Of a stretch of DNA of 64,000 nt, positions 1 through 64,000 are shown in pieces. Source of the DNA: Christensenella sp. UBA6094 (GTDB taxonomy: Bacteria; Bacillota; Clostridia; Christensenellales; UBA6094). Position 1 is the first letter of the stretch; each line of letters opens with the position of its first letter. The stretch covers positions 73,369-137,368 of the forward strand of contig DIWY01000003.1 in the NCBI GenBank assembly GCA_002435915.1. The letters are read 5' to 3'. Made by a program: the position numbers and the translations under genes. The notes under the pieces are model-generated. The model saw nothing but the letters and a program-made list of their open reading frames with translations, was not told the origin of the DNA and made no database searches.

Positions 1-1859
1 CAGATAAAGATATAAAAAATGCATGGCTCGAAAACTTGAAAGATATAAATGTTTGTAGCCAAAAGGGCCTTGTTGATAGATTTGACAGCTCAGTTGGAGC
101 AGGCACTGTTCTTATGCCATTTGGTGGCAAATATCAAACGACACCTACTGAAGGCATGGCTGCTAAGCTACCTGTGCTCGTAGGCGAAACTGATACTGCA
201 ACAATAATGACTCATGGAGCTAACCCAGAGCTAGCAAAATGGAGCCCATTCCACGGCGCAGTGTATGCAATTGTTCAGTCACTTGCAAAAGTTACTGCAT
301 GTGGCGGTGACTATAAAAACGCAAGGCTAACATTACAAGAATATTTTGAAAAGCTTGGCAACGACCCAGTAAGATGGGGCAAGCCGCTTAGTGCTCTTCT
401 TGGTGCATTAGTAGCACAACAAGCATTTGAAGTGCCTGCAATCGGCGGTAAAGATAGCATGTCTGGCACGTTTATGGATATGGACGTTCCACCAACGCTC
501 GTAGCATTTGCTGTGGATGTTGCAAATGCAGAGGATATTATTTCTCCGGAATTCAAAAATGTAGGTAGCACAGTTGCTTTGATCCCTATAACAAGAGATG
601 AATACAACATGCCTAAATTTGAAGCACTTAAAAACAACTTTGACAGAGTAAATGCACTAATCAAAGAAGGCAAAATAACAGCTGCTTCAACAGTTAAGTA
701 TGGTGGAATTGCAGAAGCTGTTTCACTAATGAGCTTTGGTAACAAGATAGGCATAACTTTTGAGAATGACATAGAAAACAAAAAGCTATTTTTGCCTGAG
801 TATGGTTCGCTAATTGTAGAAATTGGTAGTGAGTTTAACGCTGATGAATTACTAAAAGGCATAGACTACAAGATATTAGGCGAAACGAATAATAATCAAA
901 CAATAGATATAAATAAAGATAAGATAAGCTTATCAGAAGCTTATGATGCATTTGAAGCTACTCTTGAAAATGTTTTCCCGACAAAAACAGCAGCAAAGGG
1001 TGAAATGATTAGCTGCAATTACAAAACTCAAAGCGGCAAAGCACCTAGCATAAAGATTGCAAAACCAAGAGTGCTTATAACCACCTTCCCAGGTAACAAC
1101 TGCGAGTATGAATCGCTTAGATCTTTTGAAAAAGCTGGAGCAAAAGGTGAAATACTTGTATTTAGAAACCAGTCAGCATCAGATATCGAGCAATCAATTG
1201 ATAGCATGGTAAAAGCAATAAACAATTCACAGATAGTAATGATACCTGGTGGTTTTAGTGCCGGAGATGAACCTGAAGGCTCAGGCAAATTCATTGCTGC
1301 TGTATTTAGAAACCCAAAGATAGCTGAAAGCATCATGAATCTTTTAAATAATAGAGATGGTCTGATGCTGGGAATATGCAATGGTTTTCAGGCACTCATT
1401 AAACTAGGGCTTGTACCATATGGCGAAATAAAAGATATTAGTGAAGACGACCCAACACTTACATATAACGAAATAGGCAGACACATTAATCAAATGGTAA
1501 ATACAAAGGTTGTATCCAAACTATCGCCTTGGTTTAGTAGCGCTGATTTGGGAGAAAGCTACACGATTCCTATATCTCATGGTGAAGGAAGATTTATGGG
1601 CAGTGATAAACTTATAAAGGAGTTATTCGAATCCGGACAGGTTGCTACGCAATACGTTAATCTCGATGGAAATCCAACGTATGATATAAAATTTAATCCA
1701 AATGGTTCAATGTACGCTGTTGAAGGCATTACTAGCCCAGACGGCAGAGTGCTTGGCAAGATGTGTCACTCTGAGCGAATTGGTAAAAACGTATCTAAAA
1801 ATACTTTTGGAAACAAAGACCAAAAAATATTTGAAAGCGGAGTTAATTATTTTAAATAA
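1..1859 (+). CDS. purL: Phosphoribosylformylglycinamidine (FGAM) synthase, C-terminal part; gene starts upstream of the window
   Basis: The frame is open from the window edge, with no in-frame stop upstream of ORF 36..1859. The C-terminus carries a class-I glutamine amidotransferase block (GICNGFQAL ... SHGEGRF) fused to the FGAM synthase body. The gene heads the pur cluster. Confidence 0.9.
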   Translation, partial: DKDIKNAWLENLKDINVCSQKGLVDRFDSSVGAGTVLMPFGGKYQTTPTEGMAAKLPVLVGETDTATIMTHGANPELAKWSPFHGAVYAIVQSLAKVTACGGDYKNARLTLQEYFEKLGNDPVRWGKPLSALLGALVAQQAFEVPAIGGKDSMSGTFMDMDVPPTLVAFAVDVANAEDIISPEFKNVGSTVALIPITRDEYNMPKFEALKNNFDRVNALIKEGKITAASTVKYGGIAEAVSLMSFGNKIGITFENDIENKKLFLPEYGSLIVEIGSEFNADELLKGIDYKILGETNNNQTIDINKDKISLSEAYDAFEATLENVFPTKTAAKGEMISCNYKTQSGKAPSIKIAKPRVLITTFPGNNCEYESLRSFEKAGAKGEILVFRNQSASDIEQSIDSMVKAINNSQIVMIPGGFSAGDEPEGSGKFIAAVFRNPKIAESIMNLLNNRDGLMLGICNGFQALIKLGLVPYGEIKDISEDDPTLTYNEIGRHINQMVNTKVVSKLSPWFSSADLGESYTIPISHGEGRFMGSDKLIKELFESGQVATQYVNLDGNPTYDIKFNPNGSMYAVEGITSPDGRVLGKMCHSERIGKNVSKNTFGNKDQKIFESGVNYFK

Positions 1860-1870
1860 GGGGGTTTAAT

Positions 1871-2350
1871 ATGAAGGTTGCAATTATCTTTGGCAGCAGA
1901 TCCGACACTGAAAAAATGAAAGGTGCGGCAAGTGCACTAAAAGAATTTAACGTGGAATACAAAGCATTTATTCTTTCAGCACACAGAGTGCCTGAGAAAC
2001 TCTCAGAAACAATTAAGAACATCGAAAACGAAGGTTATGAGTGCATCATCGCAGCAGCAGGGCTTGCAGCACATTTGCCTGGCGTCATTGCATCGCATAC
2101 AGTGCTTCCTGTTATAGGAGTGCCAATAGATGCAGCACTTGGTGGAATGGATTCATTACTATCAATAGTTCAGATGCCAAAATCAATTCCAGTAGCTACC
2201 GTAGGCATAAACAACAGCTATAATGCAGGTATGTTAGCGGTGCAGATTCTTTCAGTAAAATACCCTGAAATAAAGGGAAAACTTATAGAGTATAGGAACA
2301 ACATGAAACAAAAATTTATTAGCGAAAATGAAGAAGGAGTGGAATTATAA
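1871..2350 (+). CDS. purE: 5-(carboxyamino)imidazole ribonucleotide mutase
   Basis: 159 aa. PurE-like sequence [12 protein letters not shown]...SAHRVPEKL...[11 protein letters not shown]. Lies in the pur operon. Confidence 0.93.
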
Positions 2351-2351
2351 A

Positions 2352-3056
2352 ATGGAAAAATTAGAAATGATCTACGAAGGCAAAGCAAAAAAGGTTTATA
2401 CTACAACTGATAAGGACAAAATTGTTATCTATTACAAGGACGATGCAACAGCTTTTAACGGTCTAAAAAAAGGTCAAATATTAGATAAAGGCGTTATGAA
2501 CAATACAATTACTTCAATCTTTTTTGAAATGTTAGCAAAGAACGGTATCAAGACACACTTCGAGAAGAAACTAAGTGATAGAGAACAACTATGCAAAAAA
2601 GTACAAATAATACCACTTGAAGTAATCACAAGAAATGTTGCAGCTGGTAGCATGGCAAAAAGACTTGGTCTTGAAGAAGGCATGGAGCTAAAGAGCCCTG
2701 TATTTGAAATAAGCTATAAAAACGATGAGCTAGCTGATCCACTAATCAATGATTACCATGCTATGGCAATAGGACTAGCTACTGCAGAAGAACTAAAAAC
2801 AATTTATGATATGACAGCAAAAATAAACGAACTTCTAAAAGCATTCCTTTTAGAGCGTGGAATAAAGCTTATCGACTTCAAACTTGAGTTTGGCAAATAC
2901 AATGGCGAGATAATACTTGCTGACGAAATCTCACCAGATACATGCAGATTCTGGGATGCTGAAACAAACGAAAAGCTTGATAAAGATAGATTCAGAAGAG
3001 ATCTTGGCAACGTTGAGCAAGCATATATCGAAATAATCAAAAGACTTGGCGTATAA
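2352..3056 (+). CDS. purC: SAICAR synthetase
   Basis: ATG at 2352 gives the N-terminus [16 protein letters not shown]. The [14 protein letters not shown] motif is present. The longer ORF from 2328 overlaps the end of purE. Confidence 0.93.
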
Positions 3057-3103
3057 TAAACAAGGTGTATCATGTAAGTGGTTACATGGAAAGGAAGGGC
3101 ACT

Positions 3104-4516
3104 GTGTACGACGTAGAAAATGATAAATTTAAAGAAGAATGCGGTGTATTTGGTATTTATTCCGCTAAAGATAAACTAGACGTAGCTTCTTTAACTTATT
3201 ACGGGCTTTATGCTCTTCAACATAGAGGGCAAGAAAGTGCAGGTATAACAATTTCTGATGGAGAGAGTCTCTCATGCACAAAAGGTATGGGCCTTGTTAG
3301 TGAGGTCTTTAATGAGAAAGTACTTGAACCAATGAAAGGGATATCGGCAATTGGCCATGTAAGATATTCGACAACAGGTTCGAGTAACATTATGAATGCT
3401 CAGCCACTATTAAGCGAATTCAAGCTAGGAGCAATCTCCATCGGGCATAACGGCAATTTAGTTAACACTGATGTAATAAGAGAGCTTTTAGAAGATGCTG
3501 GTTGCATTTTCCACACTTCTACAGACTCTGAAGTAATACTTAATCTCATATCAAGATCAGCTAAAAAAGGTGTTGAAAGAGCTGTAGTAGAAGCGATAGA
3601 AGCAATTAAGGGTGCTTATGCTGTTGTAATATTAACTAAAGATAAGCTAATCGGCGTAAGAGATCCGAACGGTATCAGACCGCTTTGCATTGGCAAGTTA
3701 AACGATAGCTATATTCTAGCTTCCGAGAGCTGCGCGCTGGATGCTGTTCAAGCAGACTTTGTTAGAGACGTAAACCCAGGCGAAATTGTCATAATAGATG
3801 AAAACGGCATTAAGTCAATAAACGTAGCAGAAAAAACGAAATGCGAGACATGCGCTTTTGAATACATTTATTTTGCTAGACCTGATAGCGTAATGGACGA
3901 GATTAACGTGTATTCTTCAAGGGTAAGAGCAGGAATGCAACTTTATAAGGAAAGCCCTGTTGAAGCTGATATAGTAATTGGCGTACCAGACTCGGGTATT
4001 GCGGCTGCTGAAGGATTCTCGATAGCTTCTGGAATACCTTATAAAATGGGCCTTATTAAAAACAAATATATAGGAAGAACATTTATTTCTCCTTCTCAAG
4101 ACCTGAGAGAGAAGGCAGTTTCAGTTAAAATGAATGTCTTAAAAGTAAATGTTGAAGGCAAGAGAGTTGTGCTAATAGACGACTCAATCGTCAGAGGAAC
4201 AACAAGTAGAAAGCTTGTGGAACTGTTAAGAAGAGCTGGCGCAACTGAAGTTCATTTTAAAGTTGCTTCACCAATGGTAAAATTCCCATGTTATTTTGGG
4301 ATTGATATATCATCAAGAGATGAACTAATAGGCGCTTACAAAACGGCAGAACAAGTAAATGAGCATATTTCTGCTGATAGCATAGGCTATTTAAGCATTG
4401 ACGGCTTCCTTGAATCACTTAAAGCAGACAAAGGATTTTGCTTGGGTTGCTTTAGAGGAGTGTATCCTCTTTCAGCTCCAATCGGAGCATCAAAGGATAG
4501 ACTGAATAAATGTTAG
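3104..4516 (+). CDS. purF: Amidophosphoribosyltransferase
   Basis: CGVFGIY N-terminal nucleophile Cys after a short propeptide, and the PRTase loop VVLIDDSIVRGTT. The start is ambiguous (3065, 3086 or 3104). GTG at 3104 follows GGAAGGG and leaves a 12-aa propeptide. Confidence 0.9.
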   Translation: MYDVENDKFKEECGVFGIYSAKDKLDVASLTYYGLYALQHRGQESAGITISDGESLSCTKGMGLVSEVFNEKVLEPMKGISAIGHVRYSTTGSSNIMNAQPLLSEFKLGAISIGHNGNLVNTDVIRELLEDAGCIFHTSTDSEVILNLISRSAKKGVERAVVEAIEAIKGAYAVVILTKDKLIGVRDPNGIRPLCIGKLNDSYILASESCALDAVQADFVRDVNPGEIVIIDENGIKSINVAEKTKCETCAFEYIYFARPDSVMDEINVYSSRVRAGMQLYKESPVEADIVIGVPDSGIAAAEGFSIASGIPYKMGLIKNKYIGRTFISPSQDLREKAVSVKMNVLKVNVEGKRVVLIDDSIVRGTTSRKLVELLRRAGATEVHFKVASPMVKFPCYFGIDISSRDELIGAYKTAEQVNEHISADSIGYLSIDGFLESLKADKGFCLGCFRGVYPLSAPIGASKDRLNKC

Positions 4517-4535
4517 GAAAGGCAGATACTTCAAT

Positions 4536-5531
4536 ATGGTAACGTATAAAGATTCGGGTGTGGACATAAACGAAGGTTATAAATCCGTAAAACTCGTGAA
4601 AGAGCATGCTGCCAAGACTTTCATCCCTGGAGTACTAAGCAATATCGGAAGCTTTGCTGGTATGTTTGAACTGGGTGAGTATAAAAACCCTGTACTTGTT
4701 TCTGGCACAGACGGTGTTGGCACAAAACTTCAGATTGCATTTAAAACAAATAAGTATGACACAGTAGGTATTGATTGCGTGGCGATGTGCGTTAACGACA
4801 TACTTTGCCACGGAGCAAAACCGCTGTTCTTTCTTGATTATTTAGCATGTGGTAAACTCGAGGCAAATGTAGCAGCTGATATGGTAAAAGGCGTTTCAGA
4901 TGGTTGTATTCAGGCTGGCTGTGCACTCATTGGTGGAGAAACAGCAGAAATGCCAGGCTTTTACAGCGACGGAGAATATGATATCGCTGGCTTTTGTGTT
5001 GGCGTCGTAGAGAAAGATGAAATAATAGACGGCAGTAAGATAAAAGACGGTGATACGCTTATCGGCATTGCATCTTCAGGGCTACATAGCAATGGCTTTT
5101 CTCTTGTAAGAAAACTAATAACAGATCTTGATGCTGATTTTAACGGACAGAAAATGGGTGATGTTCTTTTAACACCTACAAAAATCTATGTAAAGCTAAT
5201 TCAGGCGCTTATGGAAGAATTCGAAATAAAAGGCATGGCACATATTACTGGCGGTGGCTTTATCGAAAACATTCCAAGAATGTTTAATGGTGAGTTTACA
5301 GCTATAGTAGAAAAAAATAGCTATGAAGTACCTGCAATATTCAAACATATGATGTCATTAGGAGTTAGAGAAGAGGACATGTACAATACATATAATATGG
5401 GTATTGGCTTTGTTATCTGCGTCTCTAGTGATATTGCACCTAAAGTTTTAGAGAGAATAACATCTTTAGGAGAAACAGCATACGTGATTGGTCATGTAGA
5501 GGCTCAAGGAGAAGGCATATGTTTAAAATAG
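4536..5531 (+). CDS. purM: AIR synthetase
   Basis: Motifs SGTDGVGTKL and GGETAEMPG; pur operon context. Confidence 0.94.
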   Translation: MVTYKDSGVDINEGYKSVKLVKEHAAKTFIPGVLSNIGSFAGMFELGEYKNPVLVSGTDGVGTKLQIAFKTNKYDTVGIDCVAMCVNDILCHGAKPLFFLDYLACGKLEANVAADMVKGVSDGCIQAGCALIGGETAEMPGFYSDGEYDIAGFCVGVVEKDEIIDGSKIKDGDTLIGIASSGLHSNGFSLVRKLITDLDADFNGQKMGDVLLTPTKIYVKLIQALMEEFEIKGMAHITGGGFIENIPRMFNGEFTAIVEKNSYEVPAIFKHMMSLGVREEDMYNTYNMGIGFVICVSSDIAPKVLERITSLGETAYVIGHVEAQGEGICLK

Positions 5532-6139
5532 CAGTGCTTATATCCGGTGGCGGGACTGATATGCAATCCATAATTGATGGTATTAAAAGCGGATATATAA
5601 AAAACTGTAGCATAGAAGCAGTCATAAGTGATAACCCAAATGCTTATGGAATAGAACGAGCTAAAAATGAGGGTATAGCTACTTATGTTGTAGATAGAAA
5701 GTCAAAGCTTGAAAGCGTGTCAGATCAAATACTTAAGATCATTGACGGCAAAGTTGATCTCATTGTACTTGCAGGATTTTTATCTATACTTAGTGGCGAT
5801 ATAATAGAAAAATATAATAATAAGATAGTTAATATTCATCCATCCCTTATACCAGCTTTTTGTGGGCCTGGTATGTATGGTATGAATGTACATAAAAAAG
5901 CACTGGAATACGGAGTGAAAGTCTCCGGATGTACTGTACATTTTGTTGATAGTGGCACGGATACAGGTCCTATTATTATTCAAAAATCAGTGCCGGTTTA
6001 CGATAACGATACTACCGAGGATCTTCAACAAAGAATTCTTATAGAAGAGCATAAGGCACTACCTGAAGCTATAAAGTATTTAGCTGATGGAAGAGTAAAA
6101 GTTACAGGTAGAAAAGTAGAAATTTTGGAGGAGTTGTAA
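5519..6139 (+). CDS. purN: GAR formyltransferase
   Basis: Motifs [16 protein letters not shown] and [14 protein letters not shown]; overlaps the end of purM. Confidence 0.93.
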
Positions 6140-7656
6140 TGATAGAAAGAGCACTTATAAGTGTGTTTTATAAGGAAGGGATTCTTGAGTTCGCCAAGTT
6201 TTTACAAAATAGAGGCGTAGAGATAATTTCGACTGGTGGAACATTTAAATACCTAAAAGAAAATGGTATTGGAGTTGTGGAAGTATCTGATGTCACAGGA
6301 TTTGATGAGATACTTGATGGCAGAGTAAAAACACTTCATCCTATAATTCATAGTGGTATTTTGGCTATAAGAGATAACAAAGAGCATATGGATACGATAA
6401 AAGCAAAAAACATTAATCCTATAGATATTGTTATAGTTAACCTTTACCCGTTCTTTGAAAAAGTAGATGCTGATCTTAATTTCGATGAAAAAGTTGAGTT
6501 TATTGATATCGGTGGACCTACAATGCTAAGAGCAGCAGCTAAGAATTTCCAAGATGTCTTAGTGCTTTCAGATACAAACGATTATAAAAACGTCATGGAA
6601 CAGATAGAGAAGACTGGTGATGTTGACTATAACACAAGAAAAACTTGTGCAGGAAAAGTATTTAATTTGATGTCAGCATACGATGGCGCAATAAGCAGAT
6701 TTTTCTTAAGCGATGTAGAATATCCAGAATACTACAGCATGTCGTACAAAAAAGCTATGGATCTTAGATATGGTGAGAACCCACATCAAACAGCAGCTTT
6801 TTACACTGCTACGACTGGCAAAGCAGCTATGAAAGATTATGAACAACTTAACGGCAAAGAATTATCTTATAACAATTTCAAAGATATGGACATAGCATGG
6901 AAAACCGTTTGGGAATTTGATGAGATAGCATGCTGCGGACTAAAGCATAATACACCATGTGGAGTAGCTATTGCAGATAATGTTTATGATGCGTATTTAA
7001 GAGCATTTGCAGGAGATTCTGTTTCAATATTTGGCGGCATAATAGCTTTTAACACAGCAGTAGATAAGAAGACAGCAGAAGAAATGGTTAAGATTTTCTT
7101 TGAGATAGTTATCGCTCCTGATTTTGATGAAGATGCGCTTGAAGTTCTCAAGAAAAAGAAAAATCTAAGAGTAATAAAATGTGCAGTTAAACCGTCAGAC
7201 AATTTTGATCTTGCAAAAGTTGATGGCGGAATACTTGTTCAAAGCATTGATAAAGATTTAGTAAGTGAAGTAAAAGTTGTTACTGAAGCTAAACCTACTG
7301 AAAAAGAAATGCAAGACATGCTATTTGGTATGAAAGTTGTTAAACTAGTTAAATCGAATGCAGTTCTTCTTGCTAAAGACGGCAGGACTATCGCTATAGG
7401 TGGTGGATCAGTTAACAGAATTTGGCCAACTGAAGAAGCGCTAAAAAGAGCAGAGGAAAAGGGCGAATTAGAAGGAGCTGTATTTGTATCTGATGCGTAC
7501 TTCCCATTCGGAGATGTCGTAGCAGAGATAGCTAAATATGGTATAAAAGCAATAGTTCAGCCAGGTGGCTCCATAAACGACCAATTATCAATTGACGAAT
7601 GTAATAAGCATGGCATTTCCATGGTGTTTACCGGGTTAAGACATTTTAAACATTAA
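6139..7656 (+). CDS. purH: Bifunctional AICAR transformylase / IMP cyclohydrolase
   Basis: 505 aa. N-terminal MGS-like domain (STGGT), YGENPHQ motif, and an AICARFT C-terminal domain. Confidence 0.95.
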
Positions 7657-7671
7657 GTGAGGTTTAAAACT

Positions 7672-8925
7672 ATGAAAATAATGATTGTAGGCAGTGGTGG
7701 AAGAGAGCATGCAATAGCTTGGAAGATAGCACAGAACAGCTCAGTGAGCAAAATATATTGCGCACCAGGTAATGGTGGTACATACGAAGAAGAAAAGTGC
7801 GAAAATGTTGACTTGCATACTATTGACGAAATGTACGATTTTGCAAAAAAAGAAGAAATAGATATAACGTTTGTTGGTCCCGAAGGCTATCTTGTTGATG
7901 GAATCGTAGATAAATTCAAAAGTGGTGGACTAAAAATATTTGGGCCATCAAGGGAAGCTGCACAGCTTGAAGGCAGTAAGATTTACTCCAAAAAGTTTAT
8001 GCAGAAATACGGCATAAGAACAGCAGCCTGTGAAACATTCGAGGATAGACAAAAAGCACTAGATTATCTAAAAACATGCCCATATCCAGCAGTAATAAAA
8101 GCCGATGGGCTTGCAGCAGGAAAAGGTGTAGTAATCTGTGGCGATTATGCTGAAGCTGAAAATACAATAAATGATTTTATGGTAAATGATATTTTCCATG
8201 GCTCTGGTAAAAAGCTTGTCATTGAAGAATTTTTAGATGGAGTAGAAGCTTCGATACTTTCTATTACCGATGGAGAGTGCATAATACCATTCATTTCTGC
8301 TAAAGATCATAAAAATATCTTTGATGAAGACAAAGGGCCAAACACAGGTGGTATGGGTGCTATAGCACCAAACCCATATTGTACTAAAGACGTTATGGAA
8401 TCGTTTATGACGGATATACTAGAACCAACACTAACTGGCTTCAAACAAGAAAAGCTTGATTACACTGGTATTGTGTTCTTTGGCCTTATGATAACAAAAA
8501 AAGGTGTTTATCTGCTTGAATACAATGTGAGAATGGGCGATCCTGAAACTCAGGTTGTACTTCCAATGATGAAAAGCGATCTAGTGGATATAATTGTTGC
8601 AGCTTTGGACAAAAAGCTTAGTGATTTCCCTATTGAGTGGAACGAAGGAGCTGCATGTTGCGTTGTTGCTGCTTCAAAAGGTTATCCAGCAGATTATGAA
8701 ACAGGTATCAAGATAAACGTAAAGCCTTATAGCGATGGAAAAGTGTTCATTGCAGGCGCTGAATATAAAGATAATAGTTTGCATACTGCAGGTGGTAGGG
8801 TATTATGCTTTGCAGCCACTGGAAGCACACTAGACGAAGCAATAGATAAGTCATACGAAGGCATGAAAAGCGTAGAGTTTGACGGGATGTACCATAGAAA
8901 CGATATTGGAACGATATATAACTAA
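7672..8925 (+). CDS. purD: GAR synthetase
   Basis: ATG at 7672 follows GTGAGG and gives MKIMIVGSGGREHA. ATP-grasp body. Confidence 0.94.
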   Translation: MKIMIVGSGGREHAIAWKIAQNSSVSKIYCAPGNGGTYEEEKCENVDLHTIDEMYDFAKKEEIDITFVGPEGYLVDGIVDKFKSGGLKIFGPSREAAQLEGSKIYSKKFMQKYGIRTAACETFEDRQKALDYLKTCPYPAVIKADGLAAGKGVVICGDYAEAENTINDFMVNDIFHGSGKKLVIEEFLDGVEASILSITDGECIIPFISAKDHKNIFDEDKGPNTGGMGAIAPNPYCTKDVMESFMTDILEPTLTGFKQEKLDYTGIVFFGLMITKKGVYLLEYNVRMGDPETQVVLPMMKSDLVDIIVAALDKKLSDFPIEWNEGAACCVVAASKGYPADYETGIKINVKPYSDGKVFIAGAEYKDNSLHTAGGRVLCFAATGSTLDEAIDKSYEGMKSVEFDGMYHRNDIGTIYN

Positions 8926-8933
8926 ACAAAAAA

Positions 8934-8965
8934 GGACTGGCAGATTAATGCCAGTCCCTATTTTA
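8934..8965. terminator. Bidirectional intrinsic terminator between convergent purD and rqcH
   Basis: Stem GGACTGGCA (8934-8942) pairs with TGCCAGTCC (8949-8957). An A-run lies upstream and a T-rich tract downstream. Confidence 0.75.
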
Positions 8966-10717
8966 TTTCTCTAATAGTCTTTCAACAATCTGCTCGTTAG
9001 GAGTAACAAACAAAGTCTTTTGGTGCGTGTAGATAACCATGCCTGGTTTCGCACCAGACGGCTTTTTTACATACTGCACTTTTGTGTAATCAACAGGAAC
9101 ATTTTGCGAGTGCCTTGCTTTACTATTGTATGCAGCGATTGTAGCCGCCTCTAAAAGTGTTTGCTCAGAAGGCTCTTTTTTGTTAGTTTTGATTACTACA
9201 TGAGTGCCATGTATATCTTTAGTATGGAGCCATTTGTCATCATCTTCAGCCATTTTTAGAGTGAGTATATCGTTCTGCTTATTGTTCTTGCCAGCATATA
9301 TTATAGAGCCATCTGTGGCAATGTATTTGAGCGGTTTAGATTGCTCTTTTCTTATCTTATCTTTTTTTAATTTCTTCTTTTCGTCTTTTAAATAGCCCTC
9401 GTGTATTAGCTCTTGGCGAATTTCTTGTATATCATCAGTACTTTCGCAGCGTTCTATGGCATCCAAGGTGCTCTCCAGATACGCTATTTCTTGCTCTAAC
9501 ACTGTTTTTTCATTGTTTGCATACTGCTGAGCAAGCTTTAGTTTATTGTAGCGCTTATAGTATTTTTGGGCGTTTGCTGAGGGAGAGAGCCGTTCGTCTA
9601 ACTGTATTTCTACTTGCTCGTTTGTGTAGTAGTTTAAAAGTATTGCTTTTGTCATGCCTTTTTTTAGTGCGTATATATTACTTGTGATAAGTTCTCCATA
9701 AAGTGCATATTTATCAAGTTTGTTTGCATCGATTAGCGTCTGCAACTGTATAGCCAGTCGGTTTTGACTTTTTTGCAGTCGTATTTTTAGCCCTTGGCTT
9801 ATTGCACTCTTTTTAGCGCTTAATGCTGAAAGAGATTCTCTTTTTATATAGAACGCATCTAGCGCTTCGTTCATGCTATTTTTAGGACGTTGAAGCGAAG
9901 AGCTATACGACATATAAACAAATGGTAGAACATTAATAGGTTTATTCTCAAAATTCAATAGAAGAGTAGGTGTGTACTCACCATTTTTGATTAGGGTAAA
10001 CACATCCATAATGTGCTGGCTTATATGCGATATTTCACTCTTGCTAAGCTCTGTTATGTCCAAGTCCTCATTGGTGCTAGCCCTACATGCAATTTCTCTT
10101 GCTAGAGCAGGAGAGAGGCCTTCAAAAGTATTCAACATATACGTTGTCAAAGAGCCAGTTCCTTTACCTATAATTTCTTCTAGAGATACTAGAGAAATAT
10201 TTTCTAAGTTATATTTGCCTTGAGAAGGAGGAAGCTCATATTCAAGCCCAGGAAGAACCTGTCTTAGTCTGCTTATAGAAACAGGAATATGTTTAATGCT
10301 ATCAAGTATTTTGCCAGCTTGGTCGCAAAGAATGATATTACTGTGCTTGCCCATAAGTTCTGCATATAATTTATAATTTTTGAGTTCGCCCATCTCATCT
10401 GCACTAAGTATCGTTATAAGTGCTACTCTTTCAAGAGACATTTGCTCTATGCTGACAATCCTGCCATTAAGTAAGTATTTTCTAAGCACCATGCAAAAAG
10501 GTGGAGCGGACATAGGATTTTCTTTCTGTAGATCTGTTAAATTGATTCTGCAATCGTTTGCATTTGCGCTAATAATAAGCTTATATGCATCTTTCTCTTT
10601 TTTAAGCTGAAATATAGTTTCGTCCTTTCTAGGGACGTGAATTTTTGCGATTTTAGCACCAATTAATCTCTGCAATTCAATTATCGTGCTATTTAAAATT
10701 ATGCCATCTATTGCCAT
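8963..10717 (-). CDS. rqcH: Ribosome quality-control protein RqcH (NFACT / FbpA family)
   Basis: 584 aa. NFACT-N-like N-terminus, a central coiled coil, and a C-terminal DUF814-like block (WLHTKDIHGTHVVIK). Confidence 0.85.
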   Translation of the reverse strand: MAIDGIILNSTIIELQRLIGAKIAKIHVPRKDETIFQLKKEKDAYKLIISANANDCRINLTDLQKENPMSAPPFCMVLRKYLLNGRIVSIEQMSLERVALITILSADEMGELKNYKLYAELMGKHSNIILCDQAGKILDSIKHIPVSISRLRQVLPGLEYELPPSQGKYNLENISLVSLEEIIGKGTGSLTTYMLNTFEGLSPALAREIACRASTNEDLDITELSKSEISHISQHIMDVFTLIKNGEYTPTLLLNFENKPINVLPFVYMSYSSSLQRPKNSMNEALDAFYIKRESLSALSAKKSAISQGLKIRLQKSQNRLAIQLQTLIDANKLDKYALYGELITSNIYALKKGMTKAILLNYYTNEQVEIQLDERLSPSANAQKYYKRYNKLKLAQQYANNEKTVLEQEIAYLESTLDAIERCESTDDIQEIRQELIHEGYLKDEKKKLKKDKIRKEQSKPLKYIATDGSIIYAGKNNKQNDILTLKMAEDDDKWLHTKDIHGTHVVIKTNKKEPSEQTLLEAATIAAYNSKARHSQNVPVDYTKVQYVKKPSGAKPGMVIYTHQKTLFVTPNEQIVERLLEK

Positions 10718-10865
10718 AAGAACCTCTTCAATGCGTTTTTTCTTATTGTAGCATAAAATGGCGGCAATTGCTGTAATAGCTGTTGTGTGATAAAATATTT
10801 TTTATAAGACATATAGACCCCGGATAGCTAATATACATTAGTAATTGCTAAAAGGGGGTTAATAC

Positions 10866-11873
10866 ATGTTTAATAAAAAAGTCAAATGTATAACAGTTAT
10901 GTTTTTATCTACCTGCATGGTTCTTGCAAGTGGTTGCTCAAATAATACAGCAAGCGTAGAACCTGATTCTACAGCAACAACGGCTAGCGTAATCAGTAAA
11001 GTAGAATCACAATTGTACAGGAGCACAGATACAAGCAGTAACCTAGACAAAAACAGCACAATATTATACTACAAAAATGAAGATGGTCTTATTGTACCCA
11101 TCATGCGCAAACTAGATAAAACTTTAGATGTGCAAGATGTAGTTAATTTGCTTATTTCAACTGATGAAATTAGTGCAGATCTTACTAAAATGAATCTTAG
11201 CGCACTTATTCCTAAAGATACAACAGTTGTTGTAACGTTGGACGATAAAGTTGCGAATGTGAACTTTAAAAATCTTAAAAACAAGAATGCTAAAGACGAA
11301 GCAAGTATGGTTGCAGGAGTAGTTAATACATTACTATCTTTACCAACAGTAGACAGTGTACGCATTACGCTTAACGGTAAAGCAGCAGAGCAGATGGCGT
11401 ATGGAACAAACATATCAAAACATATTACGCAATTGGACTACAACGTTGAAACGATTTCAAGAAGTGTAAATGTTAACACTGCAAAAAAAATAAAGCTATA
11501 CTATCTAAGCCCAGAAGGATATTTAATAGTTCCTACAATAAGATACATCGAAACAAAAGTAACAGCTGAGAATCTAGTAAATGAATTGCTTAAAGGTCCT
11601 GACGATGCACAGAACTTACTTACTGGCATTCCAGAAGGGACGAAACTAAATAGCTCCAAAATATCTGCGGATGGAATTGTTACTTTAGATTTCTCTTCAG
11701 AGTTTAATGATATAAAAGAATATACAGAGTTAAATACTACAATACTAAAAACAATAATACTTACATGCGAGCAGCTAAAGGAAGTGCAGGGAGTTGAAAT
11801 CACCGTTGATGGTGAAGCACTTGAAATGGACACGACAACATTGTCCTCGCCAGTTTACGCAAACGAGTATTAA
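10866..11873 (+). CDS. gerM: GerM-domain lipoprotein (germination/sporulation)
   Basis: Lipoprotein signal with lipobox LASGC. Two GerMN-like repeats. Sits immediately upstream of rph, as in Bacillus and Clostridia. Confidence 0.7.
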   Translation: MFNKKVKCITVMFLSTCMVLASGCSNNTASVEPDSTATTASVISKVESQLYRSTDTSSNLDKNSTILYYKNEDGLIVPIMRKLDKTLDVQDVVNLLISTDEISADLTKMNLSALIPKDTTVVVTLDDKVANVNFKNLKNKNAKDEASMVAGVVNTLLSLPTVDSVRITLNGKAAEQMAYGTNISKHITQLDYNVETISRSVNVNTAKKIKLYYLSPEGYLIVPTIRYIETKVTAENLVNELLKGPDDAQNLLTGIPEGTKLNSSKISADGIVTLDFSSEFNDIKEYTELNTTILKTIILTCEQLKEVQGVEITVDGEALEMDTTTLSSPVYANEY

Positions 11874-11887
11874 TATAGGAGGAACAA

Positions 11888-12619
11888 ATGGGAAGGCTTA
11901 ACGAAAGAAAAAATGACGAGATCAGAAATGTAAACATAATAACAAATTTTATAAAAACAGCACCAGGATCAGCTTTAATTGAAATGGGAGATACACGTGT
12001 TATAACAACAGCAACTATTTTAGATAAAGTTCCAAGCTGGATGGATGGCAATGGAAAAGGTTGGCTTAGCGCAGAATACGCTATGCTACCAGGCTCAACA
12101 TTAGTCAGAAAAAATAGAGACAGAAAGTCTACAGATTCGCGCTCGATAGAGATACAAAGGCTTATTGGTAGATCTTTAAGAGCCTGCATTGATTTATCTC
12201 TTATAGGTAATAGAGCGATAATGATAGATTGCGATGTAATTCAAGCAGATGGAGGTACCCGAACGGCTTCTATAACGGGTGCCTTTGTTTCGCTTTGTTT
12301 AGCGGTGGAAAAGCTTATGGAAAAAGGAGATATAAAAACATCTCCAATCAAAGATTACATTGCAGCAATAAGCGTTGGTTACGTAAAAGACGAGCCAATG
12401 TTAGACCTTTGCTATGAGGAGGATTACAAAGCACAAGTTGATATGAATGTGGTTATGCTCGGTGATAGTAATTTTGTAGAGATACAGGGCACTGGCGAAA
12501 ACGCTACATTTAGTCAAGAACAACTAGTTTGCATGCTTGCATACGCTGGTAAAGGAATAAAAGATCTTATTCAAATACAAAAGAATGTTTTAGGTGAATT
12601 GTCATGCATACGAAAATAG
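11888..12619 (+). CDS. rph: Ribonuclease PH
   Basis: 243 aa. Motifs GSALIEMGDTRV, DCDVIQADGGTRTASITG. Confidence 0.93.
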   Translation: MGRLNERKNDEIRNVNIITNFIKTAPGSALIEMGDTRVITTATILDKVPSWMDGNGKGWLSAEYAMLPGSTLVRKNRDRKSTDSRSIEIQRLIGRSLRACIDLSLIGNRAIMIDCDVIQADGGTRTASITGAFVSLCLAVEKLMEKGDIKTSPIKDYIAAISVGYVKDEPMLDLCYEEDYKAQVDMNVVMLGDSNFVEIQGTGENATFSQEQLVCMLAYAGKGIKDLIQIQKNVLGELSCIRK

Positions 12620-13221
12620 AAAGACTTGTTGTTGGCTCAAATAATAAAGGTAAAATTATTGAGATCAAGACTATCTTAGGCAAATATTTTGATGAGATCG
12701 TTAGCTTGAAAGAAGCAGGCATAGAGCTTGAAGTCGTTGAAGATGGCGTTACTTTTTTTGAGAATGCAGAAAAAAAGGCGAAAGAGGCCTACTCTATCAC
12801 TAAATGCGCAACCCTTGCGGATGATTCTGGGCTAATGGTAGATTTTTTAGATGGTAGGCCAGGAGTGTATTCTGCAAGATTTGCTGGGGAGAACGCAACT
12901 GATGATGAAAACAACGAACTTCTGCTTGAAATGCTTAAAGATGTACCAGCAGATAAGAGGTCAGCACGTTTCGTTTGTACGCTAGTGCTATGCTTGCCGG
13001 ATGGAAAGACACTAACGGCAGAAGGCGCATGTGAGGGGCGAATTTATGACCAAATAAAAGGAACCAACGGGTTTGGATATGATTCTCTATTTTTTGTTGA
13101 ACAATTTGGACAGACTATGGCTGAAATAGATCCAGCTGAAAAAAACAAAATAAGTCATAGATACAAAGCGCTAATCTCTTTAATGGAAAAGCTTGATAAT
13201 TATATGCAATCGGATATATAA
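12604..13221 (+). CDS. rdgB: Non-canonical purine NTP pyrophosphatase (RdgB/HAM1)
   Basis: Motifs GSNNKGKIIE, FGYDSLFFV, KNKISHRYKA. Conserved rph-rdgB pairing. Confidence 0.9.
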   Translation: MHTKIERLVVGSNNKGKIIEIKTILGKYFDEIVSLKEAGIELEVVEDGVTFFENAEKKAKEAYSITKCATLADDSGLMVDFLDGRPGVYSARFAGENATDDENNELLLEMLKDVPADKRSARFVCTLVLCLPDGKTLTAEGACEGRIYDQIKGTNGFGYDSLFFVEQFGQTMAEIDPAEKNKISHRYKALISLMEKLDNYMQSDI

Positions 13222-13261
13222 TATTAGTCACAGGTTGAGACATTATTAAACAAAATTTTAA

Positions 13262-13290
13262 TTGACATACAAGCCCATATATGCTAAAAT
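13262..13290 (+). promoter_or_regulatory. Sigma-A type promoter for the tRNA operon
   Basis: TTGACA (13262-13267), a 17-nt spacer, then TAAAAT (13285-13290), about 55 nt upstream of the first tRNA. Confidence 0.6.
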
Positions 13291-13346
13291 TTTAAATTGT
13301 CGGCAGAGTATATGAGCGGCAGTAATAATGTTTGCCAGCAACGTCT

Positions 13347-13423
13347 GCGTCTGTAGCTCAGATGGATAGAGCAACGGCCTTCTAAGCCGTAGGTCTAGGG
13401 TTCGAATCCCTGCAGGCGCACCA
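13347..13423 (+). tRNA. tRNA-Arg (anticodon TCT)
   Basis: Cloverleaf folded by hand. Acceptor GCGTCTG/CAGGCGC, anticodon loop CTTCTAA, T-arm GGTTCGAATCC, encoded CCA. Confidence 0.9.
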
Positions 13424-13435
13424 TTTATACAACAT

Positions 13436-13513
13436 GGTGGGTATAGCTCAGTTGGTTAGAGCGCCAGATTGTGGCTCTGGAGGTCGTGGGTTCGATTCCC
13501 ACTACTCACCCCA
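13436..13513 (+). tRNA. tRNA-His (anticodon GTG)
   Basis: Extra 5' G(-1) opposite C73. Anticodon stem CCAGA/TCTGG with loop TTGTGGC. T-arm GGTTCGATTCC. Encoded CCA. Confidence 0.9.
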
Positions 13514-13534
13514 ACTATTTATCAATAGTAATAT

Positions 13535-13609
13535 TGGGGTGTAGCCAAGTCGGTAAGGCACGGGACTTTGACTCCCGCACCGTAGGTTCAAGTCCTGCCA
13601 CCCCAGCCA
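13535..13609 (+). tRNA. tRNA-Gln (anticodon TTG)
   Basis: Acceptor TGGGGTG/CACCCCA, anticodon loop CTTTGAC, encoded CCA. Confidence 0.9.
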
Positions 13610-13614
13610 TTTAT

Positions 13615-13690
13615 GATCCATTAGCTCAGTTGGTAGAGCACCTGACTTTTAATCAGGGTGTCCGGAGTTCGAATCTCCGATGGGTCACCA
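13615..13690 (+). tRNA. tRNA-Lys (anticodon TTT)
   Basis: Acceptor GATCCAT/ATGGGTC, anticodon stem CCTGA/TCAGG with loop CTTTTAA, T-arm GGAGTTCGAATCTCC, encoded CCA. Confidence 0.9.
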
Positions 13691-13700
13691 CAAAAGGATG

Positions 13701-13731
13701 CCTGTGAACAGTATGTTTGCGGGTGTTTTTT
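13701..13731 (+). terminator. Intrinsic terminator of the tRNA operon (repeat copy A)
   Basis: CCTGTGAAC-AGTAT-GTTTGCGGG hairpin. G-U pairs make it specific to the + strand. It is followed by a T-run. Confidence 0.6.
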
Positions 13732-13904
13732 ATTGCAATGGATACTCACGAAGATAAATTGAATACGCTTGTAAAATATAATTGGTTTTGCATCATTATA
13801 CATTGTAATGTTTTCACTATTCTTCTATAATTAACTGGGATAATTCTTTTAAATTTTAGCCGTAATTTTGGGTTTGTATTTATAAAAATGGAGGTCTAAA
13901 TATA

Positions 13905-15089
13905 ATGAAAAAAAGCAGGATTACTGCTATCATTTCAATTATGTCGTTGTCATTTCTTACTATGAGTATTACTGCAACGACACCAGCGCTGGCTAGCATC
14001 GGTAAAGCCTTTCCTGGAATTGACGGGAGCACGTTGATACTTCTCTCAACACTGCCTGCGCTGGCAGTTGTACCGTTTTCTATTTTGGCGGGGAAACTTG
14101 CAGGAAGTAAGATAAAATTTAGAACTCTAGCGCTGCTTGGAACATTAATTATTACGATTGCGGGTGTTTTGCCTTATTTCATAAATGATTTTTATGCTAT
14201 TTTGGCAACAAGGGCTATTTTCGGTGCAGGTGCTGGACTTATTGCTCCTCTTCCCACCACTCTAATAATGGATCTCTTTGATGGAAACACGAGGGAAAAC
14301 CTTATGGGAATGAACAATGTTGTAATGAATGCTGGTGGAATGGCATTCCAAATGATTGCTGGAATCTTATGTGCAATCTATTGGCGGAATACTTTTATTG
14401 TATATTTAATTTGTATTATAACGTTAATGTTTGTTTTCTTCTTCCTTCCAGAACCAACTAAGGTCGAGAATAAGATAGAAGATACGGAAATAAAGGGTGG
14501 AATGAATGCCGTTGCATATATCTGGATATCTGCATTTGTGTTGTTAGTTTTTTTCACTTACCCGTTCTATTTGAATATGTCTTCTCTAATTGAGCAAGGT
14601 AATCTTGGCACTGCAGCTGTCACAGGACTCGTTCTTACGGTATCTACTGTAGGAGGTATGCTCGCAAGCACTTTTTTTGGTATTGTGTTTCGCTTTGCAA
14701 AAAGGAGGACTGTTTCGATTGGATTCTTCTTTTGCACTGTGTCATATATAATCGTGATATTTGGAAACAGCGTTGTTGCCTTCACTCTTGCATCGCTTTT
14801 GAGCGGTTTTGGTATGGGATTTATAGGACCTGCTGTTTTTATGAATGTGGGTTTGGCGGTTGCACCAGCTACAAGGGCGTTTGCAATGTCGCTTATGATG
14901 GCGCTCCCAAACCTAGCTATGTTTTTGACTTCGTACTTCTTTGCTTTTATTAAATCAGCTTTCAACATTACATATAATAGATATATTTTTGTTATAGGAT
15001 TAGCCTTTTATATGTTCGGTGCAATTTTCTTCTGGTTTGTAAATTTGGATAAAAAAAGAAAGAATGAAGAAGTTGAAACGCTTGAATAG
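13905..15089 (+). CDS. MFS transporter
   Basis: 394 aa with about 12 hydrophobic segments and a central loop, which is typical MFS topology. Substrate unknown. Confidence 0.8.
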   Translation: MKKSRITAIISIMSLSFLTMSITATTPALASIGKAFPGIDGSTLILLSTLPALAVVPFSILAGKLAGSKIKFRTLALLGTLIITIAGVLPYFINDFYAILATRAIFGAGAGLIAPLPTTLIMDLFDGNTRENLMGMNNVVMNAGGMAFQMIAGILCAIYWRNTFIVYLICIITLMFVFFFLPEPTKVENKIEDTEIKGGMNAVAYIWISAFVLLVFFTYPFYLNMSSLIEQGNLGTAAVTGLVLTVSTVGGMLASTFFGIVFRFAKRRTVSIGFFFCTVSYIIVIFGNSVVAFTLASLLSGFGMGFIGPAVFMNVGLAVAPATRAFAMSLMMALPNLAMFLTSYFFAFIKSAFNITYNRYIFVIGLAFYMFGAIFFWFVNLDKKRKNEEVETLE

Positions 15090-15186
15090 GTGATAATGTT
15101 ACTTTTTAGATATTACTAGTAAATATGCATTCTGCAATTATGTAAGATCCTTTATGAATTGCGTGTATATTAAAAAATAAAGAGTT

Positions 15187-15218
15187 CCTGTGAACAGTAT
15201 GTTTGTGGGTGCTTTTTT
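15187..15218 (+). terminator. Intrinsic terminator after the MFS gene (repeat copy B)
   Basis: CCTGTGAACAGTATGTTTGTGGGTGCTTTTTT. One substitution relative to copy A across the hairpin core (13701-13725). Confidence 0.6.
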
Positions 15219-15261
15219 GTTTAATAAATAATCTCCAAATTATATATAGAATTAAGTAAAA

Positions 15262-15441
15262 TTACTCAGATTTTGTTTCAGTATTATCTGCCAAAATGCT
15301 TTTTTGTGTCGAAATAGTATTAAGAGTATCTCCAAGTTGAGAAAAAATAGCTGCAGTAATCTCTAATTCATCTTCGGTCAAAATATTTGATATTGCAATT
15401 GCAAGAGCAGTTATGGCAGTTATCATTTCATTAGGGTTCAT
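15262..15441 (-). CDS. Small conserved helical protein of unknown function
   Basis: ATG at 15441 follows AGAGGTGA. The 59-aa product reads MNPNEMITAITALAIAISNILTEDELEITAAIFSQLGDTLNTI. It resembles a recurrent clostridial small-protein family (recalled from memory, unverified). Confidence 0.45.
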   Translation of the reverse strand: MNPNEMITAITALAIAISNILTEDELEITAAIFSQLGDTLNTISTQKSILADNTETKSE

Positions 15442-15542
15442 ATAAATTTCACCTCTTAGTAGTATATGAAAAGAATGAGATCGAGTGAGACAGAGAGGAT
15501 ATTTGAAAACAAGCAAAATAGTGTAATAAATAGAATTGCAAA

Positions 15543-15580
15543 TAAAAACAAACCAACTAAAATAGTTGGTTTGTTTTTTG
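15543..15580. terminator. Bidirectional intrinsic terminator downstream of the repressor gene
   Basis: AACAAACCAACTA pairs with TAGTTGGTTTGTT. The hairpin is flanked by an A-run and a T-run. Confidence 0.7.
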
Positions 15581-15625
15581 TATGTTTTTAGCAGTAAAAC
15601 TTAGAGCTTCAATAAGAAAATTATT

Positions 15626-16261
15626 TTATGGAATGTTGCGGTACATTTGTACAACTTTACCGTTTATATATACCGGAGTGCTTTCAGTCGATGTAACAAC
15701 TCTATCCGGATAACTAGCATTCAATGAAATAAGCCTATATGTATCACCATTGCGATATACTTTTTTAACTACGCCTTCTTCGCCGTTTATTATAACGACA
15801 GCAATATCACCATTCTCAACACATTCGTCTGTATCAATAAGCACAAAATCACCATCCAGTAGATATGGGGACATACTATCGCCTTTTACCAATAGAAAAA
15901 AGTTTCTGTTTAGTTTCGCATTATTAGCTTCTTGGTATCCTAGTAATTCTTGTTGCACCATGCCACCCTCTCCGGCCCTAACCGCACCATACACTGGGAT
16001 CATAATACGTTTACCCATAGGTATTCCGTTTTTTTCTGCCCAAGTAGTAGGGATAGGGTTGTCAGTTTCTCCCAACAAGAATTCTTTATTCACATCTAAA
16101 AATCCTGCAATTTTATCTAAATGTGAAATATAAGATTTAGATTTTCCTTTTTTCCAGTTATATAAAGTGCTCGTACTCATCTCTAACATTTCACATATTG
16201 CTTGCTCTTTAACACCTTTTTTTTCAAGAATATCGAGTATTCGTTTTAACGTTATATCCAT
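15626..16261 (-). CDS. CI/LexA-like repressor (XRE HTH + S24 peptidase domain)
   Basis: The start is taken at MDITLKRILDILEKKG (16261). N-terminal HTH. An Ala-Gly candidate cleavage site lies in VRAGEGG. The S24 catalytic Ser is in GDSMSP and a Lys in VVKKV. The ORF-track extension to 16381 is hydrophobic AT-rich read-through. Confidence 0.85.
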   Translation of the reverse strand: MDITLKRILDILEKKGVKEQAICEMLEMSTSTLYNWKKGKSKSYISHLDKIAGFLDVNKEFLLGETDNPIPTTWAEKNGIPMGKRIMIPVYGAVRAGEGGMVQQELLGYQEANNAKLNRNFFLLVKGDSMSPYLLDGDFVLIDTDECVENGDIAVVIINGEEGVVKKVYRNGDTYRLISLNASYPDRVVTSTESTPVYINGKVVQMYRNIP

Positions 16262-16301
16262 AATATCGCCGACCGTTCTAATAAATAATTGATAATAACT
16301 A

Positions 16302-16330
16302 TTGACAGTATCAAAATATTGATATATTAT
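16302..16330 (+). promoter_or_regulatory. Early rightward promoter with an overlapping operator-like inverted repeat
   Basis: TTGACA (16302-16307), a 17-nt spacer, then TATTAT (16325-16330). The spacer contains TATCAA-N4-TTGATA. Further TTGATA half-sites lie at about 16290 and 16390. Confidence 0.5.
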
Positions 16331-16471
16331 AAGTATAACCAATAATAATATAAATATACATGAAAAAACAAAAAATAGCAATATTTTGATACAATTGCTT
16401 CTGATTAGCGAAAATGAGCTAAAATAGCATATTTTAATTAGGGAAATTTGGACACAGAAGAGGATAATTTT

Positions 16472-16780
16472 ATGATTAGTTTTTTACAGACGATATTGGT
16501 TCTAATTATTTTAGGAGCTTGCGGCGGTTGCCTAGATAAGGATACTATGTCGATACCTACGATGCTAATTATCGTAGGTACAAGCATTTTATTATTAATC
16601 AATCTTGATAGATATTCAAAAAGTAGAAGACGATTATTTAAGCGATCTTTAAGGATAATTACAGATAAGAAAGTTATTATGACAAGGATAGTGGCAATTA
16701 AGAATATTTCTATGAAAAAAATGATATTAATTTATAAGACAAGGATTATGATCTTATTTCGAAAGGTGGTTATTAAATGA
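16472..16780 (+). CDS. Small membrane protein (two predicted TM helices), first gene of the early rightward transcript
   Basis: ATG at 16472 follows GAAGAGGA. Its stop overlaps the next start (ATGA), suggesting translational coupling. The C-terminal half is AT-rich low complexity, so its extent is uncertain. Confidence 0.4.
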   Translation: MISFLQTILVLIILGACGGCLDKDTMSIPTMLIIVGTSILLLINLDRYSKSRRRLFKRSLRIITDKKVIMTRIVAIKNISMKKMILIYKTRIMILFRKVVIK

Positions 16781-17289
16781 ATTTATATAATATTGATTCA
16801 AGAGTTCTAAACATACTTGAGCAGGATGAGGATTTTACTAAGTTTGATAAATGTAAGAGTATATTTATATTAAAACAACTGAATGCTCTTGATATAGCTG
16901 AAGAATATAAGGTTGAGAATATAGTTCTTTTTATCAAAAATTTGAATTCAGAGATAGATGCGCTAAAAGCTGAAGAAGACACTTTAAAAGCTAGAAGAGA
17001 AGAGAAAGAGCATATAATTAAAGTGTTAAAAAACTATTTAGAAGCGTGTATGTTGCATAATAATTACTCAAAGCTTGAAACACCTAGATATGGGATCTGT
17101 TTGAAAAACTCACAATGTGTAAATATTGTCGATGGAATAAGATTTTTTGAATATGCACGGATATCTAATAAATATTTGCTGAACAAAACTACTGAGATTG
17201 ATGAAGAAACAATAATTAACGATTTAAAAAATGGCGAAGAAATCCCAGGTGTTGAGTTAATACAAAAACATAAGCTGCTAATTAAATAA
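16777..17289 (+). CDS. Siphovirus Gp157-like protein
   Basis: 170 aa. The N-terminus MNLYNIDSRVLNILEQDED and the central coiled coil IKNLNSEIDALKAEEDTLKARREEKEH match the remembered Gp157 family pattern. Confidence 0.5.
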   Translation: MNLYNIDSRVLNILEQDEDFTKFDKCKSIFILKQLNALDIAEEYKVENIVLFIKNLNSEIDALKAEEDTLKARREEKEHIIKVLKNYLEACMLHNNYSKLETPRYGICLKNSQCVNIVDGIRFFEYARISNKYLLNKTTEIDEETIINDLKNGEEIPGVELIQKHKLLIK

Positions 17290-17346
17290 GCAGCTATATA
17301 AAAATATTGGACAAGCTTAAGTCATTTTAATTATGGAGGGTTGAAA

Positions 17347-17778
17347 ATGGAAGCACTATATGATCAATACAAAAAAACTATTACTTATTACTTAAAAAAC
17401 TATAATACAATAAAATCATGTGAGGAACTGCGTAGAGAATCAATATTAGATTCTTGTGGTGGTTATCAAATGGATTTTTCAGGGATACGAGGCACAAAGA
17501 CAAGTGATATTACAGCATCAAAGGCTCTAAAACTAATAGAGCAAGATAAAGACGCTATTTGGCTTAAACTAATTGATATAGTGCTTAAAAACCATCCGAA
17601 TGAATTCGCTTCGAATTGCATAAAAGAAAAATATAATATAAATGGGTTCAAAGGCGGAGAAACACCTTATCTACACTTGTGCTCAAGGATTACGTTCCAA
17701 AGATATAAGAAAGAGATAATAACCGAGATTGCGCAAATGTATGTAAAATTGTCTGATACAATTGTGATACATTCTTGA
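17347..17778 (+). CDS. Putative phage late-gene transcriptional regulator (ArpU/RinA-like); weak call
   Basis: ATG at 17347 follows GGAGGG. The size (143 aa) and the position at the end of the early module, before the structural operon, fit this family. No strong motif was recognised. Confidence 0.3.
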   Translation: MEALYDQYKKTITYYLKNYNTIKSCEELRRESILDSCGGYQMDFSGIRGTKTSDITASKALKLIEQDKDAIWLKLIDIVLKNHPNEFASNCIKEKYNINGFKGGETPYLHLCSRITFQRYKKEIITEIAQMYVKLSDTIVIHS

Positions 17779-17873
17779 TACCAAAGGAACATTTTAAGGT
17801 GGTATAATCGTATCATGAAAAGATATGGAAAAAGGTCGCTTAGAAATGAGCGACTTTTAATTTTGGAGAAGTT

Positions 17874-18194
17874 ATGAATAATTTTGTGTACATATGCAGT
17901 CAGCAAAGTAATGACATTAAAGAAAATAGTCGTAGAGGAGAATTGTACAAGCAGTACGTAATTGAAGAGGGGTATTATCCTGTATCACCAAGCGTAGATT
18001 TTTATTGGATAGAGAATGCAGATCCAAGAGAGAAGGCTGTGAGGGAGAATATGGAGCTAGAAACACTAGAGCAATGTGGTCAGATTTGGGTGTTTGGAGA
18101 TATTATTAATGAGGACATGCAAGTTAAGATTGATAGAGCAGTCGAATTAAAAATATCTGTGCAGTATATATCTGAATGGGAATGCGCTGTATAA
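17874..18194 (+). CDS. Phage protein with a nucleoside 2-deoxyribosyltransferase-like fold (DUF4406-like)
   Basis: The pattern VYICS...Y...EGYYPVSP...F...REKA...LEQCGQIWVFGD...MQVKIDRAVELKISVQYI matches a remembered prophage family. Confidence 0.4.
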   Translation: MNNFVYICSQQSNDIKENSRRGELYKQYVIEEGYYPVSPSVDFYWIENADPREKAVRENMELETLEQCGQIWVFGDIINEDMQVKIDRAVELKISVQYISEWECAV

Positions 18195-18258
18195 ATTCTT
18201 TAATACTACATGAGCATTAAACCAGTGCAAAGAAATGAGCAATTAAGTTATATAAGAT

Positions 18259-18284
18259 AGAACCTTACATAGGTTCTTTTTTTA
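18259..18284 (+). terminator. Intrinsic terminator closing the early module
   Basis: AGAACCT-TACAT-AGGTTCT hairpin followed by T7. Confidence 0.7.
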
Positions 18285-18375
18285 TTATAAATTGCCTACC
18301 GTGTCGGCGTTTAAATGCACGACTTACTTGTGGAAGATACCACGCTTAAAAACGCAAGTGAGAGAAAGGGTGTGT

Positions 18376-18864
18376 ATGGAATTTTTGAAAGACTTGTTTG
18401 GCGCAAGTGCACTAACTTACGAAGAGTTAGTAGCGAAAACTACAGAAAACGGTTTAAATGTTGTTGATCTTACTCAAGGCAAATACGTGAGTAAACAAAA
18501 GCACGATAAACTTTCAAGCCAAAGAGATGCGCTAAAGGCAAAATGTACAGAGCTTATAAATTCTATTGAAGGCGAAGGTGGCCTAAATAATAGGATAGAA
18601 GAATTAAGAGCTGCATTACAAGTCAAAGAAATAGCACTCATAAAAGCTGAAGATAAAAAAAAACAGCTTGAAGAGCTAGGTAGAGCATTGGAAAAAGACA
18701 GAATAAAACTATGGATACTAAAACCTAATAAGCTGGCAAGAAATTGTCATGGTAGAAAAGCCAAGACTAGTAAGCAGATATGCTATTTGCTTTGGTCAAA
18801 TAAGTGTACAAGCAAAAGTAATAGAAAATGCACAACGTTTCAGCTTATGAAAATTGATCGGTAG
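18376..18864 (+). pseudogene. Scaffold protein (phage GP20 family) remnant
   Basis: The N-terminal ~110 aa (MEFLKDLFG...LTQGKYVSKQKHDKL...coiled coil) look like a GP20 scaffold. After an A9 tract (18655-18663) the reading frame becomes an implausible basic, Cys-rich tail. About 150 bp of non-coding sequence follows. Confidence 0.5.
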
Positions 18865-19016
18865 TTTTGCGAAAGCGTATTGCAAACTAGTAGAAAATGA
18901 AATTCACACAAAGTATTTGACGTAGCTTGCATGGACAAGCACTACGTTGAAAAACAAACTAGCTGAAGGCTAGTAGGCAAAACAAATAAAGGACTAAGGG
19001 AATTAGGGGGCGACAA

Positions 19017-19481
19017 ATGAGTGTACAAGTCGATAATCTAATAATTTTAAAGCTGGTAAATTATCTAAATAACAATGCCACTGAAATTGGCTTGCCTTGC
19101 ACTGTTACTAATAACGAGCATGCAGCAACAGGTCAGGCGTTATGGGTAAAAGCCAGAAAGAGCGACAGGATACAGCAAAATTATGTGGGGGGGAGTTACA
19201 GAGGCAGCTTAACTTTCGAGTTATTCTACCAGTATACTTCTCCGGAAGCGCAAACAGGACGCAGATCGATTATGGATTTGCCTTTTGCTGCATTATCAGA
19301 ATGGCTTGAGGACAAGCCAGATATTATACAGTTAGATAGAGAAACAGCAATAGAAATTAAAATGGACTCAAACGTTTATCAGGGTAAAGAAAGCGATGAT
19401 GGATTAACATTGCAGTATAAAGCGATTTTTGAATTAAGTTATACGAAAAATAGAGAAATATTTCACATAAACACTATTTAG
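19017..19481 (+). CDS. Tail terminator / head-tail joining-like protein ('minor capsid' family position)
   Basis: 154 aa, immediately upstream of the tube genes. The call rests mainly on position. Confidence 0.4.
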   Translation: MSVQVDNLIILKLVNYLNNNATEIGLPCTVTNNEHAATGQALWVKARKSDRIQQNYVGGSYRGSLTFELFYQYTSPEAQTGRRSIMDLPFAALSEWLEDKPDIIQLDRETAIEIKMDSNVYQGKESDDGLTLQYKAIFELSYTKNREIFHINTI

Positions 19482-19502
19482 AAATAAAAGGAGACTAAAA
19501 TT

Positions 19503-19964
19503 ATGAAAAAGAGATACGAAAGACTACATTACATGAATACAGCTACAGGCGAGACAGAATTATGGTCACTAATTAACGAAGGTATCGTAAGTTTTGACGA
19601 TGACCTCGCACCAAAAACGGAAACTAAACAGTATATAGCTGATAAAAGCGAACACGATGTTGTTCTAAGCTATAAGCCATCTTATAAATATTCTGCAGAA
19701 GTAGACAATGTTGATCCTGTTAACGTTAAATTATTCAATATTGGTGCAGACCAAGTTATTGGACAAACATGCGAAGTTATCACTGTTGACGTTTGGACTC
19801 TTGCAGACGGCGCATGCACAGCTAGAAAAGCAATTTATAATATTATCCCAAGCAAATCCGGTTCAGGAGATGCTGGCGGTTTCTTAAAGATGGAAGGCAC
19901 ATTATCACAAGTAGGCGAAATCATTAAAGGTACTTGGACAGTAGCAACAGCACAATTTGCATAA
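19503..19964 (+). CDS. Major tail (tube) protein, paralogue 1
   Basis: 153 aa, with a strong RBS (AAAGGAGA). Lies upstream of the chaperone-TMP module. About 60% identical to the next ORF. Confidence 0.65.
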   Translation: MKKRYERLHYMNTATGETELWSLINEGIVSFDDDLAPKTETKQYIADKSEHDVVLSYKPSYKYSAEVDNVDPVNVKLFNIGADQVIGQTCEVITVDVWTLADGACTARKAIYNIIPSKSGSGDAGGFLKMEGTLSQVGEIIKGTWTVATAQFA

Positions 19965-19982
19965 TAAAGGAGAGTGTACAGT

Positions 19983-20474
19983 TTGTTAAAAAGATATGAT
20001 AGAGCACATTTTATGGACACAAAAGCAGAAGAGGCAACAACAGAAATATGGACACAGATTAATGATGGATTCGTTTCATTTGACGACGATCTGGCACCAA
20101 AAACAGAAACTAAACAGTATGTAGCTGATAAGAGCGAACATGATGTAATTCTAAGCTATAAACCAAGCTATAAGTATAACATGGAGCTTGATACAGACGA
20201 TGACGTTAACAAAAAGCTATACGAAATAGGTGCGGATCAACTAGTAGGCAAGACTTGTGACATATTATCAGTAGATATGTGGGATGGCACTCTAAACGGA
20301 ACTCAACAAATGGAGTATATCGCAAGAAAAGGTGAATACAATGTTATCCCAAGTAAAGCAGGCTCAGGCGATCCAGGTGGATTCATTAAAGTTGAAGGCA
20401 CGCTTGCTCAAGTTGGCGATCTTATCAAAGGTAAATGGAATACAGTAACAAAAGCATTCACAGCTAACGCATAA
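19983..20474 (+). CDS. Major tail (tube) protein, paralogue 2
   Basis: TTG at 19983 follows AAGGAGAG and gives (M)LKRYDRAHFMD, parallel to MKKRYERLHYMN of paralogue 1. The ORF track starts at GTG 19974. Confidence 0.65.
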   Translation: MLKRYDRAHFMDTKAEEATTEIWTQINDGFVSFDDDLAPKTETKQYVADKSEHDVILSYKPSYKYNMELDTDDDVNKKLYEIGADQLVGKTCDILSVDMWDGTLNGTQQMEYIARKGEYNVIPSKAGSGDPGGFIKVEGTLAQVGDLIKGKWNTVTKAFTANA

Positions 20475-20546
20475 ATTATCAGATAGGAAAGAGGAGGAGC
20501 GCTATTACAGTGCCTTCCTCTTTCAATATTATTAAGGAGAAAAAAC

Positions 20547-20894
20547 ATGGTAGACGAGATTATTATAGGCAGGCAGGAAAGAATGACACGTGCAAGAGTA
20601 TTAGGTGAAGAGTTTGTTTACGATGTTACCGATACAAAAACCGTAAAGAAACTTGAAGAGCTATCTAAAATCCCCACAAACGACCTAGAAGGCACGATAA
20701 AATTCTGTAAAGAGTTTTTGACGCTAGTTTTCTGCAATGACCCAAGACCATTAAAGCTCATCGAAGAAGTAAACCAAACCTCTACACAGCTGTGGATAGA
20801 TACAATACTTCAGTTTACACCTCTTATTCAAAATCCACGTGTTAAAGCTATGGAAGAGCGTCTATCTAAGCTGAAGAAGGCGGCGGGCAAATAA
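20547..20894 (+). CDS. Tail assembly chaperone (gpG-like)
   Basis: 115 aa, between the tube and tape-measure genes. Called on position. Confidence 0.5.
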   Translation: MVDEIIIGRQERMTRARVLGEEFVYDVTDTKTVKKLEELSKIPTNDLEGTIKFCKEFLTLVFCNDPRPLKLIEEVNQTSTQLWIDTILQFTPLIQNPRVKAMEERLSKLKKAAGK

Positions 20895-21490
20895 TGAGCC
20901 TACTATATCCAGATTCCTTGCCAAAAAGCGTAATAGTTGATGACATAGAATATGAGATAAGATGGCAGTATTATGTCGTGTTGGAATTACTTAAGCTTTT
21001 TTCAGATAGAACCATGTCCGACAACGAAAAAGCGTATTTTATCTTTGATCTATTTTATGTTGGCATCGTCCCTGAAAACAAGGAGTATGCGCTTAAGGCA
21101 GTTACTGCGTTCATTGATGGTGGTAGCTGGGATAACGGCTACGAAAGCGAAGAGAAAAGCGATAGACCAGTAATGGATTGGAACATTGATGCGCCTTTTA
21201 TATGGGCGAGCATGAAGCAAACATATCCATTTTGGGATTGGTCGCAGGCGCACTGGTGGGAGTTTAAGGCGGCCTTTGATGCGTTGCCGGATACAGCTAA
21301 AATAAACGAGATAATAAGAATAAGGCTTAAAAGTATAACTGGAGATATGACCAGTGAACAGCGCAAGGCATGGGTAGCGCTTAAAAAACAATATGCATTG
21401 CCAGAGAGACCTGGCGAAAAATATACAGATCGGTCTGCACAAGATATAGAGGCGGACCTAAAAAGGCAGGCGATAGAAAATGGCGACTGA
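20894..21490 (+). CDS. Phage Gp15-family protein (gpT-like tail assembly protein)
   Basis: 198 aa. The start overlaps the previous stop (TAATG). The sequence LYPDSLPKSVIVDDIEYEIRWQYYVVLE...FDLFY resembles the A118-type Gp15 family. Confidence 0.5.
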   Translation: MSLLYPDSLPKSVIVDDIEYEIRWQYYVVLELLKLFSDRTMSDNEKAYFIFDLFYVGIVPENKEYALKAVTAFIDGGSWDNGYESEEKSDRPVMDWNIDAPFIWASMKQTYPFWDWSQAHWWEFKAAFDALPDTAKINEIIRIRLKSITGDMTSEQRKAWVALKKQYALPERPGEKYTDRSAQDIEADLKRQAIENGD

Positions 21491-22766
21491 CCCAAAAAAA
21501 ATTAGTAACGATGATTTTTTGATAATGGTAACAGCAAACAAATCAAATGAAACTATAGAAGGAATATCTACTATTGTAAATGTAGGGCTATCGGCAGCTG
21601 AAAAGGCTATATATGCAACGGCAGAGAAAACTACAGGGTTATTAAGTAAAGTTGTAAGCACAGTAGGCAAGATCGGTAACGTAGGAACCGGATTGGAAAT
21701 TATAGGAGACGCTCTTCAGAAAACTGATCTGTCAACACCAAACCTACAAAATGAATTTATATATATAGATGAGAAAACAGCTAATAAAATTAATGAGACT
21801 TCTAAAAGTTTAGGAAAATCACTCAGTGAAATGGGGAGAGTGCTTAATCCAATTTATTTGGCAGGAACTTTAGCTGAAGCATATGGTTACGATAAATTGG
21901 GTGAAGTATTAAAAAACAATAGTACTCCTGTAGAGATTCTCGCAACTGCTACAAAAATTGGCCAGGCAAATGGAGCAAGTTATACTTCTGAAGGAATTAA
22001 TGAGGAAGCTTTAGCACAAGCCAAAGAGCAAATGAGTAGTTATGTAAAACCAGACAATATACCGCTAACTGAAAATGATGTATTTGATAAAGCAAATAGT
22101 CAAGTGGCAACATATATGAACAGTAATACACACGAACTATCAATTGCTGATGATGCTAAAAAGAATGAAGCAGCTGTTGCAAAAGAAATAGAGGTTTTCA
22201 AAAATACTATTGCAAATACAGCAAACGTAATAGCACAGAGTGTTGCTACGAATAGCATTGCACCGGTAGTTAAAGCAATAACAAATGTTGCAAAAAAAGC
22301 AGTCAAAACAACGACAAAACCTCTTGGTTCAGTTGGAACAAAAAGCCAGATTGAAGAAGAATATAGTAAGAATATACAGGCTTATATGGAAGAAGCAAAA
22401 AAAATGCCTTACGCTACTGTTACAAGTGATGAGACAAAAAAAAGACTTGAAGATATTAGCATGAACAATCTGCTAACATATGATATGATCGGAAAATTTG
22501 CTGTCGGTACACCATATATTCCGAAAGACATGATAGCACTTGTTCATGAAGGCGAAATGATCGTACCTAAGAGCCAAAACCCATACGCAGGAGCTAACAG
22601 GATAAAGGCTGCGATGAATGCTAGTAGTGCAGATGTAGCAGCGGCAACTGCAAATAATACAAGTAATATAACATATACATTTAACAGCCCAAAGGCATTA
22701 GGCATGAGCGAGATACTGCGTGAGATGAGACTAGTAGAACAAAGAAAAGCATTGTTGGGGGTGTAA
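21480..22766 (+). CDS. Tape measure protein (short, 428 aa)
   Basis: Ala/Lys-rich helical sequence. The C-terminal motif VHEGEMIVPKSQNPY is typical of Gram-positive siphovirus tape measure proteins. Lies between the chaperones and Dit. Confidence 0.75.
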   Translation: MATDPKKISNDDFLIMVTANKSNETIEGISTIVNVGLSAAEKAIYATAEKTTGLLSKVVSTVGKIGNVGTGLEIIGDALQKTDLSTPNLQNEFIYIDEKTANKINETSKSLGKSLSEMGRVLNPIYLAGTLAEAYGYDKLGEVLKNNSTPVEILATATKIGQANGASYTSEGINEEALAQAKEQMSSYVKPDNIPLTENDVFDKANSQVATYMNSNTHELSIADDAKKNEAAVAKEIEVFKNTIANTANVIAQSVATNSIAPVVKAITNVAKKAVKTTTKPLGSVGTKSQIEEEYSKNIQAYMEEAKKMPYATVTSDETKKRLEDISMNNLLTYDMIGKFAVGTPYIPKDMIALVHEGEMIVPKSQNPYAGANRIKAAMNASSADVAAATANNTSNITYTFNSPKALGMSEILREMRLVEQRKALLGV

Positions 22767-22767
22767 C

Positions 22768-23631
22768 ATGCAAAGATTTATTTTTACAGATGATTTGGAA
22801 GGCAAAAACTCTCCAGGAACAAAAACAATTGAGCTGCTGCATGTTCTTGAAGTTAAAGGGTTAAACGGAATGCCTTCTACGATAAACGGCTCAAAGGCTT
22901 ATGGTAAGGATGGGATTACAGTATCATCGGTAACGATGGACGCCCGTCCTTTTTCTATACTTTTTGACATATTGGGCGAAAATTTTGAAGCGGCAGCAAC
23001 AGAAAGAAGAGCGTTAACCTCGTTCTTTGGAAATAAAAAACCAAAAAGATTTGAATACTCCAGAGACGATTTTAAAGTGTATCTAAAAGATGTATATCCA
23101 GCAGGAGTCTATGAAACAGGCGTAAACGAGAAACGAATACTAAACGGCACTATGCAATTTATTGCTACAAATCCATATTTAAAAAGAGACATTCCTTTTT
23201 CTTCTTTTGCTTTTGAAACCGCTGTTTTAGAGTACTTTGAGGATGGAATTGAGTTTCCTGACACAGGTCTTGAATATTCTACAGCTGAGACTTCAATCAC
23301 CGTTGCTAATAATGGCGACGAGATATCTCCTGCTTTGATACGGTTTCATGGACCTGCGAATAATCCTGAAGTAATAAATACTACAACGAATCAAAAAATG
23401 AAAGTGCTGATAGAAATTGATTCAAATGAATATTTAGAAGTGTCAAGCGAAACTGGAAGAGTAGACAAAATTGACTCTGAAAATGTAAGGCATAATGCAT
23501 TTGATAGTATTTCAGATGATAGTGAATTCATTAATCTTGCGGTTGGTGAAAACATATTTAATTTCAATTCTGCAGGTGGCGGAACAGGATATTTAGAAGT
23601 TGGCGGGGTGGAGTATTATGCAGGTATATAG
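22768..23631 (+). CDS. Distal tail protein (Dit, siphovirus tail component)
   Basis: 287 aa, immediately after the tape measure gene. Start 1 nt after the tape-measure stop codon. Confidence 0.65.
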   Translation: MQRFIFTDDLEGKNSPGTKTIELLHVLEVKGLNGMPSTINGSKAYGKDGITVSSVTMDARPFSILFDILGENFEAAATERRALTSFFGNKKPKRFEYSRDDFKVYLKDVYPAGVYETGVNEKRILNGTMQFIATNPYLKRDIPFSSFAFETAVLEYFEDGIEFPDTGLEYSTAETSITVANNGDEISPALIRFHGPANNPEVINTTTNQKMKVLIEIDSNEYLEVSSETGRVDKIDSENVRHNAFDSISDDSEFINLAVGENIFNFNSAGGGTGYLEVGGVEYYAGI

Positions 23632-25189
23632 TAGTAGTCCTGATTTTACTTCGCTTTTTTTTATAACAGAATTCACTAAGCTTCAGATAATCCGTAGATT
23701 TTGGGGACGGAGCATATTGCAGCTTGAGATGCCTATTGAAAGTGAAGCAGTTAGCTTTCTGCAAAAGAATTGCTGGATAGTCGATGACAAGGATGAGCCG
23801 TTTATCATAAGGAGTATAACTCAAAATGAAACGACAGTTACTGTAGTTGCATATGGTTGCCATTGGGGTTTTGAAGGTAGAATTACTACACCTAATGCAG
23901 GTTCATATGCTATTGAAAAAACTGGAAGCGCAGATCAGGTCGCAAAAGGATTTATAAATGATACATTAACAAAGACCAATAAAAATCTAAATATTACTGT
24001 AGCGGATGGGCGGCCTGTGGCTCCAAATGAAGCACCAATATCGGATCAAAGCCGGTATAAAAACCTTGGTGATGAGGTGGTACGTGTACTCAAAAATGCT
24101 GGACTGGGTGAACGGTTTACATATGAAGATCGTATTATTACTTTTGATACATACCCTGGAGCAGATAACTCTAATATGTGTGTGTTTGACGTTAGGTATA
24201 AAAACATAGAGAAATATGAATACACTCTTGATGCTACTTCAACGCAAACAACTCCTATAGTCGGCGGCATGGGTGATGGTGTCGCCAGAGAAATTTATAT
24301 TGAAGAAGATAGTGACAATGTTCTAGGTTGGGATCGTAGAGAAGTTTTTGTTGATGCAAGAGATATTATTGATACAGCTATAGAAGACAGAGAAAAAAAG
24401 CTTCAACAAAGAGCGACACAAGCGATTATTTCTGAAGAGAAAAAATATTCAACAACCGTTGCAACAAATGCTAATTTAACCTACAACGAAGATTATCATC
24501 TGGGTGATTTTGTATCTATTAACGTACCAATTAAAACATATGAGGATATTAACGGATTTTTAGAACCTACAACGAAAGTCACTAAATTAAAAACTAGGAT
24601 CATTGAAGTAATTGAAACCTGCGATGAAGGCGTAGAAACTATAGAGTTAACTTTCGGTGATGATGTCATTAAAAGCGATACTACTCAGCTAAAAAGCGAT
24701 GTTGCACAGTTAAAGTCAGTAGAAAGTGCTTTTCCAGCAGGATTCGTTATGTTGTACGCAGGCTCTACTGCGCCATTTGGTTATTTGCTTGCAAATGGTC
24801 AAAGTGTTTCTAGAACTACATACTCTTCACTCTTTAGTGCAATAGGCACGACATATGGAGCAAATGATGGAAGCACATTTAAGCTTCCTGACTTACGTGG
24901 TAAAGTTTCTGTTGGACTAAGTAGCGTGGATTCGGAGTTTAATACATTAGGTAAAACAGGTGGAGCTAAAAGCGTAATACTTGATACCACAATGATACCA
25001 AATCATCGCCACCAACAAGCGATTGGCAGTTGGGACGATGGAAACTGGACGCATGCTCCTGCACAGAATCCCCCAGCAGATGGACCTGGAACTTACTGGA
25101 CAGGGTCATATACTGATTATACTGGTGGTGGATTAGCTCATAACAACTTACAACCATACATAACTCTAAACTACATAATAAAATATTAA
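23618..25189 (+). CDS. Tail-associated protein (Tal; Gp37-like N-terminal domain) with a C-terminal phage tail-collar domain
   Basis: ATG at 23618 overlaps the end of Dit. The N-terminus MQVYSSSPDFTSLFFITEFTKLQIIRRFWGRSILQLEMP fits the Sipho_Gp37 pattern. The C-terminus GYLLANGQSVSRTTYSSLFSAIGTTYGANDGSTFKLPDLRGK is the collar-domain signature. Confidence 0.75.
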   Translation: MQVYSSSPDFTSLFFITEFTKLQIIRRFWGRSILQLEMPIESEAVSFLQKNCWIVDDKDEPFIIRSITQNETTVTVVAYGCHWGFEGRITTPNAGSYAIEKTGSADQVAKGFINDTLTKTNKNLNITVADGRPVAPNEAPISDQSRYKNLGDEVVRVLKNAGLGERFTYEDRIITFDTYPGADNSNMCVFDVRYKNIEKYEYTLDATSTQTTPIVGGMGDGVAREIYIEEDSDNVLGWDRREVFVDARDIIDTAIEDREKKLQQRATQAIISEEKKYSTTVATNANLTYNEDYHLGDFVSINVPIKTYEDINGFLEPTTKVTKLKTRIIEVIETCDEGVETIELTFGDDVIKSDTTQLKSDVAQLKSVESAFPAGFVMLYAGSTAPFGYLLANGQSVSRTTYSSLFSAIGTTYGANDGSTFKLPDLRGKVSVGLSSVDSEFNTLGKTGGAKSVILDTTMIPNHRHQQAIGSWDDGNWTHAPAQNPPADGPGTYWTGSYTDYTGGGLAHNNLQPYITLNYIIKY

Positions 25190-25204
25190 AAAGAGGTGTC
25201 ATAA

Positions 25205-25834
25205 ATGGCAATAACAGGTTTTCCTTATGTGTCTGTCGAAGGCGACAGAAAAGTAACGGCAGCCAATGAGGCTACAAGAATAGATTTAATAGCAGGTAGC
25301 GGTGTAATATTTGACGAACCAACATCATTTGCCTGCGCAAAAATTTCAGATATGATGCAAGTAACAGTTCAACCAGGATCCGCACTTATTGCTGGACATG
25401 GGATTATGTCTGATGCAGTAGAAACTGTAACAATTGAAGCTGCAGATTTAAATAACCCTCGTATAGATATAATAGCGCTTGAAAGCAACTCAAATACTGG
25501 TATACGTGGTGGACGTGTGGTCGTAGTCAAAGGTATAGCAGCAACAACTCCAATTGAGCCTGCTCTTGTAACAACTGCAGGAATAAGCCAGATAAAACTG
25601 GCTACACTTTTAATTCCAGCAACAGCAACAACATTCGCGCCTGCAACTCTAACCGACGCAAGAACGAAAGGCACAGGTAAACATACACACCCAAGTTTAA
25701 CTTCTGTAAACATAACAGAGGCAATAGCTCCAGGTACAGCAAGAGTTGCTAATATCGTATTTGGTACGGGCAACGCTCCTACAATAGATAGCACGATGCC
25801 ACAAGGCACAATATATATAAAATATTTACCATAA
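25205..25834 (+). CDS. Receptor-binding / tail-fibre protein, paralogue 1 (divergent N-terminal module, short C-terminus)
   Basis: 209 aa. The N-terminal ~160 aa are colinear with the three downstream RBPs (FPYVSVEGDRKVTA...RIDIIALESN...GKHTH) at roughly 55-60% identity. Confidence 0.65.
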   Translation: MAITGFPYVSVEGDRKVTAANEATRIDLIAGSGVIFDEPTSFACAKISDMMQVTVQPGSALIAGHGIMSDAVETVTIEAADLNNPRIDIIALESNSNTGIRGGRVVVVKGIAATTPIEPALVTTAGISQIKLATLLIPATATTFAPATLTDARTKGTGKHTHPSLTSVNITEAIAPGTARVANIVFGTGNAPTIDSTMPQGTIYIKYLP

Positions 25835-25846
25835 GGAGGGAGATAA

Positions 25847-27019
25847 ATGCCCACTTTTAGATCGAACACATCCCCAAATACACTTATAACAGTCAACATG
25901 TCAAATTATAGAAATGGACCTGAAGCTCCTTCTACAATTGCTTATGCAACTGTCAATTGGAGTGTAACAACAAGTAGTGCTACGTCGTGTTCAAGCAGTA
26001 GAACACTTCAAATTTTTAACGCATGGGGCACTTTGCTTGGAAGTGGTCAAATTAAAGGAGCTGAATATTGGGGGCAAAGCACAACACATTCAGGCAGTTT
26101 TACAATTTCATTTAACCCAGGTCCAGACGTGTATTATGATTTTGCATGGCCTATTTATATACAAGTACCTGGAGATTCTTCAGATCCTTGCACTTGGATG
26201 AATAGATCATACTGCACAAACTTCGATCAGTATTGGCCAGTATACTGGAGCTATGCTACTGCGCCATCAAGTTTGTGGATGAATCCAAACTGTTATGAAA
26301 ACTCAATAAGATTGGAATGGAGTGGTGCAAATTCAGGAATAAATAACGGTATAAGTACTTACCACTGTTATTACCAATATTCTGATGATGGGTACAACTG
26401 GTCTGGAGATATTGGAATAGACTCTTCAGGAGCTACTTATGTTGACGTAAACACTTCAACATGGCCAAGAGGAAGATACCTTAGATTTCAAGTATATTCC
26501 ATTGCAAGTAGAAATAACTCACTTTCGTATCTTGCAGGTAATGCACAAAAAAATAGAGTTCCTAACACCATATCAGAAAAACCAACAGTAGATAAATCTG
26601 TATATATTGTTGGAGATCATATTCAGCTATCGTTCACACCGAACTCGACACCTGATCCTGATGGGAATATAGCTGGCTACGAAGTTGCTATGAAAAGCGA
26701 TAAAGATGTATGGTATGGTTCACCAACAAATGTCGGCGAAAAAACAACACCAAATTCTCCATACGTAATAGATATTAATACAGCAACATGGGATCCAGGT
26801 AAACGATGGAAGTTCTATGTGAGAGGATACGATTCGTTTGGAGTACGAGGTGCATGGTCGCCAGCAAGTGATTTAGTGATGATAGGTGTTGCGCTGAAAA
26901 TTAATGTTGGAAATGCATTTAAAGACAGCGCTGAGGCACTAATAAATGTAAATGGACAATGGAAACAAATCGCAGAAATGAACATAAATATAAATGGAGC
27001 TTGGAAGAACTTTACGTAA
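25847..27019 (+). CDS. Tail-fibre-associated protein with two FN3-like domains
   Basis: 390 aa. Two segments have the FN3-like pattern (WSGANSG...YHCYYQYSDDG..W and GNIAGYEVAMKSD...RGYDSFGVRGAWSP). RBS GGAGGGAG. Confidence 0.5.
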   Translation: MPTFRSNTSPNTLITVNMSNYRNGPEAPSTIAYATVNWSVTTSSATSCSSSRTLQIFNAWGTLLGSGQIKGAEYWGQSTTHSGSFTISFNPGPDVYYDFAWPIYIQVPGDSSDPCTWMNRSYCTNFDQYWPVYWSYATAPSSLWMNPNCYENSIRLEWSGANSGINNGISTYHCYYQYSDDGYNWSGDIGIDSSGATYVDVNTSTWPRGRYLRFQVYSIASRNNSLSYLAGNAQKNRVPNTISEKPTVDKSVYIVGDHIQLSFTPNSTPDPDGNIAGYEVAMKSDKDVWYGSPTNVGEKTTPNSPYVIDINTATWDPGKRWKFYVRGYDSFGVRGAWSPASDLVMIGVALKINVGNAFKDSAEALINVNGQWKQIAEMNININGAWKNFT

Positions 27020-27075
27020 GCAGAATAGCTTAGTTAAGCTTAAATTAAAGTCACTATAAAGGGTATACAAGAATA

Positions 27076-27120
27076 AAATCAGGCAGTTTGAGGAATTTAT
27101 ATCAAGCTGCCTGATTTTTA
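27076..27120 (+). terminator. Strong intrinsic terminator inside the structural region
   Basis: ATCAGGCAG (27078-27086) pairs with CTGCCTGAT (27107-27115), followed by a T-run. Confidence 0.75.
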
Positions 27121-27189
27121 ATACCCGTTAAAAGAAATTTAACACATTGAAAAGAGCAATATTATAGAGCAAATTATTAGTAACTATAC

Positions 27190-27700
27190 AAAAAACACAA
27201 GTGAGGTATGAGCATGGCAATAAAGAGTTACCCATACTCATCAGTAGATGGTGATAGAAAAATAACAGCCTCAGACGAGGCAAAAAGGTTAGATCTAATA
27301 GCAGGTAGCGGAATAATATTCGACGTTCCTACGTCATTCGAGTGCTCAAAATTGGCAGGAACTATGAACATAAACGTTGCAGCAGGCTCAGCGCTAGTAG
27401 CAGGGCATGGGATTATATCAGATGCTACAGAGACAGTCGAAATATCTGCAAGTGATTCGGCATACTCCCGTATAGACGTTATAGCGCTCGAGAGCAATAC
27501 AAATACAGATATAAGAGCTGGGCGGGTTGTAGTAATAAAAGGAACAGCAGCAGCGACTCCTATAGAACCGACGCTAAGTACGGAAGCAGGAGTGACGCAG
27601 ATAAAGCTGGCTAAAATACTTATCCCAGCAAGTATATCCAGCCTAAGCACAGCGACACTTACAGATCTAAGGGCAGCATCAGTGGGTAAACATACGCATA
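27190..27700 (+). repeat. RBP N-terminal module, direct repeat copy 1 of 3 (~0.5 kb)
   Basis: Includes the RBS region CACAAGTGAGGTAT. Bases 27364-27525 are 100% identical to 28470-28631 (162 nt). Confidence 0.9.
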
Positions 27701-28113
27701 CGCAGGAACAGATGCATTTTACAGATATAATGAGTGCTGTATATCCAGTAGGAAGTATTTATATGAGTACGTCTTCTGCAAATCCTAACACTTTGTTTGG
27801 TGTAGGAACATGGGTAGCTTGGGGAACGGGCAGAGTGCCAGTTGGTATCGACACTAGCCAAAGTGAATTTAATACCGTTGGAAAAACTGGCGGAGCAAAA
27901 ACACATACCCTTGTTACTGGTGAAATGCCTAATCATGGTCATACTGGTGTTGGTATTTTCGGAACAAGCGCAGGCAGTACTATGCGAAATCAAGTAATAC
28001 AAGGGAGTGCCAATTGGGATGGGTATACTGGCGTATATAATACAGGTGGAGATTTGCCACATAATAACTTACAACCATATGTAACATGTTATATGTGGAA
28101 AAGAACAATATAA
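27214..28113 (+). CDS. Receptor-binding / tail-fibre protein, paralogue 2 (C-terminal PVGSIY-type head)
   Basis: The start MAIKSYPY at 27214 is parallel to paralogues 3 and 4. The C-terminus carries VYPVGSIYMS...NPNTLFGVGTW...GKTGGAKTHTLVTGEMPNHGH. Confidence 0.75.
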   Translation: MAIKSYPYSSVDGDRKITASDEAKRLDLIAGSGIIFDVPTSFECSKLAGTMNINVAAGSALVAGHGIISDATETVEISASDSAYSRIDVIALESNTNTDIRAGRVVVIKGTAAATPIEPTLSTEAGVTQIKLAKILIPASISSLSTATLTDLRAASVGKHTHTQEQMHFTDIMSAVYPVGSIYMSTSSANPNTLFGVGTWVAWGTGRVPVGIDTSQSEFNTVGKTGGAKTHTLVTGEMPNHGHTGVGIFGTSAGSTMRNQVIQGSANWDGYTGVYNTGGDLPHNNLQPYVTCYMWKRTI

Positions 28114-28304
28114 CAAAGTAAAGGTAAACAATAACATTTAATAAAGATGTTAGTGTTTAAAGAAGTTAAAAGTAATTTCGTAAAGACATATAGAGAATTG
28201 GGTTGCATCATAGTATGGCGATTATTGACCAAATAATAATAGAATAACGTGATAAAAATAGCAACGACTTAAACAGGAACATCGTATATAGACAAATAAG
28301 ATAC

Positions 28305-28806
28305 AGAAGAGGTGTAAGCATGGCAATAAAGAGTTACCCATACTCATCAGTAGATGGTGATAGAAAAATAACAGCCTCGGATGAGGCAAAGAGGTTAGAT
28401 CTAATAGCAGACAGCGGAATAATATTCGACGTTCCTACGTCATTCGAGTGCTCAAAAGTAACAGGCACAATGAACATAAACGTTGCAGCAGGCTCAGCGC
28501 TAGTAGCAGGGCATGGGATTATATCAGATGCTACAGAGACAGTCGAAATATCTGCAAGTGATTCGGCATACTCCCGTATAGACGTTATAGCGCTCGAGAG
28601 CAATACAAATACAGATATAAGAGCTGGGCGGATTGTAGTAATAAAAGGCACAGCAGCGGCTACACCAGTAGAACCAGCGCTAAGTACGGAAGCAGGCGTG
28701 GCGCAGATAAAGCTAGCTAAAATATTGATCCCAGCAAGTGTGTCGAGTTTAAGCACAGCAACACTTACAGAAATGCGTTCAGCATCCGTTGGAAAGCATA
28801 AACATT
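28305..28806 (+). repeat. RBP N-terminal module, direct repeat copy 2 of 3
   Basis: About 96% nucleotide identity to copy 1 over the first ~330 nt (by eye). Divergence begins after the GKH(T/K/N)H junction. Confidence 0.9.
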
Positions 28807-29312
28807 CGAAGGCTCAAATAACTGGTGTAAGTAGTTGGAATGGTATTATTGGCGAAATTAAAGCTTTTGCAGGATCGGCAGCTCCAACAGGTACTTTACT
28901 TTGTGATGGATCGGCAGTGAGCAGAACAACGTATTCTGCTCTTTTTGCTGTAATAGGCACTAATTACGGAGCTGGGAATGGTAGCACAACATTTAACCTG
29001 CCAAATATGAAGGGTAAAGTGCCAGTTGGGTATAACTCGGCTGAAACAGAGTTTAATGTGCTCGGGAAAACAGGTGGGGAGAAGACGCATATAAATACAA
29101 TTGCAGAAATGCCAAATCATACTCATGCAATTTCAACTACTGTACATTCGGAGGAAGGAACGCATGACTGGGAATTTGTAGTTGGCACTGGTGCTGGTAC
29201 AAGAGCTTTAACATTATTTAAATCTATCACTGCAGCATATACAGGTGGTGGAGGATCACATAATAACTTGCAACCATACGTAGCTGTTAATTACATAATT
29301 GTCTATGCTTGA
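28320..29312 (+). CDS. Receptor-binding / tail-fibre protein, paralogue 3 (C-terminal tail-collar domain)
   Basis: The C-terminus carries FAGSAAPTGTLLCDGSAVSRTTYSALFAVIGTNYGAGNGSTTFNLPNMKGK, the collar-domain signature. Confidence 0.8.
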   Translation: MAIKSYPYSSVDGDRKITASDEAKRLDLIADSGIIFDVPTSFECSKVTGTMNINVAAGSALVAGHGIISDATETVEISASDSAYSRIDVIALESNTNTDIRAGRIVVIKGTAAATPVEPALSTEAGVAQIKLAKILIPASVSSLSTATLTEMRSASVGKHKHSKAQITGVSSWNGIIGEIKAFAGSAAPTGTLLCDGSAVSRTTYSALFAVIGTNYGAGNGSTTFNLPNMKGKVPVGYNSAETEFNVLGKTGGEKTHINTIAEMPNHTHAISTTVHSEEGTHDWEFVVGTGAGTRALTLFKSITAAYTGGGGSHNNLQPYVAVNYIIVYA

Positions 29313-29387
29313 TCATATTAAGAGCTACTACAGATATAAATAGAAATCAAGACTAAGAAGTGATAACGGCAAAATCAGCGATAACAA

Positions 29388-29898
29388 ATAAAACACAAGT
29401 GAGGTATAAGTATGGCAATAAAGAGTTATCCATATTCATCAGTAGATGGTGATAGAAAAATAACAGCCTCAGACGAGGCAAAGAGATTAGATTTAATAGC
29501 AGGTAGCGGAATAATATTCGACGTTTCTACGTCATTCGAGTGTTCAAAAGTAGCTGGAACTATGAACGTGAATGTATCGGCAGGTTCTGCGTTAGTAGCT
29601 GGGCATGCAATCATATCGGATTCTACAGAGACAGTCGAAATATCTGCAAGTGATTCGACATACTCCCGTATAGACGTTATAGCGCTCAAGAGCAATATAA
29701 ATACAGATATAAGAGCTGGGCGTATTGTAGTAATAAAAGGCACAGCAGCAGCAGCAATTCCAGTTGAGCCAGCGTTAAGCACTGAAGCAGGAGTCGTGCA
29801 GATAAAGCTAGCTAAGATACTGATCCCAGCAAGTGTAGCAAGTTTAAGCACAGCAACACTTACTGACTTGCGCACAGCATCAGTGGGTAAGCATAATC
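29388..29898 (+). repeat. RBP N-terminal module, direct repeat copy 3 of 3
   Basis: Roughly 90% identical to copies 1 and 2 (by eye). Shares the upstream AAACACAAGTGAGGTAT with copy 1. Confidence 0.85.
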
Positions 29899-30899
29899 AT
29901 TCGCAAGCTCATATTACAGATATGGTTAGTAATATGTATCAGAACGGTTTCGTTAATGGTGATATGCAAGTGTGGCAGATGGGGACAAGTATTGTACCAT
30001 CTGCAGCTAATAAATACTATACAGCGGATATGTGGAAGGCATATAGAGATGCTTATGATGCGAACCTCCATGTCGCACAAACCACTTACAATGGAAGTAT
30101 ACCTACTCATACATTACGAACTACAAGGGGTACAGGCGACACAGTAGTTACGCCTATTAGAATTGGGTACAATTTTACAACAGAAGAAAGTAAAAAGTAT
30201 AGGTTGAAAAAAGTAACAGTTTCATTTGTTTCAAAAATTGGTGCAGACGCGGCAGGAACATATGCCGCATATATAAACGCAGGAACAGGAACCGACCAAG
30301 ATATTATAACGGGATTCACTGGACAATCTATCCTAGCAACACTTTCGTTTACACCTACTACAACCAATCAAGTATTTACATTTACAACAAGCGCAGTTGT
30401 TGCGTTAGCGGTAAATCAATTAGCTTTTGTAGTTAAATACACACCATCCACAGCTACAGCAGGAGCAAACGACTATATAGAAATAACAAACTGCAATTGG
30501 AGTGCAACAGATTACTATGTGCTATTTTCACCAAAGAGTTTCTCTCAAGAGCTGAGAGATTGCATGATTTATTATGAAAAAAGTTTTTCATATGCCACTG
30601 CTATTGGCGCAAACACAGCGTATGGAATGTATAATCGTAGTGGAAGTAGTAATGCTCTTAACAATGTGCGTATTCATGTACCGTTTAAGGTTAATAAGAG
30701 GGCAACGCCAACCGTTGTGTTTTATACAACAACAGGTACAGTAGGCTCATGGAAATATGAACGCAACGGAGAAACAAGCACAGTTACGCCTGTTAATGAT
30801 TATACAAACGAAAATGCAATAGTCGCCTATATGGGCGTTGGGGCAGCATGGGTGGTGGCACTAGTACAAGGACACTGGGTGGCAGATGCACGAATATAA
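29412..30899 (+). CDS. Receptor-binding / tail-fibre protein, paralogue 4 (long unrelated ~330-aa C-terminal domain)
   Basis: Shares the N-terminal module. The C-terminus (NGFVNGDMQVWQMG...ADMW...) is unrelated to those of paralogues 2 and 3. Confidence 0.75.
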   Translation: MAIKSYPYSSVDGDRKITASDEAKRLDLIAGSGIIFDVSTSFECSKVAGTMNVNVSAGSALVAGHAIISDSTETVEISASDSTYSRIDVIALKSNINTDIRAGRIVVIKGTAAAAIPVEPALSTEAGVVQIKLAKILIPASVASLSTATLTDLRTASVGKHNHSQAHITDMVSNMYQNGFVNGDMQVWQMGTSIVPSAANKYYTADMWKAYRDAYDANLHVAQTTYNGSIPTHTLRTTRGTGDTVVTPIRIGYNFTTEESKKYRLKKVTVSFVSKIGADAAGTYAAYINAGTGTDQDIITGFTGQSILATLSFTPTTTNQVFTFTTSAVVALAVNQLAFVVKYTPSTATAGANDYIEITNCNWSATDYYVLFSPKSFSQELRDCMIYYEKSFSYATAIGANTAYGMYNRSGSSNALNNVRIHVPFKVNKRATPTVVFYTTTGTVGSWKYERNGETSTVTPVNDYTNENAIVAYMGVGAAWVVALVQGHWVADARI

Positions 30900-30912
30900 A
30901 AGGGGTGAGTAA

Positions 30913-31593
30913 ATGTTCGAATATATTATAGATAAAGAGCTAGTGTTTAAGGGCACCAAAAAGAGATTCACAAAATCTCCACAAAGAATTGTGCTACATC
31001 ATAGTGGCGCAAGTGCAGACCAAACAGTGGAGCAAATACATAACTATCATATAAATCATAATGGATGGCTAGGAATTGGTTACAATGCCCTTGTTGATAA
31101 AAACGGAAACGTGTTTTGGAGCAGAGGAATTGAATACGTTGGAGCACATTGTAAAGGATACAATGAGACAAGTGTTGGCATATGTGCTATTGGTAATATG
31201 GAGACGGGTCAAATGCCTGAGAAGCAGAAAACAAGCATAATTAAGCTTGTGCAAGATATAAAAACGTTCTACCCATCAATTACTACAGTCTGTGGACATA
31301 AAGAACTTGCGGCTACTGATTGCCCAGGTAAGAATTATCCACTTGAGGAAATCAAGAATTCTAAAGCACAAGCGATAGTTAAAGAGACTAAGCAGACATT
31401 AAAATTTGGTAGCCGTGGCAATGAAGTAAAAACGTTGCAACAAATGCTCATAAGCCATGGAGTTAACCCTGGTAAAGTTGATGGGATATTCGGAAAAAAC
31501 ACAGAGAAAGCAGTAAAAGAATTTCAAACTAAGGAAGGCATAGTGGTGGACGGTATAGTGGGCAAAATTTCATGGGGCAGATTGGGGGCGTAA
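30913..31593 (+). CDS. Endolysin: N-acetylmuramoyl-L-alanine amidase (Amidase_2/PGRP) with a C-terminal PG_binding_1 domain
   Basis: RIVLHHSGAS...GYNALVDKNG...GAHCKGYN...CGHKELAATDCPG in the catalytic part. The C-terminus carries LKFGSRGNEVKTLQQML...VDGIFGKNTEKAVKEFQ. Confidence 0.85.
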   Translation: MFEYIIDKELVFKGTKKRFTKSPQRIVLHHSGASADQTVEQIHNYHINHNGWLGIGYNALVDKNGNVFWSRGIEYVGAHCKGYNETSVGICAIGNMETGQMPEKQKTSIIKLVQDIKTFYPSITTVCGHKELAATDCPGKNYPLEEIKNSKAQAIVKETKQTLKFGSRGNEVKTLQQMLISHGVNPGKVDGIFGKNTEKAVKEFQTKEGIVVDGIVGKISWGRLGA

Positions 31594-31599
31594 CGCCAT

Positions 31600-31893
31600 A
31601 TGGTCGATAACATGGGTGAAAGGGTCAGGGCAGTCGAGGAGGGTCTTAAAGCTACAAAGGAAAGGCTTATTAAGGCTGAAGACATTATAGACACTATCCA
31701 TAAATTAACGATGAGCATTGACAGAATAGCAGGACAAGTTGATATGCAGAGCAAAGACATAGCAAATATGTCAGAAAGAATTAGTAGCATTGAGGATATA
31801 CCTAGAAGACGATGGAACGAAGTCGTAAAGACGCTGATCGCTTTGGGATTAGGTATGCTACTCGAATATTATTTAAAAAGAGGGGCAATTTAA
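31600..31893 (+). CDS. XhlA-like lysis-associated membrane protein
   Basis: 97 aa. N-terminal coiled coil plus a single C-terminal TM (VVKTLIALGLGMLLEYYL), as in Bacillus PBSX XhlA. Confidence 0.6.
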   Translation: MVDNMGERVRAVEEGLKATKERLIKAEDIIDTIHKLTMSIDRIAGQVDMQSKDIANMSERISSIEDIPRRRWNEVVKTLIALGLGMLLEYYLKRGAI

Positions 31894-32154
31894 ATGGATT
31901 TAATGTCGTATATAGTGAGTGAGGGGCTTATTTTGATACCGGTCTTATACTTGATCGGTATGGCTATAAAATCGACACCAAATATGCCAGATTGGTTGAT
32001 ACCATATATTTTAGGTGCGCTTGGGATAGTGGGTGCAGTTGCAATTTTGGGCATTAGTGTAAATTCGGTAATTCAAGGGATACTGGTAGCAGGAGCGGCA
32101 GTATACACTAACCAGACAATTAAGCAGATACAGCTCAAAGATACAGAGGAGTAA
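31894..32154 (+). CDS. Holin (two TM helices)
   Basis: 86 aa. Two hydrophobic helices plus a charged C-terminus. Abuts xhlA with no intergenic gap. Confidence 0.7.
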   Translation: MDLMSYIVSEGLILIPVLYLIGMAIKSTPNMPDWLIPYILGALGIVGAVAILGISVNSVIQGILVAGAAVYTNQTIKQIQLKDTEE

Positions 32155-32162
32155 GTAAAAAA

Positions 32163-32192
32163 GCGAGGCGACGTAAGTTGCCTCGCTTTTTT
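32163..32192 (+). terminator. Intrinsic terminator at the right end of the tail/lysis cluster
   Basis: GCGAGGC (32163-32169) pairs with GCCTCGC (32180-32186), followed by T6. Confidence 0.75.
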
Positions 32193-32361
32193 GCGTTTTA
32201 ATAGAAATTAAACCAATCCAAGATATGAAAATCTATTATAATACAAAATAAGAGTAAATCTGCTAAAAAACCAGAGAAAGCTCTCATTTTATTGTCACTT
32301 TATAGACATTTTTAAGATTTTTATGTTAAGCTATTTGTGGTAAATAATGAGGAGAAATTCA

Positions 32362-33654
32362 ATGGGAAACCTTAGTGGCTTATTAGATATAATTAAAAAT
32401 TATATTAAAAATAATAAAACTCTTGTGCTTGATAGTGTATGGGTTGGAATAGTCGCGGGCACAATAGCAGTTGCATACCGTTTTGTCATAACTTCTGCAG
32501 ATTTAATATTAAAAAATATCTGGGATTTTGCTCAAGGTAGCCCTATTTTAATTCTGTGTTGGTTCGTTGCACTTATAGTGCTAGGGCTAGTTGTCGGTAA
32601 GATCATCAAATGGGAGCCAATGATATCTGGCAGCGGCATCCCACAACTAAAAGCTGAGACGGAAGGAAGGCTTGATCCAAGCTGGCTTAGAGTAGTGATC
32701 GGCAAGTTTATTGGAGGCTTCTTGTGCATTTTAGGTGGATTATCACTCGGTCGTGCTGGCCCTTCAATACAGCTTGGTGCAATGTCAGGCAAAGGCGTTT
32801 CCAGAAAACTTAATAGAGGAATAGATGAAGAAAAACAGCTTATTAAATGCGGGGCATCAGCAGGACTTGCCGCAACGTTTAATACACCATTTGCAGGAGT
32901 AATATTTTCTATAGAGCAGTTGCAAAACAAATTTTCTTTATCAATATTTTTGCCACTACTTGTAGCAGCACTTGTGGCTGATTTTATATCTAAGATTGTT
33001 TTGGGTTCTAACACCATATTCCATTTTAAAGAAGGCGCAATTATGCCATTACAGTACTATTGGCTTCTTTTAGTACTTGGACTTATAATTGGAATACTTG
33101 GTGTGCTTAACGATAAAGCCACTATACTTGTAAAAAAAACATTTGATAAAATCACATGGATAAAACCTCAATATAGAATAATTATTCCATTCATATTGGC
33201 CGGATTAATAGGAATAGTTTTGCCGCAAATACTTGGCTGCGGAAGCACACTGATTTCACTCATCACAAGCGGAAACCTTACACTTAATATGCTTTTGCTT
33301 TTATTGGCAGCGAAATTTATATTCTCTATAATCTGCTTTGGCTCAGGAGCTCCTGGCGGAATGTTCTTTCCATTGCTTGTAATTGGAGCATATATTGGCA
33401 TAGTATACGGAACTTTGGTAGTTTCGCTTTTGGGGCTTGATCCAGCGCTTGTTTACAATTTTATAATTATTGCTATTGCTGGGTATTTTGCGGCGGTAGT
33501 ACGCACGCCTATTACAGCAATTATTCTTATCGCTGAAATGACAGGATCGATAACCAATGTGTTATCAATAACAATAGTTGCGGTTACTTCCTATTTGATC
33601 GCATATTTGATTAAACACGACTCAATAATGGATAGTTTATTGAAAGTCATGTAA
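32362..33654 (+). CDS. ClC-family chloride channel/transporter homologue
   Basis: ATG at 32362 follows GAGGAG. Motifs GSGIPQ, GRAGP (in place of GREGP) and GGMFFPLL. Confidence 0.85.
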   Translation: MGNLSGLLDIIKNYIKNNKTLVLDSVWVGIVAGTIAVAYRFVITSADLILKNIWDFAQGSPILILCWFVALIVLGLVVGKIIKWEPMISGSGIPQLKAETEGRLDPSWLRVVIGKFIGGFLCILGGLSLGRAGPSIQLGAMSGKGVSRKLNRGIDEEKQLIKCGASAGLAATFNTPFAGVIFSIEQLQNKFSLSIFLPLLVAALVADFISKIVLGSNTIFHFKEGAIMPLQYYWLLLVLGLIIGILGVLNDKATILVKKTFDKITWIKPQYRIIIPFILAGLIGIVLPQILGCGSTLISLITSGNLTLNMLLLLLAAKFIFSIICFGSGAPGGMFFPLLVIGAYIGIVYGTLVVSLLGLDPALVYNFIIIAIAGYFAAVVRTPITAIILIAEMTGSITNVLSITIVAVTSYLIAYLIKHDSIMDSLLKVM

Positions 33655-33790
33655 TTAATTAAAGTTTTTATAATAAACCAATTTAAAAAGATATAGAAAA
33701 TATAAAATATCATATAAATCATGGTTTATTACTTATATAAATGGGTATATATTATAAGCAAAAATATAATTGTAAAGGGCGGATAAAAAA

Positions 33791-34330
33791 ATGGCTAAGG
33801 TTAATACAGGAGAAAAAGCATTAGATTTTACTTTTAATACTCTAAACGAACAAGGATTAAAACTATCTGATGTAATCAAAAATGCAGACAAAACAGTTAT
33901 TCACTTTCTAAGATACTATGGTTGTACAGTTTGTCAATTAGACATTAGAGACTATGCTAAAAATATTAAATTAATAACAGACAAGAATGCTCAACTATTT
34001 GTTGTACTTCAAAGTAAGCCAGAAACAATTTTAGCATCTAAGGGTGAATTGGAATTGCCATTTGATATCATTTGTGACCCTGACCAAGAAATATACAAGT
34101 TATATGATATTGGCTCTTGGACTGATACAAAAGAAATTGTAAACGATGAATTAACTAAAAAAGGCGCAAGATGCAAAGAAGAAGGATTAGTTCATGGCGA
34201 ATACGAAGGCAATGAACAGCAACTTCCAGCACTTTTCATTATTAACAAAGATATGAATCTAGATTATGTTCTATATTCAAAGGATCTTACAAGCATACCT
34301 TCAGTTGAAAAGATTGCTGAGATGTTATAA
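33791..34330 (+). CDS. Peroxiredoxin-like (AhpC/TSA, PRX_like2-type) CxxC protein, paralogue 1 of 5
   Basis: 179 aa. Motifs FLRYYGCTVCQLD, PFDIICDPDQ, HGEYEGNEQQLPALFII. Confidence 0.7.
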   Translation: MAKVNTGEKALDFTFNTLNEQGLKLSDVIKNADKTVIHFLRYYGCTVCQLDIRDYAKNIKLITDKNAQLFVVLQSKPETILASKGELELPFDIICDPDQEIYKLYDIGSWTDTKEIVNDELTKKGARCKEEGLVHGEYEGNEQQLPALFIINKDMNLDYVLYSKDLTSIPSVEKIAEML

Positions 34331-34353
34331 GAATTCGTTTTCCGAGCACATAA

Positions 34354-34382
34354 AAGAGATTGTTTATACAATCTCTTTTTTA
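34354..34382 (+). terminator. Intrinsic terminator after paralogue 1
   Basis: AAGAGATTGT pairs with ACAATCTCTT, followed by a T-run. Confidence 0.7.
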
Positions 34383-34477
34383 ATTATAAATATTTAGAAC
34401 TATAAGAAAATAAGTGGTTAAACCTAGTGCTAATTGGGTAAATATTATGTATATTTTGAATAAAAGGAATGATTTAA

Positions 34478-35020
34478 ATGGCTAAGGTTAATACAGGTGA
34501 AATGGCTCTAGATTTTACGTTTGATACAGTTAAAGAAAATGGTCTGAAATTATCTGATGTAGTTAAAAATGCGGATACTACTATTGTTCATTTCCTAAGA
34601 TACTATGGTTGCCCTACTTGCCAATTGGATATTAGAGACTACATGAATTTATATGATGAAATAAAAAATAAGAACGCGCAAGTATATGTAGTTTTGCAAA
34701 GCAAACCACAGATAATTAAAGATGCTTTGGGAGAAGATGCATTACCATTTGACATCATTTGTGATCCTGACCAAGAAATATACAAGCTTTATGAGATTGG
34801 TTCATTAACTGACAGAAGCTTAGTAGACATGGACAAAATGAAGGACAAAATCGCAAAAATTCAAGAACTCGGAATAGAACATGGTGAATACGAAGGTAAC
34901 GAACAACAATTAACTGCAATCTTTATTATTGATAAAGATATGAATCTAAAACATGCTCAATATTCAGTTACTGTAACTGATATGCCTTCACCAAAAGAAG
35001 TTGTTGAAACATTAATATAA
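34478..35020 (+). CDS. Peroxiredoxin-like CxxC protein, paralogue 2 of 5
   Basis: 180 aa. YYGCPTCQ. Colinear with paralogue 1. Confidence 0.7.
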   Translation: MAKVNTGEMALDFTFDTVKENGLKLSDVVKNADTTIVHFLRYYGCPTCQLDIRDYMNLYDEIKNKNAQVYVVLQSKPQIIKDALGEDALPFDIICDPDQEIYKLYEIGSLTDRSLVDMDKMKDKIAKIQELGIEHGEYEGNEQQLTAIFIIDKDMNLKHAQYSVTVTDMPSPKEVVETLI

Positions 35021-35048
35021 TTAGAGATTAATAAAAGGGCTGATAAAA

Positions 35049-35588
35049 ATGGGTAAAGTAAAAGCAGGCGATAAAGCAATAGATTTCACATTTAATACAA
35101 TTGCTGAAACAGGTCTAAAGTTATCGGATGTAGTGAAAAACGCAGACACTACTATTGTACATTTTCTAAGATATTATGGCTGCACTACTTGCCAGTTGGA
35201 CATCCGAGATTACATGAAACTAACTGACAAAATTAAAGATAAGAATGCTCAGCTATACGTTGTTCTTCAAAGTAAGCCAGAAATAATTACTGCATCCATG
35301 GAAGAAGCGTTGCCGTTTGATATCATCTGTGACCCAGATCAACAGCTTTATAAGCTTTATGAAATAGGCTCATTAACTGATCCGAGTTTAATAGATATGG
35401 AAAAGAAGATGGCTAAGAGAGCTAGAGTTCAAGAGGCGGGCTTAGTACATGGCGAATATGAAGGCAATGAACAGCAGTTAACTGCTTTGTTCATTATGGA
35501 TAAAAACATGGTGCTAAAATATGCACAATATTCACTAAGTAACACAGATATGCCTTCATCAGATGAAGTAGTTGAGACATTAATATAA
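35049..35588 (+). CDS. Peroxiredoxin-like CxxC protein, paralogue 3 of 5
   Basis: 179 aa. YYGCTTCQ. 28 nt after paralogue 2. Confidence 0.7.
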   Translation: MGKVKAGDKAIDFTFNTIAETGLKLSDVVKNADTTIVHFLRYYGCTTCQLDIRDYMKLTDKIKDKNAQLYVVLQSKPEIITASMEEALPFDIICDPDQQLYKLYEIGSLTDPSLIDMEKKMAKRARVQEAGLVHGEYEGNEQQLTALFIMDKNMVLKYAQYSLSNTDMPSSDEVVETLI

Positions 35589-35613
35589 TTTTAATTGAAA
35601 AGGACTGACAAAA

Positions 35614-36156
35614 ATGGGCAAGGTAAAAACAGGCGAAAAAGCAATAGATTTTACGTTTAACACCGATAATAAGACTGGGCTAAAGTTGTCAGATGTAGTT
35701 AAGAATGCTGATAAGACTATCGTGCATTTTCTTAGATACTATGGCTGCCGTATTTGCCAATTGGACATTAGAGATTACGTAAAATTATATGATCAAATAA
35801 AAGCAAAGAATGCTCAGCTATTTATAGTATTGCAAAGCAAACCTCAAACAATCAAAAATGCTGCAACAGAAGTGGCGTTCCCGTTTGATATCATATGTGA
35901 CCCAGATCAAGAGTTATATAAGCTTTATGATATTGGTTCTATGACGGAGTCAACTGTTATGGACAAAGAAAAGATGGCGGCTGCATCTGCACGCATTCAA
36001 GCCTCAGGTCTAGTACATGGCGAATATGAAGGCAATGAGCAACAATTACCTGCAATCTTCATTTTAGATAAAGATATGAATGTTTTATATGATAAATATT
36101 CAGATAATTTAACTGACTTGCCTTCACCAGCTGAAGTTGTAGAAACATTAATATAA
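35614..36156 (+). CDS. Peroxiredoxin-like CxxC protein, paralogue 4 of 5
   Basis: 180 aa. YYGCRICQ. 25 nt after paralogue 3. Confidence 0.7.
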   Translation: MGKVKTGEKAIDFTFNTDNKTGLKLSDVVKNADKTIVHFLRYYGCRICQLDIRDYVKLYDQIKAKNAQLFIVLQSKPQTIKNAATEVAFPFDIICDPDQELYKLYDIGSMTESTVMDKEKMAAASARIQASGLVHGEYEGNEQQLPAIFILDKDMNVLYDKYSDNLTDLPSPAEVVETLI

Positions 36157-36235
36157 TCGCGTGATTAGAATGTATTTCTAATACTAAAAGGTTCACATGG
36201 ACACTTCAATAATATTTATTTTAGGAGTGGAAAAA

Positions 36236-36775
36236 ATGGCTAAAGTAAAAGTTTCGCAACAAGCATTAGATTTTACATTCGATACGCTTTATGAAAAAGG
36301 TCTAAAACTATCAGATGTAGTTAAGAACGCAGAAACGACTGTAATACACTTTTTAAGATATTACGGTTGTACTCTTTGTCAATTAGATATAAGAGAATAC
36401 ATAAAATCAGCTGAAGCTTTCAAAAAGAAGAATGCTCAATTGTTAATTGTTCTGCAAAGCGATCCAGAAATCATAAAAGAATCTCTTGGAGAAGAAACGT
36501 TACCATTCGATATTATTTGTGACCCAGATCAAGAGTTATATAAGCTTTATGACATTTGGTCCTTTAAAGGCAAATTATCACAGATAAGTCCGAAACTAAT
36601 CTCGAAAATGTTAAAGGCAAAGAAGCTTAACCTTGAGCATGGTAAGTTTGAAGGTAATGAAGAGCAACTTCCAGCATTATTTATTATAGATGCTGATATG
36701 AACATAAAGTATGCAAACTACCCAAATAACCTTGCTGGTATTCCGCCAGTGGAAGAGATACTGGAAATGATTTAG
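36236..36775 (+). CDS. Peroxiredoxin-like CxxC protein, paralogue 5 of 5
   Basis: The start MAKVKVSQQ at 36236 is parallel to the other paralogues (the ORF track starts at 36197). YYGCTLCQ. HGKFEGNEEQLPALFII. Confidence 0.7.
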   Translation: MAKVKVSQQALDFTFDTLYEKGLKLSDVVKNAETTVIHFLRYYGCTLCQLDIREYIKSAEAFKKKNAQLLIVLQSDPEIIKESLGEETLPFDIICDPDQELYKLYDIWSFKGKLSQISPKLISKMLKAKKLNLEHGKFEGNEEQLPALFIIDADMNIKYANYPNNLAGIPPVEEILEMI

Positions 36776-36793
36776 AAAATTTATCATATTAAC

Positions 36794-36830
36794 AAAAAGG
36801 AGTAGATATATTATATCTACTCCTTTTTGT
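36794..36830. terminator. Bidirectional terminator between the PRX-like array and the convergent ABC operon
   Basis: AAAAAGGAGTAGATATA pairs with TATATCTACTCCTTTTT in a long palindrome. Confidence 0.75.
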
Positions 36831-36849
36831 TAAAATACTATTGCATAGA

Positions 36850-37431
36850 TTACATTTGGATTATTTCAGCACCTAAGTACTTAGCTTCATCAATATCATG
36901 GGTGACAAATATGGCACATTTATTCACCAAATGAGATTTAACAATATCCATTACATTATATTTAGTATCGTCATCTAAGCCTTTAAAAGGCTCGTCCATT
37001 ATAATAATATCCGCATCATATAGAAGTGCTCTTGCGATAGCAACACGACGTTTCATTCCACCGCTAAGCTTACTCACGGCTTCATTTGTGCTACCATTTA
37101 GGCCGAGTTCATTAAGCAGAGCAGTTATTTCGGCTTTGCTTACGGCATCACCGCATACAAAAGCGATATTATCAACTGCATTTAGCCAGTTTAGCAGTCT
37201 ATCTTCTTGGAACACTACAGATATTTTCTTGCCAACGACACCTTCTATTGTTCCGCTATCAGGTTTAATAAGCCCTATAATTATATTAATCGCTGTTGTT
37301 TTTCCTACACCAGATGGGCCCATAATACAATTAATACTGTTATCTTTAAAGACTGCAGAAAAATTATTAAGGACAGCTTTATCATTAAAATTTTTGCTGA
37401 TGTTACCGAGCTTAATTGGCAATCTTATCAC
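36850..37431 (-). CDS. ABC transporter ATP-binding protein (NitT/TauT-like, short form)
   Basis: Walker A GPSGVGKTT, signature LSGGMKRR, Walker B IIIMDEP. Confidence 0.85.
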   Translation of the reverse strand: MIRLPIKLGNISKNFNDKAVLNNFSAVFKDNSINCIMGPSGVGKTTAINIIIGLIKPDSGTIEGVVGKKISVVFQEDRLLNWLNAVDNIAFVCGDAVSKAEITALLNELGLNGSTNEAVSKLSGGMKRRVAIARALLYDADIIIMDEPFKGLDDDTKYNVMDIVKSHLVNKCAIFVTHDIDEAKYLGAEIIQM

Positions 37432-38206
37432 CCCAATCCAAGCTGATATTATTCTTAAGTAATTTTATAAGAACAAAAAACAGCTTTTCAATAATAATGC
37501 TAATTATTATGATTACTACAGTCCAAGCAAACAAATCTGGAGTTTCTAAGAAGATTTTCGCATTATAAAGTGAAAAACCAATTGAGTTATTGGGTAGGCC
37601 GATTACTTCCGCAGCTATACCAGATTTCCAGCTGAAACCTAGACCTACAGAGCATGCCGCGCTGTAGTAGGGCAGAAGAGAGGGTATATAAATGTATTTA
37701 AACTTTTTGGAAGAAGGCACATTAAAGACATTTGCCATATCAAGAAGCTTTCTATCAATATTCTCAAGCCCTATTAGCATATTTGTATATATGATAGGAA
37801 GTACCATAAGAAAGCTTATGAATGTTGACAGGTATGCAGTGTTGATCCAAACAAGTGTTAATATGATAAACGATGCAACCGGTGTTGCTTTCATAATCGA
37901 GATAACGGGAGATAGAAAGTCTCGGAAAAATGTGCTTTTATTTGATAACAAAGCAAATACAACCCCAAAAATGTTTGCAAGAATGAAACCAAAGAATATT
38001 TTTGTGAATGAATTAAATATCGAGTTCCAAAAAGACGAATCAGCCCCAAGCTGAATTATCCTTTGAACGACAACAACAGGAGATACTAGTAGTATCTCCT
38101 GCGCAATTAACATACTCGCTAACTGCCACACACATATCCATAGTGAGGCAAATAACATTTTTCTGATAGTTTTATTGTATTTACTTATTGTAATAGAAGT
38201 TGTCAT
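37412..38206 (-). CDS. ABC transporter permease (NitT/TauT-like)
   Basis: Multi-TM protein with a binding-protein-dependent permease layout. The start is taken at ATG 38206, which follows AGGA. Confidence 0.8.
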   Translation of the reverse strand: MTTSITISKYNKTIRKMLFASLWICVWQLASMLIAQEILLVSPVVVVQRIIQLGADSSFWNSIFNSFTKIFFGFILANIFGVVFALLSNKSTFFRDFLSPVISIMKATPVASFIILTLVWINTAYLSTFISFLMVLPIIYTNMLIGLENIDRKLLDMANVFNVPSSKKFKYIYIPSLLPYYSAACSVGLGFSWKSGIAAEVIGLPNNSIGFSLYNAKIFLETPDLFAWTVVIIIISIIIEKLFFVLIKLLKNNISLDWGDKIAN

Positions 38207-39212
38207 CAGGCAGTTTTCCTCCAACGGATGCTGCGTTTTGTTCGTATAGTGCTTTTAAATATCCGGAAATTTTTGTTTTCATTTCTGATCCGTCTATATA
38301 TGTAACGTTACATTTTGGTATAGCTATTTGTGCAATTGCTGAGGGAACAATGTTATTTTTCTCAACAAGCTTTGCAGTTTCATCGATATTTGTGTTAGCG
38401 TATTCAGTTGATTTTTTGTATTCAGCCAAGAATGCATCAACTTTAGCTTTATTATTCTTTAATACTTCATTTCTAACAATTAACACGCCTGTTACAACTG
38501 ATCCATTAGAACCATTACTAGCTTTATCCCACTCAGCGGACACATCAAGAGCTATACGTAGATTTTTGTTTTTCGTAAGCACTGTTGTAACGTATGGTTG
38601 AGGTAACATAGCTATTGCAGCTTTGTCTTGGTCAAGCATTGCTGCTACTTCTGTTGATTCGGATTTATATACAATTGTAACATCTTTTTCAGGGTTTAGT
38701 CCATTTGCTTTTAAGATGTAGTTAAGAGTATATTCTGGAGTTGTACCTTTACCTGTAGAGTAGATCGTTTTTCCTTTTAAATCTTTGACAGAATTAATGG
38801 TAGTGCCATTTTCTACTAAATAAAGTACGCCCAGAGTGTTAATGTTTGTTACAGTGATTGCACCATTTGTCTTATTATACAATACTGAAGCTAGGTTACA
38901 AGGAACTGCTGCGATATCTACTTCGCCTTTTATAATTTTTGCAGTTATTTCGTCAGGTGTACCGACAATAGTAAAGTTATAATTGCTTGCAGTTTTACCT
39001 TGGCTAGCGTCCTCAATTAGTTTTACCATACCAATAGCTGTAGGTCCTTTTAAAGCCATAACATTTAAACTATCTTTAGATGCTGTCGCACCAGGAAGTT
39101 GAGTTTGTGTTGCGATTGGCGAAGGAGCGGCAGTTGTACTTGTGCAAGCAGTAAAAATTGAAAGAGACATAATTAATGCGGTAATTGAAATAAGTGTCTT
39201 TTTTAGGTTCAT
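38181..39212 (-). CDS. ABC transporter substrate-binding lipoprotein (NMT1/THI5-like fold); substrate unknown
   Basis: Lipobox IFTAC and a periplasmic-binding-protein layout. First gene of a three-gene operon. Confidence 0.75.
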   Translation of the reverse strand: MNLKKTLISITALIMSLSIFTACTSTTAAPSPIATQTQLPGATASKDSLNVMALKGPTAIGMVKLIEDASQGKTASNYNFTIVGTPDEITAKIIKGEVDIAAVPCNLASVLYNKTNGAITVTNINTLGVLYLVENGTTINSVKDLKGKTIYSTGKGTTPEYTLNYILKANGLNPEKDVTIVYKSESTEVAAMLDQDKAAIAMLPQPYVTTVLTKNKNLRIALDVSAEWDKASNGSNGSVVTGVLIVRNEVLKNNKAKVDAFLAEYKKSTEYANTNIDETAKLVEKNNIVPSAIAQIAIPKCNVTYIDGSEMKTKISGYLKALYEQNAASVGGKLPDDNFYYNK

Positions 39213-39360
39213 AAGTATCAGTCCTTCTACTATGATTTTTATTTAACAAAGTCAATTTAAATTATACCACCATTTATATATAAAATAACACTAATTTTCA
39301 ACAAAAATAAAAAAAGCCTTAAGAAGGCCATTTTTATAATAGAATAGTAGACTGGATTTT

Positions 39361-40197
39361 TCAGAACACTACTTCCTTAGTTATGGTATCAGAGGGTTCT
39401 TTTTCAAACTTGTTTTCAATCAAGAAGCCTTCTAGCGTTGGGTTCTCAAGAGGTATGGTGCAAGTGATTTTGTTTACACCTTTTGCTTTAGCATATTGTT
39501 TAGCAAAATCTAGGCATTTTTCATAATCGCCATGCATCATTGCAATGTGTAAAGATAAATTATGCTGGAATCTTGAACCGCAAACTATAAAGCTACCACT
39601 TTCTTTATCTTCGAAGACTTTTCCTTCGGATGCAAGCCCTCTGGCTGTGCTTTCACTTATACGAAAGAACGTACGGTTAAACACTAAGTAACCATGATAC
39701 TCGTCGCTTAGAGGTAAGATTAGCTCTACTGCTCGGTCACTTGAAACGTGTGAGAAATTATGATCTTCTTTAGGCGCTTTGAAGTTAGCTAAATTATAAC
39801 CACGGAACTGGCAAGCCTTATGTAAGCCATATTTTTCAGCAAGACCAGCGCTTATTATATTTGATGCTCCTGTATACATAGCCATTGATGGACAACCATA
39901 TTTTTTTGCTTGCTCAATATATGATTTATAGATGGCTTTGCCTACACCTTTGCCTTGGTACTCGGGGTCAACGCGTAATGTTTCTAGCCAACCACTACCG
40001 TCATAAAGAACTGTGAATTTGCCGATGCCAACCATTTTACCGTCAACGAACGCGCAATTTAGTTCGCCAGCAGTAGAATTGAAATAATCCCATACATCTT
40101 TTAAATAGCAATAGTCGTTCATGGCAGCCTTTTCTACCGCTGTACATTGCCCAAGATCCTCGTTAGTGGCGTACTTCATTATTATTTCCATTATCAT
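39361..40197 (-). CDS. GNAT family N-acetyltransferase (two-domain)
   Basis: The acetyl-CoA binding motif is LRVDPEYQGKGVGKAIY. Confidence 0.75.
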   Translation of the reverse strand: MIMEIIMKYATNEDLGQCTAVEKAAMNDYCYLKDVWDYFNSTAGELNCAFVDGKMVGIGKFTVLYDGSGWLETLRVDPEYQGKGVGKAIYKSYIEQAKKYGCPSMAMYTGASNIISAGLAEKYGLHKACQFRGYNLANFKAPKEDHNFSHVSSDRAVELILPLSDEYHGYLVFNRTFFRISESTARGLASEGKVFEDKESGSFIVCGSRFQHNLSLHIAMMHGDYEKCLDFAKQYAKAKGVNKITCTIPLENPTLEGFLIENKFEKEPSDTITKEVVF

Positions 40198-40311
40198 ACC
40201 TCCGTTTTGGTAATTATAGTCTTTAATTCATTTTACCACTTTTTCAGTCAGCGTAAATACTTTATTTTATAAAGTAAAAAAGCTCATTTCTGAGCTTTTT
40301 AAATAAATAGT

Positions 40312-41514
40312 TCAATCGTGCCTTAATGCCTCAATTGGCCGTAACTTACTGGCTGTATTTGCAGGGTATAGACCGAACACTACACCAACTGCGACGGAGA
40401 ATCCAATTGCCAGAAGAACTAAGCCACCAGAGATAGCAAGCGTCATACTTAGTACATTCGAAAGTATAATTGTACATATATAGCCAAGCAAAAGTCCAAT
40501 TACACCACCACTTAATGAAATTACAATGGATTCAATAAGGAATTGCAATAGGATATCTTTGCGTTTTGCTCCAATGGCTTTTCTTATGCCTATTTCCTTT
40601 GTTCTTTCACTTACTGAGACAAGCATTATATTCATTATGCCTATTCCGCCAACTAGAAGCGAGATACCTGCTATGCCGCCTAGCATTGCTGTAAGCGTAC
40701 TTGTTGTTGACGCAACAGTCTCGATCAGTTCATTTTGGTTGTATATTTTGTAGCTAGAGTTTGTTGTTGTGCCATCTGAAGATACTGTACTCGTAACACC
40801 AAGCTTATCATCTAAAAAGCTGGATATTTTATTTTCAGCTTGAGTAATCGTATCTTCTGACGTTGTGGAAACGTAGAACGATTTTATTGAAGATTGTAGG
40901 AATATTCTTTGTGCAGTTGAAAAGGGTATGATTATTCGCTCATCATCATTAGATGTAGATGATGTACCTGTACTTGTTAGAACACCGACAATTGTGAACT
41001 GTTTGTTTTCAATTGTGATCGTTTCGCCGATACAATCTGTTGTCCCAAAAAGATTTGTAGCTACATCGACACCAACAACGGCGTTCGTTAGTTTGTATTC
41101 AATATCAACGTCTGTTATGTATCTGCCATAATCTAATGTATCACCAGCAATGCTTTCGTACGATGGATAGATTCCAATTATCTTGGTGTCTTCATCAGTT
41201 TGGCTTCCGCTTTTTGTCGTTACGGAAGATGAGAGTGAAGGAGATATGTTTTCAATTCCGTTACTCCCTGCAAGCTCCATAAGTTCGCTAGCAGTAAAAG
41301 ATTTTGATGAGTTACTAGTTATCGTAACTGTAAGCGTGTTTGATCCTAGCGCTTTAATTCGACTTGTAACTTGATCTCCAGCACCTTGCCCGATTGATAC
41401 AAGAACTATTACAGAAAGAACACCAATTATTATACCGAGCATGGTAAGAATGGAGCGCATCTTATTATATTTTATAGAGAGTAGTGCCATTTTTAGCCCT
41501 TGAAAAAATGTCAT
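40312..41514 (-). CDS. MacB-type ABC permease (FtsX domain with a large extracytoplasmic domain)
   Basis: 400 aa. TM1, a ~230-aa external domain, then a 3-TM FtsX C-terminus (KEIGIRKAIGA). Confidence 0.85.
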   Translation of the reverse strand: MTFFQGLKMALLSIKYNKMRSILTMLGIIIGVLSVIVLVSIGQGAGDQVTSRIKALGSNTLTVTITSNSSKSFTASELMELAGSNGIENISPSLSSSVTTKSGSQTDEDTKIIGIYPSYESIAGDTLDYGRYITDVDIEYKLTNAVVGVDVATNLFGTTDCIGETITIENKQFTIVGVLTSTGTSSTSNDDERIIIPFSTAQRIFLQSSIKSFYVSTTSEDTITQAENKISSFLDDKLGVTSTVSSDGTTTNSSYKIYNQNELIETVASTTSTLTAMLGGIAGISLLVGGIGIMNIMLVSVSERTKEIGIRKAIGAKRKDILLQFLIESIVISLSGGVIGLLLGYICTIILSNVLSMTLAISGGLVLLAIGFSVAVGVVFGLYPANTASKLRPIEALRHD

Positions 41515-42203
41515 ATGGCATCACCTGCCCTATAAATATTTTCGTTTACTATTTTCCCGTCACGTATCTCTATACTTCTTTGAGCTTCTTTTGCTAGTGA
41601 CATATCATGCGTAATTAGCATGATTGTATTGCCGTTATCATTTAGCTCGTGTAGTAGAGCTATTATCTCTTTACCAGATTTACTATCAAGGTTACCTGTA
41701 GGTTCGTCGGCTAAAATAAGGGAGGGGTTTGTAACAAGAGCTCTTGCTATAGCAACTCTTTGCTGCTGACCTCCAGATAATTCAGTTGGTCTATGCTTAA
41801 CTCTACCCTCGAGTCCAACTTTTTTTAGAGCTTCAATCGCTTTTTCTTTTCTTTCATTTGCACTAATTCCCTGATATATAAGAGGGAGTTCCACGTTTTC
41901 TAGTGCTGTGAGTTTCGAGAGTAGATTAAATCCCTGAAAAATAAAACCGATTTTTTTATTTCGTACTTCGCTTAATTGTCTATCGCTTAAGTGCGTTACA
42001 TCCGTGCCAAAAAGTATATATGTTCCTTCGTCTGCTGAATCAAGGCAACCAACAATATTCATAAGAGTGGATTTTCCTGAACCAGAAGGGCCAACAATAG
42101 ATACAAACTCTTTGTCTTGGATGGTAATGGAGACATCATCTAGGGCATTTACAGTTTCTTCGCCCATTGCATATCTCTTTTTTATATTGTTTAGTACTAA
42201 CAT
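41511..42203 (-). CDS. MacB/LolD-type ABC ATP-binding protein
   Basis: Walker A GPSGSGKST, signature LSGGQQQRVAIARAL, Walker B ILADEPTGNLD. Confidence 0.9.
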   Translation of the reverse strand: MLVLNNIKKRYAMGEETVNALDDVSITIQDKEFVSIVGPSGSGKSTLMNIVGCLDSADEGTYILFGTDVTHLSDRQLSEVRNKKIGFIFQGFNLLSKLTALENVELPLIYQGISANERKEKAIEALKKVGLEGRVKHRPTELSGGQQQRVAIARALVTNPSLILADEPTGNLDSKSGKEIIALLHELNDNGNTIMLITHDMSLAKEAQRSIEIRDGKIVNENIYRAGDAI

Positions 42204-42242
42204 GCACATTACCTCTTATTTCATTAAGTTGTTATCTAATTA

Positions 42243-43907
42243 TTAGTTGCTTGGTTTTTGTTGAGAGTCTGGTCTTGTCCCACCAGTACCACCAGCACCG
42301 CCTGTTCCTGAGCCACCAGTCAAACTTTGAACGCCCATCATGCCAGCTGCGCCACTTGAAGATGAGGAGCCAGCATTTCTGTAATAAATAGTATCGCCTT
42401 CATTCAGTCCCGATGTTATTTCTGCATACGAGCCATTGATTAAGCCTACTGTAACTGTAGTTCTACCGCTTTGAGTAGTTGCTGTACCTGTAGATTGAGT
42501 ACTAGATGGAGCTGCAGTGTTAGTAGCTGTGCTTGTTGTGCCAGATACGCTTGTTAATACGTACTTATTATCACCACTACCAAGGATGGCTCCAACAGGT
42601 ACTAGAAGTATATCCGTTTTTGATTCAGTCACTATTGTAGCGCTTGCGTTCATGCCAGCATTAACACCTTCTGCGTCTTTAATTACTATTGTTACAGGGT
42701 AAGTTGTGACACTGCCAGTAGTGCCTACTCGAGATACGCTTGTAACAGTACCTGTATAGGTTTTGTCATCGATAGCGTCAAACGTAATTTTTGCTGTTTG
42801 ACCGATCTTAACATCATTGATATCTTCTTCATCCACAGCAATTTCAATCGCCATATCTGAAGAAGTTTTTATTGCGCATAGTTCGTCGCCAGATTTTACA
42901 GTATCTCCTACTGATAGATTCTGACTAACTAAAGTGCCATCAGAAGTTGCCTTTATAGTAAGAGCGGCAACTTTAGCTTTGCTAGTTGCGTAGTTTTGGG
43001 CTGCTTGTTCTCTTTTAGCTATTAAGCTTTCAGTTGAGGAAGAGAGCGCACCTGAAATAGCAAACAATTTGCTACCCTGCGTAACTGTGGAATTTACGCT
43101 ATAGTAAACAGCAGTAATTGTTCCTGTTGTTGCTGAAATTGTAATAGGCTTATTTGGAACGAGTGTGCCAGTACCTATTACAGTACCGCTTGAATTTTTA
43201 GCAGTTACTTTTGTATCCATGCTGTATGTATCACCAGCGACTAGTATTTTTGCCGATGTGCTGGAGGCTTCAGTAACAGTTGCTGTTTTAGTTGTGCTAC
43301 CGATAGTAAGAGTAATTTTGTCTCCAACACTAACTTTCGTATCGCCTAATGTTACATTAAGCACCATGTTGCCATCGGTAGATAGGAGCATAAGCCCATC
43401 GTATTTTGCGATAATTACAGGAACACTTGAGTTTGTCGTTGCATATATTTTTTTGATTCTCGCATCTACTGGCGCATATATGTAGCCGTCGCTAGTAGAT
43501 TGGTTTGATGAAGTAAGTTCAAGATCGATTGCAGTTAATGAACTTTTAAGACTATTTGTTTCACTGACAAGAGTGCTGTTTGTGAGTACTGCAATTACAT
43601 CTCCGGCTTTTACTTCCTCGCCAGCATTTTTATACACAGCGCTAACAGTTCCGTCAGATTGAGCGTATGTATATGCGGTACCAGTGGAATTAACTGTTCC
43701 GCTTCCTTCAATTGATACCTCTATATTGCCTTTGGTAACAGTTGTGGAACTATAGCTGTCTAAAGCTGACGCGGTACTTTTATTGAATTGGGAGCTGATT
43801 AAAACAAAACCTATAATTGCAACTACTAGAGCAGAAGAAGTTAATATAATGATTTTTTTCTTTTTCTTCATGTTCTTAAAGTTTTTCATGTTCTCCATTA
43901 CCTTCAT
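42243..43907 (-). CDS. HlyD-family membrane-fusion (periplasmic adaptor) protein with a Gly/Ser/Thr-rich C-terminal tail
   Basis: N-terminal TM anchor, lipoyl-like/beta-barrel segments, and a C-terminal GGSGTGGAGGTGG tract. First gene of the adaptor-ATPase-permease operon (YknXYZ-like). Confidence 0.7.
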   Translation of the reverse strand: MKVMENMKNFKNMKKKKKIIILTSSALVVAIIGFVLISSQFNKSTASALDSYSSTTVTKGNIEVSIEGSGTVNSTGTAYTYAQSDGTVSAVYKNAGEEVKAGDVIAVLTNSTLVSETNSLKSSLTAIDLELTSSNQSTSDGYIYAPVDARIKKIYATTNSSVPVIIAKYDGLMLLSTDGNMVLNVTLGDTKVSVGDKITLTIGSTTKTATVTEASSTSAKILVAGDTYSMDTKVTAKNSSGTVIGTGTLVPNKPITISATTGTITAVYYSVNSTVTQGSKLFAISGALSSSTESLIAKREQAAQNYATSKAKVAALTIKATSDGTLVSQNLSVGDTVKSGDELCAIKTSSDMAIEIAVDEEDINDVKIGQTAKITFDAIDDKTYTGTVTSVSRVGTTGSVTTYPVTIVIKDAEGVNAGMNASATIVTESKTDILLVPVGAILGSGDNKYVLTSVSGTTSTATNTAAPSSTQSTGTATTQSGRTTVTVGLINGSYAEITSGLNEGDTIYYRNAGSSSSSGAAGMMGVQSLTGGSGTGGAGGTGGTRPDSQQKPSN

Positions 43908-44079
43908 TCAGACATACCTCCATATTAATAATTGTTGTTTGTAAGTATATGGACTAAATGTGCAGAGAAGGTGGACTAATTATGAGCGAATTATGGCATT
44001 TGTGATATTTTAAACGGTATTAACATATGTAGAGAACAAAAAAAACAACCGCCATAAGGCGGTTGTTTTAAAAAGACTT

Positions 44080-45258
44080 TTATTTATTGTTTTTAAGCCA
44101 GCAAATTGCAGCGTATGCAAGGCCTGCAGCTTGATTAACAAGGACACTCTCATCAAAATCAACCATTGAAGTATGGTGTGATGTGAAATCCCAATCAGCT
44201 TTTTTAGCATATACACCTATGAAAGATGTAGGAACTATTTCTGAAACGTATGCAAAATCTTCACTACCCATATGTTTTGTTTCAACTATTATAGCTTTCT
44301 CAGGAGTTAGTAAGTCTTGCAAGTAGCCATTTATTTCCCTAACAAGATTAGGCTCATTGTATAGTGGAGGACAACCGGATTTCCATACTACTTCTGCTGT
44401 TGCCCCAAATGTTTCAGCTATAGAACTAGATATTTCTACTAAGCGAGTACGTATTTTTTCGCGTACTTCAGCGCTGAATGTACGAATAGTGCCTTCTAAA
44501 ACAGCAGTTGCAGGTATTACGTTTGCCATTGCCCCAGCGCTGAATCTACCAATTGTAAGAACTGCAGGGGATAGCCCTGAAATTTCTCTTGATATAACAG
44601 CTTGGAGCGCCAAATGAATATGTACACCAACGTTAATTGGGTCAATTGTTGTTTCAGGTGAAGCACCATGTCCGCCTTTTCCTGTAATGTTTATAGCAAA
44701 GATATCTGAAGAAGCTAGAGCTGCATCGATAAAGCTTGCCATAATGCCGCCTTCTTGTTGCGCAAATACATGAGCACCGATTGCTGCATCTACCTTTGGG
44801 TTTTCAAATAAGCCATCGTCGATCATTTTCTTTGCCCCTGCAATACCTTCTTCATCTGGTTGGAACATTAGTTTTACAGTGCCTTCGATTTCGTCTTCAT
44901 GCTCTTTTAATAGTTTTGCTACGCCAAGTAAGCCAGCTGTATGCATATCGTGACCACAAGCATGCATATAAGGCGTTTTACTTGCAAAAGGTAGTCCTGT
45001 TTCTTCAGTGATCGGCAATGCATCCATATCGCCTCTAACGATGATTACTTTACCTGGCTTTTTGCCACCAGCTAAAGCAACTAGTCCACATGGTCCGCAT
45101 GGTTTTGGGTCATACCCTAGTGCAACTAACTCTTTAGTTACATAAGCAACAGTTTTAGGTAGGTTTGTACCTAGTTCAGCATTTTCGTGGAAATATCTGC
45201 GATGGGCAATAAGCTCTGGCAGTATTTCTCCTGCTCTTTTAACAAAATTATTCTCCAT
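44080..45258 (-). CDS. M20-family amidohydrolase (N-acyl-amino acid amidohydrolase-like)
   Basis: Motifs MHACGHDMH and FQPDEEG. Confidence 0.85.
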   Translation of the reverse strand: MENNFVKRAGEILPELIAHRRYFHENAELGTNLPKTVAYVTKELVALGYDPKPCGPCGLVALAGGKKPGKVIIVRGDMDALPITEETGLPFASKTPYMHACGHDMHTAGLLGVAKLLKEHEDEIEGTVKLMFQPDEEGIAGAKKMIDDGLFENPKVDAAIGAHVFAQQEGGIMASFIDAALASSDIFAINITGKGGHGASPETTIDPINVGVHIHLALQAVISREISGLSPAVLTIGRFSAGAMANVIPATAVLEGTIRTFSAEVREKIRTRLVEISSSIAETFGATAEVVWKSGCPPLYNEPNLVREINGYLQDLLTPEKAIIVETKHMGSEDFAYVSEIVPTSFIGVYAKKADWDFTSHHTSMVDFDESVLVNQAAGLAYAAICWLKNNK

Positions 45259-45556
45259 ATATAATGATCCTTTCTTAATAATTATTATAATGTTATATAT
45301 TATATTATATATTCATACAGCACTAATTAATAGTAGTATAAATGCAGTTTTTACCATATTAAATAAATTATCAGTTTTTGTTATATTGTGTAACTGGCTT
45401 AGTTATAAATATAGATAAATATTGACAGGATTAGCTACGATAATCTATTTTAATTCATACATTGAGAATAAAACAATACTGTATCTAATTTAGTAAAAAT
45501 TAAGTAAAATATAGTATATAATAAATATGACCTGGGCAATAAAAAGAGGTGCTGAA

Positions 45557-46861
45557 ATGGATAATTTATTCCAATTGCAAATGCATAAGCGTTCACCACT
45601 TGCAGATAGAATGAGACCTACTAAGCTTGAAGAGTTTATAGGTCAGGAGAATATTGTGGGGAAGGGAAAACTACTAAGAAGAGCGATTGAGACAGATTCG
45701 CTAACTTCTTCGATCTTTTTTGGTCCTCCTGGTTGTGGGAAAACAACACTAGCATCTATAATCGCAAACGAAACAAAAAGTGATTTTATTAAGATAAATG
45801 CTGTATCTACAGGCGTAAAAGATATGCGTGCAATAATTGAAAAAGCAAAGACGAATCTTGAACTATACGGCAAAGCTACATATGTAATACTAGATGAATG
45901 TCACAGATGGACTAAAACTCAGAGCGATACAATTTTACCGGCAATTGAGAGTGGTGTCATACGCTTTATAGGCTCAACGACTGAAAACCCTATGATATCA
46001 ATGACAGCAGCTATTGTGAGCAGATGTAGAGTGTTTCAATTTTACCCGTTATCTAAAGATGATATATTAATAACCATTGATCGAGCTATAACGGATGGTA
46101 ACAATGGTTACGGAGATAAAGACATTAGAATAGAAAAAGAAGCGAAAGAGCATCTTGCAATGATTGCAAACGGTGATGTTCGAAGTGCTTTAAATGCTTT
46201 AGAACTTGCAGTTGAATCTACAAGTGCGGATGAAGATGGAGTAATACATATAACAAAAGAGATAGCAGAAGAGAGCATCCAAAAGAGGATGATAAACATT
46301 GACGATGAGCATTTTTACAATATGCTTTCAGCTTTCTGCAAAAGCCTAAGAGGCAGTGACTCAAATGCGGCATTAGCTTGGTTTGCAAGGATGATCTACG
46401 CTGGTGTGGATCCGCGTATAATTGCACGAAGAATGATAGCTCATGCAAGCGAAGACGTAGGACTTGCTAATTCAGGTGCTATGATTCAAGCTGTTACTGC
46501 GGCAAAAGCGCTAGAGATGGTAGGGATGCCAGAAGCTAGACTTTCTCTTGCCCAGGCAATAATATATATTTGCGAGTCGCCGAAGAGTAATAGCGTAGTG
46601 GCGGCGGTTGATAAAGCTTTTAGTGATGTTGAAAACTATACGGATGAGCCTGTACCAACACATCTAAGAGATACAAGCTATAAAGGCGCAAATAAACTTG
46701 GCAATGGTATAGGATATAAGTATCCGCATGATTTTGAAGGCCATTATGTTGATCAGCAGTACATGCCAAACTCAATTAAGGATAGAAAGTACTATGTGCC
46801 GAGCGAACAAGGACAAGAAAAAAATATTGTTCAGCTTCAAAAACAGAGAGGCAAGAAATGA
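45557..46861 (+). CDS. rarA: Replication-associated recombination protein A (AAA+ ATPase)
   Basis: ATG at 45557 follows AGAGGTG. Walker A GPPGCGKTT, DECHR, and a C-terminal MgsA domain (YKYPHDF). Confidence 0.9.
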   Translation: MDNLFQLQMHKRSPLADRMRPTKLEEFIGQENIVGKGKLLRRAIETDSLTSSIFFGPPGCGKTTLASIIANETKSDFIKINAVSTGVKDMRAIIEKAKTNLELYGKATYVILDECHRWTKTQSDTILPAIESGVIRFIGSTTENPMISMTAAIVSRCRVFQFYPLSKDDILITIDRAITDGNNGYGDKDIRIEKEAKEHLAMIANGDVRSALNALELAVESTSADEDGVIHITKEIAEESIQKRMINIDDEHFYNMLSAFCKSLRGSDSNAALAWFARMIYAGVDPRIIARRMIAHASEDVGLANSGAMIQAVTAAKALEMVGMPEARLSLAQAIIYICESPKSNSVVAAVDKAFSDVENYTDEPVPTHLRDTSYKGANKLGNGIGYKYPHDFEGHYVDQQYMPNSIKDRKYYVPSEQGQEKNIVQLQKQRGKK

Positions 46862-46947
46862 CATAAATCGGCTCAATTCTTGTAATGACTATTACAGATA
46901 GTGCTTAAATATAATGTCACAACACAGAGGATATTGGAGGTAATAAG

Positions 46948-47451
46948 ATGATTGTCGAATTAATAGAGTTAACTATGAATAACGACGGAGTTGATGTATT
47001 TGATATGCTCAAAGAAATAGGGCCTGGAGAAAACGGATATGTAAATGATGGTTGTGCAATACAGATTGATGAACTACCAGCGTATTTAAAGAAGTGCGAT
47101 AATATGTCAAAAGCAATTGATCTAGCACCGCATATTGTTCCTCAAACAACGTTTTGGTTATACATAGATTGTGCACTTGTTGGAGTAGGCGAGTTAAGGC
47201 ATTATTTGAACGAAAACCTTAAAATAAGAGGTGGCAATATATCCTACACCATTAGACCTTCACAAAGAGGGAAAGGTTATGGCACTGTTATTTTGCAAGA
47301 ATTACTGAAGAAAGCAAAAGATAAAGATATAGAAAAAATACTGATCACCTGCAGTGAAAATAATCTTGCATCAAGAAAAGTAATTGAAAAGAACGGCTGT
47401 ATATTAGCAAGTATTAATAACGGAGAATGTTCTTATAGAAAAACTCTATAA
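46948..47451 (+). CDS. GNAT family acetyltransferase
   Basis: 167 aa. Motif IRPSQRGKGYGTVIL. Confidence 0.7.
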   Translation: MIVELIELTMNNDGVDVFDMLKEIGPGENGYVNDGCAIQIDELPAYLKKCDNMSKAIDLAPHIVPQTTFWLYIDCALVGVGELRHYLNENLKIRGGNISYTIRPSQRGKGYGTVILQELLKKAKDKDIEKILITCSENNLASRKVIEKNGCILASINNGECSYRKTL

Positions 47452-47528
47452 TTTCAGTTTTGGTTTAACTCTTACTTTAATCAAGCTTTTCACGTCATCT
47501 AAAATTTGTGCGTCTTTTACTTCAATCA

Positions 47529-47993
47529 TTAACCATTTACCACCGCACGAAAATTGAGTTCTATCGTATAGATTTTGTATATATACTGCAAGATGGAATA
47601 AGCAACACTTGTTAACCCTTCATTTATTTCTTCACGTGAAAATTCGCTTTTTTCTAAACTAGCATCGCTTAATGAATTTAACTTGGAATAGAAGTCAATT
47701 GCGAGTTCTAAATACCGTTTATTGGAAGGGTCAAGTTTATCAAACAATAAATTTTCGGCTTCATTAATTTTTCCACTATCTATCAATTCCGTTAGTTGCA
47801 AAAACAATAGGCCAGTATCTGATTGATTTGTTTCTTCTGATATTTGATAATCCGTCGATTCTTTATTAAAGATTATTTTGGCAAGCATTTTAGCCATGCC
47901 TTCAATTTGGCGTACTATCCAATCGTTTTTTAACAAAATAGCACCTGCTTTTTGTTTTGAATTATTGCTTGTATCCATTGTATCAAGACTCAT
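47529..47993 (-). CDS. Hypothetical helical protein (DUF6483-like by memory)
   Basis: The IVRQIEGMAKMLAKIIFNKE pattern is present. The start is uncertain (47978, 47993 or 48038). Confidence 0.4.
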   Translation of the reverse strand: MSLDTMDTSNNSKQKAGAILLKNDWIVRQIEGMAKMLAKIIFNKESTDYQISEETNQSDTGLLFLQLTELIDSGKINEAENLLFDKLDPSNKRYLELAIDFYSKLNSLSDASLEKSEFSREEINEGLTSVAYSILQYIYKIYTIELNFRAVVNG

Positions 47994-48160
47994 ACAAATA
48001 AAACAAGCAGAATGTATAGAAGAGAGTCTGCAATTCATAGGATAGCTTTTAGGATTAACTCTTTTAGAAATATTTACTGCCTAATATATGCCAGTATCAA
48101 TTTGATAGTAATACATATATTAACTATAGAAAACTGAAAATTTAATTACGTGGAGTAGAT

Positions 48161-48436
48161 ATGAAAGAGCTTAAAATAGAAACAGAATATGGAGCTTTCC
48201 CTATAGACCAAAAAATCACTGAAAAATACGATTTAAAATCAGGGATCAGATCGCCTTTTACACGCAGTCGTATTCTGGGTAAGAATGGTGAATATTTTCA
48301 GGAAGAAAATAAAGTAAAAGAATCAGAAGAACTTAAAATAGGACCTGAAGATGAGGCTGCAGAAACGAGTGACGGAGTGAAGTTCACAACAGCGGAAATA
48401 CTTGATATTTCTGCGGGAGTAGATTCATCAGTATAA
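48161..48436 (+). CDS. Hypothetical small acidic protein
   Basis: 91-aa ORF with RBS GGAG. No recognisable motif. Confidence 0.35.
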   Translation: MKELKIETEYGAFPIDQKITEKYDLKSGIRSPFTRSRILGKNGEYFQEENKVKESEELKIGPEDEAAETSDGVKFTTAEILDISAGVDSSV

Positions 48437-48491
48437 TAGGATTGCAAAAGCTCCTAATTATTTAAATTAGGAGCTTAATTTTATAAGTTAT

Positions 48492-48872
48492 TTACTTTTT
48501 CACAGAAGAGAGCAGAACGCATGCTTGTACAGTATCTATTCCAAGTTCCTCGGCCAACATTAATATTTCATCGTCATAGCTACCGGGCTGAAACCATGCA
48601 TATTTTATGCCCAGTTTCGCAGCTTCTTTAATTATAGGCGTGCCTATTTTAGTAGATACAACCATGTTCACAACTTCAGGGACTTCTGGTAATGCGGATA
48701 AATTACTATAGCATTTATCGTCATCGATTAAGTCGTATTTTGGGTTGACTGCATAAACTGTATATCCGTTATTCTTAAGGTGATGGTATAATTTATTTCC
48801 GTATTTTTCGGGGTCTTGAGTTGCACCAACTACCGCCCAAACTTTTTTATCAAACATAACATCTTCAAACAT
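48492..48872 (-). CDS. CoA-binding domain protein (YccU-like)
   Basis: The motif VWAVVGATQDPEKYGNKLYHHL...YAVNPKY is present. Confidence 0.8.
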   Translation of the reverse strand: MFEDVMFDKKVWAVVGATQDPEKYGNKLYHHLKNNGYTVYAVNPKYDLIDDDKCYSNLSALPEVPEVVNMVVSTKIGTPIIKEAAKLGIKYAWFQPGSYDDEILMLAEELGIDTVQACVLLSSVKK

Positions 48873-48992
48873 ATATTACCTCCTGCGTGCATTTTTACAA
48901 AAAAACTCATATAGACTTCTCTATTTATTTATAAACAATTTTATAGTAATTAATTCAATCTTAGATAAATATATAATAATTAAAATCAAATT

Positions 48993-49661
48993 TTACTGAA
49001 TAAGCCATTTTATGCCTTTAGTGATTCTTTCAGTGACATTTGCAAAATGATTTCCAGCATTCATTTCAAATATAACATCACTGCCTTGTGACCTTAAGAC
49101 TTCCTCAGCTTGTTGCGTGCAATTTTCTATAGTAGCCAGTCGCTCGTTTCTGGTCGCTTTTTCTTTATCGCCCAATGATATATATATTTTTGGCGTTTGC
49201 ACCTTTGGAAGGTTAGTCTGCATGAAATTCAACCATCCTTCATACCACAAAGAGCCGGACATAGAGCCAATCATATTAAAAATATCTGTTTTGTAAAGAG
49301 CGTATAACGCAAACAGCCCACTCAACGAATATCCAATGAGTCCTCTGCCTGCAAGTTCATAGCTTATCTCTTTTTCTACTTCGGGTACGATATCGCTTAC
49401 TAGCATAGCTAGATAATCATCAGCTCTACCGCTAAAATCTTCGCCACCTTTAAAAACTTTTAAAGCAGGCCATGGAGACATGTCTTTGTTCCAATCAGTA
49501 CTTTGTATGCAAACTAGTATAAAATTCTTATTGCTAAGATTCCAAATATCATCGGAAGTGCTTTCCTCACTGGAGTGCATATATAAAATAGGATATCTTT
49601 TGCCTCCATCAGGTTCATATACGAGAATACTGTGCTCTGATATATTTATTTCTTTTTCCAT
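48993..49661 (-). CDS. Alpha/beta hydrolase (putative esterase family)
   Basis: Nucleophile elbow GYSLSG. 222 aa. Confidence 0.75.
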   Translation of the reverse strand: MEKEINISEHSILVYEPDGGKRYPILYMHSSEESTSDDIWNLSNKNFILVCIQSTDWNKDMSPWPALKVFKGGEDFSGRADDYLAMLVSDIVPEVEKEISYELAGRGLIGYSLSGLFALYALYKTDIFNMIGSMSGSLWYEGWLNFMQTNLPKVQTPKIYISLGDKEKATRNERLATIENCTQQAEEVLRSQGSDVIFEMNAGNHFANVTERITKGIKWLIQ

Positions 49662-49781
49662 ATTGCACTCACAATCAACAAATTTACTTACTTCTTAACT
49701 AAATTATATTACCACAAAATTATATTGCAATATTTAAAAAATACTTTTAGACAATTACTTGCTTAAGCTTTGGAAAGAAGT

Positions 49782-50285
49782 CTATAATTCAAGGTTGGAT
49801 TTCAGTTGATCTAGTATTTTTATGCGCTTAAGTACGCCAACTAATATGATTGCGATGGTAGAACCGCAGAGCGAACTAATAATAAACGGGAAAACGTAAG
49901 CAAAAAGCGCTGCTTGCTTTGACATGAGCATTGTAACTATAGGGTAAGCTGCAAGCGCACCCAAAATGCCAGTTCCTATTACTTCACCCGCATATGCAAG
50001 ATAAAGTTTTTGAGAGTATTTATAGAGTAGTCCGCAGCATAAAGCTCCAATCATACTGCCTGGAAAAGCTAGCATACTGCCTGTGCCTAGTAGCAAACGC
50101 AATGTAGACGTGGCAAAAGCAGCTTCTACAGCGTAAGCAGGTCCTAGAAAAACACCAGCAATTATATTGATCATCGATTGAACAGGAAAACATTTTGCTG
50201 CGCCTATTGGAATATAGAATGCTGAAGTAACAACACCTATAGCTACAAGCATACTTGCAACACCAAGTTTTTTAACATTTATCAT
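49782..50285 (-). CDS. thiW: ECF-transporter S component ThiW (thiazole precursor)
   Basis: The start MINVKKLG is at 50285. Six-TM small protein with a ThiW-like sequence. Lies directly downstream of a TPP riboswitch. Confidence 0.8.
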   Translation of the reverse strand: MINVKKLGVASMLVAIGVVTSAFYIPIGAAKCFPVQSMINIIAGVFLGPAYAVEAAFATSTLRLLLGTGSMLAFPGSMIGALCCGLLYKYSQKLYLAYAGEVIGTGILGALAAYPIVTMLMSKQAALFAYVFPFIISSLCGSTIAIILVGVLKRIKILDQLKSNLEL

Positions 50286-50354
50286 TTTATTATCCCCTTG
50301 CAAAACTAAAAATGGGATATGCCACATATAGGCACATCCCAAAAAACAGCTAAG

Positions 50355-50450
50355 TTTTCGATCCCTACGTTGGCATTATCCAAATCAGGTTAATGGGTCG
50401 AAATTTACTCTAAATTTCCTCTCAGCCTGTATTACAAGCTCCCCGTTTTG
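50355..50450 (-). promoter_or_regulatory. TPP (THI-box) riboswitch
   Basis: The minus-strand RNA reads ACGGGGAGC...GGCUGAGAGG...CGACCC...AACCUGAUUUGGAUAAUGCCAACGUAGGGA. This matches the conserved THI element core. Confidence 0.9.
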
Positions 50451-50806
50451 TTATTCGATTTTTTTAAATATAGCATATGCGATAGATGCTGTCAATCGTA
50501 AGAAGGATATAAACGCAACTAACATTAACTTGAAGAATGAGAATAATTTCACCAAAATGCTTTTTTTATTGCCTAAATTACTCTGGTTAAACTAATGTGT
50601 GGCAAAGCATATGATTAGGCTATAAAAATGATAATTGCAAGATTGCTCAGATAAGTAATAATTCAACTGATAATGCAATAAAAATTATTGTGATGGTACA
50701 AATATTATTAAATATTGGCATACGTCACAGAATGCTAAAATGAAAACTGTAAAATTTTAGAGTTGATCTTCTGATCTATAAATATATTACAAAAAGGAGC
50801 AAGGAT

Positions 50807-52009
50807 ATGACGAACGAAGAGATACAAAAACAAACTCAACTACTCAAAGACTATGTAGTGGACTGCCGTCGTACAATACATCGGTTGGCAGAGGTAGGCC
50901 CTATGGAAGTAAAAACCAGTGCGTTTATTCAAAGTCAGATTGAAGAAGTCGGACTGCCTTTTGAAAAAGCGGGAAATACTGGGTTACTTGCTATTTTGGA
51001 CACAGGCAAGCCAGGACCGCATATTGCATTGCGTGCTGATATAGATGCGCTACCAATGCCTGAAAACCCTAATAACCTTGCAGGTCCAAGAGTTTGCGTT
51101 TCAGATGATCCAGGGACTTGCCACGCTTGTGGGCATGACGCACATTCTGCTATGTTGCTTGGTTCAATGTGTGCGCTAGTAGCCAACAAAGATACCCTAT
51201 GCGGAATAGTGTATTTCTGTTTTGAAGCTGGAGAGGAAAACGGAACTGGGATAGAAGATATGTTGGCAGCTCTTTCAAAATATAAGATCGATACAATATT
51301 GGGTATCCATGTGTATGCTTCACTTGAGTCAGGAAAAATCTGTGTCGATGCTGGACCACGTATGGCTGGCGCAGCTGGCATAGACATTAATTTCGTTGGT
51401 AAAGGTGGACATGGTTCACGTCCTGACCTATCTATTAACCCAGTTTATTGTGCAGCAAACTACTTGAATAATCTTGCAGTTGCATTTGCTAATCAGATTG
51501 ACGCAAACGAAACTGTTACTCTTGGAATTACTTCGATTCAGGGAGGGACAGTTGGAAATGTAATCCCAGATACTGCAAAGGTTCTTGGATCACTACGATT
51601 CTTTAACATGAAAGAGGGACAAAAAGGAGCAACTATTATAAGAGAAGTGGCAGAGCACACAGCAGCTATGCATCATTGTAAAGTAGAGTTCTCCGATAGA
51701 ACAAAGGTACTATTGGGACCAGTAACTAACGATGAGGCATGCTCAGCAATGGCAAAAGATGTACTACCTGAAGTGCTTCCAGAAGGAACCATATCATCAG
51801 CTGAAAAATGGTACGCATCAGAGAGTTTCGGTCGTTATTTAGAACTATATCCAGGTGTTTTCGCTTTTCTTGGCATCAAAAACCCTGCTTACGGCAGCGG
51901 TGCACAACATCATAACGAATATTTTGATGTAGATGAAAATGTCCTTCCAATTGGTATGCTATCTACTCTAAAATATACAACAGCCTATATGGAAAATGGT
52001 TGTAAATAA
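50807..52009 (+). CDS. M20-family amidohydrolase (second copy)
   Basis: Motifs CHACGHDAHSAML and FEAGEE. Confidence 0.85.
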   Translation: MTNEEIQKQTQLLKDYVVDCRRTIHRLAEVGPMEVKTSAFIQSQIEEVGLPFEKAGNTGLLAILDTGKPGPHIALRADIDALPMPENPNNLAGPRVCVSDDPGTCHACGHDAHSAMLLGSMCALVANKDTLCGIVYFCFEAGEENGTGIEDMLAALSKYKIDTILGIHVYASLESGKICVDAGPRMAGAAGIDINFVGKGGHGSRPDLSINPVYCAANYLNNLAVAFANQIDANETVTLGITSIQGGTVGNVIPDTAKVLGSLRFFNMKEGQKGATIIREVAEHTAAMHHCKVEFSDRTKVLLGPVTNDEACSAMAKDVLPEVLPEGTISSAEKWYASESFGRYLELYPGVFAFLGIKNPAYGSGAQHHNEYFDVDENVLPIGMLSTLKYTTAYMENGCK

Positions 52010-52232
52010 GATGAATCATCCATTAAAATGTTCTTTAATTTGCACCGTTAGGGTAAGCGGTACATGGATTTAGTCTGATTTCCATGTAGGTATCAGATAG
52101 ATAAAATACATCTCATGATAAGAAATCAGAGTTTAAACTGTCACATAAAAAACATAATGTGCAGAATAAGCTAGCAAAAACTATTTCATTAATAACCCTG
52201 CGGAGCCTAATAAAAATAAAAGGAGGATTATT

Positions 52233-53654
52233 ATGTCAAGTGAAACCTTGAAACCCAAAAAGAAATTTGCCATGCCTCACCTGTTTTGGATTATGATGGG
52301 TCTACTGCTGCTTACAAGTTTGCTAACCTACGTTATTCCTGCAGGGCAGTTTGCTGTTGATCCGACAACAAAGAAAATTATCGGCACAGAGTTTAATTAT
52401 TTGGGGCATCAGACTCCAGTAAGCCCGCTAGCCACATTAATGTTAATTCTTGATGGACTTGTAAGCTCAAGTAACATCGGCTGGGCGGTCTTATTATCAG
52501 GCGCAATGATCGTTATCATAATTGGTACAGGTGCTATTGATGAGTTTCTTAACTGGGCAATTTATAAGCTGAAAGACAGAAATGAGAACATACTGATTTC
52601 AGGAATGTTCATACTAATGGTTTATCTAGGAGCTTTCGGCGGTACAGATGCAATGATAGCCGTTGTTCCAATTGGTGTAATGTTCTGTAGGAAAATCAAA
52701 CTAGACCCGATATGTGCGATTGGCGTAACAACATACGCAACATTATTGGGCTTTGGCACTGGCCCAACTAAACAGATGATTACTCAAATGCTAATGGGCG
52801 TAAGAATTTACGGCGCGTTTTTTACCATGTTCATTTCAATGAATTTCTTTATGATAATTGGACTATTTTTTCTGCTAAGATATGTTAAAAAGATCCGCAA
52901 AGACCCTGCAAAATCTCTTATGTTTGATGAAGGATGGAGACCTAACGCAGAAATATCTGTAGAAGGCGAAGCAACATTAATCAAAGAAGTAACACTTTCA
53001 TGGCGTACAATACTAATTTTAACTATCTATATGGGACAGTTTGTATTCCTAGTTGCATATCCATTGATAACTGGCAATAGTAGTATATTGTTACAATTGA
53101 TGGCTGCTACCGCTATAGTCGTTTCTATAGTATGCGGCTTTATAGGTAAGTTCTCTTTTGACAAATTAGGTAATGAGTTTGCAAAAGGACTTTCTACTAT
53201 GGCATTCGTAGCTTTCGTAATTGGTATAGCAAAGGTAATGAGTATGGTTATGACAAACGGCAATATTCTACATACTATCGTTTATTCACTCACATTGCCA
53301 TTGATGAACATGCCACTTGCAGTATCCAGTATGGGCATGACTGGCGTAATATCTGCAGTCAATTTTATAATCCCATCTGCTAGTTCCAAAGCTGCTATAT
53401 TGGTTCCGATTCTAAAGCCAATAAGCGATGTTCTGGGCTTAAAGCCAGAAATTGCAGTTCAAGCTTTCCAATACGGCGATGGTTTCACAAATATGATTTC
53501 TCCTTTCCTAGCATGGACTGTTGGTTCTTGCGTAATGGCTGGGGTGCCTTTCCCTAAGTGGCTAAAATGGGTTGTGCCTAAGGTAATTGCTTTCCTTCTA
53601 ATCAGTGTTGTAATTATGTATATTCTTACTGCTACAGGGTGGACTGCATTCTAA
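52233..53654 (+). CDS. YfcC-family (DcuC-like) membrane carrier
   Basis: 473 aa, polytopic. The N-terminus PHLFWIMMGLLLLTSLLTYVIPAGQF is typical of YfcC. Probably forms an operon with the upstream amidohydrolase. Confidence 0.7.
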   Translation: MSSETLKPKKKFAMPHLFWIMMGLLLLTSLLTYVIPAGQFAVDPTTKKIIGTEFNYLGHQTPVSPLATLMLILDGLVSSSNIGWAVLLSGAMIVIIIGTGAIDEFLNWAIYKLKDRNENILISGMFILMVYLGAFGGTDAMIAVVPIGVMFCRKIKLDPICAIGVTTYATLLGFGTGPTKQMITQMLMGVRIYGAFFTMFISMNFFMIIGLFFLLRYVKKIRKDPAKSLMFDEGWRPNAEISVEGEATLIKEVTLSWRTILILTIYMGQFVFLVAYPLITGNSSILLQLMAATAIVVSIVCGFIGKFSFDKLGNEFAKGLSTMAFVAFVIGIAKVMSMVMTNGNILHTIVYSLTLPLMNMPLAVSSMGMTGVISAVNFIIPSASSKAAILVPILKPISDVLGLKPEIAVQAFQYGDGFTNMISPFLAWTVGSCVMAGVPFPKWLKWVVPKVIAFLLISVVIMYILTATGWTAF

Positions 53655-53904
53655 AAAGTTATTGTAATAACGAAAGAAGTAAATAAAATACCAGAAAAAT
53701 AAAACTATATATTCGTAATTCATAAAGGAGTGGATTTATCCACTCCTTTATGCGTATTATGGTTTAGTAAAAAATAATAATTCACTAAAATGCGAAAGAA
53801 TTATAAAGTAATTTAATCAACCTATTTTAACAATAGAGCCGAGTTCATATTGTTAATGAAATAAAAAAAGAAGGAGTTTAATAACCTCTTCTTTAAATTA
53901 TGTT

Positions 53905-54930
53905 TTATTCTATTACTTGAATCCAGCCTTCGGGAGCCTCGATTTGTCCCATTTGGATTCCAGTTAGTGTATCATATAGTTTTTTTGTTATTGGGCCCAT
54001 GCCTTGCATACTGTTGATCATACAGATTTCATTGCCATGGTCTACAATTTTGCCAACTGGAGAAATAACAGCAGCTGTACCGCAGAGACCACATTCTACA
54101 AAGTCTTTAACTTCACTGAAATATATTTCTCTTTCTTCTACTTCAAGACCTAAATACTCTTTTGCGATATATAGTAGGGACTTACGAGTGATAGAAGGGA
54201 GGATGCTATCAGACTTTGGCGTTACTAGTTTATTGTCTTTTGTAACAAATATGAAGTTTGCGCCGCCTGTTTCTTCAACCTTAGTATGAGTTGCAGCATC
54301 AAGATATAAGTTTTCATCAAACCCATTTTTATGTGCTGTAACAATAGCATGAAGGCTCATAGCATAGTTTAGTCCTGCCTTGATATCTCCTGTTCCATTT
54401 GGTGCTGCGCGATCAAAATCGCTGACGCAAATGTTTAACGAACGAACGCCGCCTTTAAAGTAAGGGCCAACAGGAGTAACTAATATACGGAATTGATACT
54501 CTTTAGATGGAGCAACGCCGATTACTGGGCCACTTCCAAATAAATAAGGACGGATATAAAGCGTAGCGCCTGAACCATATGGAGGGACATACGCTGCATT
54601 TGCCTTAACGACCTTAATGACCGCATCAATAAATCTATCTTTTGAGAATACAGGCATCTCCAACCTTTTTGCAGTGTTTGCCATACGCTCTGCATTCATA
54701 TCGGGGCGGAAGGCCACGATATGCCCATCTTTCGTCGTATATGCTTTTAATCCTTCGAAACAAGATTGACAATATTGAACAACGCCTGCGCATTCGCTGA
54801 TTGTCATATTAGGATCATCTGATAGACTGCCTTCATCCCAGGCTCCATCGCGGTAATGAGAAACATACCTCTTATCTGTTACACGATAGCTGAAATCAAG
54901 GTTCGCCCAATCATAGTTCTTCTTTTCCAT
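53905..54930 (-). CDS. ilvE: Branched-chain amino acid aminotransferase
   Basis: 341 aa, class IV aminotransferase. Motifs CFEGLKAY and TLYIRP. Confidence 0.9.
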   Translation of the reverse strand: MEKKNYDWANLDFSYRVTDKRYVSHYRDGAWDEGSLSDDPNMTISECAGVVQYCQSCFEGLKAYTTKDGHIVAFRPDMNAERMANTAKRLEMPVFSKDRFIDAVIKVVKANAAYVPPYGSGATLYIRPYLFGSGPVIGVAPSKEYQFRILVTPVGPYFKGGVRSLNICVSDFDRAAPNGTGDIKAGLNYAMSLHAIVTAHKNGFDENLYLDAATHTKVEETGGANFIFVTKDNKLVTPKSDSILPSITRKSLLYIAKEYLGLEVEEREIYFSEVKDFVECGLCGTAAVISPVGKIVDHGNEICMINSMQGMGPITKKLYDTLTGIQMGQIEAPEGWIQVIE

Positions 54931-55036
54931 AGCTAGTACTCCTCCTTTATAATTATATAAAATGGTAAACTATTCTGTTTGCCAGGGTTTAAAATTCGTA
55001 GAGAATATTCTTAATACAGTGTGGATTAATGATATT

Positions 55037-55275
55037 AAAAAAGTCCTAAGCTGCTTAATACAGCTTAGGACGAATAAAAATCCGTGTTACCACCTAAATT
55101 CAGAGAATACTCTGCACTCTAACGATACTATAATATCGTTTCCGTCATTACGGTCGGAAATCCGGTAAAGCTTACTCAACTAATATTATTCAGCTTAACG
55201 GCTCAGAAATGATCTCCAAGTTTTCCTCACGAAGATTTACACCAGCCATCTTCTCTCTGCGCATATAAAAAACGA
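55037..55275 (-). promoter_or_regulatory. T-box leader with terminator upstream of ilvE
   Basis: The minus-strand T-box sequence AAUUUAGGUGGUAACACGG lies at + strand 55081-55101. The terminator pairs GTCCTAAGCTG with CAGCTTAGGAC (55043-55071) and is followed by a U-run. A GA-motif stem GCGCAGAGA...UCUGAGC lies at the 5' end. Confidence 0.8.
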
Positions 55276-55524
55276 GTATTGTTTTCATCATTGCCTTTAA
55301 CAGTTTTTCTAATAATTGTAGTAATTATAACTAACACATAGTGAATAGTCAATACTTCAAACTAAAAGAAGCCTAAGGATTGTATAAAAATCCATATATA
55401 ATTGATGCCTTTATTTATTGCTATGTGATTTGATCACAGAATGTAAATATAGTATTTAATATAATGCATACAGAAGCTAAATAAGAAGAAACAAATTATT
55501 ATGAAAAATGAGGAGTAACTAAAT

Positions 55525-55779
55525 ATGATCAATAATATTTTTGGTTTATTCAAAAATAATGATAACGAAGAAGAAACCAGCAAAGATAATGCAGATAAAA
55601 TTTTGTATGTAGACAATTACAGATGCCCTGAGAATCACCGTTGTCCTTCAATAAGGGTATGTCCCGTTGGGGCACTGACACAGGAAAGATATGAAGCACC
55701 TAAGGTGGATATGGAAAAATGCATTAAATGTGGTAAATGCGTAAAGTATTGTCCGATGAGAGCAATAAGCTTAAAATAA
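55525..55779 (+). CDS. Small 4Fe-4S ferredoxin-domain protein
   Basis: Cys clusters CPENHRCPSIRVCP and CIKCGKCVKYCP. Confidence 0.65.
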   Translation: MINNIFGLFKNNDNEEETSKDNADKILYVDNYRCPENHRCPSIRVCPVGALTQERYEAPKVDMEKCIKCGKCVKYCPMRAISLK

Positions 55780-55861
55780 AACAGTATTGTGACACAATCA
55801 CAGATCAAATATAAAATGCAAGATAAAATAATAATATAAATATACAAAGGAGCTGAACGTT

Positions 55862-56173
55862 ATGTCAGTAATAACAATCACAAAAGAAAACTTCGAAAAT
55901 GAGGTTATAAAGTCAGACAAACCAGTTTTAATTGACTTCTGGGCTTCATGGTGTGGACCATGCCGAATGGTTTCTCCAGTTATAGATCAAATCGCAGAAG
56001 AAAACACAACTTTTAAAGTTGGTAAAGTAAATGTAGATGAGCAGGGAGAGCTTGCTCAAGCATTCAAAGTTATGAGCATACCTACTTTGGCGGTTGTAAA
56101 AGATGGCAAAATAACTGCTCAGGCAGTTGGTGTAAAGCCAAAGGCGCAAATACTTCAAATGATAAACGAATAA
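55862..56173 (+). CDS. trxA: Thioredoxin
   Basis: 103 aa with the WCGPC active site. Confidence 0.93.
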   Translation: MSVITITKENFENEVIKSDKPVLIDFWASWCGPCRMVSPVIDQIAEENTTFKVGKVNVDEQGELAQAFKVMSIPTLAVVKDGKITAQAVGVKPKAQILQMINE

Positions 56174-56174
56174 G

Positions 56175-56208
56175 AAAAAAGGTTCGAGGATTTAACTCGA
56201 ACTTTTTT
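56175..56208. terminator. Bidirectional terminator between trxA and the Crp/Fnr gene
   Basis: GTTCGAG (56181-56187) pairs with CTCGAAC (56195-56201). The hairpin is flanked by an A-run and a T-run. Confidence 0.75.
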
Positions 56209-56879
56209 TATATCATTTTTCTTAGCTTTTGCTTATCTTTAATAAAAACTCCGCCACGATATAGTTCCACAAGTCCATCGTTTTCAAAATGGTTGAGCAT
56301 TCGCGTCACAACTTCGCGTGCAGAGCCCATATATTTTGCAATTTGCTCATGTGTAAGTTTTATATCATCTGAATTTGTTTTAACAGCCTCATCAATTAAA
56401 AATGAGGCTAATCTTTTGTCAAAGCTTAAAAACAATATTTGTTGCATGGCCCACATAACATCAGAGAATTTATCAACTGTGGTATGCAGAGCAAAATTTT
56501 CAACGTATATATTTTGAGATTGAAGCTTGGAAAAGATAAAGGAATTAATAAGTAATATGTCAGTTTCAATTTCTGCATCAATGTGAACGTCGAAGCTAAT
56601 ATTATTTATAAGGCAGGAGGCGGAGAGGATACACACTTCTCCGGCATTCAGTCTATATAAAGTGATTTCTTTTCCTTCTTCGGATAAAATATATGTACGA
56701 AGCTCTCCAGATTTAATAATCATAACACCAATGCAGTCGTTATCAGCACTGTGAACGTTAGAGCCTTTTTTATAATGAACTTCAGAAACATTCTCAAGTA
56801 GCAATGTTTTTTCTTCTTCACAGAGATTATCCCAAAAATAAAATGCACTTTTTAATATAAACTCATCTTCTTTATCCAT
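56208..56879 (-). CDS. Crp/Fnr family transcriptional regulator
   Basis: cNMP-binding-like beta-roll plus a C-terminal HTH (THEQIAKYMGSAREVVTRML). ATG at 56879 follows GGAGAG. The ORF track extends to 56912. Confidence 0.8.
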   Translation of the reverse strand: MDKEDEFILKSAFYFWDNLCEEEKTLLLENVSEVHYKKGSNVHSADNDCIGVMIIKSGELRTYILSEEGKEITLYRLNAGEVCILSASCLINNISFDVHIDAEIETDILLINSFIFSKLQSQNIYVENFALHTTVDKFSDVMWAMQQILFLSFDKRLASFLIDEAVKTNSDDIKLTHEQIAKYMGSAREVVTRMLNHFENDGLVELYRGGVFIKDKQKLRKMI

Positions 56880-57274
56880 TTCTTCACTCTCCAGTTTCTC
56901 TATTGAAATCAAGCTGTTAAAATTCCACTATTTTGAATTAGTATATTCTAAACGCAATAGATTAACAACGGCATATAACACTTTAAAAGTTAATATGAGC
57001 TTTTGTGCAACGTTAATTGAGGGCGGGATGTAGTTGTCTGTATTATAATTTTTATAGTACTTCTATTTAGCGTTAAGAATTAAAGCAATTCTTTTTTGTT
57101 TTTTATATTTACAGTCGAATGATGTGTTTCTGTTAAAATGTAATTGGTCGTGGCAATATCTTGTCGAAATACATTTATGCTTTTGCAATAAAACAAGATA
57201 TAATAAGCGTATATGTCATATGTTTAAGTTTTAAAGCGTAAGCAAAGTAATGAACAAAAAAAGGTGATGAGAGA

Positions 57275-58726
57275 ATGGATCTGCCCATAATTGAAGCAAT
57301 ATATTTTGTAAATTTCTTAACAATAATTGCTACAGTATATTTTGAAAGAAAAAAACCAGTTAATGCTATAGCTTGGATATTTGCAATAATTTTGCTGCCA
57401 ATGTTTGGATTTGTTATTTACATAATATTTGGTAGAAGTTTACGCACGACTCACAGAAATATATTTAAAAACAAAAAAGAGTATGATGCTCTTTACCAAG
57501 TTTGGATTACAGAAGATAAACATTTTTTAGACTCGAGAGGTAAATCTATTGCAGATAAAAGCTTTGAGAAATACTATGACATTATTGAAATGAATTTTAA
57601 TGCGAATGGAAGCATGTATTTTAGAGATAATGACATAACAATATTTACTTCGGGAGAAGAAAAATATACTGCACTGTTCAAAGATATAGAAAACGCTACA
57701 GAAACAATACATATTTTGTATTATAGTATAAATAACGATGATATCGGCAGAAAGTTTATAGATTTGCTCTCCAAAAAAGCCGCTGAGGGAGTAAAGGTTA
57801 GGCTAATATATGACCATGCTGCTAACTGGATTTCTCCAGGCAAAATGTTCGCGCCTTTAATAGAATCAGGAGGCGACGTCTGTAGTTTCTTTCCTTTAAA
57901 ATTCGGAACATATCTGAGGTTTAACTATAGAAACCATCGTAAAATTGCAGTAATCGATGGCAAGTACGCTTATATGGGAGGCATGAATATTGGAGATGAA
58001 TACTTAGGGCTGCATAGGCGTATTAAACCGTGGAGAGATACACATATTAGAATAACAGGAACGTCAGTCCATTGTGTTCAACTAAGATTTTTGATGGACT
58101 GGTATCATGCTTCAATTAATGAAAGAGAAATTGACGATTCTATGCTTGAAAGTCTCTTTCCAAAGCCGGAAAAAACAGGGGATATAGGATTGCAATTAGT
58201 ATCGGGCGGTCCTGATTCTAACGATGAGCAGATTAAACGTGGATTCATTAAAATGATTAATTCATCTAGAAAAAAAATATACATTCAAACACCGTATTTC
58301 ATACCGGATGAGTCTTTTCTTGAAGCACTGCAAATTGCTGCAACGTCAGGAGTGGATGTAAGAGTAATGCTCCCTTTCGTTGCTGACAAAATGTTTGTTA
58401 ATAGAGCCACAACTTCTTATATAAAAGATTTACTAGACTACGGTATAAAAGTATATCTTTATCCAGGATTCCTTCATTCAAAAATGATAATAATGGATGA
58501 TGAAATAACTTCGATAGGTTCATCAAATATGGACATAAGAAGCTTTATGTTAGACTTTGAGATAAATGCATTTATCTACAGTACTAAATTCACAAAGAAA
58601 TGCGTGAATATTTTTGAAAATGATATGGACAAATCTAAATTAGTAACCAAGGATTGGCACAATTCAAGAAGCCTATGGATTAAGTTTCAAGAAGGTTTAT
58701 TTAGATTGTTTTCTCCGATGCTTTAA
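57275..58726 (+). CDS. cls: Cardiolipin synthase
   Basis: Two N-terminal TM helices and two HKD motifs (HRKIAVIDG, HSKMIIMDD). Confidence 0.9.
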   Translation: MDLPIIEAIYFVNFLTIIATVYFERKKPVNAIAWIFAIILLPMFGFVIYIIFGRSLRTTHRNIFKNKKEYDALYQVWITEDKHFLDSRGKSIADKSFEKYYDIIEMNFNANGSMYFRDNDITIFTSGEEKYTALFKDIENATETIHILYYSINNDDIGRKFIDLLSKKAAEGVKVRLIYDHAANWISPGKMFAPLIESGGDVCSFFPLKFGTYLRFNYRNHRKIAVIDGKYAYMGGMNIGDEYLGLHRRIKPWRDTHIRITGTSVHCVQLRFLMDWYHASINEREIDDSMLESLFPKPEKTGDIGLQLVSGGPDSNDEQIKRGFIKMINSSRKKIYIQTPYFIPDESFLEALQIAATSGVDVRVMLPFVADKMFVNRATTSYIKDLLDYGIKVYLYPGFLHSKMIIMDDEITSIGSSNMDIRSFMLDFEINAFIYSTKFTKKCVNIFENDMDKSKLVTKDWHNSRSLWIKFQEGLFRLFSPML

Positions 58727-58764
58727 TAAATTATTTACATGATTACTAGTTATTCTAAATTAAG

Positions 58765-60042
58765 ATGATACTTTTACGGGAGGTATACATTGTGCTCACA
58801 TTTCAACAATTATATGATAGGCTACTGAAAGCTTCAATGGAAGATCGGGTACCGGACGAATTGGATAAAATACATAAGGATAAGTTTGATCCGCATCAGT
58901 TGGACTGCCTATTGCATCCAGAACTATATCCGCCTGTAATCAGGCTTAATGATTGCAACTGTTCACAAGAAGAAAAAGCTGCCTGTGCTGGGAACTGTGT
59001 GTTTGATGCTTTATCCCAAGACAAAAATGGTAATGTAAATGTTAATCAAGATTTATGCGCTGGATGCGGTGATTGTATTGAAAAGTGCAAAGCTAAAAAC
59101 CTAACAGACAGAAAAGATATTTTGCCGATGCTAGAGGCGGTTTACAAATCCAAATCACCTGTGTATGCATTGATTGCGCCTGCTTTTGTTAACCAATTTA
59201 CTAGCGAAGTTACACCTGGCAAGTTGCGTTCAGCTTTTAAGCAAATTGGCTTCACTGGCATGGTAGAGTTAGCATTGTTTGCCGATATTCTAACATTAAA
59301 AGAAGCTCTGGAATTTGATAAAAATATTATTGAAGAAAAGGATTTTCAGTTGACAAGTTGTTGTTGTCCTATATGGATTGCACTAATCCGTAAGATTTAC
59401 AATCAACTTATGCCATATGTTCCTGGTTCTGTTTCACCAATGGTTGCATGTGGTCGTTCGGTTAAGACGTTGTACCCAGGTGCATTGACCGTATTTATTG
59501 GGCCTTGCATTGCTAAAAAAGCTGAAGCTAAGGAAAAAGATATTGCGGATGCAGTTGACTATGTGCTTACATTCCAAGAAGTTAGGGATATATTCGAATT
59601 AGCAGATATTGATCTAGCTAAATTGCCAGAGGATGAAAGGGATTATTCATCTCGCACTGGCAGAATATATGCAACTACTGGAGGAGTAAGCGAAGCAGTA
59701 CAGAATACGGTAAAAAGATTAAATCCAGATCGTTCATTAACTTTACGTGCAGCGCAGGCGGATGGAGTACCTGCTTGTAAAGCCATGCTAAACGATATTT
59801 TAAGCGGTAAGATAACTAACAATTTCTACGAAGGTATGGGTTGTGTTAATGGCTGTGTTGGCGGACCAAAAGCCTTAATCTCTAAAGAAGAAGGTCGAAA
59901 AAATGTTTATTCTTACGGTGATGAGGCAACTTATCTTACACCTATAGATAATCCATACGTGATAGAACTGCTTCACCGCCTTGGATTCGATACCGTGGAA
60001 AGCCTGCTTGAGCACAGCGATATATTCACACGCAAGTTTTAA
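58765..60042 (+). CDS. [FeFe]-hydrogenase-like protein (N-terminal 4Fe-4S domain + H-cluster domain with variant motifs)
   Basis: The ferredoxin-like Cys motif CAGCGDCIEKC is present. The H-cluster-type motifs are TSCCCPIW, GPCIAKKAE and GMGCVNGCVGGP. The true start may be the GTG/TTG near 58792, after GGAGG. Confidence 0.7.
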   Translation: MILLREVYIVLTFQQLYDRLLKASMEDRVPDELDKIHKDKFDPHQLDCLLHPELYPPVIRLNDCNCSQEEKAACAGNCVFDALSQDKNGNVNVNQDLCAGCGDCIEKCKAKNLTDRKDILPMLEAVYKSKSPVYALIAPAFVNQFTSEVTPGKLRSAFKQIGFTGMVELALFADILTLKEALEFDKNIIEEKDFQLTSCCCPIWIALIRKIYNQLMPYVPGSVSPMVACGRSVKTLYPGALTVFIGPCIAKKAEAKEKDIADAVDYVLTFQEVRDIFELADIDLAKLPEDERDYSSRTGRIYATTGGVSEAVQNTVKRLNPDRSLTLRAAQADGVPACKAMLNDILSGKITNNFYEGMGCVNGCVGGPKALISKEEGRKNVYSYGDEATYLTPIDNPYVIELLHRLGFDTVESLLEHSDIFTRKF

Positions 60043-60256
60043 AATATGATTTTTGGATCAAAACTATAATAAATAAAAAGCTAAAGGGCTATAAACGTTT
60101 ATCAGTTTATAGCCCTTGAACTTTCAAAAATTTATATTATAAAGTTTTTGCAATGGAGCCAGACTAAGCGGGTGGTTAGGGTAGCTAAGCTATTCTTTGT
60201 CAATATTTTGATGCTACAGTATATATGCTTATAATTCATATATCATTCTTGTATTA

Positions 60257-61123
60257 CTATCTATGGATCCCATAAAAGAACAGTGCAACAGTTCCGGGTC
60301 CGACATGTGATCCAGTAACTGGCTCATAGTAGCAAATGAGAGTCTCGCCTTGATGGCCACTTTCTCTAAGTCTCTGAGCCAAATGCTCTGCATCTTCTAC
60401 GCAATCACCGTGAGCAATACCTACAGGGGCATTCATGTCTGAAACAAGCTCTTGATATTTCTTAACAAGCGCTTCAAGTGCTTTTTTCCGTCCTCGTGCA
60501 TTATGGTTTAGTACGATCATGCCATCATTATCGCCCATTAGTATTGGCTTAATTTGCAGAATGTTCCCTAAAATTGCGGTTGCACTTGAGACACGTCCGC
60601 CTTTTTTTAAGTACATCAAATCTTCAACCGTAAAATATTGGCATATTGATGCGCTGTTCTTTTGTGTAAGTGTAACGACTTCTTCAAAAGATGCTCCGCC
60701 TTCTTTCAGTCGAGCAGCAAATAGTACTGGAAGACCCTCGCCTAGCGATGCGGCTAGTGTATCTATTGTGGCTATTTTTCGAAGAGGATACCGCTCTCGC
60801 ATTTCTTCTGCAGCCTTGACTGAAGCATGGTAAGTTCCGCTTAAGCCACTGGACATTCCAATATAAATAATATCAATTCCTAAAACAAGACTCTTTTCAA
60901 ATGCGTCGCAAAAAGCGCTGGTGTTTATCATATCGGTTTTAACTTCAGCACCATTTCTCATGGCACTATAGAACAGTTTCCCGTCAAATTCTGCTTTGCT
61001 TTCTTCTGAAGATGGGAACTCTTCTCCGTTAACAGTATAGTGTAAAGGTATCTCTTCCAAATCATAATTTTGCATTATTTCAGCTGGAAGATTAGCTGAT
61101 GTGTCGGTATAAATCTTAAACAT
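60257..61123 (-). CDS. DegV family fatty-acid-binding protein
   Basis: The start MFKIYTDTSANLP is at 61123. DegV layout (SSGLSGTY). Confidence 0.85.
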   Translation of the reverse strand: MFKIYTDTSANLPAEIMQNYDLEEIPLHYTVNGEEFPSSEESKAEFDGKLFYSAMRNGAEVKTDMINTSAFCDAFEKSLVLGIDIIYIGMSSGLSGTYHASVKAAEEMRERYPLRKIATIDTLAASLGEGLPVLFAARLKEGGASFEEVVTLTQKNSASICQYFTVEDLMYLKKGGRVSSATAILGNILQIKPILMGDNDGMIVLNHNARGRKKALEALVKKYQELVSDMNAPVGIAHGDCVEDAEHLAQRLRESGHQGETLICYYEPVTGSHVGPGTVALFFYGIHR

Positions 61124-61249
61124 TTCAGTCAACCCTTTCTGAGCTCCAAGAAAACAGAGCAACAGTGCACGGTTACATGTGACTACCGATTGTTGTATTA
61201 ATACTGTTTGTTAGAACTTTTACTAGTTTTTTATAAGACAGGATATAAT

Positions 61250-63583
61250 CTAAATCTCTGTAACATAGGGTATACCGTTTTCTTGAGCATACTGAACAGC
61301 ATAGGCGCCAACTGCGGTATGGATCGTAAGCTCGTTGCAACGACCAAATGCCAGTTGTCCTATCTGCAAACAAGTGGCAGGAATGAAAGCTGTTTTCAGC
61401 TTGGTGCAGCCAGTAAAAGCACGGTCGAAAATAGCAATGCATGTTGGTGGAATCGTTATGTTAGCAAGCGAGTAACAGCTTGAAAATGCACCTGAGGCAA
61501 TGCTTAAGCATGTGGAGGGGAGGGTAATCTCTTTTAGTGACGAACAAGAAGAGAATACGTTGGCACTGATATTGGATAGACCATCAGGCAGCGTTAATGC
61601 GGTTAGACTGCCACAGCTTTTAAAAGCGTTTGCTACAATCTGCACAACACTTTTTGGTAAGTTGACAGATTTCAGACTGCTACAAACTGAAAATGAATTG
61701 TAGCCGATGCAATTGACGCCATCTGGGATGACAATGCTGGTCAGGCTTGAACATCCTGCAAACCAACTGTGACCTATTTTCTCACAGTTAGCTGGTAAAG
61801 TAATACTCTTAAGGCTTGAGCAGTTTTCAAAAATTGAATCGCAATGTTTTAATAATAGGCCATCAGGGATGTTAATTTCTTTAAGGTTGGTACAACTTTT
61901 GAAAGCGAAGTCGCCAATTTCAGTAACGCCATCGGGAATAGAAATTTCAGTAAGACTTTTGCACTCTTTAAAAGCGCCTAGTCGTATTTTAGTTACACTT
62001 TCCGGAATCGAAATGGTTTTTAGATTAGTACAACCCTTGAAAACATTAGGATTAAGCTCAGTTAGGCTGGAGGGAATTGCAAGTTCTGTAAGGCTAGTAC
62101 AATTTGCAAATGCTTGCTCGCCGATTTCACTTAAGCTGCTTGGAAGTACAATTTTCGTAAGGCTGACACAGCCGTTGAATGCGTTAGAGCCGATTTTTAT
62201 AAGACCTTCAGGCAAAACAACACTAGAAACTTCACCGTTTTTGTTACGACGGGTTCCAGAAAAGGCATTATCATAAATCTTTTTTACGTTGCTTGGCACG
62301 GCGATGTCTGTCTCGGTTCCAATGTATGCATATAGCACGTCGCCTAAAATAATAAAACCGTCTGAGTCTGCAAGACCTGTGCAACCATCGAATACATTGT
62401 CTCCCATGGTGACAATGCTTTTCGGTAGAACAATGGAGGAAAGACTAGTGCATCCTGAAAAAGCGCGTGTGCCGATTTCCGTTACTCCTTCTGGGATTAC
62501 GATACGAGTGAGATTCACACTACTATGGAACGCTTCTCCGCAGACAGTGCTAACATGTTTTTTTCCAACGGATACGGGAATTACGATATTCGTTTCGTCG
62601 CCGATGTAGCCTGAAATACCAATGGAACCATCTTTCAGTTCTAAAAAACTGTAGTTCTGGCGTAATTGAGACTCTGGTTGCGGTGTATCATCTCTATCCC
62701 GAAAGAATAGTACATTTTCATATTCATCCATTTCTTCAGTTGTAAAGTGCGTGTTTTTATAGTTAAGTAGTAGCGCTGTACAGGAAGTAGCTCGGATTGC
62801 TTGAGCGTTTGCCATCAATCTTTCTATTTCACCAATGGTTATTTTATGTGTGAGTTTAAGTACAAACAACAGCTGTACGCTATCGTTAGACAAGATGGAA
62901 AGGATAGAGGCACGATGTGCATTTTTTACAAGTAGATCTTTATAAAAAGAAGGGCGATTTGGGTAAAGCTTTACTACCCGCATGGCATAGCGTAGCTGGT
63001 CATCTAGAGTGCCAAGATTGTGGAACATGTTTTCGGCATAATCACCGAACAGGGAACGTGAACGATCTACAACTTGTGAAAAATCTGCTGTCCATACAGA
63101 CTGATCGTTACCTGGAAAAGGGATAACCTCGGTATGCTTTCCGTTGTAGTACACAAAGTCGATATCGCATGTGCTGAAGTAAAAGCGAATACGGTTATCT
63201 AAATAAGGTTGTGCAAAGGGATCGCAGACATGATCGCGGTGGAAGTTGCCATAACTGCTGTCATTTTTGTCGTAAACGATAATAGCAGGTAGTTTATGTG
63301 TATAACTTCCTTTAAAACGGTCAGTTTCTACATCCTCGTCTGTACAGTGCAACTCTAGTCGCTCAAGATGGGGATAATCAGTGATATAACGAAAGAAGGC
63401 ACCGTCACTCCAGCTGTCCAATAGCTCTGTGGACATCTCGTCTGCGGCGATTCTTTTGATGCTTTGTTTGGCTGCTGCGTCCACATCTTCAAGGGAAGTA
63501 TAAACGCGCCCATTCCAGCCTTCTCGTTTATGATGCGATAATAAAAGCGTGTCACCATTCTTATAAACGTAATAGTTACTCAT
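61250..63583 (-). CDS. BspA-type leucine-rich repeat (LRR_5) protein with an unknown ~330-aa N-terminal domain; no signal peptide
   Basis: 777 aa. About 15-17 tandem ~23-aa units of the form IP.(S)V..IG..AF..C.SL. Local GC is about 45%, against about 30% in a sampled 60-nt coding stretch elsewhere. Confidence 0.75.
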   Translation of the reverse strand: MSNYYVYKNGDTLLLSHHKREGWNGRVYTSLEDVDAAAKQSIKRIAADEMSTELLDSWSDGAFFRYITDYPHLERLELHCTDEDVETDRFKGSYTHKLPAIIVYDKNDSSYGNFHRDHVCDPFAQPYLDNRIRFYFSTCDIDFVYYNGKHTEVIPFPGNDQSVWTADFSQVVDRSRSLFGDYAENMFHNLGTLDDQLRYAMRVVKLYPNRPSFYKDLLVKNAHRASILSILSNDSVQLLFVLKLTHKITIGEIERLMANAQAIRATSCTALLLNYKNTHFTTEEMDEYENVLFFRDRDDTPQPESQLRQNYSFLELKDGSIGISGYIGDETNIVIPVSVGKKHVSTVCGEAFHSSVNLTRIVIPEGVTEIGTRAFSGCTSLSSIVLPKSIVTMGDNVFDGCTGLADSDGFIILGDVLYAYIGTETDIAVPSNVKKIYDNAFSGTRRNKNGEVSSVVLPEGLIKIGSNAFNGCVSLTKIVLPSSLSEIGEQAFANCTSLTELAIPSSLTELNPNVFKGCTNLKTISIPESVTKIRLGAFKECKSLTEISIPDGVTEIGDFAFKSCTNLKEINIPDGLLLKHCDSIFENCSSLKSITLPANCEKIGHSWFAGCSSLTSIVIPDGVNCIGYNSFSVCSSLKSVNLPKSVVQIVANAFKSCGSLTALTLPDGLSNISANVFSSCSSLKEITLPSTCLSIASGAFSSCYSLANITIPPTCIAIFDRAFTGCTKLKTAFIPATCLQIGQLAFGRCNELTIHTAVGAYAVQYAQENGIPYVTEI

Positions 63584-63598
63584 TTTTGTGTCCTTACT

Positions 63599-64000
63599 TT
63601 AAAGTTCGAGATCTGTGATTTCAGAAATGATTTCTTTCTGACGCTCATAGAATAGTAGTTCTTTGTTGTGACGGAAATATGCTTCACAGCCATAGCGACT
63701 GATAAATCTAGCTCCATAATAACTGGCAGTTAGCTCAGTTACAAGGATTAATAGTTCCTGACCCTCGCCAAAAGCGTTCTCGCAGAACAGGAACACATTG
63801 TTAAGATGTTTGCCTGCTTCTTTGGCATTTTTGCGCATTTCTGCAATGCGCTTATCAAAGTCTGCTTTGATTAGGGCAAAGGCAGTGCTAACGTTTGTTT
63901 CAGAATATACTAGTGCCTTTTGCTCATTCAAAATAGCGATGTTTTTAAGCATGCTGATTTGCTTTTCATCAGATAAATTTCCAGCTTGCTTACCACTTTC
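63599..64000 (-). CDS. Hypothetical protein, probably 5'-truncated by the window edge
   Basis: The frame stays open for all 16 codons upstream of ATG 63952, up to the window end. Lies 15 nt upstream of the LRR gene. No recognisable motif. Confidence 0.45.
   Translation of the reverse strand, partial: ESGKQAGNLSDEKQISMLKNIAILNEQKALVYSETNVSTAFALIKADFDKRIAEMRKNAKEAGKHLNNVFLFCENAFGEGQELLILVTELTASYYGARFISRYGCEAYFRHNKELLFYERQKEIISEITDLEL

Follow-up and report, generated by a model that had tools for sequence, protein, structure and literature searches.

A head-less phage tail and lysis cluster in an uncultured Clostridia chromosome is probably a domesticated F-type tailocin

An uncultured Clostridia chromosome carries a cluster that is probably no dying prophage but a domesticated F-type tailocin, a tail-shaped bacteriocin. 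It occupies positions 15262-32194 of the window, the whole 64-kb stretch of DNA that was analyzed. An autocleaving S24 repressor is followed by a small early module, a terminator, a non-contractile tail, receptor-binding genes and lysis genes. Every part named in the original prediction was found at or near its expected position. The upstream flank contains a tRNA-Arg/His/Gln/Lys array (13347-13690) and an MFS transporter, and the downstream flank a ClC channel gene. Inducibility by the SOS response, particle assembly and bactericidal action are predicted properties of the cluster. Coordinates below are on the forward strand unless noted.

Searches of the cluster against Pfam and PHROGs supported the tail roles of the core genes. 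None of the matches was to a terminase, portal, capsid, connector, integrase or replication protein, and cryptic head genes were not found. The head proteins of three related complete phages were also compared by tblastn with the window and with two related loci, L002 and L081, and only the scaffold N-terminus was found. The scaffold queries, from L006, L082 and L084, matched from residue 1 to about 110, at 18376-18700 in the window. Both approaches back the predicted loss of the head module, with a truncated scaffold-like fragment as the sole head sequence. This relic (18376-18864) comes first among the ORFs of the late operon, and matches Phage_scaffold with an E-value of 9e-5, short of the cut-off, and phrog_194. 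Homology to phage scaffolds is limited to its N-terminal ~110 residues, about one third of a scaffold gene; its C-terminus is unrelated. The ORF, 121-162 aa in length, is retained in all four head-less lineages described below, with dN/dS of 0.2-0.5.

The relatives that do have heads are complete phages. Wherever upstream sequence was retrieved for a tube relative of no more than 69% identity, it contains head or connector genes. Where the retrieved sequence extends far enough, it also encodes TerL, an SPP1-type portal, and minor capsid, scaffold and major capsid proteins. In these phages, head-tail connector genes, including Minor_capsid_2, separate the capsid genes from the terminator gene; all of them are missing from the cluster. 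The head-less tubes form one clade in a neighbor-joining tree calculated without support values.

The head-less layout, with the same gene order, is found in four diverged lineages, represented by the window, L002, L081 and L096. The comparison rests on these four lineages and few contigs; flanks are visible in L002 and L096, and that of L081 is uninformative. The L002 locus is located at the same site as in the window, with the order GerM, RNase PH, Ham1, tRNA Arg-His-Gln-Lys, element and ClC gene. The L096 element adjoins the MFS gene, as in the window. A small DUF6774 gene (15262-15516, reverse strand; 59-84 aa depending on the start codon chosen; Pfam E = 1.5e-13) adjoins the repressor gene in all four lineages. 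It was found in L002, L003 and L096, and as a weak tblastn match in L081.

The element genes are under purifying selection. ORFs are open throughout: in every lineage where they were retrieved, some 15 ORFs of the tail, lysis and regulatory genes are intact, and no frameshifted tail gene was seen in the four lineages. Most element genes have dN/dS of 0.03-0.17, with dS saturated between lineages. In the closer pair L002-L081, dS is 0.19-0.71 and dN/dS 0.04-0.17 for the regulatory, terminator and chaperone genes. Between lineages, amino acid identities are 86-87% for the repressor (dN/dS 0.04-0.07), 81-88% for the chaperone encoded at 20547-20894 (dN/dS 0.03-0.05), 73-84% for the tail terminator and 74-81% for both the tube and the lysis proteins. 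The flanking housekeeping proteins of the host are 63-79% identical. The element genes are therefore conserved as much as their housekeeping neighbors, or more. In non-coding control regions, conservation greatly exceeds the identity at third codon positions. Dit, Tal and the receptor-binding genes are fast-evolving, and the early region differs from lineage to lineage. Because four diverged relatives keep the head-less cluster intact, a domesticated bacteriocin is very probable. Selection on the cluster is evidence of its usefulness, not of killing as its use.

The CI/LexA-type repressor (15626-16261, reverse strand; 211 aa) contains an N-terminal helix-turn-helix (HTH_26) and a Peptidase_S24 domain (Pfam E = 1.8e-24). 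A longer ORF of 251 aa starting at TTG was rejected as an over-extension, since the gene call and the relatives begin at M41. Ala96-Gly97 (VRAGEGG), Ser129 (GDSMSP) and Lys166 (VVKKV) align with A84-G85, S119 and K156 of E. coli LexA, and these cleavage-site and catalytic-dyad residues are kept in all four lineages, as anticipated from the motifs. The early control region (16289-16392) contains a sigma-70-like promoter, TTGACA-17-TATTAT at 16302-16330, with 11 of 12 matches in a promoter scan. Candidate operators, in the form of TTGATA/TATCAA half-sites, overlap the promoter. This intergenic block is conserved in the four lineages.

The four small early genes that had been expected behind the promoter are present at 16472-18194. 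The first (16472-16780) encodes a lineage-specific 102-aa membrane protein with two hydrophobic helices. It has no match in Pfam, PHROG or NCBIfam, its counterpart is a partial match in L096 only, and it may be non-functional. The second (16777-17289; Sipho_Gp157 E = 2.5e-29; phrog_253) encodes a Gp157/Mu Gam-like protein. It is missing from L002, L081 and L096, and is a phage early gene left over in the lineage of the window. The other two are kept in all four lineages. The last (17874-18194) encodes a DUF7768 protein (E = 1.7e-17) with weak similarity to the nucleoside 2-deoxyribosyltransferase-like PHROG 355 (phrog_355).

The third early gene (17347-17778) encodes a 143-aa protein that is a candidate late-operon activator, remotely related to LtrB/DUF1492 and sigma-region-4-like. 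A direct search of Pfam, NCBIfam and PHROG gave no match, and close homologues are confined to head-less elements. A full HMMER search found nine remote relatives, one of which passes the Pfam DUF1492 gathering score, and hhalign gave a probability of 99.2%. At fold level the protein weakly resembles phage transcriptional activators, sigma70_r4 and DUF1492 proteins; the mean pLDDT of its model is only 68. DUF1492/LtrB proteins switch on terS late promoters (PMC3753634).

An intrinsic-terminator hairpin with a T-run (18259-18277) marks the boundary between early genes and late operon. It was detected by a terminator scan at the place where a terminator had been proposed, and is preserved in the four lineages through compensatory changes. 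A constrained non-coding block of 87 nt (18286-18372) is located between it and the scaffold relic. The block is 78-85% identical between lineages, compared to 46-55% at third codon positions of the neighboring tail terminator gene, and 63 of its 87 positions are invariant. Its motif CTTGTGGAAGAYACCACG is confined to head-less loci. The block is a likely candidate for an Ltr-dependent late promoter or leader that was once a terS promoter, and its pairing with the LtrB-like protein is putative. A strong intrinsic terminator (32155-32194), with an 18-pair stem that includes 8 G-C pairs followed by a T-run, ends the late operon.

The non-contractile tail module is intact as predicted, with all named parts found in open ORFs. 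The tail completion or tube terminator protein (19017-19481; phrog_3266 'tail completion', E = 3.7e-5) is 40-43% identical to the product of the gene directly upstream of the tube gene in complete phages. Tail tube protein 1 (19503-19964) matches phrog_3099 and phrog_820. Its AF2 model has a pLDDT of 80, and the best Foldseek matches are siphophage tubes and the monocin tube, confirming a siphophage tube fold for the modeled protein. Tube protein 2 (19983-20474; phrog_3099) is a paralogue 61% identical to the first, and L081 also has a member of this paralogue clade. The chaperone at 20547-20894 has no family match in Pfam or PHROGs and was assigned by its position, which is kept in head-less elements and phages. 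It is followed by a Gp15-family tail assembly chaperone (20894-21490; Phage_Gp15, PF06854, E = 2.5e-29; phrog_706). The distal tail protein Dit (22768-23631) matches Sipho_tail, SPP1_Dit and phrog_33. The Tal/baseplate hub (23618-25189; Sipho_Gp37 E = 4e-40; phrog_538) has a C-terminal Collar (E = 3e-20) and a Gp10_C head domain.

The tape measure protein (TMP; 21480-22766) is 428 aa long and matches phrog_25966 at a C-terminal motif. Its equivalents in the other head-less elements are 533, 475 and 437 aa long, whereas complete TMP genes of related phages encode 909-1004 aa, about double the length. The C-terminal ~110 aa are 70-74% conserved. The maximal 19-residue Kyte-Doolittle score is 1.16-1.71 in head-less TMPs and 2.11-2.84 in those of related phages. 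Head-less TMPs thus lack the strongly hydrophobic segments present in the phage proteins, which is unexpected if membrane insertion of the TMP is needed for killing.

The four expected receptor-binding genes, encoding 209, 301, 330 and 495 aa, are joined by a common N-terminal anchor domain of ~160 aa. PHROG labels this anchor 'head protein', which we consider a mislabel because the domain comes after Tal in complete phages. The 209-aa protein (25205-25834; PHROG anchor-domain matches) has a short C-terminus and is 69% identical to its L081 counterpart. Receptor-binding protein 1 (27208-28113; 301 aa) combines the anchor with Gp10_C (E = 1e-31) and contains repeat family D1. Receptor-binding protein 2 (28320-29312; 330 aa) combines it with Collar (E = 4e-23) and Gp10_C and contains repeat families D1 and D2. 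Receptor-binding protein 3 (29412-30899; 495 aa) matches PHROGs in the anchor only; it has no PDB match, and its C-terminal domain of ~330 aa has no match at all. L002 encodes a single receptor-binding protein, which has 496 aa and is 41% identical to receptor-binding protein 3. A 390-aa tail-associated protein (25847-27019) encoded among these genes has no family (Pfam, PHROGs) or PDB match. It is 67% identical to an L081 protein, and phages L084 and L089 encode a protein with 43-44% identity at the equivalent position.

The lysis genes were identified by Pfam and PHROG matches, in agreement with the prediction. They encode an N-acetylmuramoyl-L-alanine amidase endolysin (30913-31593; Amidase_2 and PG_binding_1), an XhlA-like accessory protein (31600-31893; phrog_937 'hemolysin', E = 2e-8) and a Hol44-family holin (31894-32154; Phage_holin_5_2 E = 4e-21). 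The XhlA-like protein consists of a coiled coil and a C-terminal transmembrane helix, and its L002 counterpart is 81% identical. No immunity or resistance determinant is evident.

These features suggest how the cluster might work. The S24 repressor would keep the early promoter closed in most cells. Upon DNA damage, RecA* would cause it to cut itself at Ala96-Gly97. The early transcript would then produce the LtrB-like activator, which would turn on the former terS promoter at 18286-18372, immediately beyond the early terminator. A single long late transcript (18376-32154) would supply the tail proteins. The TMP, chaperones, Dit and Tal would form an initiation complex, the tube proteins would polymerize to ~65-70 nm, and the terminator protein would provide the cap. 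The tip would carry Tal together with as many as four of the receptor-binding proteins that share the anchor. The holin, XhlA-like protein and amidase would lyse the producer, and the freed head-less particles would bind and kill related cells with a matching surface receptor.

The cluster could instead be the decaying remnant of a siphophage that integrated beside tRNA-Lys and lost its head module by chance, the rest drifting without function. The site beside a tRNA array is typical of prophages, the scaffold fragment with its scrambled C-terminus resembles a typical deletion scar, and both the variable early region and the survival of Gp157 in one lineage are consistent with decay. However, about 15 ORFs remain open at low dN/dS despite saturated synonymous sites and divergent housekeeping proteins, tail genes are free of frameshifts in every lineage seen, and non-coding control regions are conserved. 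The selection data largely refute this explanation, which we regard as very improbable. The predicted domestication is favored over random decay by the four lineages, shared site, open ORFs, low dN/dS and complete-phage outgroups; no close relative with heads was found.

A domesticated tail-only particle with a non-killing role is unlikely, though less so than decay. It might serve regulated altruistic lysis that releases DNA or public goods, function in adhesion or signaling, or provide tails for the capsids of a separate element, for instance a capsid-forming satellite. Selection is demonstrated and its target is not, the TMP has lost its hydrophobic segments, and the killing mechanism of F-type particles is unsettled even in studied cases (PMC11830787; efagin). 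Capsid docking is nevertheless unlikely because the connector genes are gone. Both the expanded, diversifying receptor-binding array and the fast evolution of the Dit, Tal and receptor-binding genes are consistent with an arms race in targeting. In addition, the characterized head-less siphovirus-type tails with a lysis cassette that were reviewed, monocin (PMC11830787) and efagin, are all bactericidal or growth-inhibiting. Heads and packaging proteins encoded elsewhere in the genome could also join these tails, in a split-locus defective phage or a system like a gene transfer agent. Gene transfer agents with dispersed loci exist, and the inspected part of this genome is 64 kb. But apart from the scaffold relic, head protein homologues are absent from the window, L002 and L081, the connector genes needed for head-tail joining are deleted, and the TMP is half the length of the ancestral phage type. 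Such a system is highly unlikely.

A domesticated F-type tailocin has counterparts among known systems. F-pyocin is likewise a head-less tail that is bactericidal or growth-inhibiting. The cluster had been described as monocin-like, which holds for its architecture and for the fold of its tube. It does not extend to sequence kinship, as the tube, Tal, Dit, terminator and TMP matched no monocin chain by sequence. The statement that F-type tailocins are uncharacterized in Clostridia is outdated: one from Clostridium histolyticum was shown by EM, mass spectrometry and cryo-EM in 2026 (bioRxiv 10.64898/2026.06.17.733002). The tube family profile matches its tube (PDB 11OK, E = 8.7e-9), the sole solved structure matched by sequence. 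The C. histolyticum tube is a distant homologue of the tube in our cluster.

The cluster at 15262-32194 opens with two genes on the reverse strand. The first encodes a small DUF6774 protein (15262-15516), identified by profile search, and the second a 211-aa repressor (15626-16261) in which an N-terminal HTH is fused to a Peptidase_S24 domain (E = 1.8e-24). A 251-aa reading of the repressor ORF from a TTG start was rejected as an over-extension; M41 is the start in the gene call of an identical contig and in every relative. Alignment with E. coli LexA places the cleavage site at A96-G97 and the Ser/Lys dyad at Ser129 and Lys166. These positions are conserved across the repressors of related elements. 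The protein has the features of a LexA/CI-type S24 repressor, namely the Ala-Gly site, the Ser/Lys dyad and the fused domain arrangement.

A near-consensus early promoter, TTGACA-17-TATTAT, was found by promoter scan on the forward strand at 16302-16330. It is surrounded by TTGATA/TATCAA half-sites, and the block is kept between lineages. Profile searches of the early genes, all on the forward strand, gave in order a 102-aa membrane ORF with no family, a Gp157/Gam-like protein, a 143-aa protein and a DUF7768 protein. A terminator scan located the early terminator hairpin at 18259-18277 on the same strand. The hairpin is maintained between lineages through compensatory changes.

Directly past this hairpin, and upstream of the first late ORF, lies an 87-nt non-coding block (18286-18372). 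It is 78-85% identical between the lineages of head-less loci described below, with 63 of its 87 positions invariant, whereas third codon positions in the adjoining tail-terminator gene are only 46-55% identical. Among all loci fetched, the core motif of this block occurs in the head-less loci only. The 143-aa protein, encoded by the last-but-one early gene before the constrained block, is a candidate for the activator acting on it. It has no direct match in Pfam, NCBIfam or PHROG. A full HMMER search with its profile recovered nine remote relatives. One of them, P0153 (profile E = 6.6e-4), scores 28.4 bits on DUF1492, for which the gathering cut-off is 21.5; others match Sigma70_ECF or DUF1492 weakly. 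Comparison of the 143-aa family with these relatives by hhalign gave 99.2% probability, a value that is not independent, since these relatives had themselves been found with that profile. A model of the protein, of moderate quality (mean pLDDT 68), has weak Foldseek matches to a phage 'transcriptional activator', sigma-70 region 4 and DUF1492 proteins. DUF1492 is the LtrB activator family, whose members turn on the late operon of Gram-positive phages from a promoter upstream of terS (PMC3753634). The 87-nt block may be an Ltr-dependent terS promoter that was left behind when the head genes were deleted and that now drives the tail and lysis genes. When the ORFs of related phages were searched with the HMM of the 143-aa family, matches were confined to the head-less loci; the phage loci as retrieved extend only a little way upstream of terS.

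The late operon starts with an N-terminal fragment of a phage scaffold gene (18376-18864; phrog_194, Phage_scaffold E = 9e-5, below the cut-off). It is followed by a complete non-contractile tail set, assigned with Pfam and PHROG. This set comprises a tail completion/terminator protein (phrog_3266), two tube paralogues (19503-19964 and 19983-20474; phrog_3099 and phrog_820), a gene in chaperone position, a Gp15 chaperone (PF06854), a 428-aa tape measure protein (TMP; 21480-22766), Dit (Sipho_tail and SPP1_Dit) and the hub protein Tal (Sipho_Gp37, Collar and Gp10_C). Proteins of 209 and 390 aa come next, then three receptor-binding proteins (RBPs) of 301, 330 and 495 aa. The cluster has its own lysis cassette, in which profile searches identified an amidase (Amidase_2) with PG_binding_1, an XhlA-like protein and a Hol44 holin. 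It is closed by a late terminator with an 18-pair stem (32155-32194; terminator scan). None of the ORFs in the cluster matches a sheath family. The assignment of the tube extends to the fold. Its AF2 model has a mean pLDDT of 80, and the best Foldseek matches are the tubes of 80alpha, SaPI1, NF5, lambda and monocin. PDB sequence searches with the 495-aa RBP, the 390-aa protein, Dit, the terminator protein and the TMP returned nothing useful.

An N-terminal anchor of about 160 aa is common to the 209-, 301-, 330- and 495-aa proteins. The corresponding cassette (25183-29930) is a tandem array in which a 5' segment of about 300 nt is present in four copies, the last three with 90-94% identity at the DNA level. 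The C-termini differ, consisting of Gp10_C, of Collar with Gp10_C, or of a 330-aa domain without a match. A single 496-aa RBP gene replaces the tandem cassette in L002, a related head-less locus. The anchor-domain sites (25205-25680, 27208-27680, 28320-28790 and 29412-29880) match PHROGs 1220, 9534, 5339 and 3398, which are labelled 'head protein' or 'virion structural protein'. These labels appear to be mistaken, and 'head protein' was treated as an annotation error, because the domain sits after Tal in complete phages; this gene position indicates a tail-fibre anchor. Several RBP genes in tandem on one common anchor form a natural scaffold for retargeting.

Within the 64-kb window, head genes are absent apart from the scaffold fragment. 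Searches of the 64-kb window with Pfam and PHROG found no ORF matching terminase, portal, capsid, connector, integrase or replication families. The head-module proteins of three complete phages (L006, L082 and L084) were also compared by tblastn, at a permissive threshold, with the window, with L002 and with a second head-less locus, L081. The matches covered only scaffold residues 1 to about 110 (18376-18700), besides the tail-terminator gene, which was also a query. One hit of the L082 portal to the antisense strand of the first tube gene (E = 5e-4, 25% over 47 aa) was judged spurious. The gene content set out in the original prediction is borne out by these analyses. Pfam and the LexA alignment confirm the S24 repressor with its Ser, Lys and Ala-Gly site; ORF listing, profile searches and promoter and terminator scans recover the early promoter, the four small early genes and the terminator after them; and ORF listing and profile searches recover the tail, RBP and lysis genes, with the tube role also supported at the fold level. 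Cryptic head genes, which would have contradicted the prediction, were looked for among the cluster ORFs by the family and tblastn searches, and none was found.

The tube family is rare, with 20 clusters among 5.8 billion proteins. The contigs that carry it fall into two clean groups. In the head-less group, made up of the window locus, L002, L081 and L096, tubes are 74-81% identical to the window tube. All four loci have the same layout, consisting of the DUF6774 protein, S24 repressor, a 136-143-aa protein, DUF7768, the scaffold fragment, terminator protein, one or two tubes, two chaperones, a short TMP, Dit, Tal and RBPs, with lysis genes wherever the contig extends that far. The TMP has 428 aa in the window, 533 aa in L002 (11557-13158), 475 aa in L081 (6334-7761) and 437 aa in L096 (7182-8495). 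Two tube genes are found in the window and L081 (4347-4808 and 4865-5326 in the latter), and one each in L002 and L096. In a neighbour-joining tree, which carries no support values, the head-less tubes form one clade with two paralogue sub-clades.

The phage group (L006, L082, L084, L089-L094 and L097) has tubes at most 69% identical to the window tube; L088 is too short for assignment. Wherever sequence upstream of the tail genes was recovered, it contains head or connector genes. Loci with sufficient upstream sequence encode TerL, an SPP1-type portal, a minor capsid protein, a full scaffold and a major capsid protein, with four or five connector genes directly upstream of the terminator gene. 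Each phage locus has a single tube gene, and complete TMP genes encode 909-1004 aa. Four metagenomic phages, L006, L082, L084 and L089, with an SPP1-type portal, a Minor_capsid_2 connector and Gp15, are among the systems closest to the window cluster. Their terminator, tube, chaperones, Dit, Tal N-terminus and RBP anchor are homologous to those of the window and in the same order, at 66-67% identity for the tube and 46-51% for Gp15. They differ from it in having TerS/TerL, portal, minor capsid, full scaffold, major capsid and the four or five connector genes, one tube gene, and TMPs of 909-1004 aa with strongly hydrophobic segments.

Wider searches added few relatives. The whole element has no megablast match in 50,697 phage records, and the tube protein has only three remote matches in this collection (28-35% identity), so that no cultured relative is found there. 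A tube alignment found no relative among 185,579 GTDB species representatives. In the same set, the best match of the flanking host protein Ham1 is 52% identical (Clostridium sp. MAG, Anaerovoracaceae, Alkaliphilus), and the host lineage lacks a close relative there. Placement of the host in Clostridia is made at class level, with the sporulation gene GerM as further support. Metagenome and IMG/VR scans yielded only further head-bearing phages or short fragments. Proteins identical to those of the window recur in assemblies from NCBI, JGI, ENA and Logan, among them the bioreactor and enrichment metagenomes ERZ27315036, ERZ27275379 and JGI 3300000591.

A head-less tail cluster could be a prophage in random decay, a mobile prophage, or a satellite, PICI or gene transfer agent. 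Comparison of the locus across related genomes bears on these readings. The window locus is flanked by GerM, RNase PH, Ham1, tRNAs and an MFS gene on one side and a ClC-family gene on the other. L002 has GerM, RNase PH, Ham1 and an identical tRNA Arg-His-Gln-Lys array upstream, and a ClC-family gene downstream; the latter may be a paralogue, because identity reaches just 37% across the 99 residues available. In L096, as in the window, the MFS gene lies to the left of the element, and the flanks of L081 are not informative. Host proteins of the window and L002 are 70% (GerM), 79% (RNase PH) and 76% (Ham1) identical, and the MFS proteins of the window and L096 63%. The element genes are conserved at least as well as these flanking genes. 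Amino acid identity between lineages is 86-87% for the repressor, 81-88% for the chaperone, 73-84% for the tail terminator, 74-81% for the tube, 75-77% for Gp15, 74% for the amidase, 81% for the XhlA-like protein, 77% for the holin, 62-73% for Dit and 61-62% for Tal. By the Nei-Gojobori method, dS between the window and the other lineages is saturated (>1), and dN/dS is 0.03-0.17 for most genes. The closer pair, L002 and L081, gives dS of 0.19-0.71 and dN/dS of 0.04-0.17 for regulatory, terminator and chaperone genes. Constraint is relaxed only in the TMP (0.41-0.49, with poor alignability) and in the scaffold fragment (0.2-0.5).

This pattern of conservation does not fit neutral decay and looks like that of a domesticated element. 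No tail or lysis gene is interrupted in any of the four head-less lineages. The original prediction had favoured domestication over random decay and named a conserved head-less cluster at this locus in related genomes as support for it. Such a cluster does recur, with shared flanks in L002 and the MFS neighbour in L096, and the four head-less lineages, their intact ORFs and the low dN/dS values support domestication. No integrase is present at the locus, and the sequence comparisons place the cluster at a fixed chromosomal locus under selection, not in a mobile prophage. The satellite, PICI and gene transfer agent readings were rejected, since the locus is fixed and has no integrase, replication, packaging or capsid gene.

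Several features of the surroundings were also recorded. A direct repeat of 67 nt (75% identity) with a terminator-like hairpin inside brackets the MFS gene, one copy lying just past tRNA-Lys (13693-13759) and the other just before the element (15179-15245). The window and L096 have the MFS gene and L002 lacks it, which suggests that a gene was inserted or lost between the tRNAs and the element. Beyond the holin, L002 carries two additional genes (392 and 95 aa; 18548-20028) that have no Pfam match and no counterpart in the window. Cargo, immunity or accessory roles are possible for them. Past the ClC gene, the window has four tandem ORFs of about 180 aa (33791-36156); two were scanned, and both fall in the AhpC/TSA peroxiredoxin family. 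A T-box leader (55063-55300, 111 bits) and a TPP riboswitch (50347-50455, 65 bits), both on the reverse strand, are ordinary host regulatory RNAs.

From the observed parts, with their integrity, their conservation and the absence of heads, we infer the following chain from induction to killing. DNA damage would stimulate self-cleavage of the repressor through RecA*. The early transcript would then supply the LtrB-like activator, which would fire the late promoter. The late transcript (18376-32154) would direct tail assembly on an initiation complex of TMP, Dit and Tal. The terminator protein would cap the tube, and Tal and the anchor-sharing RBPs would decorate the particle. Holin, XhlA and amidase would lyse the producer, and the freed particles would kill related cells. 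The monocin TMP has 622 aa, for a particle of 103 nm with 22 tube rings (PMC11830787). Scaling from monocin, the 428-aa TMP predicts a particle of about 65-70 nm, compared to about 150 nm for the tails of related phages.

The locus also bears traces of its phage origin. In all four head-less lineages the scaffold fragment is still an open first late ORF of 121-162 aa, despite saturated synonymous divergence (18376-18864 in the window, 9004-9369 in L002, 3352-3717 in L081 and 4637-5092 in L096). Its C-termini are unrelated. The same scar in all four lineages points to one ancestral set of deletions. Head loss probably removed terS through the minor capsid gene in one deletion, and the capsid-to-connector block separately. 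The fragment itself could be co-opted, kept for translational coupling, or a slowly decaying scar. The two tube paralogues are 61% identical, and related complete phages have one tube gene. Because the tree resolves two paralogue sub-clades, the duplication is older than the split of the lineages. The head-less TMPs are about half the length of those of related phages and lack their strongly hydrophobic 19-mers. The maximum Kyte-Doolittle value over 19 residues is 1.16-1.71 in the head-less TMPs versus 2.11-2.84 in those of related complete phages.

The cluster may belong to an old F-type tailocin lineage of uncultured Clostridia, shared by hosts whose housekeeping proteins are only 63-79% identical, that still displays the change from siphophage to tailocin. 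We regard this as a tentative reading, and a somewhat doubtful one. Under it, the scaffold scar, a captured Ltr-dependent terS promoter and the halved TMP may all record the change, as may the loss of membrane-spanning segments from the TMP, the early tube duplication and the growing RBP cassette. A TMP without strongly hydrophobic segments sits badly with killing through membrane insertion of the TMP and would be left unexplained if that is how the particles act. If the particles kill, such a TMP would argue against the need for a TMP membrane channel in F-type killing. The shortened, hydrophobic-poor TMP is a testable handle on killing by non-contractile particles.

On the strength of its genes, identification of the cluster as an independently derived F-type tailocin is well supported, with particles and killing predicted. 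It is a new example and not a new type of system. F-type tailocins are few, comprising F-pyocins, monocins, efagins and one very recent clostridial case, and the cluster bears on their killing mechanism and their phage origin. It contributes a further, independent lineage, from uncultured and strictly anaerobic Clostridia. What it adds is evolutionary, and current understanding is not overturned.

The clostridial case is the F-type tailocin of C. histolyticum, described in September 2026 on the basis of EM, mass spectrometry and cryo-EM carried out on commercial collagenase (bioRxiv 10.64898/2026.06.17.733002). The statement in the original prediction that F-type tailocins are uncharacterised in Clostridia is therefore outdated, and no other characterised clostridial case was found in the literature searched. 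Like the window, the C. histolyticum locus (NCTC503_02168-02181) is a head-less, non-contractile tail cluster, with terminator, tube, TMP, Dit, hub, RBP and lysis genes. Its particles are documented by EM and mass spectrometry, whereas those of the window cluster are predicted. Its tube (A0A4U9RSA4), PDB entry 11OK, whose identity was checked in its paper, is the only solved structure matched by sequence with the tube-family profile (E = 8.7e-9, 136 of 156 profile positions). Single-sequence searches gave no link between the two tube families, and their kinship is distant, at the superfamily level, and not that of one lineage. Each locus carries a second tube gene. The paralogues are 88% identical and recent in C. 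histolyticum, but 61% identical and older than the lineage split in the window, so the duplications are independent. The wider family to which both tubes belong includes complete prophages that encode Gp15 and a TMP of about 900 aa. One of them carries the nearest named relative of the C. histolyticum tube, a C. gasigenes protein with 69% identity, alongside a Gp15 chaperone and a TMP of 896 aa. Both tailocins therefore descend, along separate paths, from one broad siphophage type.

The original prediction also called the cluster monocin-like. This holds for architecture. The ftb locus of Listeria monocytogenes has the same headless three-part design of a regulatory region, a TP901-1/A118-style tail module and holin-lysin genes, and its ftbD-ftbP genes have been expressed heterologously (PMC11830787). 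Its TMP is also short (622 aa), and the tube folds are alike (8qhs, 9j1j and 9j1k; E about 3e-4). The likeness does not extend to kinship in sequence. In the PDB, sequence searches started from the tube profile, Tal, Dit, the terminator protein and the TMP retrieved no monocin chain, and hence no homologue of FtbF-FtbP, and the window tube scores 22.9 bits on the A118-type tube model NF047353, under its 27-bit cut-off. Unlike in monocin, the repressor has its own S24 domain, and the two hosts are of different classes.

Efagin of Enterococcus faecalis and the F-type pyocins of Pseudomonas aeruginosa are likewise chromosomally fixed, head-less, non-contractile clusters. Both are species-wide, with regulatory and lysis genes and a variable RBP domain, and their origins are independent of the window cluster. 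Efagin particles measure about 160 nm, compared to the 65-70 nm predicted here. The authors of the efagin study emphasise that evolutionary intermediates are missing. Unlike the tailocins studied so far, the window cluster has related complete phages (66-69% tube identity) and a deletion scar in its scaffold gene, so that the steps from phage to tailocin are directly readable. In these steps the head module was lost, the promoter probably reused, the TMP shortened and the tube gene duplicated.

Follow-up and report, generated by a model that had tools for sequence, protein, structure and literature searches.

Why should one phage-tail gene cluster carry four receptor-binding genes that begin alike and end differently? 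The locus that raises the question lies in a window of 64,000 nucleotides (the whole stretch of DNA that was analysed), from an uncultured low-GC Bacillota bacterium. The array is a real feature that occupies 25205-30899, with all four genes on one strand, and its parts are as follows.

25205-25834, plus strand: copy 1, 209 aa; N-terminal module and a C-terminal tail of ~45 aa (HTH motif ... GTIYIKYLP)
25847-27019, plus strand: FN3/Ig-like protein of 390 aa with tandem domains, the partner of copy 1
27075-27124, plus strand: terminator-like hairpin, 17-bp stem and U-run, between the copy 1/FN3 pair and copies 2-4
27214-28113, plus strand: copy 2, 299 aa (301 aa from an alternative ATG at 27208); module and Gp10_C-type head
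27364-27525, identical to 28470-28631, plus strand: exact 162-nt tract in copies 2 and 3
28320-29312, plus strand: copy 3, 330 aa; module and Collar + Gp10_C head
29412-30899, plus strand: copy 4, 495 aa; module and a CBM-like head of ~320 aa

The initial annotation described a shared N-terminal module of ~160 aa, and this is indeed matched in all four copies over HMM positions 1-163; all four ORFs are intact, and each starts from an RBS and ATG of its own. The exact 162-nt identity, the ~0.5-kb direct repeats about 1.1 kb apart and the loss of identity at the junction of module and head were likewise recovered. The repeat block of copies 2-4 is ~510 nt long, starts ~17 nt upstream of each ATG (and so includes the RBS), ends at about codon 166 and recurs at spacings of 1106 and 1092 nt, and beyond that codon identity among these copies is only 30-45%. 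Copies 2-4 had also been called near-identical, RBS included; the RBS is included, but over the 506 nt compared the DNA identities of 90.5% (copies 2 and 3), 86.6% (copies 2 and 4) and 87.5% (copies 3 and 4) make them similar rather than near-identical. Copy 1 is 56-61% identical to the others in protein and 64% in DNA, close to the 55-60% first given, but it is more than an older copy, being one half of a conserved pair with the FN3 protein.

Every repeat breaks short-read assemblies, and it might be asked whether repeat expansion or a chimeric join produced the array. Four independent contigs from three different samples match the window at 100% identity, namely the metagenome contig L001 (15205-27504), L002 (28491-40899), L003 (28545-40899) and L005 (29628-35925), and the ends of L001 and L002 lie where an assembler with k=141 is expected to break at a perfect repeat of 162 nt. 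The exact copy 2 and copy 4 proteins are both encoded on one 295-kb NCBI contig, and the former (P0008) has entries at both NCBI and JGI. Head and upstream spacer are peculiar to each copy, and 9-13% of positions differ between the modules. The junction between the head of copy 2 and the start of copy 3 (27526-28469) is the only link not seen in the independent contigs. Since these contigs agree exactly with the window and break inside repeats, the array withstands the check for an artefact, an explanation that we regard as extremely improbable.

The array forms part of a cluster of ~16 kb (15.6-32.2 kb) with the following other members.

15626-16381, minus strand: repressor, CI/LexA-like (HTH + S24 peptidase; Pfam Peptidase_S24 1.8e-24; PHROG 4)
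19503-19964 and 19974-20474, plus strand: two tandem major tail (tube) protein paralogues, both phrog_3099 and phrog_820
21480-22766, plus strand: short tape measure, 428 aa, between chaperone genes and Dit (PHROG 25966, C-terminal match)
22768-23631, plus strand: Dit, 287 aa (Pfam Sipho_tail and SPP1_Dit; PHROG 33)
23618-25189, plus strand: Tal, 523 aa (Pfam Sipho_Gp37 4e-40, Collar 3e-20, Gp10_C)
30913-32194, plus strand: lysis cassette of amidase, 97-aa protein, holin and terminator
30913-31593, plus strand: amidase endolysin (Pfam Amidase_2 and PG_binding_1)
31894-32154, plus strand: holin (Phage_holin_5_2 on the identical gene in L002)
32155-32194, plus strand: strong terminator, 18-bp stem

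The repressor is divergent from the tail operon. Portal, terminase and capsid genes gave no match in the cluster, an integrase is absent from it, and no ORF longer than 198 aa lies at 16.4-21.5 kb, which implies that there is no sheath. The combination of repressor, tail and lysis genes, lacking head and sheath genes, and the synteny described below make the cluster look like an F-type tailocin, and the setting first proposed therefore fits, as far as gene content goes, a non-contractile particle. Phage early genes (Gp157, DUF7768) are found among the small ORFs further upstream.

Clusters with the same gene order recur at one shared chromosomal location (repressor ... CLC channel, AhpC paralogues) in the three diverged lineages L010/L011, L012 and L020, with proteins 60-89% identical to those of the window. 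The repressor is 86-87% identical in L010 and L012, the tape measure orthologues are of 393-533 aa, and there are two tube protein genes in L012 and one each in L010 and L020. Genes with the N-terminal module number one in L010/L011, one in L020 and at least two in L012 (a copy 1 orthologue and the start of another, as well as a 384-aa FN3 protein), against four in the window. This survey of homologous loci bears out the turnover in cassette number that had been predicted, and the single RBP of two relatives indicates that the array is an expansion. Copy 4 is probably the ancestral RBP of the cluster, as the single RBP of L010 is of the same type and in the same position. The L020 RBP may be split (341 + 111 aa).

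A decaying prophage remnant, in which the array is left-over tail-fibre diversity with no current role, would suit the small early genes upstream and a possibly split RBP in L020, and particle production and killing by the cluster are putative. However, the structural and lysis ORFs are all intact, the site and gene order have been kept across lineages that differ by 11-40% at the protein level, the window sequence is 100% identical in three independent samples, there is no integrase and the modules are under purifying selection, all of which makes decay very unlikely.

An important consideration is what the common module does. A profile search shows it to be very widespread at the N-terminus of siphophage receptor-binding proteins, in a family of 13,737 clusters; among the best 150 of these it is N-terminal in 149, in proteins with total lengths of ~80-890 aa. 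By tblastn it occurs in 169 of 50,697 phage records, always once per record, in proteins annotated as 'minor tail protein', 'tail fiber' or 'receptor binding protein'. It also matches the RBP N-terminus of Lactococcus phage 86501, a phiLC3-group P335 phage with the gene order TMP-Dit-Tal-RBP (hhalign of module residues 1-155 with RBP residues 1-146, probability 97.6%, E 4.7e-12). The phiLC3 N-terminal domain has been modelled as a "shoulder" trimer on the arm and hand of Dit, as in phage p2, and the segment corresponding to the first 23 residues of the module is the Dit contact in that model (PMC9692632); 12 of the 46 invariant module columns fall within those residues. By homology, the module is supported as a docking-type domain, in line with the baseplate-docking part envisaged in the initial annotation, and Dit would be its platform. 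The window Dit has a weak collinear match to that of phage 86501, and a p2-type arm and hand were looked for on it and not confirmed. The predicted fold of the module, of moderate confidence (pLDDT 55-75, monomer), gave no match to a solved shoulder domain, and the sole match in a PDB sequence search was marginal (30yz_W, E 0.079).

The C-termini had been sorted into three unrelated kinds, a division that fails because the heads of copies 2 and 3 are related, sharing Gp10_C with each other and with Tal. The copy 2 head is matched by Gp10_C (1e-31) over residues 175-300. The copy 3 head is matched by Collar (4e-23) and Gp10_C and by the long tail fiber PDB 8kec (1e-9), and is 46% identical to the C-terminus of Tal, itself a Collar + Gp10_C domain of receptor-binding type; a strain variant of copy 3 is on record (P0009/L007). 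The copy 4 head is predicted to be a CBM-like, glycan-binding beta-sandwich that phages also carry. It was modelled with AF2 pLDDT >90 over residues 180-390, matches CBM4/22/16 folds at a TM of ~0.67, resembles phage tail-fibre heads (BFVD) and has 111 homologues mounted behind other N-terminal anchors. From residue 174, 12 residues past the junction, copy 4 is 57% identical to P0006, which is encoded by a phage in the same metagenome sample.

Copy 1 is followed by a separate FN3-containing protein, as originally noted: the 390-aa chain (AF2 pLDDT 86) has Foldseek matches that are tandem FN3 domains, and its homologues carry Pfam fn3. In L012 a 69% identical orthologue of copy 1 precedes a 67% identical orthologue of the FN3 protein, and in the complete prophages L014 and L015 a 219-aa protein homologous to the copy 1 tail is likewise followed by an FN3 protein, so that by homology the two genes form a conserved pair, one that true prophages have as well. 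The hairpin downstream of this pair lies in an intergenic stretch of 121 nt with an MFE of -34.3 kcal/mol (z -5.2), and L012 has an analogous hairpin in the same position; with so strong a hairpin upstream of copy 2, the expression of copies 2-4 may be different or lower.

The pair also invites the reading of a fixed multi-tier baseplate, in which copy 1 is a BppU-like adaptor carrying the FN3 protein and copies 2-4 sit elsewhere or on copy 1 or Tal. Copy 1 split from copies 2-4 long ago (dS 1.7-2.4, with the protein identity given above), it is short-tailed and always accompanied by the FN3 protein, even as the sole adhesion module in phages, and tiered baseplates of adaptor and RBP exist in TP901-1 and monocin (PMC12917162). 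On the other hand, copy 1 has the invariant core of the module and its ~20 initial residues in common with copies 2-4, which points to a common partner. Moreover, L010 and L020 have a single module protein and no copy 1/FN3 pair, so that proteins of the copy 2-4 types need no copy 1, and the phiLC3-type domain has been modelled directly on Dit. Such tiers are possible but doubtful.

Among copies 2-4 dS is 0.25-0.48 and dN/dS 0.10-0.16, and the likeness of their modules for the most part reflects purifying selection on old duplicates. The 162-nt run is another matter, as none of 20,000 permutations reached its length (p<5e-5, at 9.5% background divergence) and 20 consecutive variable sites group copy 2 with copy 3; one gene-conversion event is statistically solid. 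Of the ongoing conversion and homogenised anchor claimed at first, therefore, this single tract stands, but general homogenisation does not agree with the dS values.

Repeats of this kind could alternatively serve as a reservoir, with one copy (probably copy 4, which adjoins the lysis genes, or copy 1, which lies ahead of the terminator) made in a useful quantity and the others providing heads to be switched in by homologous recombination between the repeats, so that specificity would switch at the level of the population. Direct repeats of ~510 nt spaced 1.1 kb apart are good substrates for this, a conversion tract exists, copy number varies by lineage, a terminator-like hairpin precedes copy 2, and in L007, from another sample, the upstream sequence of copy 2 and a mosaic module are joined to the head of copy 3, although L007 may be an assembly chimera. 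Against this, all four copies are intact with their own RBS and start codon, purifying selection on every module is unexpected for silent cassettes, the lysis genes downstream of copies 2-4 mean that transcription passes through or starts nearby, and the cluster has no visible invertase or recombinase gene. We consider a reservoir unlikely.

The reading to which we give a probability of about 0.6 is that the array represents the receptor-binding part of a siphovirus-tail cluster that has been domesticated, expanded from a one-RBP ancestor into a set of paralogues docked on Dit. The analysis shows the anatomy, homology, head folds, synteny, copy-number variation and conversion tract; attachment to Dit, joint incorporation of the paralogues, the making of particles and killing are the parts that we infer. 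The ancestor, as kept by the related loci, would have had the order Dit - Tal - one RBP - amidase, its RBP combining a shoulder-type module, the GKHxH junction and the CBM-like glycan-binding head of copy 4. In the present lineage three further units on the same docking module would have been inserted between Tal and this RBP: copy 1 with its FN3 partner, copy 2 with a Gp10_C head, and copy 3, whose Collar + Gp10_C head has a relative in the C-terminus of Tal. Each RBP would trimerise and dock by its N-terminal domain on the Dit hexamer, at six positions per particle by homology with phiLC3/p2-type RBPs, and the paralogues would share or compete for these sites, so that single particles, or the population as a whole, would be mixed. 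With the collar domain of Tal added, this would widen the set of cell-wall glycans that can be bound, and the array probably broadens what the particle can attack. The common Dit partner would keep the module constant, chiefly through purifying selection and with occasional conversion, while head swaps, some of them with phages of the same habitat, would take place directly after the GKHxH junction. As the modules are ~90% identical, trimers might form across paralogues and so carry mismatched heads, a potential difficulty for this reading, and the copy 1 module, with only ~60% identity to the rest, may bind elsewhere.

Multi-RBP phages usually use dedicated adaptor or branching domains that give each RBP its own place, whereas the four RBPs here are built on one anchor and would be mounted at sites of a single type. 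Several RBPs of different specificity also lie side by side in phages with branched or parallel RBPs, such as dual-RBP Klebsiella phages (PMC13579863), where one particle bears them all, a likeness that would extend to the present array. No multi-RBP array was found described in the literature for an F-type tailocin, in agreement with the initial annotation, but the design of conserved N-terminus and variable C-terminus is already known from R-type tailocins and is here extended. Three tail-fibre genes are described in the Kosakonia R-type tailocin (kosakonicin) and up to three in a Pseudomonas strain (PMC6629978; Dorosky et al. 2018 as cited in PMC13195805). These, too, are chromosomal clusters with at least three tandem fibre genes. 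The fibres keep their N-terminus (in Kosakonia, 68.6% over the first 153 aa) but differ greatly in their C-termini, their number and content vary by strain in an otherwise conserved cluster, and their proposed role is a broader target range. They differ in being contractile, P2-like and Gram-negative, with LPS receptors and fibre chaperones; the present locus is non-contractile, siphovirus-like and of Gram-positive type (Bacillota), with what by homology would be a p2-type shoulder anchor and no fibre chaperone genes.

The Gram-positive F-type tailocins Listeria monocin and Enterococcus efagin are likewise compact (11-16 kb), SOS-type regulated and non-contractile, with their own lysis cassette and no head genes, and target through a carbohydrate-binding C-terminal domain (PMC12917162; bioRxiv 10.64898/2025.12.13.693970). 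No sequence similarity to solved chains named as monocin was detectable. Monocin has a BppU-like adaptor, FtbN, and one RBP, FtbP, and efagin has one targeting protein, EF1291, in contrast to the four anchor-bearing proteins and the receptor-type domain on Tal found here. Among lactococcal phages the comparison was with the P335 type III/IV phages phiLC3, 50101, 86501 and Q33 and the Skunavirus p2, in which the RBPs are shoulder-neck-head trimers on the arm and hand of Dit (PMC9692632). The array resembles these in its homologous N-terminal domain, in following directly after Dit and Tal with no BppU-type adaptor, and in having saccharide-binding heads swapped behind a conserved anchor (PMC9692632). 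It differs in having four module genes rather than one RBP gene, an HxH junction in place of a helical or beta-helix neck, no capsid genes in the element, and heads that are CBM-like or Collar/Gp10_C, unlike the lactococcal head fold.

Four genes on the same strand between positions 25205 and 30899, resembling those for phage receptor-binding proteins (RBPs), are confirmed as a tandem array. The ORFs are:

25205-25834, + strand, copy 1, ORF of 209 aa
27214-28113, + strand, copy 2, ORF of 299 aa
28320-29312, + strand, copy 3, ORF of 330 aa
29412-30899, + strand, copy 4, ORF of 495 aa

A profile HMM of the common N-terminal module (N-module, ~160 aa) matches all four products over positions 1-163, so that the colinear module described in the initial annotation is borne out. 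An alternative ATG at 27208 would extend copy 2 to 301 aa, but the start at 27214 is favoured by the spacing of the GAGG box, by the other copies and by the database protein P0008. In copies 2-4, repeated at spacings of 1106 and 1092 nt, the common block runs from ~17 nt 5' of the ATG, including the ribosome-binding site, to about codon 166 and stops just beyond the motif GKH(T/K/N)H; further on, identity in alignments falls to 30-45%, the collapse that had been reported at this junction. Direct comparison likewise verified that bases 27364-27525 equal 28470-28631 without a mismatch (162 nt). It had also been stated that copies 2-4 are near-identical at the DNA level, including their ribosome-binding sites; the likeness of the sites holds, but "near-identical" is too strong, since identity over 506 aligned positions is 90.5% for copies 2 and 3, 86.6% for copies 2 and 4 and 87.5% for copies 3 and 4. 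Antisense ORFs of 140-149 aa, one per N-module (27228-27650, 28334-28756 and 29426-29875, minus strand), recur because the N-module coding sequence recurs and were dismissed as genes, being by-products of repeated coding sequence without separate support.

The possibility that the array is an assembly artefact was rejected on the basis of independent contigs, recovered via exact-protein look-ups, that are 100% identical to the window. A contig from ERZ27315036 (L001) covers 15205-27504 and another from the same sample (L002) covers 28491-40899, with further contigs from JGI 3300001567 (28545-40899) and SRR5323180 (29628-35925). The stretch from the copy 2 head to the start of copy 3 was not seen in any independent contig recovered. 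The last base of L001 falls 141 nt inside the 162-nt perfect repeat, and L002 begins 141 nt short of the repeat's far end; an assembler using k=141 must break at exactly these points. The exact copy 2 and copy 4 proteins are both on record on one 295-kb NCBI contig.

The array forms part of a gene cluster at 15.6-32.2 kb that begins with a divergent HTH + S24 repressor gene, small early-type genes (Gp157, DUF7768) and a gene for a tail-completion-like protein, followed by two tube-protein paralogues, two genes in the chaperone position, a 428-aa tape measure, Dit and Tal, the last with Sipho_Gp37, Collar and Gp10_C domains. On the 3' side of the array are an Amidase_2/PG_binding_1 endolysin, a 97-aa protein, a holin and a strong terminator. 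A siphovirus-type tail module is thus present (PHROG and Pfam matches for MTP, TMP, Dit and Tal), together with its own regulator and lysis cassette (S24 repressor, amidase, holin). No sheath gene was found, and there is no room for one because the longest ORF between 16.4 and 21.5 kb is at most 198 aa. Capsid, portal, terminase, replication and integrase genes had no match in the cluster, and a scan of the ORFs at 13.9-21.5 kb for such genes gave only a sub-threshold scaffold-like match of 22.9 bits (cut-off 35). Host genes lie on both sides, with an MFS transporter upstream and, downstream, a CLC channel and a run of AhpC-type paralogues. Three diverged lineages (loci L010/L011, L012 and L020) carry the cluster at this chromosomal position too, with 60-89% protein identity, in keeping with a conserved, vertically inherited locus. 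The cluster fits a domesticated non-contractile (F-type) tailocin and is apparently an undescribed lineage of F-type tailocin-like elements in uncultured Bacillota, in which a p2-type RBP has expanded to four anchor-sharing genes.

The N-module has no Pfam match and in PHROGs is divided among several families whose labels disagree ("head protein", "virion structural protein", "tail protein"); some phage records copy the first or second of these labels for N-module proteins. A tblastn search detected it in 169 of 50,697 phage records, once per record every time, including phages of Streptomyces, Paenibacillus, Microbacterium, Lactococcus and Butyrivibrio, under the annotations minor tail protein, tail fibre and receptor binding protein. 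Among 1.84 billion representatives, a profile search placed it in 13,737 clusters defined at 50% identity (5,468 at E<=1e-10), and in 149 of the best 150 of these it begins at residue 1, in proteins of ~80-890 aa, the hallmark of an N-terminal anchor in wide use behind which C-termini can be exchanged. The locus brings to light a very large family of RBP N-terminal domains that Pfam does not model and that PHROGs partly mislabels "head protein".

Phage phiLC3 is closely related to Lactococcus phage 86501, in which the gene order is TMP-Dit-Tal-RBP and the N-module matches the N-terminus of the annotated RBP. Comparison of the module with a phiLC3-group RBP by tblastn gave an E value of 5e-6 over 94% of the module, and hhalign aligned module positions 1-155 with residues 1-146 of the phage 86501 RBP at 97.6% probability (E 4.7e-12). 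Goulet et al. (PMC9692632) describe the N-terminal domain of the phiLC3 RBP as a p2-like trimeric "shoulder" whose cavity receives the Dit "arm and hand", the first ~20 residues of the domain rearranging on binding; residues 1-23 of the N-module hold 12 of its 46 invariant columns. The AF2 monomer of the N-module is mostly beta after one helix, with a pLDDT of only 55-75, and a PDB profile match to an RBP N-terminus was marginal (E 0.079). Both fold searches with the copy 4 model were dominated by its CBM head and gave no N-module match to a solved shoulder, and PDB sequence searches with the N-module, copy 4, the 390-aa protein encoded between copies 1 and 2, and Dit returned nothing usable. 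Dit is 287 aa long against 298 aa in phage 86501, and hhalign found the two collinear at only 29.7% probability, a weak comparison. The sole large indel among the tailocin Dits, at residues ~160-170, lies roughly at the site of the p2-type arm-and-hand extension; in the PDB, Dit had no match. Profile scans of genome and metagenome contigs with the N-module and Dit, and of IMG/VR with Dit, gave no matches. The earlier proposal that the shared module is the baseplate-docking part is supported as far as homology to the phiLC3-group shoulder goes, docking itself being read across from those RBPs. By homology with phiLC3/p2-type RBPs, we infer that each array protein would trimerise and that the N-terminal domain of each trimer would dock on the Dit hexamer. 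Since all four trimers would dock by the same domain, the paralogues would share six equivalent Dit sites, so that either single particles or the population as a whole would be mixed, and the collar domain of Tal would add a further binding activity.

Residues ~172-495 of copy 4 fall in a large family that Pfam does not model; of the 120 matches listed, 111 carry this head behind other, mostly short, N-terminal anchors. The model has a pLDDT above 90 for residues 180-390, its fold matches CBM4, CBM22 and CBM16 beta-sandwiches (TM ~0.67 to target) and, in the fold search, it resembles the "CenC-like carbohydrate-binding" heads of many phage tail fibres. The copy 2 head is Gp10_C, and that of copy 3 is Collar plus Gp10_C, 46% identical to the C-terminus of Tal. 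The initial annotation had distinguished three unrelated kinds of C-terminus, a view that could not be sustained because the Gp10_C part of copy 2 is common to copy 3 and Tal, so that the heads of copies 2 and 3 are related. Copies 2 and 3, with Collar/Gp10_C fibre-tip domains, and copy 4, with its CBM4/22/16-like domain, are all predicted to bear saccharide-binding heads. The copy 4 head is 57% identical to the database protein P0006, with homology starting 12 residues past the GKHNHS junction, which suggests that heads have passed between phage and tailocin or that the two have a receptor in common. The metagenome sample of the window's strain also yielded a ~100-kb phage-like contig, encoding a 1364-aa tape measure, NrdD, Thy1 and dUTPase, on which the P0006 gene (10001-11530) is the last structural gene before the endolysin; P0006 carries the c4-type head behind a different N-terminus. 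Two metagenome proteins, P0012 (702 aa) and P0014 (818 aa), have two tandem c4-type CBM-like heads per polypeptide.

The interpretation originally put forward is, overall, partly supported. On the most far-reaching reading, to which we give a probability of about 0.3, baseplates would be mosaic, with the six Dit sites filled by four anchor-sharing RBP trimers and, with Tal, up to five glycan specificities, the anchor being kept by selection and gene conversion and the heads coming from co-resident phages. Such a particle, if it exists, would give the Gram-positive tailocins a natural example of a multivalent, plug-and-play targeting platform. The main rival explanation retains the same parts, except that copy 1 and the 390-aa FN3 protein (25847-27019) would hold a separate, adaptor-like position. 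Copy 1 has only a ~45-aa tail beyond its HTH motif, and the 390-aa protein models as a chain of FN3/Ig-like domains (pLDDT 86), some of its homologues carrying Pfam fn3. In L012 a copy 1 orthologue (69%) is followed by an orthologue of the 390-aa protein (67%), and two complete prophages (L014, L015) encode a 219-aa protein whose C-terminal tail is of the c1 type (E 5e-9) but whose N-domain has diverged much further; a 396-aa homologue of the FN3 protein comes next, and the pair is their only candidate adhesion module after Tal. Copy 1 shares the N-module with the other three. Because the pair recurs in L012 and in both prophages, copy 1 and the FN3 protein look like a two-gene unit taken from phages; copy 1 had been regarded as an older copy at about 55-60% identity, and its divergence is real (56-61% protein identity to copies 2-4) but it is not simply an old duplicate.

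The number of N-module genes varies among the four related loci compared, all found by exact-protein look-ups, from one in L010/L011 and one in L020 to four in the window. In L010/L011 and L020 the single gene is of the c4 type and lies directly 5' of the amidase, whereas in L012 the copy 1 orthologue and the FN3 gene precede a terminator-like hairpin, and the contig ends 10 codons into a further N-module gene (MAIRSFPYVS). The L020 RBP (341 aa, 9652-10677) is followed by a separate 111-aa ORF (10819-11154) before the amidase, and its gene may be split or frameshifted. On the simplest reading of these gene orders, the c4-type RBP would be ancestral and the other units inserted between Tal and copy 4. 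Pairwise dS among copies 2-4 is 0.25-0.48 (0.43 for copies 2 and 3 outside the perfect tract) with dN/dS of 0.10-0.16, so the duplicates are not young and their protein likeness is due mainly to purifying selection; dS between copy 1 and the others is saturated (1.7-2.4). A run as long as the 162-nt tract was reached in 0 of 20,000 permutations, and within it 20 consecutive variable sites group copy 2 with copy 3, with mixed patterns elsewhere. The tract is thus well supported as one gene-conversion event, but the ongoing homogenisation of the anchor that had been proposed is not general, given the dS values. A 1146-bp contig from another sample (L007, JGI 3300034783) carries the copy 3 head, with 9 differences in ~600 nt, behind the upstream spacer of copy 2 and a mosaic N-module with copy 2, copy 4 and private states. 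Natural recombination or a chimeric assembly could each account for it. It was set aside as proof of natural cassette shuffling and is suggestive at most, since a contig of 1.1 kb built from short reads over paralogous repeats may join unlinked sequences.

Among known systems, the phiLC3/p2-type lactococcal RBPs match the window locus in anchor and gene order, but they are single-copy whereas the window has four. The likeness to multi-fibre R-type tailocins of the kosakonicin type is confined to fibre-array design, the contractile sheath of that type having no gene in the window cluster. Kosakonia R-type clusters have three fibre genes whose products are 68.6% identical over their first 153 aa and differ in their C-termini, at a locus that varies between strains (PMC6629978). 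A Pseudomonas strain that has a broader range and carries as many as three fibre genes is referred to, as cited, in PMC6629978 and PMC13195805. Characterised Gram-positive non-contractile tailocins are few, namely monocin and efagin, with one targeting protein each; efagin has EF1291, and targeting by the Listeria monocin is via FtbN and FtbP (PMC12917162). Membership of the monocin family was rejected because Dit, Tal and the tube protein, like the array proteins, had no PDB match to any chain named monocin. A BppU-like adaptor, which the monocin has in FtbN, had no Pfam or PHROG match in the window cluster. No F-type tailocin with a multi-RBP array was found described in a limited literature search. 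A natural four-RBP, anchor-sharing cluster would show how such particles widen their range and offer a system for studying how several RBPs share six Dit sites, and the GKHxH junction would be marked as a natural splice point for head engineering. The gain is incremental, because a conserved anchor, swapped heads and several fibres per tailocin are already an established principle.

A terminator-like hairpin at 27075-27124 (17-bp stem and U-run, z -5.2) between the FN3 gene and copy 2 lies 5' of three RBP genes and the lysis genes, with an analogous hairpin in the same position in L012 (~11805-11840). The hairpin may affect how copies 2-4 are expressed, with attenuation and mRNA stabilisation as candidate roles, or it may be left over from the copy 1/FN3 insertion. 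The tandem tube (major tail) protein genes at 19503-19964 and 19974-20474, unusual for so small a tail cluster, encode paralogues ~60-65% identical, as judged from cross-matches to each other's orthologues. There are two in the window and L012 and one in L010 and L020, so that in the four loci compared the two-tube state accompanies the multi-RBP state. The tape measure is 428 aa in the window (21480-22766), 533 aa in L010 (5805-7406), 475 aa in L012 (6174-7601) and 393 aa in L020 (5874-7055), and only its C-terminal ~110 aa are well conserved between the window and L010; such differences in otherwise conserved loci predict particles of different tail length. Just 3' of the CLC channel gene, a second tandem gene array beside the tailocin, unrelated to the RBPs, comprises five AhpC/TSA-redoxin paralogues of 179-192 aa (33791-36775), with three in the stretch of L010 examined.

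Follow-up and report, generated by a model that had tools for sequence, protein, structure and literature searches.

Genomes encode many peroxiredoxin-like proteins with a C-x-x-C motif, and annotation routinely labels these as peroxiredoxins or antioxidant enzymes. The nearest solved structures to the proteins considered here, both by sequence and by fold, belong to the BCP/PrxQ group (A. pernix BCP, 2cx3; Sulfolobus Bcp1 and Bcp4, 3drn and 3hjp). A second point of comparison is PRX_like2 (cd02970), which we take to be defined by a CxxC whose second cysteine lies at the peroxidatic position, with the other two residues of the peroxiredoxin (Prx) triad absent; SelL presumably shares this arrangement on a Prx scaffold, with UxxU in place of CxxC, and we know of no biochemical function assigned to either. 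PRXL2A, PRXL2B and PRXL2C are also CxxC Prx-like proteins, belonging to PF13911, and PRXL2B is the prostamide/prostaglandin F synthase. The TlpA/ResA/StoA oxidoreductases, finally, work on cytochrome c or on spore proteins, and are either secreted or anchored in the membrane.

The locus described here encodes five proteins with a CxxC on such a scaffold. Taken as a whole, we lean towards reading them as old paralogues, Prx-fold CxxC reductases of cysteine-derived sulfur species whose copies have diverged in their redox properties, and hold this to be somewhat on the probable side.

Organisation and age of the array

Five open reading frames (ORFs) lie in tandem on the + strand at 33791–36775 of the window, as we term the whole 64-kb stretch of DNA analysed. 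The features of the locus are as follows.

32347–33654, +, ClC-type H+/Cl− exchanger gene, 5′ of the array (Pfam Voltage_CLC, 318 bits; NCBIfam ClcA-like below cutoff)
33743–33790, +, promoter-like block 5′ of copy 1, with −10-like GGTATATATTAT and ribosome-binding AAAGGGCGGAT, conserved in all four syntenic genomes (the window, L009, L001 and L015; alignment A4)
33791–34330, +, copy 1, 179 aa, active site C-T-V-C (ORF; Pfam AhpC-TSA, 62.6 bits)
34352–34379, +, intrinsic-terminator-like hairpin and T-run 3′ of copy 1 (12-bp stem; dG −14.1 kcal/mol, z −3.8)
34433–34477, +, conserved block 5′ of copy 2, ATTGGGTAAATA ... TATATT ... AAAAGGA (window versus L009, alignment A3)
34478–35020, +, copy 2, 180 aa, active site C-P-T-C (ORF, alignment, Pfam AhpC-TSA)
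35049–35588, +, copy 3, 179 aa, active site C-T-T-C (ORF, alignment, Pfam AhpC-TSA)
35614–36156, +, copy 4, 180 aa, active site C-R-I-C (ORF, alignment, Pfam AhpC-TSA; AF2 model)
36236–36775, +, copy 5, 179 aa, active site C-T-L-C, the most diverged copy (ORF, alignment, Pfam AhpC-TSA)
36789–36833, no strand assigned, perfect palindromic hairpin with A- and T-runs on either side, separating the array from the convergent ABC operon (dG −26.8 kcal/mol, z −9.2)
36850–39212, −, NitT/TauT (Ssu/Tau-like) ABC importer, comprising ATPase, permease and binding protein, convergent to the array (profile matches)
39361–40197, GNAT gene, past the ABC importer
44080–45258, M20 amidohydrolase gene, farther on

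The ORF listing and protein alignment bear out the first-pass annotation, which had described five consecutive same-strand genes for colinear proteins of 179–180 aa; the sole gap in the alignment is of one residue. Pairwise identity, previously estimated at about 55–75 %, is 54–74 % for protein and 61–75 % for DNA, and the CxxC dipeptides read earlier for copies 1–5 (TV, PT, TT, RI and TL) are correct. From copy 1 to copy 5 the intergenic spacers are 147, 28, 25 and 79 nt, in keeping with the 28 and 25 nt given before for copies 2–4 and the approximately 80 nt before copy 5. For the latter, the start at 36236 is favoured by the alignment and by an AGGAG ribosome-binding site, the ORF lister having placed an ATG at 36197. 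A repeat finder independently picked up the five repeat units as families D1 and D2, with the ribosome-binding site contained within the unit.

Synonymous divergence between the copies is saturated (pairwise dS of about 1 to >3, with dN/dS of 0.06–0.23), and no recent gene conversion was seen among the five, the longest exact run being 35 nt. The array results from ancient duplications, with all five copies intact and under purifying selection; its earlier description as an old, maintained amplification therefore stands.

Two transcription units are predicted, one formed by copy 1 alone and the other by copies 2–5 jointly. The block at 33743–33790 is a putative promoter for copy 1, whose own terminator, proposed in the first-pass annotation, is a genuine hairpin that none of 200 shuffled sequences could fold as well as, and which is retained in L009 with an altered stem. 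The block at 34433–34477 may hold the promoter and ribosome-binding site of copies 2–5, and the palindrome at 36789–36833 is likely a two-way terminator.

With regard to neighbouring genes, the ClC gene adjoins the array in 4/4 syntenic genomes as opposed to 0/42 other family loci; this adjacency is lineage synteny, and serves as context only. The NitT/TauT transporter similarly adjoins the family only within the window lineage, and at 0/42 loci elsewhere.

Family assignment and active site

All five copies match Pfam AhpC-TSA (PF00578) at 52.5–65.7 bits against a cutoff of 26, so that their initial designation as CxxC peroxiredoxin-like proteins holds. The best full-length NCBIfam match is NF040769, SelL-related redox protein, at 64.1–77.9 bits over model positions 2–172 of 173. 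As all five copies miss its curated cutoff of 120 bits, membership is unproven, and judging by these scores the five proteins appear to form a sister subfamily to NF040769; unlike eukaryotic selenoprotein L, they also lack selenocysteine. The PF13911 AhpC-TSA_2 model (gathering score 27) is passed by copies 2, 4 and 5 (27.9, 44.8 and 35.2), with copies 1 and 3 falling below it (22.9 and 26.0). The array proteins thus resemble PRXL2A, PRXL2B and PRXL2C, which reduce non-peroxide or endoperoxide small molecules, in having a dithiol CxxC on a Prx-like scaffold, but the PRXL2 members characterised so far come from animals and have unrelated substrates, and the likeness need not imply orthology.

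A confident AF2 model of copy 4 (pLDDT 95, pTM 0.91) has BCP/PrxQ, AhpC, 1-Cys Prx and TlpA-like oxidoreductase structures as its best matches in the PDB by Foldseek (probability 1.0, TM 0.6–0.73). As in BCP/PrxQ, the array proteins combine an AhpC-TSA domain with a thioredoxin-derived fold and C48 at a helix N-terminus; despite this, they are no more than 21 % identical to that group. Alignment with A. pernix BCP equates C48 with the peroxidatic Cys, C45 with Thr/Ser, R41 with Pro and P146 with the catalytic Arg, such that the Prx motif P-x-x-x-T/S-x-x-C is replaced by R41-Y-Y-G-C45-x-x-C48 and the universal Prx active-site pattern is absent. The catalytic Arg position, in the strand that precedes the (V/I)ID motif, holds Pro146 or, in copies 2 and 3, Thr; 90 % or more of the family have Pro there. 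In a further departure from BCP/PrxQ, a family insertion of some 25–30 residues (helix 118–131 plus H-G-x-Y-E-G-x-E-x-Q-L-P-A) replaces the Arg-bearing loop; in the model, residues 105–134 are predicted to form a loop followed by the helix at 118–131.

Across 108 family sequences, F39, R41, Y42, G44, C45, C48, D96, H135, G136, E139, G140, E142 and Q144 are invariant. The blocks listed in the first-pass annotation as invariant in the array are family-wide motifs rather than array-specific ones, and one of them, LKLSDVVKNA, varies (Ile29 in copy 1). With C48 at the peroxidatic position and its triad partners absent by motif mapping, the five copies fit PRX_like2 as defined above. They would act as dithiol oxidoreductases through their CxxC rather than as classical peroxidases, because the Thr of the Prx motif and the catalytic Arg are both replaced; a peroxide-related role is unlikely for the same reason, though the proteins may have some minor peroxidase activity.

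It could still be supposed that these are BCP/PrxQ-type thiol peroxidases protecting an anaerobe, with the copies specialised by hydroperoxide or reductant, given that AhpC-TSA is the best domain match, that BCP/PrxQ proteins are the nearest structures and that the second Cys occupies the peroxidatic position. We consider this unlikely: the PxxxT/SxxC motif and the catalytic Arg are replaced across the 108 family members, NCBIfam thiol peroxidase models score the copies at 17–22 bits against a cutoff of 140, and the family's genomic partners and fusions are C-S lyases (see below), not AhpF, thioredoxin reductase, peroxide regulators or other peroxide-defence genes.

Protein-disulfide reductases typically carry a CxxC on a thioredoxin-superfamily fold, and the copies may also be envisaged as acting on dedicated protein clients (the transporter next to them, the ClC exchanger or redox-sensitive enzymes of other kinds) instead of small molecules. 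They share with TlpA/ResA/StoA the CxxC, the thioredoxin fold and an inserted helical region (fold matches 4nmu, 3kcm and 3gl3), and their paralogue-specific C-terminal regions could serve as client-docking surfaces. The model matches are nevertheless weak and far below cutoff (ResA, 20–33 bits against 170; StoA, 23–27 against 210), the adjacency to ClC and ABC transporter genes is limited to the window lineage, and, unlike in TlpA/ResA/StoA, the N-termini display no evident signal peptide or membrane anchor, as MAKVxxGE... is followed directly by the first strand and a hydrophobic leader is lacking. We rate protein clients as improbable; were the lyase itself the client, this idea would merge with our main explanation. 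Membership of the extracytoplasmic TlpA/ResA/StoA proteins was rejected on the HMM scores and the lack of a leader.

Association with C-S lyases

Beyond the window, the family is associated with C-S lyases, both by operon position and by gene fusion. This association is new here, and a lyase linkage of the PRX_like2/SelL-related branch was not found described in the literature searched. The subfamily comprises approximately 130 cluster representatives at E ≤ 1e-30, or approximately 980 at ≤ 1e-10. A PatB-like gene lies directly upstream and on the same strand at 22 of 52 informative metagenome loci (42 %; gaps of −11 to 113 nt), an arrangement also present in L006, L007, L008, L017, L018, L099 and L101. 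Amongst 42 loci of at least 5 kb, a census recorded PatB-like genes at 20, an amino-acid permease at 12 and RidA at five; about half of the family loci have no lyase nearby. Fusion has occurred in four independent clusters that join a PatB-family C-S lyase (355–404 bits, cutoff 340) to a Prx-like domain, and in two further clusters where the partner is a D-cysteine-desulfhydrase/CuyA-like PALP enzyme (below cutoff) and the Prx-like domain scores 92–104 bits on NF040769 (cutoff 120). Linkers in the fusion proteins are continuous, and LRYxGCxxC is retained in six of the eight checked.

Substrates of PatB-type lyases include cystine, cysteine and S-alkyl-cysteines (PMC11203769), as well as cysteine sulfoxides, which they turn into thiosulfinates (PMC13197776). 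The operon linkage and fusions point to a reductase of a cysteine-derived disulfide, persulfide or sulfenyl species, and, by association, the family most likely reduces cysteine-derived sulfur species made or used by the beta C-S lyase. Members linked in either way to such a lyase may be grouped as C-S-lyase-coupled Prx-like reductases, a name proposed here that does not denote a curated family. At the window locus itself neither lyase adjacency nor fusion is found, although the copies belong to the same sequence family; genes for a PatB-like C-S lyase, an amino-acid permease and RidA are all lacking within the 64 kb. For this array the role is thus one that we infer from the wider family, because there is no lyase in the window and the copies are only 44–47 % identical to the nearest lyase-linked members.

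Selenium handling, at which the SelL-related label hints, is another conceivable role, for example through reduction of selenocystine, or by accepting selenide that a lyase releases from selenocysteine. Pyridoxal phosphate-dependent C-S lyases commonly cleave C-Se bonds too. The SelL-related model is the best full-length match, and Prx-like UxxC and UxxU selenoprotein families occur in bacteria (PMC2398784). Set against these, the scores on that model (64–78 bits) fall well short of 120, all copies use Cys with no in-frame TGA in any of the five, and no selenium-utilisation genes were seen among the annotated neighbours in the window and at related loci. A selenium role is, in our view, very improbable.

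Copy number and divergence of the paralogues

Four related Clostridia genomes share this conserved locus and form a syntenic series of rising copy number, with two copies in L015, three in L001, four in L009 and, at the top, five in the window; this series is likewise new here. Pairs of family genes are common; arrays of at least three are found only in close relatives, and a described function for such an array was not found in our literature search. The finding that would have told against the first-pass annotation, a common and already explained array, thus did not emerge.

Within a neighbour-joining (NJ) tree, the CxxC dipeptide of each paralogue is kept from genome to genome (TV, PT, TT/TS, RI and TL), which is also a new observation. 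The copy 1 group (bootstrap 100 %) has TV, with TI in 2/7 members, and its lineage carries an additional conserved Cys128 (ARC[K/Q]E). PT is found in all copy 2 orthologues (L009, L015 and P0007; modest bootstrap of 76 %), and copy 3 clusters with both TS copies of L001 (again modest, 83 %). Copy 4 groups at 100 % with copy 3 of L009 and an IS-flanked mobile singleton, P0003 (76 % identity). The TL of copy 5, whose L009 orthologue has one frameshift, is the commonest dipeptide in the whole family and occurs in 21/31 lyase-linked members, with duplicated or unlinked members being diverse and two-copy loci mostly TL+RI. Duplicated family members elsewhere also differ at this dipeptide.

The first-pass annotation attributed subfunctionalisation to both the dipeptide and a variable loop. 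For the dipeptide, its stability within each paralogue and its divergence in duplicated members elsewhere both fit divergence of redox properties. The variable loop is not supported: segment 105–134 has a within/between-group divergence ratio of 0.60, equal to that of the core, and, as it evolves fast within orthologous groups too, it does not behave as a specificity element fixed by group. Paralogues are better discriminated by the last 30 residues at the C-terminus, with a ratio of 0.39.

These patterns bear on whether the array simply amplifies the dosage of one function, or holds redundant copies drifting without functional divergence. Tandem same-strand genes with a ribosome-binding site in the repeat unit, a range of two to five copies among relatives, and the L009 frameshift, which indicates that a copy can be lost, would all suit such a history. 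Dosage arrays are, however, usually near-identical, whereas here dS is saturated, gene-conversion tracts are absent, all five copies remain intact under purifying selection, and group-specific dipeptides and C-terminal regions are kept across genomes. We therefore judge dosage or redundancy to be quite unlikely.

Proposed mechanism and biological implications

Returning to reduction of cysteine-derived sulfur species, each copy would be a cytoplasmic protein of BCP/PrxQ-type fold with its active site rebuilt as a thioredoxin-like C-x-x-C, and motif and fold together suggest dithiol-disulfide exchange as its chemistry. C48, at the Prx peroxidatic position, would attack an electrophilic sulfur substrate, C45, in place of the Prx Thr, would resolve the mixed disulfide, and a thioredoxin- or flavodoxin-type system may then return the oxidised CxxC to the dithiol state. 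As the peroxide-activating Thr and Arg are absent, the main substrate is probably something other than peroxide. Candidate substrates before lyase cleavage are cystine or a mixed disulfide, and after cleavage cysteine persulfide, a sulfenic acid or a thiosulfinate.

The ancestral, and commonest, setting of the family may be an operon of permease, PatB-type C-S lyase and Prx-like protein, sometimes with RidA. In the window lineage the gene would have left the lyase and expanded stepwise from two to five copies between the ClC gene and the Ssu/Tau-like ABC operon, with each copy fixing its own dipeptide and C-terminal region. As the CxxC dipeptide tunes redox potential and thiol pKa in thioredoxin-family proteins, the copies probably differ in potential, substrate or partner.

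A broader and distinctly tentative proposal is that the family supplies the missing reductase of a permease/PatB/RidA module for cystine and cysteine-conjugate catabolism in gut and rumen Clostridia, with the array as a graded panel. If true, the reductase would set the outcome of cleavage, be it cysteine persulfide and supersulfides, H2S or free thiols, and the five genes, graded in potential or in substrate range, would serve diverse organosulfur compounds of dietary or host origin (such as disulfides, sulfoxides and thiosulfinates). Gut Lachnospiraceae are reported to generate persulfides and reducing power in a cystine-dependent manner (PMC12999317); a term search of that paper found no bacterial enzyme named for this, and the lyase-plus-reductase module is a candidate for the activity.

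Overall, the family is an uncharacterised variant of a known fold, and is more likely to act on sulfur compounds than on peroxide. Its coupling to lyases provides a testable function in sulfur-amino-acid breakdown and speaks against the default label of peroxidase. The array, in turn, is a natural experiment, with five intact paralogues on one scaffold that differ in their CxxC dipeptides, and as such is suited to studies of how potential and specificity are tuned.

Organisation of the array

The five array genes are arranged in tandem on one strand.

33791-34330, +, copy 1 (ORF)
34478-35020, +, copy 2 (ORF)
35049-35588, +, copy 3 (ORF)
35614-36156, +, copy 4 (ORF)
36236-36775, +, copy 5 (revised start)

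The mechanical ORF of copy 5 begins at 36197; the alignment, together with an AGGAG ribosome-binding site, puts its true start at 36236. The encoded proteins have 179-180 residues and can be aligned with one single-residue gap, displaying pairwise identities of 54-74 % for protein and 61-75 % for DNA. A repeat finder recovered the five units independently, with the ribosome-binding site inside the repeat unit, and the spacers between copies measure, in order, 147, 28, 25 and 79 nt. The first-pass annotation had described five tandem, diverged and colinear paralogues, and this description is correct apart from minor points. Synonymous sites are saturated (dS of ~1 to >3 between copies), dN/dS is 0.06-0.23, and no long identical tracts were found when the copies were compared. 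Gene conversion, or concerted evolution, was rejected because such tracts are missing, which likewise excludes recent conversion and an assembly artefact; the earlier view of an old, maintained amplification holds.

A significant hairpin with a T-run lies 3′ of copy 1 (dG -14.1 kcal/mol, z -3.8) and is kept in a relative, bearing out the suggestion that this gene has its own terminator. The array ends in a perfect 21-bp hairpin (dG -26.8, z -9.2) facing a convergent operon. Blocks comprising a -10-like element and a ribosome-binding site are conserved before copy 1 in four genomes, and before copy 2 in two. An RNA leader or riboswitch preceding the array was considered and rejected: there is no Rfam match at gathering thresholds 5′ of the array, and the spacers between the ClC gene and copy 1, and between copies 4 and 5, are no more stably folded than shuffled sequences (z about -1).

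Protein family, fold and active site

All five copies pass the Pfam AhpC-TSA model (52-66 bits against a cutoff of 26), and to this extent the family originally assigned stands. The best full-length NCBIfam match, and the closest subfamily, is SelL-related redox protein, whose curated cutoff of 120 is missed at 64-78 bits. We take the proteins to fit the description of CDD PRX_like2; in the papers searched on PRX_like2, SelL, PRXL2 and a lyase-redoxin partnership, a functional study of bacterial members was not found. Copy 4 was modelled with AlphaFold from a 108-sequence alignment at very high confidence (pLDDT 95, pTM 0.91), and the solved structures nearest to the model are BCP/PrxQ and other peroxiredoxins, alongside some TlpA-like oxidoreductases (TM 0.6-0.73, identity at most 21 %). 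The model indicates that the fold assignment is right, and that no solved structure is close to the family.

The active site was mapped by profile alignment to A. pernix BCP. The second cysteine of the CxxC motif (C48) aligns with the peroxidatic Cys, the first (C45) with the catalytic Thr/Ser and the invariant R41 with the motif Pro, whilst the catalytic Arg position is occupied by Pro146, replaced by Thr in two of the copies (2 and 3). Over the 108 family members aligned, F39, R41, Y42, G44, C45, C48, D96, H135, G136, E139, G140, E142 and Q144 are invariant, with C95 and P146 conserved at ≥90 %. The invariant blocks listed in the first-pass annotation are present, but are a signature of the whole subfamily rather than of the array. 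Although the array proteins share Pfam AhpC/TSA membership with peroxiredoxins, two defining catalytic features are absent, and they belong to a subfamily without the residues on which the peroxidase activity of peroxiredoxins depends; with these residues replaced, the peroxide role implied earlier is unlikely. No signal peptide is apparent in the five products, and they are best read from sequence as putative cytoplasmic dithiol oxidoreductases, with a CxxC site on a Prx scaffold, which would work in the same way as thioredoxin-family CxxC reductases.

Copy number and orthologous groups

The order of ClC gene, array and convergent Ssu/Tau-like ABC operon is common to four related metagenome or genome contigs.

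Copies at the syntenic locus
L015: 2
L001: 3
L009: 4, the last with one frameshift
Window: 5

The interrupted gene of L009 (3838-4378) is the copy 5 orthologue, broken by a single frameshift near codon 80, which reflects either a pseudogene or a mistake in the assembly. Among 103 sources, 83 harbour one copy, 17 two and one (L001) three, the remaining two being L009 (four) and the window itself (five). Pairs are therefore common, arrays of at least three occur only in the window's lineage and, by these counts, the five-gene array is the largest seen. In a neighbour-joining tree with bootstrap, each orthologous set retains its own CxxC dipeptide.

Orthologous groups (dipeptide; bootstrap; members)
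Copy 1: TV, with TI in two members; 100 %; four genomes and metagenome members
Copy 2: PT; 76 %; window, L009, L015 and the protein P0007
Copy 3: TT/TS; 83 %; window, and a recent duplicate pair in L001
Copy 4: RI; 100 %; window, L009 and a singleton between IS elements and a LysR gene
Copy 5: TL; not applicable; window, L009

The singleton of the copy 4 group, P0003 (loci L010-L013 and L016), is 76 % identical to copy 4 and retains the C-R-I-C motif. Its neighbours are IS21, ISL3 and DDE transposase genes, with a divergent LysR regulator adjoining, and it is present in 53 blocks of the collection; it accordingly resembles a mobile form of the copy 4 type that is under regulation.

Divergence between the paralogues

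The first residue within the CxxC is fixed in every group, and is the sole position in the N-terminal 100 that is fixed per group with at least three states between groups. The divergence of this dipeptide, noted at first for the array, is stable across genomes. Two-copy loci elsewhere in the family are most often TL+RI, such that dipeptide divergence after duplication is a recurring pattern. Because the dipeptides are group-specific, diverge recurrently and sit in proteins under strong purifying selection, the sequences support a functional divergence centred on the redox motif. In proteins of the thioredoxin family, it is established that potential and pKa are tuned by the dipeptide of the CxxC.

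Identity within groups, identity between groups, and divergence ratio
Core, residues 1-104: 83 %, 71 %, 0.60
Residues 105-134: 64 %, 39 %, 0.60
C-terminal 30 residues: 80 %, 48 %, 0.39

The first-pass annotation had also proposed that a variable loop at residues ~105-130 helps to set redox potential or substrate. The segment 105-134, a loop plus helix 118-131, was ruled out as a specificity element since its relative within-group divergence is that of the core; it is simply a fast-evolving region, and a paralogue-specific function is better sought in the C-terminal 30 residues. An extra Cys at residue 128 is conserved in the copy 1 lineage.

Genomic setting of the array

Several further features occur in the window.

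13347-13690, tRNA cluster (Arg, His, Gln, Lys)
13693-13759 and 15179-15245, 67-nt direct repeat (75 % identity), the first copy directly after tRNA-Lys, flanking an MFS transporter gene (13905-15089)
15626-32194, phage-like block (~16.5 kb), including Mu Gam-like, tape-measure-like, Dit and minor-tail genes
15626-16381, -, S24/HTH repressor of this block
25183-30899, four tandem tail-fibre-like paralogues
30913-31593, amidase
31894-32154, holin
32155-32194, strong terminator
50347-50455, -, TPP riboswitch preceding a ThiW thiamine-precursor transporter gene (49782-50342)
55063-55300, -, T-box leader preceding a class IV (branched-chain-type) aminotransferase gene (53905-54930)

The array begins 1.6 kb downstream of the lysis cassette and was considered as prophage cargo. 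This was rejected, as L015 possesses the ClC gene and array without any phage block, making the array chromosomal, and neither an integrase nor an att repeat was found for the block in the window. L001 and L009 have at least part of the block. Ten of its ORFs were scanned; none matched capsid, portal or terminase, and the one head-scaffold match was weak. The block resembles a defective siphophage or an F-type tailocin. The tail-fibre-like paralogues have in common a ~300-nt 5′ module, 64-94 % identical between them (repeat families D3 and D4, with starts at 25183, 27192, 28298 and 29390), and differ in their C-termini; they may serve as alternative receptor-binding proteins.

Association of the family with C-S lyases

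Beyond the window, the Prx-like CxxC proteins are associated with C-S lyases. In two unrelated genomes, L007 (Lachnospiraceae JC7) and L008 (a Vallitaleaceae MAG), an amino-acid permease gene is followed by a class I/II aminotransferase-fold gene and then the Prx-like gene. The order in L017 is RidA, permease, aminotransferase-fold gene and two Prx-like genes, that in L018 aminotransferase-fold gene and two Prx-like genes, and an aminotransferase-fold gene likewise adjoins the Prx-like genes of P0069 and P0061. By NCBIfam this neighbour is a PatB-family C-S lyase (282-366 bits against a cutoff of 340, which the L008 enzyme exceeds). In a census of 80 family loci from metagenomes, scanned with custom HMMs, a PatB-like ORF lies immediately upstream on the same strand in 22 of the 52 loci (42 %) whose upstream sequence is long enough; in these 22, the gap to the Prx-like gene is -11 to 113 nt. 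Neighbours in the 42 loci of at least 5 kb include PatB-like (20), amino-acid permease (12), DUF401 (7), M20 (6) and RidA (5) genes. The dipeptide is TL in 21 of 31 lyase-linked members.

An exhaustive profile search returned 3673, 980 and 132 cluster representatives at E ≤1e-3, ≤1e-10 and ≤1e-30, respectively. Four fusions join a PatB-family C-S lyase (355-404 bits, above cutoff) to a Prx-like domain, and two join a D-cysteine-desulfhydrase/CuyA-like PALP enzyme (below cutoff) to one; linkers are continuous, and LRYxGCxxC is kept in six of eight fusion proteins checked. Single cases of fusion to MmgE/PrpD (P0147) and to M24 peptidase/creatinase (P0238) also occur, and P0123-P0125 harbour two tandem Prx-like domains per ORF with unlike dipeptides (e.g. 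PT+TV, RS+SS).

Cleavage of cystine yields cysteine persulfide. PatB-type lyases cleave cystine, cysteine, cystathionine and S-alkyl-cysteines (PMC11203769), and turn cysteine sulfoxides into thiosulfinates (PMC13197776). On the simplest reading, the Prx-like protein would reduce the disulfide substrate of the lyase, or its reactive persulfide or sulfenyl product, with RidA disposing of the 2-aminoacrylate by-product.

DUF401 adjacency is a second conserved partnership of the family: in lyase-free loci, such as L035, L043, L044, L056 and L081 (about 6559-7791 in each), the gene for this 411-aa membrane protein begins 16-22 nt after the family gene, in the same orientation. Flavodoxin_5, flavin reductase, nitroreductase and 4Fe-4S proteins adjoin family genes in L014, L003, L018 and L083, and are possible electron donors re-reducing the CxxC.

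Application to the window

Within the 64-kb window there is no PatB-like ORF, amino-acid permease or RidA. The window copies share 44-47 % identity with the closest family members that are linked to a lyase and, because every family invariant is present in them, their chemistry is probably that of the family; the window set is one that has been detached from the lyase and expanded. A functional link to the ClC, Ssu/Tau-like ABC (binding protein and permease) and GNAT neighbours was rejected, since their adjacency is limited to the window's lineage and recurs in none of the 42 other loci of ≥5 kb, and the ClC and ABC neighbours represent lineage-specific synteny only. M20 amidohydrolase recurs in six of those 42 loci, too weak a signal for such a link to be retained. 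L015 (5427-10970) has the M20, two GNAT and Ssu/Tau-like ABC genes side by side on a single strand, and in the window (39361-45258, -), as in L001, a MacB/FtsX-ABC-HlyD efflux module (40312-43907) separates GNAT and M20. Among named relatives, those closest to the transporter binding protein come from Clostridia (Anaerocolumna, Lachnospiraceae, Clostridium sp.), at only ~55-64 % identity.

The original finding is real, and its reading of the family and of the CxxC divergence broadly right. Tandem redox-protein paralogues are not surprising in themselves; what is new is the association of an uncharacterised subfamily with lyases, together with an array of unusual size and divergence. The coupling to lyases gives a widely mis-annotated family a testable function, and possibly links it to microbial persulfide and H2S production.
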